From contig OZ249451.1 of NCBI GenBank assembly GCA_965235115.1, positions 1,798,001 through 1,862,000 of the forward strand: a DNA stretch of 64,000 nt. The letters are read 5' to 3'. This document shows positions 1 to 64,000 of this stretch, piece by piece; within the stretch, counting starts at the first letter, position 1; each line of letters starts with the position of its first letter. The position numbers and the translations under genes were made by a program. The notes under the pieces were generated by a model. That model worked only from the letters and a program-made list of their open reading frames with translations. It did no database searches and was not told where the DNA came from. This stretch comes from Laetmonice hystrix. Lineage: Eukaryota.

Positions 1-3000
1 GCCAACCAGGAAGCCCGGGAGGAAGAGGTGAAGCAGGACCAAGAGGCGAAGCAGGACCACGTGGAGAGGCTGGCAGTCCAGGTGGAGCTGGGCCTGCAGG
101 ACCCGCTGGATCACCAGGCCAGCGTGGTGAGGCAGGACCTCAAGGAGCCCCAGGAAGTGCAGGGCAACCAGGCTCACAGGGACCGAGAGGAGAGTCAGGC
201 CCTGCTGGACCTGGAGGTGCGAGAGGTGAACCAGGCCAGAGAGGAGAAGCAGGGACACCTGGATCTGCAGGTCGACCTGGAGAGAGAGGACAGGCTGGAT
301 CACCTGGACCTGCAGGACAGGCTGGTTCACCCGGAACCCGAGGAGAGGCAGGCCCACGAGGTGAGCAAGGACCACGTGGGGAGGCAGGAACACCTGGATC
401 CCAAGGAACGCCTGGCCAAAGGGGAGAGGCAGGACCTGCAGGACAATCTGGTCCTGCAGGACCATCTGGCGCTCCTGGGCCAAGGGGAGAAGCAGGTGCT
501 CCTGGAGCACCTGGCCGTGGAGAACAAGGTCCACGTGGAGAAGCTGGAACACCTGGTACTCCAGGTAGACAGGGCGAAAGAGGAGCCGCCGGACCTGCTG
601 GTCCATCAGGACCACAAGGACCACAAGGTGGACGTGGTGAACCTGGTCAGCGAGGAGAAGCTGGACCAAGGGGAGAAGCAGGATCACCTGGTGGTGCTGG
701 TAAGTTGAAATGAATATTCTCCACGCTTTTTATGATTTTCTTTACTCGTAATTCGATTAAAATAAACGATACTTCTAAATTCTGTATAATTTTTTTATTT
801 TATTTATGACCACCATTTCTTGATGAAAAGTCATATAAATAATGTGGCATGAATGTGTAGGTCCGGCCGGCCCTCAGGGTCCACAAGGACAACGAGGAAC
901 ACCGGGCACTGACGGACAGCCAGGCTCAGATGGTCAGCCAGGATCACCTGGCGCACGAGGTGAACCTGGTGCAGCTGGAACACCAGGCGCCCGTGGAGAG
1001 CCAGGTCAGCGCGGCGAAGCAGGAACTCCAGGACAGGCTGGAAGGCCAGGAGAACGAGGAGAAGCTGGTCCACAGGGTGCAGCTGGTTCAGCAGGCCCAT
1101 CTGGCCCTGCCGGATCCCCTGGACAACGGGGTGAAGCTGGACCACGCGGAGAGCCCGGATCAGCTGGTGCACCTGGTAAGATTTGGAAAATTAACAGTTC
1201 ATGTCTTAGCTGAAAATAATTTAGGGACTCGATTGGTTCTGTTCAGACAATACAAGATTTTGTTTTACTGTCGTGAAGCTTATACATTAAACTTTTGACT
1301 GGGGTTTCCTGTTTCTTGTTTAATGTAAATAATTTTGTGAATGTGTTTCATTTTCAGGTCGCGATGGTCAGCCTGGAGCTGCTGGCCCACGTGGTGAGCC
1401 AGGAACAGATGGACAAGCAGGAAGTAGAGGAGAAGCAGGACCACGAGGTGAGGCAGGACCACAAGGGTCTCCTGGTCAACGTGGTGAAGCCGGTGCACCT
1501 GGATCACCTGGAAGCCGTGGAGAACCAGGCACTCCTGGATCAGATGGCTCCGCTGGACCAGCTGGACCAGCCGGTACTCGTGGAGAACCCGGACAACGTG
1601 GTGAAGCTGGACAACGTGGTGAACCTGGTGAGGCAGGTCGTCCTGGTACTGATGGCCGTCCGGGTGAGCGTGGCGAGGCTGGGCCTGCAGGTTCAGCTGG
1701 TCCAGCTGGACCCCGTGGAGAGGCTGGCCCAGCTGGAGCGCGAGGAGAGCCTGGTCAAGCAGGCGAAGCTGGATCTCCTGGACGAGATGGTAAGAAGCAG
1801 TCTTGTTTTCAATTTTACTTAATTGGAAGAATCATTATATTTCCTACTGATACGATTAAACCCTTTGCTGATCATAACAAATATTGCTTGAAAAGGATCA
1901 CCTGGAGCGCAAGGCCCCGCAGGACCACGAGGAGAACCTGGACTTGCTGGGCCCGCTGGTGCTGTAGGACCATCTGGACCTCGTGGCGAAGCTGGCACAG
2001 CTGGCAGAGATGGATCACCTGGTCAACGGGGTGAACGCGGTCAACGTGGTGAAGCTGGGCAGCCTGGATCTGCAGGACGACCAGGTGAGAGAGGTGAGGC
2101 TGGACCGGCCGGAGCAGCAGGAGAGCCTGGAAGAGCTGGTTCTCAAGGACCACAAGGAGCACGTGGTGAGCCAGGTCAGCGTGGAGAGGCTGGTGAACGT
2201 GGACAGGCAGGATCACCAGGATCACCAGGTAAGGGCTTCTAATTTGATTATTAACTTTTAGGAATTAAAGAAAATTTCATAGGTATACTTCAATGATTGC
2301 TAATCAATTATTCCTCTTCATAACTCACTTAACATTGCAATTACAGGTACCGCTGGTTCTCCTGGATCTCAGGGAGCCCGAGGTGAAACAGGATCGCAAG
2401 GACCACAGGGAGCACGAGGTGAAGGAGGAGCACGTGGTGAAGCTGGAACTCCAGGATCCCCAGGGCAGCGTGGTGAGCGAGGTGAACCAGGTGCTGCGGG
2501 ATCACCTGGAACAGCTGGCCGACCAGGAGCACGTGGAGAGCAAGGATCTCAAGGACTACAGGGAGAACGTGGCGAAGCTGGAACACCTGGCTCTGATGGC
2601 AGACCAGGAGAGAGAGGTCAACCAGGTGAACCTGGCCGAGCTGGTTCCCCAGGAGCAAGAGGTGAACCAGGCACGGACGGTCGCCCAGGTGAGCGTGGAG
2701 AACAAGGACAACGAGGAGAAGCCGGAGCACCTGGTTCACCTGGAAGGGCTGGAGAACGAGGGCAAGCAGGACCTGCTGGCCCCCAGGGAGCAAGAGGAGA
2801 GGCTGGCCCGCAAGGAGGCAGAGGTGAAGCCGGGCAAGCGGGATCAGCAGGTGAACGTGGCGAACCAGGAACAGATGGTCGACCAGGTACGTCATGGTTG
2901 AAATATTATTATCATTATTGGAGAGAGTGAGATACACGGGCCGATAATGACAGGTCCTGGGATGGGGATGAAACTTAAGGGGATTATCCAGATCTAAACT

Positions 3001-6000
3001 CCTTAAGATAAATAAAATTATTTTATTTTGTATGATACGCCTACCGCTTACCAGTTCAAATGGTTACTTTAAAATGCCTGTTCGAAATGATTTACTAATA
3101 CTTTTTAAATTTGTATTAATCAGGCTCCGCTGGAGCTCCTGGTCAACGTGGTGAACGTGGTGAGGCCGGACCAGCTGGCCAACCAGGATCAGCCGGACCA
3201 TCAGGACCTCAGGGCCAGAGAGGAGAGTCAGGAGCACCTGGCACCGCTGGTCAACGTGGAGAGGCAGGACAGCGTGGCGAGCCTGGTTCTGCTGGTTCAC
3301 CTGGCAGGCCCGGCGAAAGAGGACAGCCTGGCTCTGCTGGCCCAGCTGGACCACAGGGACCACAAGGATCAAGAGGAGAACGTGGTGAGGCAGGACCAAG
3401 AGGAGAGCAAGGCGCACGTGGAGAAGCAGGCACGCCAGGATCTGCAGGGACACCAGGATCAGCTGGCCCTGCTGGATCTCCAGGCCAACAGGGACAACGT
3501 GGAGAACGCGGAGAAGCTGGAGCAGCAGGAACCCCTGGACAACGCGGAGAGGCCGGTCAAAGAGGAGAGGCTGGAGCCCCTGGGTCCGCAGGAAGTCCAG
3601 GACAGAGAGGTGAAGCTGGTGCACCAGGATCCCAAGGACAACGCGGAGAAGCTGGTCCACAAGGTGGCCGTGGTGAAGCTGGACAGAGAGGTGAAGCTGG
3701 AACTCCAGGAAGAGCGGGTGAGCGTGGTGAGCCTGGAACACCAGGCCGCGATGGATCAGCTGGAAGGCCAGGGCCCCCAGGACCTGCCGGATCCCAAGGA
3801 CCTGCTGGAAGTCGGGGAGAACCAGGCACACCAGGTTCACAGGGAGCACGAGGAGAGAGGGGAGAACGTGGAGAACCTGGCACTGCTGGACGTCCTGGAG
3901 AACGTGGACAGGCCGGATCTCCTGGTTCACAGGGATCGCAGGGTCAACAAGGCGCTCGAGGAGAGCCTGGTACCCGTGGTCAATCTGGCGAACGGGGAGA
4001 GCCTGGAACTGCTGGATCACCAGGTAAGTTGCCCTATTTTCAAATCTTTTGCGGATCACATCATTTATGTTTATAAGTGTATAAATCTGAATGGATATTT
4101 CAGTATGTAATACTAAAATATATATTTTTCCTTATAGGATCTGCTGGACCTGCTGGACCACAGGGACCAAGAGGTGAAGTTGGTCCTCAAGGACCAGTAG
4201 GAGCTTCAGGAGCCAGAGGAGAACCAGGAGCAGCAGGATCACCAGGACGACCTGCAGAAAGGGGTGCACAAGGAGAACAAGGAGCAGCAGGCCCTGCTGG
4301 ACCAGCTGGAGCTCCAGGTCAAGCTGGAACCCCTGGACAACGTGGCGAACCCGGCACAGCTGGAAGTCCTGGTTCTCCTGGACCTCAAGGTCAACGTGGA
4401 GAACGTGGTCCTGATGGGCAGGCAGGAAGTGCAGGAACACCAGGTTCACAAGGTCAACGTGGTGAGAGAGGTGAAGCAGGTCCACAAGGTGCTAGAGGAG
4501 AGGCTGGAACTGCTGGAACACCTGGTAGCCGCGGCGAACCTGGTAAATATGCTATAAAATTTGTTGTTCTATAAAGTTTTAAGTAACAGGAGAAAATAAG
4601 AAAATCTAAGTGCATTGTGCCATAACAGTATACATACACTGTGTTTCAGTAAAAGCCTTTTGGAAAAATAGTTTGGATCTGCACCGCCTTACACTGTTGA
4701 TGAAACTGTAATATGTTTCTTTCAGGAACACCTGGATCACCTGGTCCTCAGGGAAGTCGAGGACTCCCAGGTAGCGCTGGACAGGCTGGAGCAGCTGGTC
4801 CTGCTGGAGAGCGGGGACAGCGTGGAGAACCAGGAGCGAGAGGAGAAGCCGGTGAAAGAGGTGGGCAAGGTGAGCGTGGTCAAGCAGGAACCCCTGGGTC
4901 CCCCGGACAGCAAGGACAACGAGGTGAGGCCGGGCCCCAGGGAGCTCGAGGCGAGGCAGGGCAGGCTGGATCTCCAGGAACTGCTGGAGCACCAGGAACA
5001 CGAGGTGAACGTGGTGAACCAGGAACACGTGGACAGGCTGGTACGCCTGGATCCCCTGGTCAACGTGGTGAACGAGGAGAAGCTGGACCACAAGGCTCTG
5101 CTGGAACACCTGGGTCTCAAGGACAACGTGGTGAAACGGGCGGTCGTGGAGAGGCTGGACCTCGTGGAGCACCAGGCCAACGAGGAGAACCAGGTTATTA
5201 TACTAATTGCAATTCATACCAGACATATGATTTTACGTTACGCTTAGAAAAGCAAAATGCCACTGAAACCTATTAACTAGACTTTGCACCCGAGTATTCT
5301 ATTTTCTTATTATCTAATACACAACGTTATGAACACATTAGTTTAGTGTGTGTTGCCCTCTTGCAAATCCATATAGTTAATATGGAGCGAAAGACCAGAT
5401 ATAGTATTTGTTATTTTCTGCAAATTCAAGGTACCGCTGGTACTCCTGGATCACCTGGACAGCGTGGTGAGCCTGGCTCAGCTGGAGCAGCAGGACCCGC
5501 TGGCCCATCTGGACCACAAGGACAAAGAGGCGAGGCTGGTACAGCTGGACAACGTGGCGAGCAGGGCGCAAGAGGTGAGGCTGGTGCACCTGGATCTGAC
5601 GGTCGCCCAGGAGAGAGAGGTGAGGCAGGTTCCCCAGGTAGCCCAGGACAACAGGGATCACCAGGTTCACAAGGTCAACGAGGAGAGGCCGGCCAAAGAG
5701 GAGAGGCTGGTCCAGCAGGTGAACCCGGAACACCAGGAACAGCAGGCAGACAAGGAGAGAGAGGTCTTCCTGGTCAACCAGGAACAGATGGACAACCAGG
5801 TGCTCGTGGTGAAGCTGGACCAGCTGGACCACAAGGTCAGAGAGGTGAACCTGGTACCCGTGGTGAGGCAGGCGCTCCTGGTACCCCAGGACGTGCTGGA
5901 GAACGTGGCCAACCAGGATCTGCAGGATCTCAAGGATCGCAGGGACGCCGAGGTGAACAGGGTGGACGTGGTGAGCAAGGAGCCCGTGGAGAACCAGGTT

Positions 6001-9000
6001 CTGCTGGATCACCAGGTACGTACTACTCATTTCAATTTGCCACCAAGTTTGGTAAATGAAAGAAAGGTGTCTGCTCAATATTTTTCTTCCCATTTTATGA
6101 AAATCATCAAGAGCACTTAAAATGTCATTTTCAATGTAGGTTCACCTGGCGAGGCTGGTCCACAGGGACCTCAAGGTGCTGCAGGCAGACCAGGACCAGC
6201 TGGATCAGCTGGACAAGATGGACAACGAGGTGAACGAGGCGAGGCTGGAGCACCAGGTACGCCTGGATCTCAGGGTCAACCAGGAGCTCGTGGCCAGGAT
6301 GGTGAAGCCGGACAACCAGGACGTCAAGGAGAACGTGGAGAACCAGGCCCTGCTGGACAAGCAGGTTCTGCAGGAAGTCCAGGACAGCGAGGCGAACCCG
6401 GTCAGCGTGGCCAGCGTGGCGAACGCGGAGAGGCGGGATCCCCAGGATCTGCAGGACAACAAGGTTCAAGGGGTGAACCCGGATCACCGGGATCCGCTGG
6501 TCCACAAGGAGCACGGGGTGAGGCTGGAGAAAGAGGTGCCGATGGTTCTCCAGGAACCCCAGGTCAACGAGGAGAAGCTGGAACCCCTGGAACAGCAGGT
6601 AGACAAGGTGAAAGAGGTTTACCTGGAACCGCTGGTCAGCCTGGCTCACCTGGTCAACGTGGTGAACCAGGTACCCCTGGAGGCCAAGGTGAACGTGGTG
6701 AAGCCGGCCCAGCAGGACCCCAAGGATCAAGAGGAGAAGCAGGTAAGAAAATATTTTTAGTAGTTGGACTCAGATTTTCTGTTCTTTGACACTTGATTAT
6801 CAATATTAATGTTAATTGAAATACACATTCAAATATATTGTTTTAATTGTGAAATACAGGCGCTGATGGAAGCCCAGGATCTCCTGGACAACGCGGTGAG
6901 CGTGGAGAGCCTGGCCAGGCAGGAACACCTGGATCAGCAGGACAAAGGGGAGCGCGAGGAGAGGCTGGAGCCCGTGGAGAACCAGGTGCCCGTGGCGAGC
7001 CAGGAACGCCGGGATCGCAGGGATCACCAGGCTCACCAGGTCCCGCAGGTCAAAGAGGAGAGGCTGGCCCTGCAGGCAGTGCAGGTCAGGCTGGACCCGC
7101 CGGACCACAAGGACCTCAAGGACAGCGTGGTGAACAAGGAGCACGTGGAGAGGCAGGTGAGGCTGGCCGTGCTGGAGAAAGAGGCCAGCCAGGGTCTCCA
7201 GGACAAGCAGGATCCCAGGGTGCTAGAGGTGAACGTGGAGAACAGGGAGCAAGAGGAGAGGCTGGAACTCCTGGTTCCCCAGGACAGCGGGGAGAACCAG
7301 GCACACCAGGATCTGCAGGTAAATGGCAGCTAATATTTGAATTTTTATTATATATCCCAAATTTAAGATTTTGTCATCAGCATCTTCATTATCAATAACA
7401 ACATTAATACTACTATTCTTTTAATATTTTCATGATGATTTTATTCTATCTTCTATCTATCGAATCTATGTTACATTCCCTATAATTATCAGGATATCCA
7501 TCGCTATCCTTCCTTCTTTTAGCAGTACTGATGCCATTTTTACTTAATTAATTTACATTAAATTCTACTGCCTAATAGGCCAAGCTGGTCAAGCTGGTCC
7601 ACAAGGGCCACGGGGTGAGCGTGGAGAAGCAGGGCAGCCAGGATCCGCAGGAGAAGCAGGGCAGCCTGGATCCAGAGGAGAAGCAGGACCCGCAGGACCC
7701 CAGGGTGGCCGTGGAGAGGCAGGTGCTAGAGGCCAAGCTGGCGCCCCAGGATCCCCAGGCCAGCGAGGAGAGAGAGGCGAACCAGGCACGGCCGGATCAG
7801 CTGGACCTCAAGGGCCACAAGGTTCCCGTGGAGAAGCAGGACAGCGAGGTGAACAAGGCGCTCGTGGAGAAGCAGGGACACCAGGATCACAGGGTGGCCC
7901 AGGTCAACCAGGACCTGCTGGACCAGCAGGTGCCCCTGGCCAAAGAGGTGAGCGGGGAGAGGCTGGCTCTGCGGGAACTCCTGGACAACGTGGCGAACCA
8001 GGACAGCGTGGTGAGGCAGGAACACCAGGATCACAAGGTCAACGTGGTGAACCAGGCCAAGATGGATCAGCAGGGGCACCAGGACAGGCTGGTGCTCAGG
8101 GTCCTCGTGGAGAAAGAGGAGAGCAAGGAGGCCCGGGAGCAGCTGGAACGCCAGGAGGACGAGGAGAACCAGGAGCTCGTGGTGAACCAGGAACGGCTGG
8201 CTCACCAGGCCGACCAGGTTCACAAGGTGCAAGAGGTGAGCCAGGACAGCGTGGAGAACAAGGACAACGAGGAGAAGCTGGTAGCCCAGGACAAGCAGGT
8301 ATGTTGTTGATATTAAAATGATACTTGGAGAAATACCAGAGTGAACTTAATGTGGATGACATTTCCCATAGCAAGCTATTCTTCAATTCGTCTTACTACA
8401 TTGAAACATTTACTGTCACAACCAAATTAAAACCAACTATAATCACGTCTAATCAGATTGATCTTTCAACATCATTACATGACAGATCGTTATGATTCTC
8501 ATTGACTCACAGGGTCGGCTGGACAGCCTGGCGGACAAGGACAACGTGGTGAACGGGGAGAAGCCGGACCAAGTGGGGCACCTGGATCACCTGGGCAACA
8601 AGGTTCTCGTGGAGAGCCAGGCGCGGCTGGAACCCCTGGCCAGCGTGGTGAACAAGGCGCACGAGGAGAAGCAGGTACAGCAGGCTCCGCTGGACAAAGA
8701 GGAGAACGAGGTGAAGCAGGCGCCCCAGGATCAGCTGGACAGGCTGGTCCTCAGGGACCGCGAGGAGAGCGTGGCGAAGCTGGCACTCCAGGTTCACGAG
8801 GTGAAGCCGGATCTCCGGGTGAAGCGGGCAGACAGGGTGAACGTGGTGCACCAGGTTCAGATGGTCAACCTGGAGCAGCAGGACCTCAGGTATGTATGGC
8901 AAATTTCTGAAGGAAAAGGAAACACAGGACAGAAATACTTTACAAGTATTCGATACCCCAGTGGTAAAAAAAAACTATGCAATGCTCTATCTTTGTCTTT

Positions 9001-12000
9001 CTTTTGTTGTATTGTAATAATTTATTTAGTATCAAATTGTATTCAATAAATGTCGAAAATAGTTTATAAAGTATTAAACAGGGAATAATACAACACAATG
9101 CTTCTCTTATTAAGGGACAACGTGGAGAACGTGGAGAACCAGGTTCTGCTGGAGCTAGAGGAGAGGCTGGTGCACCAGGTACTCCTGGTGAACGTGGCCA
9201 AGCTGGAACACCTGGGTCACCTGGACAAGCTGGACCACAGGGACAACGAGGAGAAGCAGGTCCAGGTGGCCAGCGAGGAGAGCGAGGAGAGGCTGGTTCA
9301 GCTGGAACACCAGGATCTCGTGGAGAACCCGGTATTTATCTCGTACTTTTATATATTACAAGATAAAGACTCTATATAAACAGTAAAATAGTCAACTTGG
9401 TTTAAGGAGTAGAAATAGCTAAACCACTCAAACAGTCAGCTTTGCCAGCTCACGGTTATTTCATATGATTTATTTTTTAACGATACAACTTTTAACCTAG
9501 TATTGTCTCTGCTTCCCTAGGATCTCCTGGACCAGCAGGTCCACAAGGTGCCCGAGGAGAAGCTGGACCCCAAGGACCAGCAGGGGCCAGAGGCGAAGCT
9601 GGACCTGCAGGACAGTCTGGTTCAGATGGCCGTCCAGGCTCCCCTGGTCAGCGTGGAGAACAAGGCCCACGTGGTGAAGCTGGTGCTGATGGAACACCAG
9701 GCCAGCGTGGAGAACGTGGAGAACCAGGTACAGCTGGGCAAGCGGGATCACCAGGTTCACAAGGACAACGAGGAGAGAGAGGCGAAGCAGGACCACAGGG
9801 ATCTCGTGGTGAGCCAGGAACCCCTGGAAGTGCAGGAGGACGTGGAGAACGTGGAGAACAAGGAGCTCCTGGATCAGCAGGGTCACCTGGACCACAAGGA
9901 CAAGCTGGATCACCTGGTCAACGTGGTGAACCAGGACAACGAGGTGAGCCTGGTCAGGCGGGACCACAAGGTCCTAGAGGTGAGGCAGGAGAGGCCGGTT
10001 CTCCAGGAACGCCTGGGTCACAAGGAGCCAGAGGTGAAGCTGGACAACGAGGAGCAGCTGGACAACGTGGAGAGCAAGGACAGCGTGGTGAGGCAGGACA
10101 ACCTGGATCGGCTGGCCCTGCTGGACCTGCTGGACCACAAGGCCAGAGAGGTGAGGCAGGAGCGGCGGGTCAGGCAGGTGCTGCAGGACAACCTGGACAA
10201 CAGGGCGCCCGAGGCGAGGCTGGTGCTGCTGGAACACCTGGACAACGTGGAGAAGCTGGACAACGTGGGGAGGCTGGTACCCCAGGCACGCCTGGTAGAC
10301 AGGGAGAGCGAGGAGAAGCAGGACCAGCAGGACCTGCAGGACAAGCTGGATCGCCAGGTCAGCGAGGAGAACAAGGTGCACGAGGAGAACAAGGAGCAAG
10401 AGGAGAGTCTGGCTCACCTGGAACGCCTGGTCAAAGAGGTGAACCAGGAACACCAGGAACTCCAGGTTCCCAAGGACAACGAGGAGAACAGGGTGAAGCG
10501 GGTCGACGTGGTGAACCAGGACAGAGAGGAGAAGACGGCTCCCCAGGTGCACCTGGATCTCGTGGAGAACCAGGTAACGTATTATAACCAATATTAAACA
10601 TATATGCTTTATTGTAAAGTAAATTGGCTACTTACGTATATACAATTTCAGAACCTGCCAATTTCAAATTGGATTTTAATATTGTGAACAGGTAGCCAAG
10701 GCGGCCCAGGATCACCAGGACAGAGAGGAGAAGCTGGTCCACAAGGAGCACCAGGTGAATCTGGTCCTGCTGGACCTGCAGGACAGCGTGGTGAACAAGG
10801 CGCCAGAGGAGAGCCTGGAGCAGATGGCCAAGCCGGACAACGTGGTGAAGCAGGTACACCTGGTACAGCTGGAAGGCCGGGAGAAAGAGGTCAAGCAGGA
10901 GCTGCAGGAGGCCCTGGACCACAAGGCCCACGTGGTGAACGTGGAGAAGGAGGAACTCCCGGACAGAGAGGGCAACCAGGTGAACGAGGAGAACCAGGTA
11001 CCGCAGGACAGGCTGGCCGACAGGGAGAAAGAGGTGAAGCTGGTGCCCCTGGTTCAGCTGGACAAGCAGGGTCCCCAGGCCAACGTGGACAACGTGGGGA
11101 GGCTGGAACCCCAGGAAGTCAAGGACAACGTGGAGAAGCTGGACCTAGAGGGGAGCCAGGAACCCCTGGCTCTCAGGGTGCACGCGGAGAACCTGGAACC
11201 CAAGGACAAGCTGGTGGCCCAGGCCCACAAGGACAACGTGGCGAGGCAGGAGCTCGTGGTGAAGCTGGACAGCCTGGTAGTCAGGGAGCCCGAGGTGAAG
11301 CTGGTTCTCCCGGACAAGCAGGACAAAGAGGCGAACCAGGACCTGCTGGGCCACAGGGTCCACAGGGTACCCAAGGACAACGTGGTGAGGCAGGCCAACG
11401 TGGTGAGGCTGGACAACCAGGAAGTCAGGGAGCTCGCGGAGAACCAGGAGAGGCAGGACGTGCAGGTGACGTATATTTTAGCGTACTCACCTGGGTCCAA
11501 ACGTTGTGTTTCTTCAGAATGATGAGCAGAACGTTTTAAAATTATATGAATTTAGTAACGCTTAATTTCATAATGACACATGCTTATATTATTATATCCG
11601 TTTATCAGGTACACCTGGTAGTGCCGGACCTCAAGGTCAGCGAGGAGAGGCAGGTCAACGAGGACAAGATGGATCAGCTGGCAGGCCAGGATCCCCAGGA
11701 CAACGCGGAGAACAAGGCCAACGTGGAGAACCTGGTCAGGATGGATCTGCAGGAAGTCCGGGAGCGCCGGGACAACGGGGAGAACCTGGCGCACAAGGAT
11801 CCCAAGGAGCGCCCGGTGCTGCAGGTCCGCAAGGACAACGTGGCGAACAAGGAGCCCGCGGTGAATCTGGGCAGCCTGGTAGTGCAGGACAGCGAGGAGA
11901 GGCAGGAGCACCTGGTCAGCGTGGAGAGCGTGGTGAGGCTGGCAGCCCTGGTGGACCTGGTCAGGCAGGACAACAGGGAGCACGAGGCGAACCAGGTGAA

Positions 12001-15000
12001 CAAGGCCAACGAGGTGAAGCTGGAGCTCCAGGATCTCAAGGTCAAAGAGGAGAACAAGGTAAGGTGTCACCCTCTCAAGGAATCAGGAGGTCACATATAT
12101 AAAACGATTATAAATACCACTAAAAAACAACCCTCATTGGAAAAAGTGTCAATGTAATACAATATTATATTATATTTTAACTTTTATAGGATCACCGGGT
12201 ACACCTGGATCTGCTGGTCAACGAGGAGAAGCAGGACCTCAAGGTGCCCGAGGTGAACCAGGAACAGCTGGTAGCCCTGGACAGCGTGGAGAACAAGGCC
12301 AACGTGGAGAGGCTGGACAGCGCGGCACAGCAGGCGAGCGAGGACAGCCTGGTTCACCTGGTCAGAGAGGCCAGAGAGGTGAGGCCGGCCAACCAGGACC
12401 AGCTGGACCTGATGGACAACCTGGATCACCTGGTACACGTGGAGAACGTGGAGAACGTGGAGAAGCAGGCCAGCGTGGAGAAGCTGGATCTGCTGGAGCA
12501 CCAGGATCCGCAGGACCACAGGGACCACAGGGAAGTCGCGGAGAAGCAGGGCCACAAGGACAACGTGGAGAACAGGGTGCAAGGTTTGTATTTCACTTTA
12601 TTACTATTATTATATAATTTCATTATTTTATAATCCACATAAAAGCATGCACACCGGTCTTGACGTTATGGAAATTGTGTTGAACAGCCGTTCATTTATT
12701 TCATTTCTAAAACAGAGGCGAGGCTGGCTCAGCTGGCACTCCAGGATCAAGAGGAGAGCCTGGCGCCCCGGGATCAAGTGGTCAACGTGGAGAGGCAGGA
12801 CCGCAAGGCGCACCTGGAACCCCTGGCAGTCAGGGACAACAGGGACAGCGTGGAGAACAAGGTGCCCGTGGTGAGGCTGGTGAACGTGGTCAGGCAGGTC
12901 AGCCTGGCTCACCTGGACAACGGGGACAACGTGGTGAGGCTGGTCCGCAAGGTCCATCTGGATCCGCTGGTACACCAGGACAGAGAGGAGAGCGTGGAGA
13001 AGGAGGACAACGGGGCGAACCAGGATCTCCAGGTTTGTGTTGATTGTAATGTCAAGTTAATTTACGAATGAACATGGTGAGAAAACGTTTTAGCTTATGA
13101 ATGATGCCATCGGTATTGGCATTCCATGACACTTGGAATTTATCTTATTTTTATAATCTAGGGTCTGCTGGACAACCTGGATCACCTGGCCAACGTGGTG
13201 AACGAGGTGAACCAGGTCAAGCTGGTGCAGCAGGACAGCCAGGGCCACAAGGAGCTCGAGGCGAAGCTGGGCAAGCAGGAGAGGCCGGACCACGCGGTGA
13301 AGCTGGACAACGTGGTGAGGCTGGAACACCTGGTAGTCAAGGACAGCGGGGTGAACAAGGCGCACAAGGCCAGCCTGGAACACCTGGTAGTCAAGGACAG
13401 CGGGGTGAGCGAGGTGAAGCTGGAACGGCTGGAACGCCTGGCCAACGTGGAGAACAAGGAGCACGAGGTGAACCTGGCCGGGATGGATCACCTGGGTCCC
13501 CTGGATCCCGAGGTGAACCTGGATCAGCCGGATCACCAGGCAGTCAAGGCTCACCGGGTCCCCGAGGCGAACCTGGTCAACGTGGTGAACCAGGCCAGGC
13601 AGGCGAACCTGGATCCCCTGGATCTCAAGGAGAGAGGGGTGAAAGAGGCCCACAAGGAGGAAGAGGACTGCCAGGTTCACAAGGACAACGAGGCGAACAA
13701 GGCGGAGCAGGAACCCAAGGAGCTAGAGGAGAGCAAGGAGCTAGAGGAGAAGCTGGACAGCCTGGATCCGCAGGTAAGTGTACATGGAAATTCACATTTT
13801 GAGGTATAATATGATATTTTGCTTCAGCACAATATTTTTATTGAATGGAATTAAAACAATACATCTGTTTTCAGGACAACGAGGCGCACAAGGGCCACAA
13901 GGACAGCGTGGCGAGGCAGGCACACAAGGCAGTCCTGGTCAAGCTGGTTCACCAGGACCTCAGGGACAACGTGGTGAAGCCGGTCAGCGTGGTGCGGATG
14001 GACGACCTGGAGCACCAGGGCAACGTGGAGAACCAGGAACACCTGGATCCCAAGGCCAACGTGGTGAACGGGGAGAAGCTGGGCAGGCAGGTACATCCGG
14101 ACAACCCGGACCTCAGGGACCACAGGGACAACGTGGTGAACAGGGAGCACGTGGTGAGGCTGGTCAGTCCGGAGAGCCTGGACAGCCTGGACCTCAGGGA
14201 CCACGTGGAGAGTCCGGTCTTGCTGGACCAGCTGGACAACCAGGATCACCTGGACAAGCTGGAGAAGCTGGCACACCTGGGCAGAGAGGAGAACAAGGTC
14301 AACAAGGCGCCCAAGGACAACGGGGTGAAGCAGGTTCTGCTGGAGCGAGAGGAGAGGCTGGACCACAAGGACCTCGTGGTGAGGCTGGACAGGCTGGTAC
14401 ACCAGGACAGAGAGGAGAACAAGGTGCCCGTGGAGAACAAGGTGCTCGTGGAGAGTCTGGTGAACCCGGAAGACAAGGTACGGACATTATCTCCCATATT
14501 GTAGCTCCCCGTTATCCCTAATTATCTTAAGAATAAGGCGCGGGATTTCTGGGTTGTATTTCGAAAAGCATTAAAAAAATTTGAAGGATCAATTTCCTTA
14601 GACATCTGTTACACTTATGTTCCTCTTGAAATATATTGAATTAAGCACTAAAGTTTTTATGTTAAGGTGGATATCTGAAGAGAACAACAGCTAATTTTAC
14701 CGGGTTTTCTTGTGAGCAGGATCAGCTGGCAGTCCCGGATCGCCTGGGCAGCGTGGAGAGGCGGGATCCCCAGGATCACAGGGTAGCAGAGGAGAACCTG
14801 GACAACGTGGAGAGGCTGGACCGGCAGGCTCCCCTGGACAACGTGGCGAGAGAGGACAGGACGGACAACCTGGCTCGGCTGGACCACAGGGACCACAAGG
14901 GCCACGTGGTGAACCTGGAGCCCAGGGATCCGCTGGTCAACGTGGTGAACCTGGACTTGCTGGTTCTCCTGGTCAGCGTGGTGAGCGTGGTGAAGCTGGG

Positions 15001-18000
15001 TCTGCAGGTCTAAGTGGACCTGCTGGACCTGCAGGACAACGTGGACAACCAGGATCAAGAGGAGAGCCAGGACAGCGCGGTGAACCTGGAAGCCCAGGTT
15101 CTCAGGGAGAGCGTGGACAAGCAGGGTCACCTGGTCTGCAGGGTAGACGAGGTGAGGCTGGACAACAGGGCCGTCAAGGAGAACGTGGACTACCAGGAGA
15201 GCAAGGACAACGTGGTGAAGGTGGACAGCGAGGCGAGATTGGGCCTGGAGGACCTCCAGGTATGCATTTTTCTTATTAATTTCTTATTTATGCAGTTTGC
15301 ACTGTAGAAAATTGCCACAAAAATAGAAAAGTGAAACCTAAAATCTGACAAAACAACGACCTAGTTTGCTCAATATGCCTGTGTGCTAATTAACATGTAT
15401 TTTTTATTTAGTTCTTGACATTTCTTTTCTACTATTAAATGGCAAGATTCTAGCGGATGTTTGGCCTATACTAATCCTATAATTCCTTGGATGCAGGTTC
15501 CGCCGGACAAGCTGGACCACCAGGACAACGTGGCGAAGCCGGGCCAAGTGGACAACCTGGCCCAGCAGGACAACCAGGACCTCAAGGCTCACGAGGTGAA
15601 TCCGGACAGCGTGGAGAACAAGGATCGCGAGGAGAAGCTGGACCACAAGGACCTCCCGGAGAACAAGGTTCACAGGGAACACTTGGAGAACCAGGACCTC
15701 CGGGACAAAGTGGAGGTATTGGTCAACCGGGACCTGCCGGTCCAAGAGGAGAAGGCGGACCACCAGGTCAACGTGGTGAAGCTGGCCCACCTGGGCAACG
15801 TGGAGAAGGTGGAAGACCAGGTCCGTCCGGACCGCCTGGTCAACGTGGAGAGGCTGGACCGGCTGGACCTTCGGGAGCTATAGGTGAAAGTGGTCCACAG
15901 GGTACCCGTGGAGAGCCTGGACCTGCAGGCCAGCGTGGAGAAGCAGGTGAAAGAGGACAACCAGGTTTAGGTGGACCTCTTGGACAACCTGGACCTGCCG
16001 GTCCACTAGGTCCAAGCGGCCCTCGAGGAGAGGCTGGGTTACCTGGCGAAGCGGGACCAGCTGGACCAGCAGGACAAAGAGGACAGCCTGGCCCACCTGG
16101 GCCTAGCGGACCTCAGGGAGAACGAGGGTCAGGTGGACCACCAGGACCATCTGGACCACTTGGACCCCCTGGACCTAGTGGTCCACGCGGTGAGGTCGGA
16201 GGACCTGGCCAATCAGGTCCACCTGGCGGCACTGGACTTCCAGGCCCACAAGGACAACGTGGTGAGCAAGGTCAACGAGGAGAAGCTGGACCACCTGGAC
16301 CGAGAGGGCAACCTGGACCTGGTGGACCACTCGGCCCGGCAGGACCTAGAGGTGAGCGTGGAGAAGGCGGGCCTCTTGGGCCTAGTGGACCACCCGGAGA
16401 ATCTGGTCCATCAGGGCCAGCTGGCGAAAGAGGTCCATCTGGACAGTCAGGTCAGCCTGGACGACCGGGTCCACCAGGACCACTTGGACCAGCAGGACCG
16501 GCAGGACCTCAAGGTGAGCGCGGACCACCTGGGTCACAGGGACCGAGAGGAGAAGGTGGCGAGCGTGGACCTGCTGGCGAACGAGGTGGACCTGGTCTCC
16601 GAGGATCCAGTGGAGAACGTGGAGGTGCTGGACCACCTGGGCCACAAGGACGTGCAGGTGAGTCCCATTCTGTGTAAATAACGCTATTTGAAACAACATT
16701 ATGATATATTTTATTCTATTCAATCGTTTAACCAATCTTTACTTTTGTTTTCAAAAGGCGAACGTGGACAACTTGGCAGTCCTGGTGCGACCGGCCAGAG
16801 AGGTCCACCTGGAGAATCTGGAAATGCTGGACCAAGAGGAGAGAGAGGTCCAGCTGGTCCCTCCGGACAGAACGGTTTGGGTGGACCTCCTGGTGGTCCT
16901 GGTGAGCCTGGACCTCAAGGACAGCGTGGAGAACGTGGAGAACGTGGATCACAGGGAGAACAAGGACGTCCAGGTCAGTTCTTCTAGTCTAGTCACAAAA
17001 ATAAATAAATCTACTTTTTGTTTTCTTTATATTCTTTAGATTTCACTAAAGAAATCTGAGTACAACAAAGCACAACAAAAATACTGACACCATGGTGTAA
17101 AAAAAATCCAGGTGAGCAAGGCCAGGCTGGACCACTTGGTCCCAATGGAAGACCGGGATCAACGGGATCGACTGGACCACGGGGACCTCCGGGACCAGAG
17201 GGCCGAGCCGGCCCCTCTGGCCCACGTGGACAGGTTGGATCACAAGGAACTAGAGGAGAACAAGGTACAAGAGGAGAACAAGGAGGGCGAGGACAGCCTG
17301 GACGGCCAGGAGAGAGAGGAAGCCCAGGTAAGCAACATTCCAGATTATGTCACAGTGTTTACCAAGAAAACTCCAGACCTACGTGTTATCAACTGAGGAT
17401 TTATAAGATTATGTCACAGTGTTTACCAAGAAAACTCCAGACCTACGTGTTATCAACTGAGGATTTATAAGATTATGTCACAGTGTTTACCAAGAAAACT
17501 CCAGACCTACGTGTTATCAACTGGGGATTTATAAGATTATGTCACAGTGTTTACCAAGAAAACTCCAGACCTACGTGTTATCAACTGAGGATTTATAAGA
17601 TTATGTCACAGTGTTTACCAAGAAAACTCCAGACCTACGTGTTATCAACTGAGGATTTATAAGGTGTCATTCTGATACCCCTGAAGCTATTTCATTATTT
17701 TCTTTTATTGTATACAGGAGCAACTGGATCTACGGGCTCAGAAGGAGCAACTGGGCCATCGGGTCCACAAGGCCGCAGAGGAGGACCTGGCCCACGTGGT
17801 CCTAACGGTCTCACTGGATCTAATGGCAGACCTGGCTTTACTGGAGCCACTGGAGTCAGAGGTTCGTTAGTTTAATAATTGTACACACACCATGCATTTA
17901 GTATAGGAACGAGCATACATTGAATTCCGCGCGTGAAAGACATGCACGTTAAAAACGATCTCTCATGCCCAATATCCGTGTTTACCTGCAGGACCGAGAG

Positions 18001-19345
18001 GCGGAGATGGAAATGCGGGACCACGTGGACCGACGGGAGCCACGGGACCGACAGGCCGCATGGGTAGGACCGGCGCCACTGGACCGGTTGGTCGTGACGG
18101 CCGCACTGGTGTCCGTGGTCCGACGGGAGTCATTGGCCCACGTGGTGCACGTGGACAGGCTGGTCTTGGTGCTCTTGGTAAGTCATCTATTTACCATTCT
18201 GTCTCTTGGATCTAACGAACTTCACTCAGAGGGGAGATGTCACAATTACATGATAGCAAGGTTTCCGCCAGAGGGTAAAATGGGTAAAATTCCGTACCCT
18301 AAAATTTTTCCAGGGTACGGATCCGTACCCTCAAAATCGTTGGTTAACCATTTTTCCATGAAGTGATAAAAAACATCCCCATGATGCCTTGATCAACTTG
18401 AAGGAATCAAATATAATGTTGTACAGTATAATGCAGTCTTTATTTGATTAATTCAGATACACCCCTCCTCTGGTCCGTACCCTAAATTTTTTTCTGGCGG
18501 AAACCCTGGACAGTCTAACTTGTCAACGGCAGTGGTGGTGGGGGGGGGGGGGGAAATGCCCTGAGATTTATTTTTTAATTCTGGTTGCGCTTCTGGTTCA
18601 TGGCTAATTAGGTCATCTGGCCAAATAAGAACCCGTTCTTTTTACGTCATGGGTTATTTAATTTTTAATTATACTCGCAAATATATTTCCCCAAAAAAAT
18701 GATTTTAAAAATTAATATTTGCCCTTTTTACAACGAATCTTTCGTCCTCTTTTTCTAGCTCTTGGACAGAAGATGGCGAAGGGAGAACAAGACGTTATGC
18801 GAGAGCAGAACATCTTGAAGAAGATGTCCGCTAAATCCAACACGTTCGCCGTGGGAATGGCAGCGTGGGCTGGTATCGTCACAATCGCCCTCATAGTCAT
18901 CGTGGCGATCGTCTACAGAAGAATCAAGTCGAATCGCCCAGGATCGTCGGCCGAGTCCGTGTATTCCGACGCAGAGTCAGGTTCCAACTCAGGTTCCTCC
19001 TTTGCCTACGACCGTTCCAGCGTTGTTGACATTGCGTCCAGTTGCGGGGATGGGGAGACGAACGACGGCTTCACAGAGGACCTACCTACAGCTCCGGTAG
19101 CCATGCCGGCCGAGGTCCGACAATTGGACAGCGAACTGAACGAGAAAACACTACGACACATTGCCGGACTCCACGAGGAGGGTGACGAGGACGACGACGA
19201 CGCCGCGTCTGTCGCCGACGTGCACGGTCAAGGTCAAAACAAGGGCGACGCCAACCACCTGACGACGTCCCGTCATCAGTTCCGCCATGCGCCTTTCAAA
19301 GGACTGCACGTGAACGAGAACCCAGGAGGGTCATCCTTCCTCTAA
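1..19345 (+). CDS. Gene A: giant membrane-anchored (type I) collagen, 5'-partial; 28 exons, about 4,770 aa in window, about 1,520 Gly-X-Y triplets + neck + TM + 142-aa cytoplasmic tail
   Basis: Hand-derived exons: <1-699, 861-1175, 1358-1789, 1896-2228, 2347-2886, 3124-4023, 4138-4542, 4726-5193, 5431-6015, 6140-6742, 6860-7318, 7579-8298, 8513-8889, 9115-9331, 9521-10573, 10692-11465, 11609-12058, 12190-12583, 12716-13032, 13162-13773, 13875-14477, 14720-15259, 15497-16657, 16758-16973, 17112-17327, 17718-17861, 17992-18177, 18759-19345 (TAA). All introns are GT-AG. 25 of 27 are phase 1 (all but the last split a Gly codon). Internal collagen exons are multiples of 9 nt, singly or as pairs around the phase-0/2 introns. 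The spliced frame is a Gly-X-Y repeat ([15 protein letters not shown]). Confidence 0.93.
17342..17661. repeat. Intronic minisatellite, 5 x 64 bp
   Basis: Unit agattatgtcacagtgtttaccaagaaaactccagacctacgtgttatcaactgaggatttata starts at 17342, 17406, 17470, 17534 and 17598. Copies are near identical. Confidence 0.95.
18257..18508. mobile_element. MITE-like element in the last intron of gene A
   Basis: 15-bp terminal inverted repeats caaggtttccgccag / ctggcggaaaccctg (14/15 match) and repeated internal ccgtaccct motifs in both orientations. No target-site duplication found. Confidence 0.55.
18759..19345 (+). CDS. Gene A terminal non-collagenous exon: neck, transmembrane helix, cytoplasmic tail ending ...GGSSFL
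   Basis: Acceptor ttttctag|CT at 18758/18759 joins in phase 1 to the exon ending ...GQAGLGAL-G|gtaagt (18177). It reads [58 protein letters not shown]..., the same frame as ORF 18719..19345. Confidence 0.9.
18845..18916 (+). other. Predicted transmembrane helix of collagen A ([24 protein letters not shown])
   Basis: 24 uncharged, mostly aliphatic residues followed directly by RRIK (positive-inside rule gives a cytoplasmic C-terminus). Confidence 0.88.
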
Positions 19346-21135
19346 AAGCCACAAGGTGGCGCCTTCGACGCACAGCGCATGCGTACTTTCTTTCGACTCT
19401 TAACCGTTAAAATGTTTGGATGGATGAATGGTATTTTTACAAGCTAATGAGGGGGCAAAAGGAGGTAGTTTCATACAGAACATTAACTCGGACTGCATAT
19501 CACTGAACTCCACTCAGCTGAAACATAGTCGTACCGTGACTGCCGCTCAGTTTATTAACCCTTGAACTGTGTTAATCTGGTGTTAGAATCTGCCACAGAA
19601 GTCAGGCTTTGATTGAAATACTCTCTCGGGCCACATTCATCCTTAGTCTTGTGTCCACTGCTGGTGAAATGAATGTTACCTGGCTGTAAGATGCATCTAT
19701 AGAAGGCTATAAATCGCTCAAATTCATTAGAAATAGAATTTGGCAAGTTGGGGCGGGAGCGTCGAGAGATTGTCACACTCTAAACAAAATCATTTCCGCA
19801 TTTATAATGCATCAGAAGTTAAAGGAAACATATATTATGCAATATTATCGAATTGTGCTTTGTTAACCTACGCAGTGTATATGTATTGGCTATAAGATGG
19901 TAAATAACTTATTGAGGTTTCTACACGGTGTCGGCCTACCGTTGGCGCACCTTGAACCCAGTATGCTGTAAGCAGCCCCCCAGTGCTCTAGTGAAGGGCT
20001 TGAGTCGCTCTACTGTCTCCAAGCCAAGCGTAGGCCAAATGGTTAAATCGTAACAATACCCGCGCCCACACCACTATCAGTAATATAGAACGCTTGGATC
20101 ATTACGTTAACCAACCTATAGATGAATCCAGAGGCTAAGTCTCAATTAGAGATTATTGAATTTAGTTAGTCCGTTTGAGTTTGGTGTCTGTTTGTACGCT
20201 CACTTAATCGACAGCCTCTATTTTGTGTCATGGAACTCTGGAAAATTTCTAGAGGGCTCCATATCAGCGTGTGTGTGGGTGTGTGTGTTTGTGTGTGTGG
20301 GTGGGCTTTCTCGGCGGCGAGACCAGCATTTGACATCGAGGTGCTGGAATTCATGCTAAACTTCCTAACTGGCATACATACTGACCCGTAAAGTATATGG
20401 TTTAGTACAAGCTGTTTAAATCCGGTGAGTGTTTTTTGTAGAACGGATATGCAGCCTTTTGTTCATACTATTGTAAGTACATTATCTCACTCAAGTCTTT
20501 CAGATGTTAGGGCGAACCATAAACTTAATAACCCGCAGATTTCCCATGCCATTGTGACGGGAACGTTAACCTAGGATATCACTATGATTCCCCAAGGACT
20601 TATTGTAAGCGCCAACTGCCATTCCGTTATAATATGCTCACCCGGCTGCAGTCTGTGATACATTGGTCGCGCATGCGTACAAATCTACTCTTACACACCT
20701 AAAAATGCCGAACCAGCAATCAACGGAGGTTTGGCTCCCGCCCAACGAGACCTACTGAGTGGTTATGTAACATTTGCATGCTTGGTAGAACGAGTCGGAG
20801 TTTTGTGTACGATTACGTAGCCGCGCGCGTGGAAGAAAAGCAATATTCAGTGGGATTCGGCCTTTAAGACCAGTGCAATCCAAATACACATGTGCAACCT
20901 GTAATTGGGTTTCAATAATCCATCCTTTAATTTCATGAAATTCATCCAGGCGTCCAGGCAATAATCAGAATGCTGACAGAGAGCGTTTATGTGTTTAATA
21001 CAAGCGCACCGTTATGGTAATATGCAGCCGTTATTAACAATGTCACGGTACTTCCATATATATGTATGTATAGGGGCATCATGCTTTCGTCAACGTTAAC
21101 CGAAATAATCGCCTCGAGTAATGAAAATAAAACAT

Positions 21136-21497
21136 ATTTTGTATAACAATTACTGGCTATATGTTGTTTATTGATAATAATCAATCAATCAATGATAATA
21201 ATCAATCAATCAATGATAATAATCAATCAATCAATGATAATAATCAATCAATCAATGATATGTCAGCGAAAAGCACACGGACACAGATAAATGCATACTG
21301 ATGACACATTGAGGCTACACAAACACATAGATTCTATACATACAAACATATATTGTATAACAATTACTGGCTATATGTTGTTTATTGATAATAATCAATG
21401 ATATGTCAGCGAAAAGCACACCGACACAGATAATGCATATTGATGACACATTGAGGCTACACAAACACATAGATTCTATACATACAAACATATATTA
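21136..21497. repeat. Tandem duplication of about 145 bp; the first copy carries a 21-bp (aatcaatcaatcaatgataat) x4 expansion
   Basis: ataacaattactggctatatgttgtttattgata...gatatgtcagcgaaaagcaca...gaggctacacaaacacatagattctatacatacaaac occurs twice. Confidence 0.8.
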
Positions 21498-22650
21498 TAC
21501 ATGTACACATATACATTATACATACACGTTTACATGCATGAAGGCCTACATCTAGGTAAAAAGCAAGTTGGCGACGTAAATTGCGATATCATACATAACG
21601 AGCGATACGATAGTATCGCGATACATAACAAAAGATACGATACGTATCACGATACATAACAAACGATATGATACATTATGACGATCGTTTTCGAGTTATA
21701 TTTGATTTATGGTTAGACTGCCACATAGAATCGGGAATCAGAAGCTTGGGTCAAAATACTCTTTGTGAACTTTTCCAGCGACCGATGGTACCTGTCACGG
21801 AGGAATCAGGTTCTGTGGCTAGAATGTCTCAGGACCTGAGATGCTGAGATTTGCCTGGCAGATAGTCGGATAGTCGTATTGCCGTTACCGTACGCATGTG
21901 TACACATTCACTGGATTTCATTTTGGGGATTTTTTTTGGCCGCTGCCGCATTACCGCATTATCGTTGCCGTTGCCGCAAAAACGGTAGATGTGTTCACAG
22001 CTTTACACCCTCACCTCTCCAAGTGGACACGTCAACCAACCTCTTCGTACTGTCAGGTTTTCAACAGCGGTTTTCAACATATATCCCCCTCAGGTCGAGG
22101 ACCACAGAAGGGGTGTGTGCATACAATTAATGCTATTCTAGGATAAAAACAAAGTCCCGCCGAAATTAAAAGTATTCAAGTACTACAGGTCATGAGTAAA
22201 GATTTAAGACAAATTTTGATTGATATTTTACGTCTGTAAAATTTGTTTTAGTGAACATACACAGATATTTTGAAAATCACCCAGCAAAATTGCGAGGTGT
22301 GCTTACTCTCCACATTGCAGTCACGTGTGCATGGTTTGATACCTGTTTGATATGCAAATAAGAGTGCCAGTCGCAGGAATAGACTATTGTTAGACGCTCT
22401 ATTGTTGGGCCTTTTGTTCTACGATTCACTGACGTGTGAAGAAATTGTAAGCCTAGCTTTGCCTGTATGAAACCTGTCGATCTATACGTATATCTAGCCA
22501 TCATAATGTGTAGTTAGCTTTTAGGAAAGTATGGGCGCAATGAAATGCCTCCAACCACCGGAGCTACAAAGCTCTGCTACGGGGTCGGGTACATACTCCC
22601 CCAACCCAGAAAAATATTGAAAGAAAAGTTCATTGCTTCCTACGACCCTC

Positions 22651-22900
22651 GCGCCTTCGGTGTTCGCGGGACACCAAACATCAGCCACTCTCAGCCCCCC
22701 CCCCCCCAACCAACCAACCAACAAAAGCTTCTCACGCCTTCGGTGTTCGCGGGACACCAAACATCAGCCACTCTCAGCCCCCCCCCCCCCCCCCCCCAAC
22801 CAACCAACAAAAGCTTCCGACGCGCAAGGCATTTGAGGCCAGTGCCACACCCCGGGGGCCGGGTATCAATATTTGAGGCCAGTGCCACACCCCGGGTATC
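22651..22900. repeat. Short direct duplications with poly-C tracts
   Basis: cgccttcggtgttcgcgggacaccaaacatcagccactctcag(c)n...aaccaacaaaagctt x2, followed by atttgaggccagtgccacaccccggg x2. Confidence 0.75.
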
Positions 22901-23017
22901 AATATCATCCGATCGAACCCCCTCCTTGCCCCCCCCCCCCCCCATTTCCTAAATCCTGGTTGTAAGACCGACTGACCATCCGCCCAGTGAAGGATAACCG
23001 TTTGCTCGTCTAGAGGG

Positions 23018-23553
23018 CGGCGGCTGTCCGTATTCCCGATACTCGCTCTGAGTCAGGCCGCCCGTATTCCCGATACTCGCTCTGAGTCAGGTGTTCAAGT
23101 CAACGTGCGGCGGCCGCCCGTATTCCCGATACTCGCTCTGAGTCAGGCCGCCCGTATTCCCGATACTCGCTCTGAGTCAGGCCGCCCGTATTCCCGATAC
23201 TCGCTCTGAGTCAGGCCGCCCGTATTCCCGATACTCGCTCTGAGTCAGGCCGCCCGTATTCCCGATACTCGCTCTGAGTCAGGCCGCCCGTATTCCCGAT
23301 ACTCGCTCTGAGTCAGGCCGCCCGTATTCCCGATACTCGCTCTGAGTCAGGCCGCCCGTATTCCCGATACTCGCTCTGAGTCAGGCCGCCCGTATTCCCG
23401 ATACTCGCCCTGAGTCAGGCGTTCAAGTCAACGTGCGGCGGCCGCCCGTATTCCCGATACTCGCCCTGAGTCAGGCCGCCCGTATTCCCGATACTAGCTC
23501 TAAGTCAGGTGTTCAGGTCAACGTGCATGCGGCGGCCGCCCGTATTCCCGATA
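23018..23553. repeat. Intergenic minisatellite, about 14 x 34 bp, with a recurring 21-23 bp insert
   Basis: Unit ggccgcccgtattcccgatactcgctctgagtca. A gtgttcaagtcaacgtgcggc-like insert recurs at about 23091, 23420 and 23508. Confidence 0.92.
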
Positions 23554-23691
23554 CGGGAGTCCACAGTTAGCGGTTCGTTGGAGCCAGAAATACCGGTTTG
23601 GTTGACGTTAGTGGGATAATTCCCCCAGAATAACTTCTCCACAAAATTTGTGGGCAGGGGTTCGGGTTAAGGTCAGGGCTAAAACACGGCG

Positions 23692-23778
23692 TGAACACCC
23701 CCTGTGCCCCCTGGAACCACCCCTGTCATTCGAACACCCCTGTGCCCCCTGGAACCACCCCTGTCATTCGAACACCCC
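23692..23778. repeat. Direct repeat, 2 x 38 bp
   Basis: aacacccctgtgccccctggaaccacccctgtcattcg twice in tandem. Confidence 0.8.
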
Positions 23779-23967
23779 ATGATGTTACCTCGTCAGACGA
23801 GCCCTTCCAACAATGGGCAGAGGTTATGCATGACTGATCGAGGCTGTAGTCGTGGATATGTTGTAGTACGGGGGGGGGAGTTACAGCCGTGGTCAGTCTA
23901 TTCATCAGTAGGCCTCACTCTTTGAAGCAACTCTCAGGGTTGTCAAACAAGTCGAAGGGTAGAGGTC

Positions 23968-24086
23968 AGGGGGCGAGGGGCAGAGGGCGAGGGGCAGGGG
24001 GCGAGGGGTGAGGCGGGGGGCAGGGGGAGAGGCAGGGGGAGAGGCAGGGGGCCAGGGGCAGGGGGCCAGGGGCAGGGGCAGGGGAA
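23968..24086 (+). repeat. G-rich low-complexity tract (G4-capable)
   Basis: More than 12 runs of G3-G6 separated by 1-5 nt (gaggggcagagggcgaggggcagggggc...). Confidence 0.8.
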
Positions 24087-25790
24087 ACCCTGGAGTGATA
24101 AGGTGAATTTCCTTGTAGCCCTCTCCCCAACCGGTGAAAGGTTTCCACACCCCTATAGGTGTGCAGGGAGGGGGGTCGACTGCCCCCTCCCCACCGCGCT
24201 TTGTTGTCGTTGCTGTTGTTGTTGGATCGCCATTAACACCATCATGTTCATCCCCCCCCCCCCCATTATAAATTATTTTATTTTATCACATTCATTGGCA
24301 GGTGAAGAGAATCAAGGGGACTAGGCCCCCTTTGGCGTCATATTTTGTTCGTGGATTTTTCTGAATGAATCATGTTGGACCCCTAAGACTTTTCAATATT
24401 GGAAACAATGTAAAAACAATGAAACACCATAATTTTATGTATAAAAGCTCATGTTTATTGCAACTCTCATTTTAAATACATCACATACAACTGACGTTAG
24501 GAGACATAGGTTATCTTGTACATTATAAGGAAAGTTAATTGATTCCCCCGATATATTTTATTATGGTTAGTCCAGCATTGACACAAAAGATGTGGAGATG
24601 CCACGTCATATCTCTAAAACTGCTTCATGTTTGTGCTAAAAGATTCAGACCCTCAGTGATGTCAGCGCCAAGAATTGCCGCGAATTAATCCAGAATCCAG
24701 TGTCACCAATCAGTAGAATGCATTAGTTTGTACACGGCCAAGTAGTATTATACACAGACAGCGGCGGGGGGGGGGACTATTTTCTTGGACCTTGCCAGAC
24801 GCTCAGCCCTAACGTTCTCCTGCCGAGTTGACAATAAACATTTTACACCAAGCACCGTGCTATCAGTGAGGTCGGTGACCATTTTGCCATGATTGTTTTA
24901 TTGGATTGCATCCATGCAACTCTATAAGGCGTAATGATATCTGGTTAATATAGGTTGGCAGATAGGAGTCGGGGGCAGTGTTGTATGCGTACCAATCATT
25001 TAATGCGTGACACGCAAACCACGGTCATCGGAAGGTGGGACGGTACCCGGATGTGCTCAGGGAGCCTAGTGAAGCCGCTCAAACTTCTTAGCGCTATTGA
25101 ATGATGTAGGCAAAAGCAAAACTTTGACTCATAAAAATATATATCTGAAAGACTTAAGGTATATGTCCTTGTTAGCATTCACTCATGCTCTCATATATTC
25201 TAACTATGAAGTGATTATGTATGAGACGCCAGGCTACTGATTCACACCCCCGTACTACCAGTCAATAAGTCTGACAAGAATAAAATGGTCATCAGTTATG
25301 TAAGTTAGCGGCTTTCTTTGCCATTTCTAGTCGACTGCGCATGTGCTGTACATTGAAACGTCACCGCGATTCTATCTCAATCGTCACTGGGGCTATAAAT
25401 AGCACCATGGTCACGTGACAGGGTAAACTTCCGGTAGGAGACAGATCCTACTGTAGCTTTCCCTGGTGTTTTGTATGAAACCAGCTTTTTGGTTGAGATA
25501 TTTCTTATTGCCTGCTAAATCGTTGTAAACGAACACAATGATGCTTTCATATCAATTTTTTAGGCATTTATGCATAGCTCTCGAAACTAGAGTCTCACCC
25601 GGTGGCTGTTTATCGTAGGTCCTAATTGTTGAAGCAGATATGACATGGATATAGGGTCTGCGAGTTGGGCATCCTAACTGTCCATGGTTTGTTGATTTTC
25701 AAATGTAAGTCATTTACACTGTAAGGCAGCTGACGTTAATAGTTTTTATGAGAACAGTTGAGGGTCTATTCACAGCCCGACTCCCCCCGA

Positions 25791-63948
<38,158 letters not shown>

Positions 63949-64000
63949 CTGTCATCATAAAACTGCCATTTCAGGTTCAAGTCATCATAATATTATACAA

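Follow-up and report, generated by a model that had tools for sequence, protein, structure and literature searches.

The window, a stretch of 64,000 nucleotides of contig OZ249451.1 from Laetmonice hystrix (assembly GCA_965235115.1, positions 1,798,001 to 1,862,000), holds the greater part of two convergent collagen genes, gene A on the forward strand and gene B on the reverse strand (Table 1). A six-frame scan counted 1,552 Gly-X-Y triplets on the forward and 2,459 on the reverse strand. In the spliced models, the part of gene A inside the window codes for 4,769 residues and that of gene B for 7,343, of which about 4,570 and 7,226 are collagenous, close to the 4,570 and 7,240 estimated in an earlier sequence-only reading. 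That reading had also recognized that both genes are incomplete at their 5' ends; indeed, gene A runs on for 16.8 kb upstream of the window and gene B for 6.2 kb. Once extended into the flanks, gene A was modelled with 59 exons and gene B with 69. Gene A starts at about -20,102 (contig position 1,777,898), with its first collagen exon at -16,796. The collagen of gene B continues to 70,176; upstream of it lie a VWA exon (71,566-70,796) and, at 77,922, a putative start.

Table 1. Features of the two collagen genes and their surroundings in the window.
Feature	Positions	Strand	Basis or remark
Gene A collagen exons 32 (3' part)-58 of 59	1-18,177	+	Splice model keeping Gly-X-Y phase
Gene A intronic array, 64 bp, 5 copies	17,342-17,663		Tandem Repeats Finder; inside modelled intron
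Gene A last intron, 581 nt, final collagen exon to transmembrane (TM) exon	18,178-18,758	+	Phase 1
Gene A terminal exon: neck, TM, tail, stop	18,759-19,345	+	Sequence and spliced model
Spacer between the convergent 3' ends: 3' UTRs and tandem repeats	19,346-25,790	.	Sequence, Tandem Repeats Finder
Gene B terminal exon: neck, TM, tail, stop	25,791-26,143	-	Sequence and RNA joint
Intronic array, gene B region, 31 bp, 8 copies	26,286-26,539		Tandem Repeats Finder; inside modelled intron
Gene B 51-nt exon: last four Gly-X-Y triplets and ASAL	26,696-26,746	-	Sequence; both flanking joints in RNA
Gene B collagen exons 12-67 of 69	27,160-64,000	-	Splice model; nine introns RNA-matched
Intronic array, gene B region, 33 bp, 29 copies	32,465-33,424		Tandem Repeats Finder; inside modelled intron
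40-bp minisatellite, 31 copies, in 1.4-kb gene B intron	62,470-63,714	.	Tandem Repeats Finder

The reading phase of the Gly-X-Y repeat is kept at 125 of the 127 modelled collagen-exon junctions (57/57 in gene A and 68/70 in gene B), which lies far beyond chance; two junctions of B and one of A score low solely because a helix interruption is nearby. The collagen exons range from 45 to 1,161 nt, and nearly all the introns, with GT..AG ends, are of phase 1 and split a Gly codon (G/GN). The last intron of gene A has the donor G/GTAAGT at 18,178 and, as acceptor, a pyrimidine tract followed by AG at 18,757-18,758. The Pfam Collagen family (PF01391) matched the gene A exon at 15,487-16,677 (E 1e-54) and the gene B stretch at 28,657-29,790 (E 1.5e-49). 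In both genes the interval separating the TM exon from the last collagen exon contains no further ORF. Nor was any other convincing gene found in the spacer, where tandem repeats occupy 21,172-21,674 and 23,112-24,078.

Both genes present the same layout: a signal-peptide-like N-terminus, VWA, the Gly-X-Y helix, a neck, a TM helix and a cytoplasmic tail. Extension upstream, which the sequence-only reading had suggested as the way to the signal peptides and to the full helices, yielded models of both. Signal-peptide-like N-termini of cleavable appearance were recognized upstream of the two genes in the ORFs and in the spliced models, and Pfam matched two VWA domains in gene A (E 9e-17 and 2e-16) and one in gene B (E 8e-8). 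The joining of these exons to the collagen exons is predicted by the models of both genes. In a tblastn search of the ORFs upstream of gene A against the region upstream of gene B, no N-terminal exon other than the first collagen exon showed conservation.

In the extended models the helix comprises 8,639 residues in gene A and 8,628 in gene B (2,875 and 2,868 triplets), so that the two paralogues agree in length within 0.13% and either would form a rod of ~2.47 um at 0.286 nm per residue. There are only 4-5 interruptions in more than 8,600 residues, the longest perfect run reaches 3,456 residues, and not one stop codon occurs in the 17,267 helix codons of both genes. Pro occupies 24-28% of the X positions; hardly any Lys, Tyr, Cys, His or Trp occurs, and neither helix contains Cys. 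Autocorrelation peaks all stayed at z < 3.2, Tandem Repeats Finder revealed no long internal repeat, and Fourier analysis gave neither a dominant long period nor the 234-residue period of collagen I; the helix is thus not a recent tandem amplification. The two genes have in common 45 of the 58 intron positions of gene A. Furthermore, from residue 2,832 to the end (~5,800 residues) the offset between the two helices is fixed at 11 aa, and interruptions coincide at A3189/B3178 and A4242/B4231 (both G1G) and at A5180/B5169 (both Gly to Ala), at a non-Gly identity of 34%. The equal length, the common interruptions and the adjacency of the genes suggest that A and B may form a heterotrimer.

At the C-terminal end, the charged neck measures ~29 residues in A and ~31 in B, the TM helices lie at about 18,845-18,916 and 25,980-26,051, and the stop codons at 19,343-19,345 and 25,791-25,793, respectively. 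The best 19-residue Kyte-Doolittle windows score 2.74 (A) and 2.68 (B) and are followed by RRIK and KRLK. The cytoplasmic tail of A has ~142 residues and ends in GSSFL; that of B has ~62 and contains the motifs LNDSESAF and SSVVD. The helix exons tested matched only Pfam Collagen and neither tail had a Pfam match above threshold (only noise below it, Protocadherin and YxzE); there is therefore no COLFI or NC1 domain, in line with the ends described in the sequence-only reading. A search of the ESM Atlas with the gene A tail gave no usable match. In the genome, the tails of A and B retrieve each other (E 5e-8 and 7e-9) and both align with the tail of a third paralogue, C. In this neck-TM-tail family the TM helix contains W and is followed by an R/K stop-transfer, and the tail has SSVVD and an acidic box rich in Ser (SDAESG or LNDSES). 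The C-termini are specific to the lineage, GSSF[LM] for A-type and T-x-L for C-type members; the motifs SDAESG, SSVVD and C-terminal GSSF[LM] of gene A are kept in 10 orthologues. A tail profile found 102 relatives at E<=1e-3 and 24 at E<=1e-10 among 1.8 billion representatives, and 7 of the 102 carry Gly-X-Y runs ahead of the tail. With a tail outside any Pfam family and no match found to a characterised collagen family, the architecture still stands outside the named families, as had been proposed. No conserved dibasic or furin-type site was evident in the neck, which leaves shedding unsupported; extracted cuticle collagen would need another release route. A complex prediction for the neck and TM of two copies of A and one of B scored 0.07, a value that for this tool is evidence neither for nor against binding.

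The splicing of collagen to the TM exon, on which the earlier claim depended, is borne out by transcripts. In gene B, all nine introns between 26,143 and 31,318 were matched exactly by RNA contigs from the same organism (run X4), including the passage from collagen through the 51-nt exon to the TM exon; both joints flanking this small exon are carried by one RNA contig (record 17 of X4). The joint from 26,142/3 to 26,695/6 was seen in X4; like the other RNA joints, it is absent from the DNA runs X1-X3, which cover the RNA-tested stretch contiguously. An RNA contig of 20,250 nt lies on gene B, and RNA spans from the TM exon to at least 25,500, so the 3' UTR has at least 290 nt. Run X4, which shows that gene B is expressed, carries no tissue label.

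The corresponding joint of gene A is modelled on consensus splice sites and orthologues: the predicted junction peptide GLGAL-A-LGQK mirrors GLGAV-A-LEKK in an intron-free A-type ORF of 1,212 aa (L028) that reads through collagen, neck, TM and tail. An intron-free B-type ORF of 506 aa (L027) aligns without gaps across six exon junctions of gene B, and a third such ORF (L032), of 3,540 aa in a 27,526-nt contig of another species, again joins collagen, neck, TM and tail. Joining of collagen to the sequence of the TM exon is shown in this way for the A, B and C types in other species. The gene B orthologues are P0003 and P0005; P0003 and the gene A orthologue, P0001, lie on one 502-kb contig (ENA) of a second species. 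In one JGI sample, an orthologue lies on the contig numbered 00001.

The third paralogue, located elsewhere in the genome, has a helix of 5,162 aa (a rod of ~1.5 um), EGF-like modules and the same type of TM tail. Thr fills 58% of its Y positions, a composition tied in the literature specifically to Riftia cuticle collagen; C resembles a cuticle collagen of this type.

Taken together, these data lead us to propose, with a probability of roughly 0.7, that A and B are the two chain genes of the giant collagen of the annelid cuticle type, and that both chains are made as type I membrane proteins. None of the three refuting outcomes named in the sequence-only reading was observed, and its length class and anchor stand, together with signal-peptide-like N-termini. 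The size alone is not new, since gene models and transcripts of annelid collagens of 7.7-8.9k aa were published in 2025 (PMC12403961). Cuticle localisation, heterotrimer formation and shedding are steps that we infer. The chains would enter the ER and remain anchored at the C-terminus. The neck and TM would gather three chains in register within the membrane plane, and the triple helix would be nucleated there at its C-terminal end, the role that COLFI has in fibrillar collagens; zippering would then proceed from C to N over 2.5 um. The trimer may be an A/B heterotrimer of either stoichiometry. This precursor could be sent to the apical membrane of the epidermal cells or to that of their microvilli, the conserved tail serving in sorting or cytoskeletal docking, and the helix with its N-terminal VWA globule would be laid into the fibre lattice of the cuticle, either after shedding by some protease or still tethered.

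As a tentative extension, to which we give clearly less credence, the 2.5-um A/B collagen and the Thr-rich 1.5-um collagen might be cuticle collagens of one type I membrane-tethered family. In it the neck and TM would replace the COLFI propeptide in C-terminal registration and nucleation, the tail with its PDZ-ligand-like C-termini would couple each nascent helix to the microvillar cytoskeleton, and the microvilli would directly template the orthogonal, plywood-like lattice. If so, the cell would control a "printing" of its apical collagen matrix, and nematodes, whose cuticle collagens are tethered by the N-terminus, would be a convergent case.

One alternative, which we consider rather doubtful, concerns the trimer: A and B may each be homotrimeric and build two parallel 2.5-um collagens that serve, for example, different layers of the cuticle, parts of the body or stages of life. 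The strong differences between the tails, in length and in motifs, and the unequal number of VWA domains (two in A, one in B) speak for it. Nevertheless, such exact length and in-register interruptions at so low an identity are most simply explained by chains that pair residue for residue, and the genes, which are neighbours here, also share one contig in a second species. In addition, the cuticle collagen of Nereis reportedly has two distinct chains, A and B.

A role outside the cuticle is, in our opinion, unlikely. The products would then be real giant type I membrane collagens that remain membrane-bound and act as very long molecules of adhesion or anchorage, at sites such as the epidermis-muscle attachment, the basal matrix, the chaetal follicles or the tube-secreting glands. 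In favour of this, the tail keeps several motifs and is conserved over ~130 residues, as would suit a protein that resides in the membrane and has partners inside the cell, and no cleavage motif is visible in the neck. However, the helix has the length class of extracted cuticle collagen, the single terminal globule agrees with the published EM description, and a composition with hardly any Lys, Tyr, Cys, His or Trp is typical of bulk structural helices that lack the usual cross-links. The Thr-rich composition of the third paralogue, with its tie to Riftia, and the orthologue numbered 00001 in the JGI sample also argue against it.

Finally, the possibility that misassembly of repetitive collagen DNA produced the giant size, or that these are decaying pseudogenes, was tested and rejected as practically negligible: collagen coding DNA is low in complexity, and the authors of the Alvinella genome voiced the same worry, in a passage of PMC12403961, about their own models, but here the frames are open without long internal repeats, three DNA runs cover the RNA-tested stretch contiguously and a 20-kb RNA contig lies on it, two diverged paralogues present the same exon map, and orthologous transcripts reach 27.5 kb.

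Annelid cuticle collagen is the longest known collagen and has been a curiosity since the 1960s-1990s, with unbanded fibres, a near-perfect orthogonal lattice and, in Riftia, Thr-glycosylation; the polychaete form is ~8 times as long as collagen I. The sequence data on it in the literature found consist of peptide fragments only. Complete gene models with this unexpected topology open the question of how a heterotrimer 2.5 um long would come into register and fold in the absence of COLFI, how cells secrete a rod that exceeds a transport vesicle many times in length, how microvilli pattern the lattice, and why the helix lengths of two paralogues match so closely. The catalogue of collagen architectures would also gain a type I membrane collagen, and natural giant helices nearly free of Lys, Cys and Tyr may interest biomaterials work.

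Regarding the organism, its mitochondrial genome has 21 tRNAs, all on one strand, in the order cox1-N-(cox2)-D-Y-cox3-Q-(nad6)-cob-W-R-H-F-E-P-T-C-G-M-V-L...S-nad1-I-K-S, which we take to be the annelid ground pattern of tRNA and protein genes. A cnidarian origin, raised by an orthologous contig from a JGI environmental sample, was rejected on this tRNA set and gene order. The closest known system is annelid cuticle collagen itself. The collagens of Nereis, Arenicola, Alvinella and Lumbricus are like A/B in the 2.5-um class, the terminal globule and the abundant Pro in X positions, and A and B may correspond to their two chain types; that of the earthworm is rich in X-position Hyp, and the Riftia form is Thr-rich, as are the Y positions of the third paralogue. 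Gaill et al. (1991, 1995) reportedly described the length class of ~2.5 um for polychaetes. In our models the VWA lies N-terminal to the helix, where it could form such a globule. No gene, membrane anchor or tail is ascribed to annelid cuticle collagen in the literature found, and the identity of A/B rests on length, composition and architecture.

In the literature search, the type I anchor, the tail family and the length-locked pair were found described nowhere, nor was a type I C-terminal membrane topology, as predicted here, for any collagen; only PMC12403961 bears on the subject. The relevant passages of that paper list giant collagens of 8,859 aa in Alvinella, of 8,689, 8,413 and 7,719 aa in Paralvinella, and a further one in Eisenia. 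These collagens, treated there under cuticle, belong to the same size class as A/B and are very probably orthologous to them. These passages give length and Pro content, with no mention of a TM anchor, VWA, gene pairing or a link to measured length.

Other collagens share single traits with A/B. Those with VWA domains (VI, XII, XIV, XXI, XXII and XXVIII) also carry an N-terminal VWA directly before the helix; unlike A/B, they are secreted, lack a TM and have helices of a few hundred to ~1,000 residues. The cuticle collagens of nematodes belong to the apical extracellular matrix, as proposed for A/B, and have ~300 aa, interrupted Gly-X-Y, Cys clusters, Tyr cross-links and an N-terminal anchor, whereas A/B have no Cys in the helix, almost no Tyr and a C-terminal anchor. 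According to 2023 work on BLI-4/furin, they are reportedly made as membrane-tethered precursors before cuticle assembly, an analogous principle. The fibrillar collagens (I-III, V, XI and the annelid interstitial ones) have in common with A/B a long, almost uninterrupted helix and a presumed C-terminal nucleation. They present 54-nt phase-0 exons, a COLFI C-propeptide, Lys for lysyl-oxidase cross-links and a 234-residue periodicity; in contrast, A/B have no COLFI, hardly any Lys, phase-1 introns that split Gly codons and no such period.

The last comparison is with the membrane collagens, the MACITs XIII, XXIII and XXV (COL-99 in C. elegans) and collagen XVII, which like A/B combine a collagenous ectodomain, a single TM and a coiled-coil-like neck; in the MACITs, the membrane-proximal region nucleates the helix. 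As far as the sources consulted describe them, these have type II topology, the TM being N-terminal and a signal peptide lacking, with short interrupted helices and furin shedding sites. A type II protein has an N-terminal cytosolic domain and TM, whereas in A/B the TM is in the last exon and the basic residues lie C-terminal to it. Accordingly, A/B differ from MACITs and XVII in a C-terminal TM combined with a signal-peptide-like N-terminus and in a helix ~10 times longer, whose folding would begin at the opposite end.

The giant collagen feature of the window is real, expressed (RNA for gene B) and complete with modelled N-terminal joins, and we consider it probable, at about 70%, that genes A and B encode the chains of the cuticle collagen and that these are synthesized as type I precursors. 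A six-frame scan of the window for runs of at least six triplets gave 1,552 Gly-X-Y triplets on the + strand (1-18,170) and 2,459 on the - strand (27,152-63,949), in blocks that change frame and are separated by gaps of about 100-400 nt. The blocks were chained via GT/GC..AG pairs that leave frame and Gly phase intact. The collagenous residue counts of the sequence-only reading were reproduced, the spliced models having 4,769 (A) and 7,343 (B) codons within the window. Both genes close with a non-collagenous exon that carries a single strongly hydrophobic stretch and then basic residues, in agreement with the membrane-anchored ends claimed before.

The window (G000:C21:1,798,001-1,862,000) sits in a 627-Mb, 35-contig assembly, and after addition of 70 kb on the left and 60 kb on the right the collagen exons reach window coordinates -16,796 (A) and +70,176 (B). 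In front of the gene A collagen exons, one ORF carries a classical signal sequence (Met at -20,102; hydrophobic core LFLILVVFTTLF), and two VWA domains were recognized (PF00092; E 9e-17 and 2e-16). The region upstream of gene B has a Met at 77,922, a hydrophobic core (LFTFVFVLLLFL) with AFG at its end, a long satellite-filled intron and a single VWA domain (E 8e-8). In both genes, the splicing of these exons to the collagen exons is modelled only. Including terminal exons, the models contain 59 (A) and 69 (B) exons; introns are almost all of phase 1 and cut the Gly codon (G/GN), collagen exons are multiples of 9 nt in 51 of 58 (A) and 53 of 67 (B), and no stop codon occurs in either helix. The helices have 8,639 (A) and 8,628 (B) residues, followed by C-terminal parts of 197 and 119; given the collagen rise of 0.286 nm per residue, both rods measure 2.47 um. 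Collagen was the sole Pfam match of the helix exons tested, and the two tails gave no significant match.

On the mitochondrial contig of this assembly (G000:C35; loci L030 and L031; 16,826 bp), 21 tRNA genes and cox1, cox3, cob and nad1 were detected, all on the same strand and ordered cox1-N-..-D-..-Y-cox3-Q-..-cob-W-..-R-H-..-F-E-P-T-..-C-G-M-..-V-..-L...S-nad1-I-K-..-S. We take this to be the conserved annelid arrangement, with one departure, trnG between trnC and trnM. A cnidarian source, an alternative weighed at one point, is ruled out by this order. Beyond these 21 tRNAs, there was no call for trnA and one trnL on the contig; a second trnW given by ARAGORN on the opposite strand (6,990-7,048) is probably spurious.

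Four sequencing runs from one sample of the same organism, deposited without an RNA label, were placed on 25,500-31,400 of the window. Runs X1-X3 are contiguous genomic DNA over this stretch, and X4 behaves as RNA: its contigs leave out exactly the 9 introns modelled for gene B in this stretch, all its joints end in CT..AC (GT..AG on the - strand), and these joints are absent from X1-X3 there. The objection that transcripts might not join collagen to TM exons fails for gene B, because a single X4 contig spans the 3' UTR, the TM exon, a 51-nt exon and collagen exons; a further X4 contig on this gene reaches 20,250 nt. In addition, L027, an intron-free B-type ORF of another species, aligns without gaps over 6 modelled gene B exon junctions. 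For gene A, the joint has consensus splice sites and is matched by orthologous intron-free ORFs. One of these, L028 (1,212 aa), reads GLGAV-A-LEKK at the junction, and the gene A splice model GLGAL-A-LGQK; another, L032, has 3,540 aa, takes up the final 10.6 kb of its contig (27,526 nt in all) and closes with an A-type tail.

This last contig is an A-type giant collagen mRNA (Ga0373523_00001, environmental sample JGI 3300036281). A prokaryotic gene caller had cut it, in the wrong frame, into two "genes" (2,963 and 1,410 aa), since collagen coding DNA also remains open in its other frames, a general annotation trap. The DNA runs differ from the assembly by a 12-nt intronic insertion at 26,964, a 1-nt insertion at 28,017, a 6-nt deletion at 30,040 (intronic, beside exon 30,090-30,215) and several SNPs at single-base sites within 25,821-29,209, which probably represent a second haplotype. 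One modelled gene B intron has a GC donor (ccg/GCAAGT) at 31,434 (-), just beyond the RNA-tested stretch.

Genes A and B share 45 of the 58 gene A introns, and from residue 2,832 onwards their offset is constant at 11 residues up to where the helix ends, so that no net indel exists across about 5,800 residues. Identity is only 34% when Gly-Gly columns are left out. Among the few imperfections of the helices, three fall at matching sites: A3189/B3178, A4242/B4231 (a G1G deletion in both chains) and A5180/B5169 (Gly to Ala in both). These alignments are most simply read as a need for the two chains to correspond at every residue, either within a heterotrimer or through identical packing. The cuticle collagen of Nereis reportedly has two chain types. 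In another species, the orthologous tails of A (P0001) and B (P0003) sit on one 502-kb contig.

In both helices, X positions are mostly Pro (24-28%) and Glu, and Y positions mostly Ala, Arg and Pro. The 17,267 helix residues (window 1-18,177 (+) and 27,160-64,000 (-), plus flanks) include a single Lys, and Cys, Tyr, His and Trp are absent. This rules out the usual cross-links via Lys, Tyr or disulfides inside the A/B helix. With their many Gly-Pro-Y triplets, both helices agree with earthworm cuticle collagen, in which hydroxyproline at X positions is unusually high.

Young minisatellites (91-99% identity) fill several of the longest introns, and the GC skew is locally reversed at 32-34 kb because of the 33-bp array. 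Beyond the window, a satellite of roughly 3.7 kb (73,200-76,900; loci L004/L012), built of units of about 120 bp, lies within gene B's first large intron. It is open in several frames, with a recurring SGVEVDL..LYSV.WS.SRPISPV peptide, and might pass for coding DNA.

Coordinates of the intronic minisatellites (window) and of the third paralogue
Feature	Composition	Coordinates	Location
Minisatellite	40 bp x 31	62,470-63,714	gene B intron
Minisatellite	33 bp x 29	32,465-33,424	gene B intron
Minisatellite	31 bp x 8	26,286-26,539	gene B intron
Minisatellite	64 bp x 5	17,342-17,663	gene A intron
Gene C	21 collagen exons	G000:C1:30,235,845-30,261,130	loci L018, L024-L026

When the genome was searched with the A and B tails, these matched each other and only a third locus, gene C. 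Its helix has 5,162 residues (~1.48 um) with Thr in 57.6% of Y positions, and is followed by four EGF-like modules and a related TM and tail ending in ATRL; the orthologues P0060 and P0085 keep the collagen-EGF-TM order. The cuticle collagen of Riftia, said to be about 1.5 um long, has glycosylated Thr as its reported hallmark, and by its likewise Thr-rich Y positions gene C looks like a Riftia-type cuticle collagen. A three-tail profile matched 102 proteins (E<=1e-3) among 1.8 billion representatives, mostly short fragments; Gly-X-Y directly precedes the tail in 7 of the 102, and several have the collagen-EGF-TM layout. A-type tails (~30% identity) have in common a TM that contains W, the motifs F/Y-R-R, SDAESG and SSVVD, and GSSF[LM] at the C-terminus; C-type tails end in T-x-L. 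Conservation of this kind speaks for a separate function of the cytoplasmic part; as a speculation, the C-termini may be PDZ ligands.

The layout of A and B (signal-peptide-like start, VWA, giant helix, neck, TM with positive-inside residues, conserved tail), with the collagen-TM junction of gene B expressed and correctly spliced in X4, suggests a possible biogenesis. The C-terminus would be anchored co-translationally, neck and TM would select and register the trimer in two dimensions, and the helix would zipper from C to N. The tail might guide apical or microvillar delivery, and the chains, shed or unshed, would be incorporated into the cuticle lattice. Release is the weakest link, because the neck lacks a conserved furin-type site. 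Overall, the earlier interpretation as giant cuticle chains from type I membrane-tethered precursors gains support and is sharpened.

MACITs are type II membrane collagens. According to a 2024 review, annelid cuticle collagens combine globular domains with a triple helix of great length and a high molecular mass, and the Riftia one owes its stabilization to glycosylated Thr. The available part of the 2025 Alvinella genome paper (PMC12403961) reports alvinellid collagen models or transcripts of 8,859, 8,689, 8,413 and 7,719 aa and one in Eisenia, placed under "cuticle" and treated there for length and proline content only. Our literature search, with classic annelid work largely outside its reach, found no description of a C-terminal anchor, tail family or length-locked gene pair. 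Size alone was thus already known, and what is new is the topology, the tail family, the exact-length A/B pairing and the Thr-rich EGF-bearing paralogue. To our knowledge, the known membrane collagens are all type II, whereas A and B combine a signal-peptide-like start with a C-terminal TM, the arrangement of a type I protein.

Follow-up and report, generated by a model that had tools for sequence, protein, structure and literature searches.

A probable ancient, commensurate one-residue interruption near the middle of a 2.47-µm collagen helix in two paralogous membrane-anchored chains of Laetmonice hystrix

The window analyzed here, a stretch of 64,000 nucleotides of the Laetmonice hystrix genome (assembly GCA_965235115.1, contig OZ249451.1, forward-strand positions 1,798,001 to 1,862,000), contains two convergent, tail-to-tail genes, A and B, that encode almost nothing other than Gly-X-Y triplets. 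For exon modelling, the window was extended by 20 kb on its upstream side and by 10 kb on its downstream side, and exons were joined via GT-AG introns, nearly all of which are in phase 1, inside a Gly codon. Junctions with two possible acceptors 9 nt apart, or at which a break could be hidden by assuming Gly-X-Y continuity, were adjusted, the one at an upstream G1G break of A by comparison with gene B and with a second species described below. The modelled helix comprises 8,650 residues in A and 8,636 residues in B, that is, about 2.47 µm at the rise of 0.286 nm per residue of the collagen triple helix. The last exon of A (18719..19345, + strand) encodes a short neck followed by a single membrane-spanning helix and then a cytoplasmic tail that ends in SFL, and the last exon of B (25791..26159, - strand) encodes a neck, a membrane-spanning helix, and a shorter tail. 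Across the 627-Mb genome, this membrane-anchor exon is found at these two loci only. Both chains are rich in Pro, Ala, Arg, Glu, and Gln and almost devoid of Lys, Cys, Met, His, Tyr, and Trp. From the length, the presence of two chains, and this composition, we infer that A and B are candidate chains of a giant cuticle collagen of the annelid type.

Close to the middle of each helix, a single residue stands between two glycines within the Gly-X-Y repeat, the arrangement that defines a G1G interruption. This break, hereafter break no. 2, is G-R-G in chain A (GAP-GR-GEQ; 513..521, + strand; codons ggc cgt gga) and G-I-G in chain B (GEA-GI-GTR; 48524..48532, - strand; codons ggc att gga), each read within a context of 17 residues. 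It lies at about residue 4254 of 8650 in A, 4397 residues (1.26 µm) from the C-terminal end of the helix, and at about residue 4252 of 8636 in B, 4385 residues from that end. The A exon that carries it is 1032 nt long, starts 332 nt before the window, and continues to 699 within it (1..699, + strand); the B exon (48346..49377, - strand) is likewise 1032 nt long. Each is made of 95 triplets, the pair GR or GI, and 20 triplets in the same open frame, followed by the first base of a Gly codon and by a phase-1 intron at a position common to the two genes (A, 700..860, + strand, gtaagt...ag; B, 48244..48345, - strand, gtaaat...ag). The repeat then carries on across the introns, with the next exons running from 861 in A and from 48243 in B. 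A preliminary description of the locus had reported a G-X-G at the same triplet of both chains, one residue missing from each gene, exactly 20 triplets before a shared intron (699/700 in A; 48346/48345 in B), and a B exon of 1032 nt; all of this holds, and completing the A exon upstream of the window gave the same exon length for A.

Break no. 2 belongs to a small set of departures from the repeat. Chain A has six, namely, Gly→Ser at residues 1240, 2092, and 3201, G-V-G at 2686, G-R-G at 4254, and Gly→Ala at 5192, and chain B has five, namely, an extra residue at 328 (GEQ-P-GPA), G-I-G at 2684, Gly→Leu at 3199, G-I-G at 4252, and Gly→Ala at 5190. Four breaks are common to A and B, with a constant offset of 2 residues and identical spacings of 515, 1053, and 938 residues. 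The first, G1G break no. 1, reads GST-GI-GID in B, three triplets into a 510-nt exon (54692..54700, - strand) and 1568 residues before break no. 2, and its counterpart in A reads GAP-GV-GRP, 5360 to 5352 nt before the window start. The second, 1053 residues before break no. 2, is the Gly→Leu break of B (GET-LGR-GAQ; 52749..52751, - strand), whose counterpart in A is a Gly→Ser break (GAP-SQR-GEQ) about 3420 nt before the window start. The last, 938 residues past break no. 2, is Gly→Ala in both chains (GRP-AER-GAQ in A, 4254..4256, + strand; GRD-AQR-GEQ in B, 43916..43918, - strand).

Given six breaks in A, five in B, and about 2,880 triplets per chain, the chance of at least four coincident breaks is about 3e-11. 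Moreover, 37 introns stand at identical distances from the G1G in A and B, spanning 6,991 residues without a net indel, and divergence in length between the chains is limited to the N-terminal third, where B has its extra residue and lacks one triplet relative to A, such that strict commensurability does not extend along the whole helix. The X/Y residues of A and B are 25% identical versus 18% expected at random from composition, a near-random value that indicates a very old duplication. A long-range autocorrelation gave no peak that would point to internal duplication as the cause of the similar contexts of the Gly→X breaks. The shared breaks were inherited from the common ancestor of A and B, which makes break no. 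2 older than the A/B duplication.

The locus is repetitive and GC-rich and hence of a generally error-prone kind, so we considered whether the break could be an artifact of assembly or sequencing, or else a lesion in a decaying gene; nothing specific was found in support of either. For gene B, contigs from three DNA runs of one sample show 0 other letters and 0 gaps over 47300-49900 or the part of it that includes the break. A contig of 20,250 nt from a fourth run, X4, aligns in pieces to 47495-48241, 48344-49376, and 49561-49815, with the B exon in a single piece and the intron that follows the break removed; its joints are CT..AC, i.e., GT..AG on the B strand, and X4 is thus a spliced copy of gene B, most likely derived from RNA. 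The agreement of X4 with the DNA runs shows that the B exon, its intron, and the missing residue are real and are present in the spliced contig. Since the four runs of that sample are possibly the source of the assembly, they do not count as independent of it, and independence comes from the second species, whose own assembly reads an identical stretch of 14 residues at the A break. The preliminary description had looked to sequencing reads as a means to expose an artifact, and the B reads show no difference from the assembly. The presence of the same break in two paralogs and in the independent assembly of another species speaks against an artifact, as reading frames open over more than 8,600 codons speak against decay, and we give these explanations virtually no weight.

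To find orthologs, the A tail exon, which is not repetitive, was used as a query and returned nine relatives, all ending in ...SFL, the closest being P0271 (72% identity by BLASTP, 75% in the alignment). One of the nine, designated here species 2, is located on a 2.5-Mb ENA contig, on which the orthologs of A and B have the same exon sizes as in L. hystrix and keep the tail-to-tail arrangement. The A ortholog reads GAP-GR-GEQ, again within a 17-residue context, in the exon of 95 + 20 triplets, and the B ortholog reads GSP-GPA-GV-GSR-GEP-GEA in the same 95 + 20 exon. Counted back from the helix end, the breaks of species-2 A fall at distances of 6559, 5965, 5450, 4397, and 3459 residues, the same values as in L. 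hystrix A. In 4/4 chains (A and B of both species), 1,568 residues separate site 1 (break no. 1) from break no. 2, and the spacing between break no. 2 and the Ala site is likewise constant. The A chains of the two species are 54% identical at X/Y and the B chains 37%, and the third positions of Gly codons are 46.8% identical versus 43.6% expected; this match close to composition indicates that synonymous sites are saturated and that the species are deeply diverged. The two A chains can be compared over 6,559 residues, and the two B chains over 4,384 residues, without a net indel.

A third species, represented by a 27.7-kb transcript-like JGI contig, has the same register over the last 3,342 residues, within the last 11.8 kb read; the sequence read stops at a distance of 39 triplets from the Gly→Ala site, with the G1G outside its coverage, and the ortholog comparison at break no. 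2 rests on one other species. That comparison supports the preliminary description, which had proposed looking for the same G-X-G in orthologs and regarded its absence as decisive against a shared feature: it is present in both species-2 chains. The statement that the gap is not a random lesion also stands, given its occurrence at the homologous triplet in both paralogs and in both orthologs of a deeply diverged species. The residue in the gap is R in A of both species, I in B, and V in species-2 B, and at site 1 of L. hystrix it is V or I. According to peptide work reported by Thiagarajan and colleagues in 2008, G1G gaps are mostly occupied by hydrophobic and less often by charged residues, a preference that R, R, I, and V fit.

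Searches with the exons themselves gave no orthologs. A profile of the aligned A and B exons compared with 1.84 billion representative proteins recovered bacterial, viral, and vertebrate collagens only, none of which had a Lys-free, Glu/Arg/Gln-rich composition. Word-indexed searches with the B exon (true frame) and the A exon (+1 frame) yielded no ortholog among at most 8,000 candidates, a list filled by low-complexity proteins. This outcome is explained in part by public gene calls, which in such regions are often wrong-frame ORFs.

The other breaks show what may change and what may not between the two species. The A Ser break at 3201 is present in both A chains, and its counterpart is Leu in B here and Gly in B of species 2; species 2 and 3 have a further Gly→Ala break, at 2,115 residues from the helix end, where both chains here have Gly. 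These Leu/Gly and Ala/Gly differences indicate that substitution-type breaks come and go in single chains. The shared Gly→Ala break, which a single base change could revert to Gly, is found in 4/4 chains and is widened to GRD-ALL-AEQ-GAQ in species-2 B. Site 1 has changed in another way: here, it is a G1G followed by a normal triplet (G-V-G-R-P-G in A, G-I-G-I-D-G in B), and in species 2 the middle glycine is lost, which produces a G4G in both chains (G-R-D-V-T-G in A, with gap sequence GRDVT in the notation including the first glycine, and G-Q-S-N-A-G in B, likewise GQSNA). The G1G and the G4G are breaks of the same length, such that the one-residue shift is kept and the sequence is not. This joint change is suggestive of a coupled evolution of the breaks of partner chains, with the reservation that it is a single pair of events and not a statistical result.

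The gap is probably retained mainly by structural lock-in, which is the simplest reason: a repair confined to one gene would shift that chain relative to its partners, and selection would act against length changes of any kind in this helix. Conservation of the gap alone is no proof of a function, since a gap of one residue would persist anyway in a helix whose length does not change (no indel in 6,559 to 6,991 residues). An ancestral deletion of one residue may simply have been tolerated, then duplicated, and subsequently locked in by the purging of indels and by the harm of single-chain repair, any flexibility being incidental. The lack of net indels in all three comparisons (A with species-2 A, B with species-2 B, and A with B) is in line with such a history, as are the free change of sequence at site 1, where the -1 shift alone is kept, and the turnover of the revertible Gly→X breaks. 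On the other hand, break no. 2 stays G1G in 4/4 chains, its flank is conserved above average in both chains, and the Gly→Ala break is kept in 4/4 chains, and even widened in one, despite being one base away from reversion, as though breaks were tolerated or wanted. We therefore consider a mere relic rather unlikely, while taking it seriously.

The flank of break no. 2 gives a modest signal of constraint beyond the maintenance of register. In the 30 residues that follow the break toward the C terminus, X/Y identity between the species is 0.70 in either chain, compared with a mean of 0.54 for A and of 0.38 for B, and only 2.2% of B windows reach this value; over +/-30 residues, conservation is at the 93rd percentile in each chain. 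The conserved C-terminal flank is GEQ-GPR-GEA in A, which contains Arg-Gly-Glu twice, and G(T/S)R-GEP-GEA-GR in B. Arg-Gly-Glu occurs at or directly after the gap in both chains, yet it is also found on 18% of A triplet boundaries. The conserved flank might serve as an ionic clamp or a recognition patch.

Break no. 2 is at 49% of helix length, a position that invites the idea of a processing or cleavage site that would split the 2.5-µm molecule into halves of about 1.25 µm. In favor of this idea, G1G and G4G breaks of collagen X reportedly differ in their susceptibility to metalloproteinases, according to work by Thiagarajan and colleagues from 2008. However, no dibasic or other protease motif is recognizable at break no. 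2 in either chain, and the gap residue is unlike between chains (R versus I/V). Annelid cuticle collagens are also said to have been isolated, by Gaill and colleagues in 1995, as molecules about 2.5 µm long. The central position itself carries little weight, as any of six breaks falls within 1% of the midpoint with a chance of about 0.1, and the placement is within chance for six breaks. The preliminary description had suggested a conserved hinge or cleavage site: conservation and preservation of register are borne out, a hinge is possible, and no evidence for cleavage was found, which leaves cleavage very improbable.

The four shared breaks have the same position and the same length in both chain types, and the same is true in species 2. 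Such interruptions are termed commensurate, a term from Bella's census that PMC11923368 employs with this meaning. We propose that A and B are part of one trimer, A2B or AB2. The main argument for A and B in one molecule is that triplet indels are lacking even though homotrimers would tolerate them; the G1G/G4G change in both chains and the conserved linkage lend further support. Were A and B instead to form separate homotrimers, the shared break would reflect common descent and would be silent on the register between chains. The extra residue of B and its difference of one triplet from A near the N terminus, as well as the unequal lengths of the two cytoplasmic tails, agree with separate molecules. 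They are outweighed, in our opinion, by the fact that neither paralog has fixed a whole-triplet indel over about 7,000 residues even though X/Y residues are nearly random, by the G1G/G4G switch in both chains of the same lineage, and by the preservation of the tail-to-tail pair in two species. In addition, Kimura and Tanzer reportedly described in 1977 a Nereis cuticle collagen with two distinct chains, A and B. Separate homotrimers thus seem quite unlikely.

In a mixed trimer, all three chains would be one residue short at the same level, and consequently the one-residue stagger would continue on both sides of the break. Regular hydrogen bonding would be lost locally, which may leave a short stretch that is flexible and more accessible, and not a fixed bend. 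The preliminary description had envisioned a shared deletion that keeps the chains in register across a kink; the register part agrees with our analysis, and the kink does not. A Gly-Pro-Gly peptide crystal studied by Bella and colleagues in 2006 is said to be straight, with disturbed hydrogen bonding and high mobility over a few residues only, and this local plasticity makes a dynamic soft spot the better expectation. By our analysis, a short soft spot 1.26 µm from the anchored end is thus most likely, rather than a fixed kink. AFM of collagen IV gave persistence lengths of ∼2 nm where all three chains are interrupted, ∼85 nm where one chain is, and ∼105 nm for the intact helix, the three-chain interruptions, which are usually longer than one residue, forming a very flexible class (bioRxiv 10.1101/2020.09.27.315929). 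Whether softness would amount to function is a separate matter, and we regard a hinge role for break no. 2 as conceivable but somewhat short of an even bet. Altogether, we favor with reasonable confidence the interpretation that break no. 2 is an ancient commensurate G1G interruption near the middle of the 2.47-µm helix of paralogous anchored chains A and B.

A G1G interruption that is commensurate between partner chains is of a known kind; it is the giant collagen that is newly sequenced. G1G interruptions of nonfibrillar collagens (IV, VII, X, and others; classes of Bella 2014 and of Brodsky's group) have the same one-residue gap after which the repeat resumes at once, and the breaks described here resemble them in the hydrophobic or charged gap residue (I, V, R) and in the presence of the gap in all chains at the same level. 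What sets break no. 2 apart from known G1G systems is its fixed residue count from the helix end across a saturated divergence. As in the alpha1/alpha2 heterotrimers of collagen IV, breaks of partner chains are at corresponding levels. However, collagen IV has more than 20 breaks in about 1,400 residues, compared with only four shared breaks in about 8,650 residues here, and its breaks are often unequal in length between chains, which gives rise to loops (PMC11923368; bioRxiv 10.1101/2020.09.27.315929), whereas the four shared breaks are equal. A further difference from collagen IV is that at one site both chains changed form together between species. The molecule also has about eight times the length of a fibrillar collagen, and a membrane helix at its C terminus anchors it.

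In overall design, the molecule resembles annelid cuticle collagen (Nereis, Arenicola, Alvinella): both have two different chains and a globular part at one end, and both contain little Lys, Cys, Met, His, Tyr, or Trp. The computed length of 2.47 µm compares with the ∼2.5 µm that is said to characterize annelid cuticle collagen. A membrane anchor is present here and is not known from earlier protein work on cuticle collagen. PMC11766948, citing Gaill et al. 1995, describes annelid cuticle collagen as a very long triple helix with globular domains. Our literature search found no gene, full sequence, or interruption map of a giant annelid cuticle collagen.

On its own, break no. 2 is an ordinary type of collagen feature. 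Single-residue breaks modulate the flexibility, recognition, and proteolysis of collagens, and in collagens IV and VII the breaks are too dense to be studied singly. Here, four three-chain breaks are isolated, 150 to 300 nm apart, in 2.5 µm of otherwise perfect helix, and in two species they occupy exactly the same positions, so that the mechanical effect of one G1G should be measurable by AFM. The occurrence of a G1G and a G4G at the same site in two species provides a natural experiment on matched interruptions of partner chains. We also entertain, as a doubtful extension, the idea that the breaks of partner chains evolve as coupled units, the break of one chain constraining that of the other, and that the G1G in mid-molecule, together with the conserved Arg-Gly-Glu flank, works as a joint built into the 2.5-µm molecule. 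If so, the membrane-anchored molecule could bend at its midpoint, for example to thread between crossed layers of cuticle fibers.

Contig Ga0123360_1057123 (L012; JGI 3300009753), 27.7 kb in length, carries a single intronless open collagen frame of at least 10 kb, and at its 3' end codes for the neck, the membrane helix and the tail that also terminate chain A. It probably represents almost the whole transcript of an A-type chain from a third species. The public gene calls on the collagen exons of L012 and of two further stretches (L010 and L011) are mostly +1-frame ORFs, many of them starting at GTG. Protein collections consequently lack the genuine collagen products, and searching them with the correct collagen frame yields no matches.

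The cytoplasmic tails of the A-type chains end in -SFL in all 10 sequences of the tail alignment (window 19334-19342, plus strand, in A), and this ending is preceded by a conserved F-x-H-A-x-(F/Y)-x-G motif. The -SFL end resembles PDZ-binding C-terminal endings. The tail of B is far shorter than those of A-type chains. The last intron of A contains a repeat of about 250 nt (window 18254-18510), present in at least 40 copies of 82-96% identity spread over many contigs of the genome, and probably a SINE-like element. Introns were gained or lost between Laetmonice hystrix and species 2, the deeply diverged relative on the ENA contig, with coding length unchanged: a 16-triplet exon of species-2 B (L015:10061-10213) is divided 11+5 in L. 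hystrix B (window 27539-27959, minus strand), and two A exons of 40 and 28 triplets, upstream of the window, correspond to a single exon in species 2 (L013:2-613).

Breaks in which a glycine is substituted (Gly->X) occur at window positions 4254 (plus strand), 43918 and 52751 (both minus strand), and additionally in upstream A sequence outside the window. Of the six breaks of this type in L. hystrix A and B, five share the context X-x-Arg-Gly-(Glu/Ala), as does every one read in species 2 or species 3 apart from the widened break in species-2 B. The contexts are SER-GEA, STR-GER, SQR-GEQ, AER-GAQ, AQR-GEQ and ATR-GEQ; the Leu break of B (LGR-GAQ), in which Gly precedes Arg, fits less well. Two breaks with the Arg-Gly context are located 13 triplets into an exon, and no internal duplication behind the similar contexts was detectable. 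In Ga0123360_1057123, a Gly->Ala break (GTP-AQR-GEQ) lies 2,115 residues before the end of the helix, and species 2 has a Gly->Ala break there too. In species-2 B (L017:7089-7169), the shared Gly->Ala break is broadened to two triplets without glycine (GRD-ALL-AEQ-GAQ), suggesting that local disruption at that level is tolerated or favoured.

The N-terminal third is not strictly commensurate, that is, matched in all chains, since B alone carries an extra residue about 328 residues into the helix (GEQ-P-GPA, a G3G break with three residues between two glycines; flanking DNA L005, window coordinates 68757-68761, minus strand), and A is longer than B by one triplet between helix residues ~1480 and ~1600. 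Site 1, the shared break 1568 residues before the mid-helix break, is of equal length in both species. In L. hystrix, it is of the G1G form in both A (G-V-G-R-P-G, 5360-5352 nt before the window start, plus strand) and B (G-I-G-I-D-G, window 54692-54700, minus strand), whereas both species-2 chains have G4G (G-R-D-V-T-G in A, L013:4166-4207; G-Q-S-N-A-G in B, L018:801-842), the middle glycine having been lost or gained in both partner chains. Such a matched difference possibly reflects coupled evolution of interruptions between partner chains.

Follow-up and report, generated by a model that had tools for sequence, protein, structure and literature searches.

A shared alanine-for-glycine substitution at one triplet of two giant collagen genes of Laetmonice hystrix and its occurrence in related sequences

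Analysis of a 64,000-nt window (the whole stretch of DNA analysed, positions 1,798,001 to 1,862,000 of contig OZ249451.1 from Laetmonice hystrix) showed that two giant collagen genes, A on the + strand and B on the - strand, carry Ala in place of a helix Gly at the identical triplet. The substituted codons were GCA at 4254-4256 (+) in gene A and GCT at 43916-43918 (-) in gene B, at an equal distance from the helix end. This site was named 3458 after the number of residues separating it from the helix end, and other sites were named likewise. The codon was expressed in gene A, the position was without Gly in both genes and in five related sequences, and a short Arg-containing motif accompanied the substitution.

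The context in gene A was GGA CGA CCT GCA GAA AGG GGT GCA CAA (G-R-P-A-E-R-G-A-Q), with Arg (4260-4262, +, AGG) as the Y residue of the altered triplet A-E-R. The context in gene B was G-R-D-A-Q-R-G-E-Q on the - strand, with Arg at the Y position of A-Q-R (43910-43912, -, CGT) before G-E-Q. The original prediction had placed Ala at triplet 14 of a 405-nt block in both genes, 313 triplets C-terminal of a common G-X-G and followed by no further break in about 1,150 triplets. A scripted Gly-register scan of both spliced frames reproduced all of this, with a spacing of 938 residues (313 triplets) from the G-X-G, 3,458 residues to the helix end and 1,152 unbroken triplets after the Ala in both chains. 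Flanked in each chain by 313 perfect triplets on its N-terminal side and 1,152 on its C-terminal side, the site is a substitution-type interruption (G-x-y-Z-x-y-G), and the register was kept in every chain. The flanks predicted to be similar (GRx-AxR-GxQ) resembled each other only modestly, 4 of 12 residues being identical between A and B, which ranks in the top 14% for the count of identities and in the top 5.7% for a weighted score. The flanks outside the motif showed no unusual conservation, and a search for imino-acid or charge enrichment around the Ala site found neither.

The Ala of gene A was located in a single exon of 405 nt (45 triplets; 4138-4542, +) bounded by phase-1 introns on either side. 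The same, colinear block was divided in gene B between an exon of 216 nt bearing the Ala at its triplet 14 (43819-44034, -) and one of 189 nt (43489-43677, -). The gene A exon boundaries 3124-4023, 4138-4542, 4726-5193 and 5431-6015 were matched by a spliced contig of run X4, which came from the same sample as the assembly, and over 4136-4541 this gene A contig showed zero differing letters, GCA included. No variants at 4254-4256 were listed in four runs, all from one sample. The substitution is fixed in A and B alike and also in the other organisms sampled, which is not the pattern of a pathogenic or polymorphic substitution. No stop codon was found in either frame of about 8,640 codons. A 33-nt "intron" model in gene B (54667-54699) was rejected, and the segment was taken as coding sequence. 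A search of the same genome with the tail protein found only A and B.

Relatives were recovered through the tail exon, which is not of low complexity, and comprised five sequences representing four or more other organisms. Homology was fixed by landmark spacings of 938, 1053 and 1344 residues together with 2,114 residues to the helix end. The orthologue check thus carried out found the site without Gly in all five (Ala in 3, Ser in 2), and with A and B it was non-Gly in 7 of 7 sequences (Ala in 5, Ser in 2). The substituted triplet was AER in A and AQR in B, AQR in the genomic sequence S2 (exon sizes identical), ALR in the 28-kb transcript S3, SPR in the spliced transcript L035, ASR in the spliced transcript L036 (B-type by its TM segment) and SER in L037, where it was triplet 14 of that sequence's own 405-nt exon. 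The 405-nt exon was of equal size in two other species with the break at the same triplet, and the spliced transcripts S3, L035 and L036 all carried the break. The scan pattern containing Ala does not match L035, L036 or L037, whose sampling was therefore unbiased. Both Ser codons were TCN, one step from GCN (Ala) and two from GGN (Gly), so the residue has changed again without going back to Gly. Sequences P0391 and P0392 came from the closest relative found, in which both chain types were present. A 3.7-kb Logan contig (L029) ended 63 residues before the site and stands outside the count of seven. When the Ala exon was compared by phmmer with 1.84 billion representatives, the matches were type IV-like and microbial collagens, of which none was Lys-free and Arg-rich. 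Word-indexed searches, for which this exon (134 aa) and the one upstream of it (299 aa) served as queries, returned only generic collagen-like matches such as MARCO and otolin.

The helices were 8,639 aa long in A and about 8,648 aa in B, contained no Lys and, at 0.286 nm per residue, extended about 2.47 micrometres, on the micrometre scale of annelid cuticle collagen. Five breaks were found in each helix, three of them common in position. Of about 2,880 triplets per gene, 4 in A and 2 in B were breaks of the substitution type, and the two in B coincided with ones in A; at these numbers, chance co-location of the A and B Ala is negligible. The full periodicity scan therefore revealed few Gly substitutions, and neither many scattered ones nor Gly at this site in the relatives, either of which would have counted against the original prediction, was encountered. 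The common G-X-G was a one-residue-deletion break (G1G type), G-R-G-E at 513-524 (+) in gene A and G-I-G-T at 48521-48532 (-) in gene B, in each case 938 residues N-terminal of the Ala, and it stood at equal spacing in S2, S3 and L035. Site 5449 was Leu in gene B (L-G-R; 52749-52751, -, CTT) and Ser in gene A (S-Q-R; position -3422, outside the window), and in the relatives it was Ser in S2, Ala in L035 and Gly in S3, the last with the context G-Q-R-G-E-Q kept. Sister site 2114 was Gly both in gene A (G-G-R-G-E-R; 9835-9837, +, GGA) and in gene B (GRD-GLA-GEQ; 38325-38327, -, GGA), and Ala in all six other sequences sampled.

Along the C-terminal 5,964 residues, the breaks of the two genes fell at identical positions and their exon sums were colinear. 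They thus encode two distinct chains able, by sequence register, to share one register, as in annelid cuticle collagen. Their in-register identity was 0.23 against a background of 0.15-0.21, the X and Y positions being almost randomised. An internal duplication as the source of the breaks was unsupported, with no self-identity peak (maximum z = 3.4, not at 852, 1098, 1344 or 1991). Identity between the break contexts was 0.17-0.40, the 95th percentile of the null being 0.375, and a short motif was still clearly common to them. A Thr-rich giant paralogous collagen, the third of the giant collagens, had 1,624 consecutive triplets without a break, from which it follows that long helices do not need breaks. 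It was tried as an outgroup and rejected; no counterpart break was found, and its exon pattern was not colinear, which makes positional homology uncertain.

The motif recurred at five separate sites with the consensus [A/S]-x-R-G-E-Q. Arg occupied the Y position in 21 of 21 substituted triplets at these five sites (background 23-26%), including 7 of 7 sequences at site 3458, and Glu occupied the X position of the following triplet in 18 of 20. In A, B, S2 and S3 together, R-G-E-Q came after 8 of 12 breaks, compared with a background of 1-2.5%, a 30- to 60-fold enrichment. Gene A at its own site continued with G-A-Q and not G-E-Q (R-G-A), and gene B at site 5449 read L-G-R-G-A-Q. Arg at the Y position stabilises the helix about as well as Hyp (PMC3790195), and the published salt-bridge clamp is K-G-E/D, not R-G-E (PMC11923368). 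A furin-type R-x-x-R reading of the flanks did not fit, the spacing by inspection being R-x-x-x-R.

Since both genes have Ala at the same place and five other sequences have no Gly there, the site appears to be an old, retained weak point in a near-perfect rod. On balance, we favour an ancient substitution-type interruption (G-x-y-A-x-y-G) that predates the A/B duplication, with a locally loosened helix buffered by an Arg/Glu clamp. The break would be older than the duplication that yielded A and B, the site having been non-Gly ever since (Ala, or Ser derived from Ala). Ala would then lie at an equal axial level in both chains, about 0.99 micrometre from the C-terminal end of a collagen of about 2.5 micrometres. 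The two chains are exactly commensurate along the C-terminal 5,964 residues, and A and B may on this ground co-assemble into one trimer. Methyl side chains that cannot be packed in the core would cost the direct inter-chain hydrogen bonds at the site, and the result would be a short, locally loosened or under-wound stretch and not a kink. The damage may be buffered by the invariant Y-Arg, usually followed by Gly-Glu-Gln, with Arg and Glu in the putative role of a clamp. An all-chain Gly-to-Ala peptide (1CAG) shows local unwinding and a Tm of 29 C against 64 C (PMC10765305, PMC9898670). Ala in all three chains thus costs a peptide about 35 C of Tm and leaves it nearly straight, and a G-X-G break bends the helix by up to 85 degrees (PMC9898670). 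The earlier proposal of a functional soft spot, in the form of a bend, binding site or processing site, is therefore borne out in part. That the common position marks a retained feature and not noise is strongly supported, and among the predicted functions a bend is the least likely, the Gly-to-Ala peptide being nearly straight; by this analogy, a sharp bend at the Ala site is unlikely.

A less probable but still credible reading is that the site is a tolerated relic, a pre-duplication Gly-to-Ala change fixed in a permissive, stabilising Y-Arg/G-E-Q context, drifting among small residues and having no role of its own, with selection acting on the buffering context only, and only while the break lasts. 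Consistent with this, lineages differ in their gains and losses of same-motif breaks. At site 2114, A and B have Gly and the other sequences Ala, and at site 5449 S3 has Gly, which shows that breaks of this kind can disappear at no evident cost; together with the unbroken Thr-rich paralogue, site 2114 also shows that they are not obligatory. The substituted residue can be A, S or L, flank conservation is unremarkable, and non-Gly retention in seven sequences is not by itself enough to reject neutrality. However, Gly was absent in 7 of 7 sequences, both paralogues included, despite near-randomised ordinary positions and although Ala to Gly needs one C-to-G change, and Ala became Ser, not Gly, in two lineages. 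At 2114 both chains of one genome agree, as do A- and B-type chains elsewhere, which hints at coordinated rather than free drift. Selection, and not mere tolerance, may hold site 3458 non-Gly.

It is doubtful, but conceivable, that the [A/S]-x-R-G-E-Q and G-X-G breaks together form a conserved positional code in which chain states co-evolve and compliant or recognition points are deliberately placed. Co-evolution of this kind would be seen at 2114, where both chains of this genome reverted to Gly and the A- and B-type sequences sampled from elsewhere have kept Ala. Measured from the membrane-proximal end, the break sites lie at about 0.60, 0.99, 1.26, 1.56, 1.71 and 1.87 micrometres. Under such a code, the sites could govern folding from the C-terminal end, flexing or register of 2.5-micrometre molecules in a crossed-fibre cuticle, with the spacing of the breaks as one of the material's design parameters.

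It is unlikely that the break exists to expose a recognition site, in which an opened [A/S]-x-R-G-E-Q would be read by a trypsin-like or processing protease cutting after Arg, by a receptor, or by a cross-linking enzyme acting on the exposed Gln. The same short motif at five sites and the enrichment of R-G-E-Q after breaks agree with such a role, natural interruptions are known as ligand-binding and degradation sites (PMC10765305), and a helix without Lys makes unusual cross-link chemistry conceivable. Nevertheless, a binding partner of the motif is purely hypothetical, the gene A site A-E-R-G-A-Q and the L-G-R-G-A-Q of gene B lack the Glu, and extracted cuticle collagen is described as very long, which does not point to routine cuts about every 1 micrometre (PMC11766948). 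An origin of the break as an artefact, through errors of assembly or base calling, a wrongly placed splice site or a pseudo-exon, is effectively refuted, for although a highly repetitive gene invites misassembly in principle and nothing else was found in favour, the two genes use independent codons, the spliced contig reproduces exon and codon exactly, five sequences of other data sets break at the same place, and both frames are free of stops.

The site does not reveal a new mechanism. Its interest is that Gly at every third residue is held inviolable in long rods and that knowledge of single-Gly changes comes mostly from disease alleles and short peptides. Here, a fixed and expressed natural Gly-to-Ala/Ser change occurs in both chain types and is kept in several organisms, within an otherwise almost perfect helix of about 2,880 triplets, and it follows a simple, testable sequence rule (Y always Arg, usually then G-E-Q). 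For peptide chemistry, it offers a natural "rescued" Gly-substitution context to set against osteogenesis imperfecta sites. For materials science, it locates candidate soft points along a protein rod that is among the longest known. For annotation, the spacings of 1053, 938 and 1344 residues are alignment landmarks for low-complexity genes across species.

Should A and B co-assemble, no physical model would suit the site better than the 1CAG peptide, "(POG)10 G>A", which likewise has Ala for Gly at one level in three chains with perfect triplets around it and in which direct hydrogen bonds are lost, the helix is locally unwound, Tm drops greatly and the rod stays nearly straight (PMC10765305, PMC9898670). 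That peptide is synthetic and homotrimeric, with Pro-Hyp-Gly as its host, whereas the site described here has a G-R-P / A-x-R / G-E-Q host with Arg and Glu adjoining, in an 8,640-residue helix. The clamp-flanked natural interruptions of non-fibrillar collagens (GnG classification; PMC11923368) are similar as native, conserved departures from Gly-X-Y and may also share an adjacent basic/acidic Yaa-Gly-Xaa pair. They differ in that their clamp is Lys K-G-E/D and not the putative Arg clamp R-G-E of a Lys-free helix, and in that the present break is a pure substitution leaving the chain length unchanged. Break density is also extreme here, as the present helix has five in about 2,880 triplets and that of collagen IV, though far shorter, has 23 interruptions.

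The kinks of the C1q and MBL stalks (an extra residue in C1q, G-Q-G in MBL) resemble the site as conserved single-site flaws that make a mechanically special point. The C1q C chain is said to have Ala for Gly at the kink. In contrast to the Ala site, these kinks alter length or register, by insertion or G1G, and bend visibly (PMC9898670, PMC5902488); an in-register substitution in all chains predicts loosening without register shift. The closer analogue of the MBL kink is the G-X-G at 513-521 and 48524-48532, which lies 938 residues upstream of the Ala and does change length and register in the manner of the C1q/MBL type.

The Gly substitutions of osteogenesis imperfecta and Alport syndrome also place a small residue at an obligatory Gly, with local destabilisation and delayed folding, but those alleles are rare, deleterious and in one chain, whereas this one is fixed in both paralogues, expressed and kept across several organisms. 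Annelid giant collagens of 7,719-8,859 aa in alvinellids, and one in earthworm, have been reported in the Alvinella genome paper, which counts repeats and proline content only and is silent on interruptions, including where they lie and how conserved they are (PMC12403961). The collagens studied here, at about 9,000 aa, are of the same size class, and the alvinellid and earthworm giant collagens are likely to be the gene family to which A and B belong.

A six-frame scan for Gly-X-Y runs revealed a tail-to-tail pair of very long collagen genes in the window: gene A, on the forward strand, begins ahead of position 1 and ends at 18170, and gene B, on the reverse strand, runs from past 64000 to about 26700. 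Nearly all introns of both genes were in phase 1, with the Gly codon split as G|GN. Explicit exon models, lengthened with flanking DNA from the same contig, contained no stop in either reading frame and gave a helix of 8,639 residues for gene A and of 8,637 or 8,648 residues for gene B, according to one 33-nt segment (8,648 being favoured), a length of about 2.47 micrometres at 0.286 nm per residue. Exon length sums of the two genes were equal block by block: 405 nt in A matched 216 + 189 in B, 900 matched 252 + 648, and 1053 matched 594 + 459. The 33-nt segment (54667-54699, reverse strand) is in frame, starts with GT and ends with AG; a tiny intron was rejected in favour of coding sequence. 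Read as coding, it gives B a G-I-G break at residue 5,964 counted from the helix end, precisely the place of a G-I-G in S3, a related spliced transcript. Eleven residues were present in S3 and B and absent from A and from S2, a related genomic contig. Exact commensurability of the two chains is therefore limited to the 5,964 residues at the C-terminal end. The 360-nt exon of A (-10805 to -10446) has 207 + 144 = 351 nt of B (61630-62323, reverse strand) as its counterpart, the chains differing there by one triplet in length. At about 68760, past the window end and near the N-terminal end, one residue was inserted in B (G-E-Q-P-G-P-A). A GC-AG intron was present in gene B at about 31429-31434 (reverse strand, donor G|GCAAGT), other introns being GT-AG, and gene A had two further GC donors upstream of the window.

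The original prediction of a Gly-to-Ala substitution at the same triplet in both chains was borne out by the codons, the exon position and the distance to the helix end. The Ala is encoded by GCA at 4254-4256 (forward strand) in A, within G-R-P-A-E-R-G-A-Q, and by GCT at 43916-43918 (reverse strand) in B, within G-R-D-A-Q-R-G-E-Q, and is triplet 14 of the 405-nt block in each. Both lie exactly 3,458 residues ahead of the helix end (site 3458, sites being numbered from that end), followed by 1,152 unbroken triplets. A shared one-residue-deletion break sits 938 residues before the Ala in both chains (G-R-G at 513-521, forward strand, in A; G-I-G at 48524-48532, reverse strand, in B). Four public runs held this DNA, all from one sample that was probably the assembly source; one of them (X4), its kind listed as unknown, reads as a transcriptome because its contigs are spliced. 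One such contig joined 3121-4021, 4136-4541, 4725-5191 and 5429-6000, with zero differing letters across the Ala exon. The exon boundaries and Ala codon of gene A are confirmed in spliced message, the RNA support covering gene A only.

In-register identity between A and B at non-Gly positions was 0.23-0.25, against 0.13-0.21 in shifted controls; ordinary Ala of A was matched by Ala in B at 27% of positions, and Arg by Arg at 23%. Given this low identity, positional equivalence of the Ala sites was established by counting and from exon structure instead of by local alignment. Around the Ala the two chains were modestly alike, ranking in the top 14% when identities were counted and in the top 5.7% when the score was weighted. 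Over the last 2,000 or so helix residues (A about 9,500-18,170; B about 26,700-39,000), a one-triplet slide gave 0.26-0.33 and the exon-defined register 0.16-0.19; likeness dropped at a two-triplet slide in the C-terminal quarter. The better fit at one triplet resembles a local periodicity or charge pattern that is offset between the chains.

Breaks in Gly-X-Y periodicity were few. Gly was substituted at four sites in A and two in B, per about 2,880 triplets each: Ser in A and Gly in B at 7399 (S-E-R) and 6547 (S-T-R), Ser in A (S-Q-R) and Leu in B (L-G-R) at 5449, and Ala in both at 3458 (A-E-R and A-Q-R). G-X-G was found in both chains at 4396, and G-I-G at 5964 in B, with none in A. Both substitutions of B coincide with those of A, and the claim of a retained site thus survived the check for many scattered, unshared substitutions.

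Searches with the collagen exons returned generic collagens only. A profile of the non-collagenous tail exon, built from A and B, recovered 16 homologues; these, together with a scan of metagenomes with the aligned site region, yielded five informative sequences, their evolutionary depth gauged from sequence divergence only (environmental or genomic contigs). These were S2 (ENA ERZ25767047, walked upstream via four loci), with exon sizes identical to those of gene A across 40 exons; S3 (28.3 kb, ENA ERZ3792507); transcripts L035 (12.5 kb) and L036 (12.4 kb); and L037, a 10-kb genomic contig with exons of 432, 333, 540, 900, 405, 468, 585, 603, 459, 720 and 594 nt. All long called genes on the environmental transcript contigs (L027-L029, L032-L036) were wrong-frame GTG-start ORFs; the true collagen frame was open for up to 24 kb, yet uncalled. 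S2, S3 and L035 were assigned to the A type from their higher in-register identity to A (0.52, 0.41 and 0.37) than to B (about 0.2), and L036 to the B type from a transmembrane segment (TWF...VVIYKRL) and identity of 0.29 to B and 0.24 to A. L037 appears A-like, by exon structure alone. With both types among the sampled organisms, the A/B duplication predates their split.

Homology of the site was anchored by landmarks: S2 and S3 carry G-X-G at 4396 and a break at 3458, L035 has breaks at 1053 and 938 spacing, L036 has breaks 1344 apart, of which the second falls exactly at site 2114, and in the 405-nt exon of L037 triplet 14 is the broken one. Site 3458 read GRP-AQR-GEQ (GCA) in S2, GAP-ALR-GEQ (GCT) in S3, GRP-ASR-GEQ (GCA) in L036, GAA-SPR-GER (TCA) in L035 and GLA-SER-GEQ (TCT) in L037. 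Counting A and B, it was non-Gly in 7/7 sequences, with Arg in Y in all seven. Gly at the site in orthologues would have spoken against retention, and none of the five related sequences had it; L035, L036 and L037 were unascertained on Ala, since they did not fit the Ala-containing scan pattern. Both Ser codons have the form TCN, a single step from Ala and two from Gly, and the site was altered again in two lineages without return to Gly. The N-terminal third of S3 (L033/L032) contained three one-residue-short breaks, at 6556 (GAP-A-R-GQQ), 6182 (GES-RP-GPA) and 5964 (GAP-GI-GRP); the first aligns with the Ser site 6547 of A (+10 offset), so this break was kept among A-type chains in another form.

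Arg occupied Y in 21/21 substituted triplets at five sites (background 23-26%), the next triplet began with G-E in 18/20, and R-G-E-Q followed 8 of the 12 breaks of A, B, S2 and S3 (background 1-2.5%), giving the consensus [A/S]-x-R-G-E-Q. An Arg in Y is roughly as stabilising as hydroxyproline (PMC3790195), and salt-bridge-forming Yaa-Gly-Xaa triplets, termed molecular clamps, tend to flank natural interruptions (PMC11923368). The 1CAG peptide, with Gly to Ala in all three chains, is locally unwound (Tm 64 to 29 C) and nearly straight, while a G-Q-G break bends up to 85 degrees (PMC10765305, PMC9898670). From the motif and this peptide work, the Ala at 3458 is read as a locally loosened stretch of helix, probably buffered by an Arg/Glu clamp, and not as a hinge. 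The soft spot originally proposed (bend, binding or processing site) would then be a loosened spot, a bend being the least likely of the three roles; the neighbouring G-X-G is the better bend candidate.

A serious rival is that the Ala is a relic, tolerated within a permissive context. As judged from the sequences compared, breaks of this kind are changeable: S3 has Gly at 5449 and keeps G-Q-R-G-E-Q, and site 2114 is Gly in A (9835-9837, forward strand) and B (38325-38327, reverse strand) and Ala, as A-x-R-G-E-Q/R, in all six other sequences covering it (S2, S3, L027, L029, L039 and the B-type L036). The third giant collagen of this genome, Thr-rich (G000:C1:30235845-30256705, forward strand; 5,179-aa helix, 21 exons, phase-1 introns), had breaks confined to its first 306 residues and then 1,624 perfect triplets. 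Beyond the motif, the flanks of the Ala site were without unusual conservation, and imino-acid enrichment near it was looked for and not found; these points also call for caution. Against a relic stands the matched state of 2114, Gly in both chains here and Ala in A-type and B-type chains elsewhere, which suggests that both chains of one organism reverted in parallel and, as a single instance, hints that the chains of a trimer co-evolve at these sites. Chains A and B may co-assemble. L039 (Ga0099808_1664258), a fragment of a related transcript, had two consecutive broken triplets at nt 1912-1917 (GRD-APR-AER-GEQ-GEQ), which best matched site 2114 of A-type chains.

Very long annelid collagens were noted in a genome paper, their interruptions being undescribed there (PMC12403961). 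That collagen helices have natural interruptions, which destabilise them and have charged flanks, was already known. New here are a map of where the few breaks fall in these giant chains, the conservation of breaks between paralogues and organisms, and the Arg-in-Y/G-E-Q rule. Among known systems, Ala takes the place of Gly at the kink of the C1q C chain.

Follow-up and report, generated by a model that had tools for sequence, protein, structure and literature searches.

The question raised by this locus is how collagen chains of about 9,000 residues that carry no C-propeptide may be aligned and started on their triple helix. The window, that is the whole stretch of 64,000 nucleotides analyzed here (Laetmonice hystrix, contig OZ249451.1, positions 1,798,001 to 1,862,000), contains the 3' ends of two such genes, termed chain A and chain B, and in each of them one terminal exon encodes a Cys-free neck, a transmembrane (TM) helix marked by an invariant Trp, and then a cytoplasmic tail. 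The reading to which we lean, with slightly better than even confidence, is that A and B are giant collagen chains of the annelid cuticle type and type I membrane proteins, and that a bundle of their necks and TM helices most likely nucleates the trimer.

The triple-helix exons of chain A inside the window are Gly-X-Y runs at 9..18177 (+ strand); the gene itself begins some 20 kb before the window. The last Gly-X-Y exon (17992..18177, +) closes with ...GQAGLGAL and one further base, the first of a split Ala codon (phase 1), ahead of a donor GT at 18178. The last intron (18178..18758, +, 581 nt, phase 1, GT..AG) carries a high-copy dispersed repeat at approximately 18182-18575 and a run of 18 G at 18538-18555; the DNA-run contig depth of the repeat is 25,000-75,000, against about 65 in the flanks. 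The terminal exon opens at 18759 after AG, where the split codon g|ct (Ala) is completed and followed by LGQKMAK...; the Trp is residue 37 when this Ala is counted as 1 and W36 when counted from L1. In the RNA-like run X4 a joint at 18176|18758 is recorded as 'skips 581, GT..AG (cut +1)', and contig record 25 covers 17992..18177 with GT..AG joints at both sides. A single X4 contig crosses three consecutive GT..AG joints into the terminal exon, and spliced contigs join 18176/7 to 18758/9 and read on beyond the stop codon as far as about 21136, shortly after AATAAA. The 3' UTR (19346..21145, +) is about 1.8 kb long with AATAAA at approximately 21126-21131; X4 contigs in this region cover 19106-19959, 20013-20260 and 20642-20860, and depth is zero after 21136. 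No alternative 3' exon or other joint was seen for chain A in the spliced X4 contigs, which come from one run that is not recorded as RNA and in which, as assembled contigs, rare variants are dropped. A dominant downstream exon for a globular domain, the observation that the sequence-only reading had named as speaking against itself, was not seen in these contigs, and X4 joins the helix exon to the neck-TM exon.

The helix exons of chain B are Gly-X-Y runs at 26696..63949 (- strand) inside the window, and the gene start lies outside the window, at least about 7.5 kb past its end. The last of them (26696..26746, -), with a splice taken from sequence, closes with ...GARGASAL and the opening base of a split Gly codon, in phase 1, and the last intron (26144..26695, -, 552 nt, phase 1) has its donor at 26695-26694. 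A 31-bp minisatellite is present inside this intron at 26286-26539. The terminal exon opens at 26143 with the split codon g|gc (Gly), then LSDEW..., and the Trp is residue 39 with this Gly as 1, or W38 counted from L1. Run X4 contains all sampled words of 25400-26143, which comprise the terminal exon of chain B and its 3' flank. It had been claimed that both helices stop at ...AL with a shared phase-1 intron and that the Trp then falls at residue 37 in A and 39 in B; the former is exact in the sequence of both chains and the latter is confirmed by translation from the split codon. The intervals given for the two modules, 18759-18916 and 25980-26143, run from the exon start to the Tyr closing each TM.

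The neck of chain A (18759..18844, +) consists of the split-codon Ala and L1-T28, is Cys-free and charged, and has hydrophobic residues at positions 1, 5, 12, 19 and 22. It is followed by the TM helix (18845..18916, +, F29-Y52), which contains the invariant W36, A37, G38 and T41 and carries on the heptad register of the neck. The neck of chain B (26052..26143, -, split-codon Gly and L1-N30) is likewise Cys-free and charged, is two residues longer than that of A, and has a heptad-like core of F10, V14, L17 and V28; its TM helix (25980..26051, -) spans L31-Y54 with W38. Neck length is 35 aa in A and 37 aa in B, and on the Kyte-Doolittle scale the highest mean over 19 residues is 2.74 in the TM of A and 2.68 in that of B. 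Both neck sequences quoted previously are exact and free of Cys, as is the common TM pattern W-x-G-I-x-x-x-A-L-I-V-I exact in the two chains. The identities proposed between the necks (L2, A7, D12-V13 and AKxxT) are weak: a gapless alignment gives 4/28 identities, AKxxT is offset by -1 between the necks and the Trp by +2, and these residues were rejected as evidence of homology. The TM is what A and B truly have in common, together with the motifs Y[RK]R[IL]KS, D[AS]ES, RSSVVD and N-x-G-F on the cytoplasmic side. The terminal regions match in BLASTP with an E value of 2e-14 and 35% identity, in an alignment that starts only about 17 residues before the Trp; given this value and 37 real homologues, the likeness of A and B is beyond chance.

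Pfam yielded no domain in either terminal exon, only sub-threshold noise (Protocadherin, E 0.064; YxzE, E 0.063), in agreement with the claim that both chains end without a C-propeptide or other globular domain. The stronger wording, that neck and TM replace the C-propeptide, holds as to the absence, and is acceptable as to replacement in a functional sense only, the chains being outside the fibrillar clade. The necks of A, B and the family showed neither a conserved furin-type R-x-x-R nor any other obvious motif for cleavage. A GPI anchor was ruled out because 62-142 residues follow the TM. A protein-atlas search with the terminal exon of chain A gave no usable match.

The neck-TM-tail module is a conserved unnamed family with about 37 relatives (best E 9e-81). 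Contig L017, from another organism, is an intronless 3.7-kb mRNA encoding 517 aa of Gly-X-Y that end in ...GLGAVAL, then a neck, a Trp-containing TM and a tail. L018 and L022 (31-36% identical to A) have the intron at the same position in phase 1, and the database ORFs P0029, P0041 and P0046 have in-frame Gly-X-Y ahead of the neck; P0006 and P0023, from the representative search, were repeat-driven false matches and were left out. In alignment A1 the interval from L1 to W36 is ungapped in most members, neck length being nearly constant, and the junction to the last triplet is conserved over four residues (G-x-G-x-A-A-L). The chain B orthologue of a related species, P0053, is 67% identical and ends in ...SGQT; its neck differs from that of B by 1 residue in length, the indel lying N-terminal to the Phe. 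The A and B orthologues of the related species are found on one contig. The C1 paralogue and the mRNA contig L024 keep the TM and tail, with several EGF-like modules between helix and membrane in place of the neck, so that the TM cannot register the helix directly there. In A and B, Thr appears at the Y position near the C-terminus, and in the C1 paralogue it dominates at Y. On C11 lies a fourth collagen, whose Trp-containing TM comes 24 aa past the last triplet and which has no heptad neck.

For chain A, neck and TM are predicted by AlphaFold2 to form a single uninterrupted helix (residues 2-57, pLDDT 83-98), with values of 86-92 for the neck helix from residue 2 and 94-98 for the TM. Averaged over the family, hydrophobicity has its maxima at the two heptad harmonics, 3.5 and 2.3 residues, and the value at 3.5 residues was reached by 42 of 5,000 shuffles. 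Four A-type sequences, each taken independently, arrive at a common a/d register that puts L1 and W36 in core positions (p 0.01-0.06 each). The register test on single chains gave p 0.057 for A, p 0.21 for B and p 0.003 for the B orthologue, and the best individual period was near 3.5 in only 13 of 34 members. Where a nucleation module had been proposed, the family shows a heptad pattern in a stalk predicted to be helical, with a signal that is weak in A alone and not significant in B. Conservation in alignment A1 (W in 36/36, A37 in 33/36 and T41 in 33/36) goes far beyond the need of mere hydrophobicity. The AAB complex prediction (two copies of A 1-60 and one of B 1-62), run without family alignments, scored 0.09 against a mark of 0.34 and speaks neither for nor against a trimer. 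The heptads of the family and the continuous predicted helix would fit a trimerizing coiled-coil stalk.

The cytoplasmic tail of chain A (18917..19342, +, stop codon 19343-19345) is 142 aa long and comprises the basic stop-transfer sequence RRIKSNR, then a stretch of 29 residues, an acidic run, FRHAPFKG and the C-terminal GGSSFL; it is predicted by AlphaFold2 to be disordered except for a short helix at 128-134. That of chain B (25794..25979, -, 62 aa, stop codon 25791-25793) contains KRLKSHS, NDSES, NRSSVVD and NTGF, ends in ...DGQT, and is without the distal motifs of A. In alignment A1 the motifs SDAES and SSVVD are kept across the family, with D70 and S87 at 90% or more, and about half of the sequences aligned carry G-[SA]-S-F-[LM] at the C-terminus. 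Conservation of the tail equals that of the TM. The conserved cytoplasmic motifs common to A and B were absent from the sequence-only reading. A separate role is probable for the tail, be it in export from the ER, in targeting to the apical side or in linkage to the cytoskeleton.

By an approximate count of Gly-X-Y runs the triple helix comprises 2,867 triplets in A and 2,868 in B, or about 8,600 residues per chain with at most one Cys, corresponding to about 2.46 µm at 0.286 nm per residue; equal lengths are as expected for chains sharing one molecule. The helix exons, which reach about 1.2 kb, are mostly in phase 1 with a split Gly codon right after AG (60/64 runs in A, 64/74 in B). Upstream of the window, the N-terminal exons of chain A, predicted ab initio, comprise a signal-peptide-like first exon and encode two VWA domains, and chain B has one VWA domain at L006:6796-7566 (minus strand). 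No signal peptide exon of chain B was found by tblastn of the N-terminal exons of A against the region upstream of B, and a protein-atlas search with a VWA exon gave generic VWA clusters only. The predicted signal peptide of A and the N-terminal VWA domains of both chains, together with the positive-inside rule, point to type I topology. Helix exons in phase 1 that reach 1.2 kb, and VWA domains at the N-termini, place A and B outside the fibrillar-clade collagens. In this respect, the C-terminal COLFI domain of fibrillar procollagens was not detected by Pfam, the transcript ends after the TM-tail exon, and neither the phase-0 exons in multiples of 54 bp nor the helix of about 1,000 residues is found in A and B.

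The necks of collectins and scavenger receptors (e.g. SP-D) are about 30-35 residues long and lie within a few residues of the collagen helix. In collectins the neck forms a three-stranded parallel coiled coil, by which the helix is nucleated at its C-terminal side; these proteins are secreted, and a C-type lectin domain comes next. In A and B no such lectin domain is present past the neck; a TM helix in the same register follows instead, and no sequence relationship to the collectin neck was found. Bulleid, Dalley and Lees (1997, EMBO J 16:6694) reportedly worked with a short engineered construct carrying a foreign TM, which was compatible with trimer and helix formation. A and B differ from it in being chains of about 9,000 residues with a natural conserved cassette with a heptad neck and a tail of its own, and by analogy the family would be the natural counterpart of that construct. 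The literature premise of a TM anchor standing in for the procollagen C-propeptide is upheld by a review in which Bulleid 1997 is cited for it (PMC11304992). TM and coiled-coil domains are both listed as nucleation centers of collagens (PMC11304992; PMC4678570).

Like A and B, the collagens of type II topology (the MACITs XIII, XXIII, XXV and COL-99, and collagen XVII) are single-pass membrane proteins, and roughly two thirds of the cuticle collagens of C. elegans are predicted to be type II. In type II collagens a short coiled coil adjacent to the TM aids trimerization and sets the direction of helix folding (PMC4678570; PMC11304992). The predicted topology of A and B is the opposite of that of the MACITs, with the TM, followed by a basic cluster, and a cytosolic domain at the C-terminus, the latter a long conserved tail. 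Type II chains have their cytosolic domain at the N-terminus, with a signal anchor, where chain A has the predicted signal-peptide-like first exon. Their helix of about 8,600 residues is almost uninterrupted, in contrast to three short COL domains, and the conserved Cys-containing C-terminal NC4 motif and the furin site of MACITs are not found, the C-terminus being predicted cytosolic. MACITs were not found in annelids or molluscs (PMC4678570).

Annelid cuticle collagen, described from Nereis (A and B chains), Alvinella and Riftia, resembles A and B in its very long helix, its globular end and its two chains; Thr at the Y position near the C-terminus is a further likeness. The length calculated here falls within the limit of about 2.5 µm for that helix, the N-terminal VWA region would be the globular end, and the two chains are paralogues of equal length that presumably belong to one molecule. 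According to Gaill and colleagues (cited in PMC11766948), the annelid protein is said to be extractable as soluble molecules of about 2.5 µm with a globule at one end. Collagens of 7,700-8,900 aa were predicted from the genomes of alvinellid annelids and an earthworm (PMC12403961). A C-terminal TM anchor is unreported for annelid cuticle collagens in the literature searched, and the word 'transmembrane' is absent from PMC12403961. From the shared features we infer that A and B are probably annelid cuticle collagen.

In the mechanism proposed, each chain would consist, from N to C, of one or more VWA domains, the triple helix of about 8,600 residues, the neck, the TM helix and the cytoplasmic tail. 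The neck heptads would begin within four residues of the last Gly-X-Y triplet, and the TM would carry this register on: the invariant Trp would lie in its core, and A37, G38 and T41 would make up a conserved face of small or polar residues. Three chains diffusing in the ER membrane may then associate through a parallel helical bundle of neck plus TM, which would align their C-termini and nucleate zippering of the helix from C to N. An equivalent task falls to the C-propeptide of fibrillar collagens, to the collectin neck and, in mirror image, to the juxtamembrane coiled coil of type II membrane collagens. The ectodomain would probably be released later. Trimerization, folding direction, co-assembly of A and B, and shedding are steps that we infer. 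Against the neck and TM as the nucleus stands the tail, which is as conserved as the TM and would be unnecessary for a pure folding nucleus. Also, a C-terminal start means that folding begins only after about 9,000 residues are translated, and the N-terminal VWA region could be the first to assemble instead; the neck of B, furthermore, differs by 2 residues from that of A and by 1 from that of its own orthologue.

Possible, and the alternative to which we give most weight, is that the cassette serves mainly as an anchor or trafficking device for ER export, apical or microvillar delivery and controlled release, with nucleation elsewhere (the VWA region, a site inside the helix, or an accessory factor). 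The D-x-E-like SDAES, the acidic cluster and the C-terminal S-F-L/M, which resembles a class I PDZ ligand, would be its signals. Tail motifs conserved across the whole family speak for it, as do the C1 paralogue and L024 with their EGF-like modules, the C11 collagen with a TM and no heptad neck, and the weak heptads and variable length of the B neck. The conserved tail and the EGF-module paralogue imply a further role for the cassette, at the membrane or in the cytosol, that is independent of helix registering, and they make anchoring or trafficking at least as well supported as nucleation. However, a pure anchor leaves unexplained the nearly constant neck length, the heptad register running into the TM with the Trp in its core, the conserved junction G-x-G-x-A-A-L, and the near-invariant Thr and small residues within the bilayer. 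Trafficking and nucleation are mutually compatible. A broader proposal that combines them is offered tentatively, as somewhat less probable again: in this lineage A, B and the Gly-X-Thr/EGF collagen on C1, as giant collagens of the cuticle type, would all be type I membrane proteins with one ancient TM-tail cassette; in A and B the neck-plus-TM bundle would select and register a heterotrimer of two equal-length chains, and the tail would act as cargo receptor, linking the 2.5-µm rod directly to the cytosolic machinery of export and apical delivery.

That A and B are permanent, unshed tethers or receptors, which would link the apical matrix to the cytoskeleton or to signaling through the tail in the manner of syndecans or integrin-type linkers, is considered unlikely. 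The lack of a conserved cleavage motif in the necks is consistent with it, as is the long (142 aa), conserved tail of A with its PDZ-ligand-like end, although sheddases often need no strict motif. Annelid cuticle collagen is reportedly extracted as soluble molecules of about 2.5 µm, which would require release if A and B are that collagen. Least probable by far is a gene-model artefact, in which the TM exon would come from another transcript or be a pseudo-exon or minor isoform. The RNA evidence does consist of assembled contigs from one sample, in a run not recorded as RNA, and the splice of B is known from sequence alone; against this stand the one contig with three consecutive GT..AG joints into the exon, the same architecture in the intronless L017 from another organism, the in-frame Gly-X-Y of P0029, P0041 and P0046, and the conserved phase and position of the intron.

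The membrane collagens described in the literature searched are all type II and fold from N to C, and the orientation of A and B is the reverse. If nucleation by the neck and TM is true, a coiled-coil stalk plus a membrane anchor can take over the part of the C-propeptide in vivo in the longest known collagens, and a module of about 60 residues becomes available for testing chain choice and register in a heterotrimer of 3 x 8,600 residues; the same module might be useful for recombinant collagen production. The finding also raises the question of how a 2.5-µm rod leaves the ER when the cargo itself has a conserved cytosolic tail, and a tail acting as built-in cargo receptor would differ from the adaptor-based secretion route of vertebrate procollagen. 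For the annelids, the chains described here would supply the missing primary-structure end of a cuticle collagen that has been studied biochemically for decades.

In chain A the last Gly-X-Y exon (17992-18177, +) closes with ...GQAGLGAL and one further base; it is followed by a GTAAGT donor, a last intron of 581 nt and a terminal exon from 18759 (+). This exon completes an Ala codon (g|ct) and encodes the neck, the hydrophobic stretch and RRIKSNR; the stop lies at 19343, with 135 more translated residues before it. The last helix exon of chain B (26746-26696, -) closes with ...GARGASAL, again with one extra base. Its terminal exon, from 26143 (-), is predicted to complete a Gly codon (g|gc) and to encode neck, TM and KRLKSHS, with 55 further residues in translation before the stop at 25793-25791. 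The sequence-only reading had placed the two neck-TM modules at 18759-18916 (A) and 25980-26143 (B), with the TM Trp as residue 37 (A) or 39 (B), a common phase-1 intron after ...AL, Cys-free necks and a shared TM pattern; on re-reading of the sequence and its translation these points are correct for both chains. The neck identities that it had claimed between A and B are discounted, since gapless alignment gives only 4/28 and the identities are mutually inconsistent. The best 19-residue Kyte-Doolittle mean of the TM is 2.74 (A) and 2.68 (B). BLASTP aligns the two terminal exon products at E 2e-14; the aligned region takes in the TM and the beginning of the tail, the neck lying outside. A dispersed repeat of very high copy number occupies 18182-18575 in the last intron of A (DNA-run contig depth 25,000-75,000, against ~65 in the flanks) and a G18 run lies at 18538-18555, where DNA contigs break or differ. 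Minisatellites are present inside the last intron of B (31 bp x 8.2, 26286-26539) and between the genes (34 bp x 9, 23112-23509).

Four runs from one sample contain DNA of the window. One of them, X4, comprises only 59 Mb of contigs, which skip introns; the other three behave like genomic DNA. An X4 contig of 2,206 nt has the joints 17324|17715, 17859|17990 and 18176|18758, all GT..AG, the last of them across the final intron of A. Other X4 contigs over the 3' part of A cover 19106-19959, 20013-20260 and 20642-20860, and depth ends after ~21136, shortly beyond an AATAAA at ~21126. In these assembled contigs, where minor isoforms can be hidden, 18176 has no joint other than that to 18758 and none leads out of the terminal exon of A, and so this sample shows no predominant alternative 3' exon encoding a globular domain. 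The 6.4 kb between the stop codons of A and B hold only short ORFs and repeat-derived ORFs. All words sampled from the B terminal exon and 400 nt of its 3' flank are present in X4; chain B is therefore expressed as well as A. An A/G polymorphism at 19075 was seen in the DNA run X2 and in X4; it turns a Thr codon from ACA to ACG at the third position and is therefore synonymous, and it is probably the cause of the X4 contig break between 19044 and 19106.

The flanks beyond the window (L002-L016) were also read. The two genes lie tail to tail: Gly-X-Y exons of chain A extend from window position -16796 to 18177 (+; 9-18177 in the window) and those of chain B from 70176 down to 26696 (-; 26696-63949 in the window). 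The majority are phase 1, with the split Gly codon immediately after AG. Upstream of the helix of A are an ORF opening with the signal-peptide-like MSQLFLILVVFTTLFGTVVTQ and two VWA domains (Pfam E 9e-17 and 2e-16); one VWA domain (E 7.7e-8) precedes the helix of B. The intron upstream of this VWA exon contains a multi-kb array of ~40-bp units, from 71727 to past 75000 (L006/L014). Type I membrane topology is predicted from the signal peptide, the C-terminal hydrophobic helix and the basic cluster behind it. The helices comprise approximately 2,867 (A) and 2,868 (B) triplets, counted from the Gly-X-Y runs after subtracting one donor triplet per run; this equals ~8,600 residues with no more than one Cys, and a length of ~2.46 µm at 0.286 nm per residue. 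They are continuous apart from a few short interruptions of 2-3 residues within exons of both chains (521-528, 4253-4263, 43909-43919, 48517-48524 and 52742-52752). Exon numbers differ (64 Gly-X-Y runs in A, 74 in B). The near-identical triplet counts are hard to explain unless A and B are folded jointly, as parts of a single molecule.

The terminal exon of A, run with HMMER against all 1.84 billion representatives, gave 39 matches; 2 were rejected as repeat artefacts. The 37 real matches are all short ORFs equivalent to this exon, and none of ten family clusters looked up carried an informative name. Several members (P0029, P0041, P0046) have in-frame Gly-X-Y ahead of the neck. A 3.7-kb contig (L017) has an unbroken 517-aa ORF running from collagen through ...GLGAVAL, neck and Trp-containing TM to tail, and is mRNA-type evidence for the same architecture in another organism. 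Two genomic loci (L018, L022), 31-36% identical to A, have the phase-1 intron at the identical place, and in a related species orthologues of A (72-75% identical) and of B (67%) share one 502-kb contig. In the family alignment around the terminal exon (A1) the TM Trp is invariant, and A37, T41 (replaced by Ser in three members) and the Asp70 of SDAES each occur in at least 33/36 sequences. The helix junction, G-x-G-[VAF]-[ALM]-A-L, is conserved, and in most members its Leu is separated from the Trp without gaps. Widespread tail motifs are SSVVD, N-x-[AG]-[FY], an LD-T/S-ELN...L box, an acidic run and FRHA; G-[SA]-S-F-[LM] stands at the C-terminus of about half of the aligned sequences. That the type I neck-TM-tail end is real, expressed and conserved is held with high confidence.

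The sequence-only reading had taken neck and TM as the nucleation and chain-selection module in place of a C-propeptide, and this is partly supported. Averaged over the family, hydrophobicity across neck positions 1-32 has its maxima at periods of 3.5 and 2.3 residues, which are the two heptad harmonics, and only 42/5,000 shuffles match the value at 3.5. Hydrophobic columns are 1, 5, 8, 12, (15), 19, 22, 26, 29, 33, 36 (Trp), 40, 43, 47 and 50; the 3-4 spacing thus continues unbroken from the final junction residue into the bilayer. When four A-type sequences were tested singly for an a/d register, all picked the same one (p 0.01-0.06 each; 0.057 for A itself). The register test gives p 0.003 for the B orthologue P0053 and p 0.21 (not significant) for B, and only 13/34 members have their best individual period near 3.5. 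B-type necks vary in length N-terminal to the first core Phe. Given the family alignment, AlphaFold2 modelled residues 2-57 as a single helix (pLDDT 83-98) and the tail of A as disordered except for a short helical segment at 128-134. Support is good for a helical stalk that continues into the TM and, at family level, moderate for a coiled coil in the neck. Neck and TM are, by a slight preference, a putative trimerisation and registration module; that they also select A against B is a tentative suggestion, and rather doubtful.

A function in the membrane or cytosol (anchoring, sorting or linkage) may exist besides. An HMM search of the same genome found two more copies of the cassette. The first (E 4.5e-11; G000:C1:30240001-30262556, L030, L031, L028) terminates a third giant collagen of the genome, with triplets nearly all Gly-X-Thr, a composition reminiscent of the Thr-rich cuticle collagen of Riftia. 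In place of a heptad neck, EGF-like modules link its helix to the terminal exon, which encodes the same Trp-containing TM and tail and closes with ...TRL. In an mRNA-like contig of this type (L024, P0038), whose ORF spans at least 2,955 aa, 746 of ~830 triplets have Thr at Y; EGF-like modules, TM and tail follow. The second copy (E 0.003; G000:C11:8449872-8453003, L029) belongs to a fourth collagen, in which the last Gly-X-Y exon itself continues, 24 residues past the last triplet, into a Trp-containing TM (W-L-I-I-V-T-I-L); an RRRRR stop-transfer comes next, ahead of a long tail rich in Ser and Thr. Collagens anchored at the C-terminus seem to recur in this genome. TM and tail form the conserved core. 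Their presence even where direct registering of the helix is impossible, together with the tail motifs, supports the membrane or cytosolic role. The A-type end G-[SA]-S-F-[LM] resembles a class I PDZ ligand (A1), and B-type tails are short, with ...GQT at the end in both species; two kinds of cytoplasmic end would therefore sit on one trimer. Roles of tail motifs as D-x-E export signal and PDZ ligand are speculation based on consensus patterns.

One review counts TM and coiled-coil domains among the nucleation centres (PMC11304992), and a TM in place of the C-propeptide is credited to Bulleid 1997, as cited in that article. Annelid cuticle collagens are described as molecules with globular domains and a helix of great length (PMC11766948). 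The Alvinella genome paper lists, under its cuticle heading, alvinellid collagens of 7,719-8,859 aa and one in an earthworm, and does not contain the word "transmembrane" (PMC12403961). Full-text literature searches brought up no account of any collagen whose TM lies at the C-terminus. In type II membrane collagens, which were not found in annelids or molluscs, a juxtamembrane coiled coil aids trimerisation (PMC4678570). A and B are read as membrane collagens with a juxtamembrane helical stalk; new relative to known membrane collagens are their predicted reversed topology, giant size and conserved tail.
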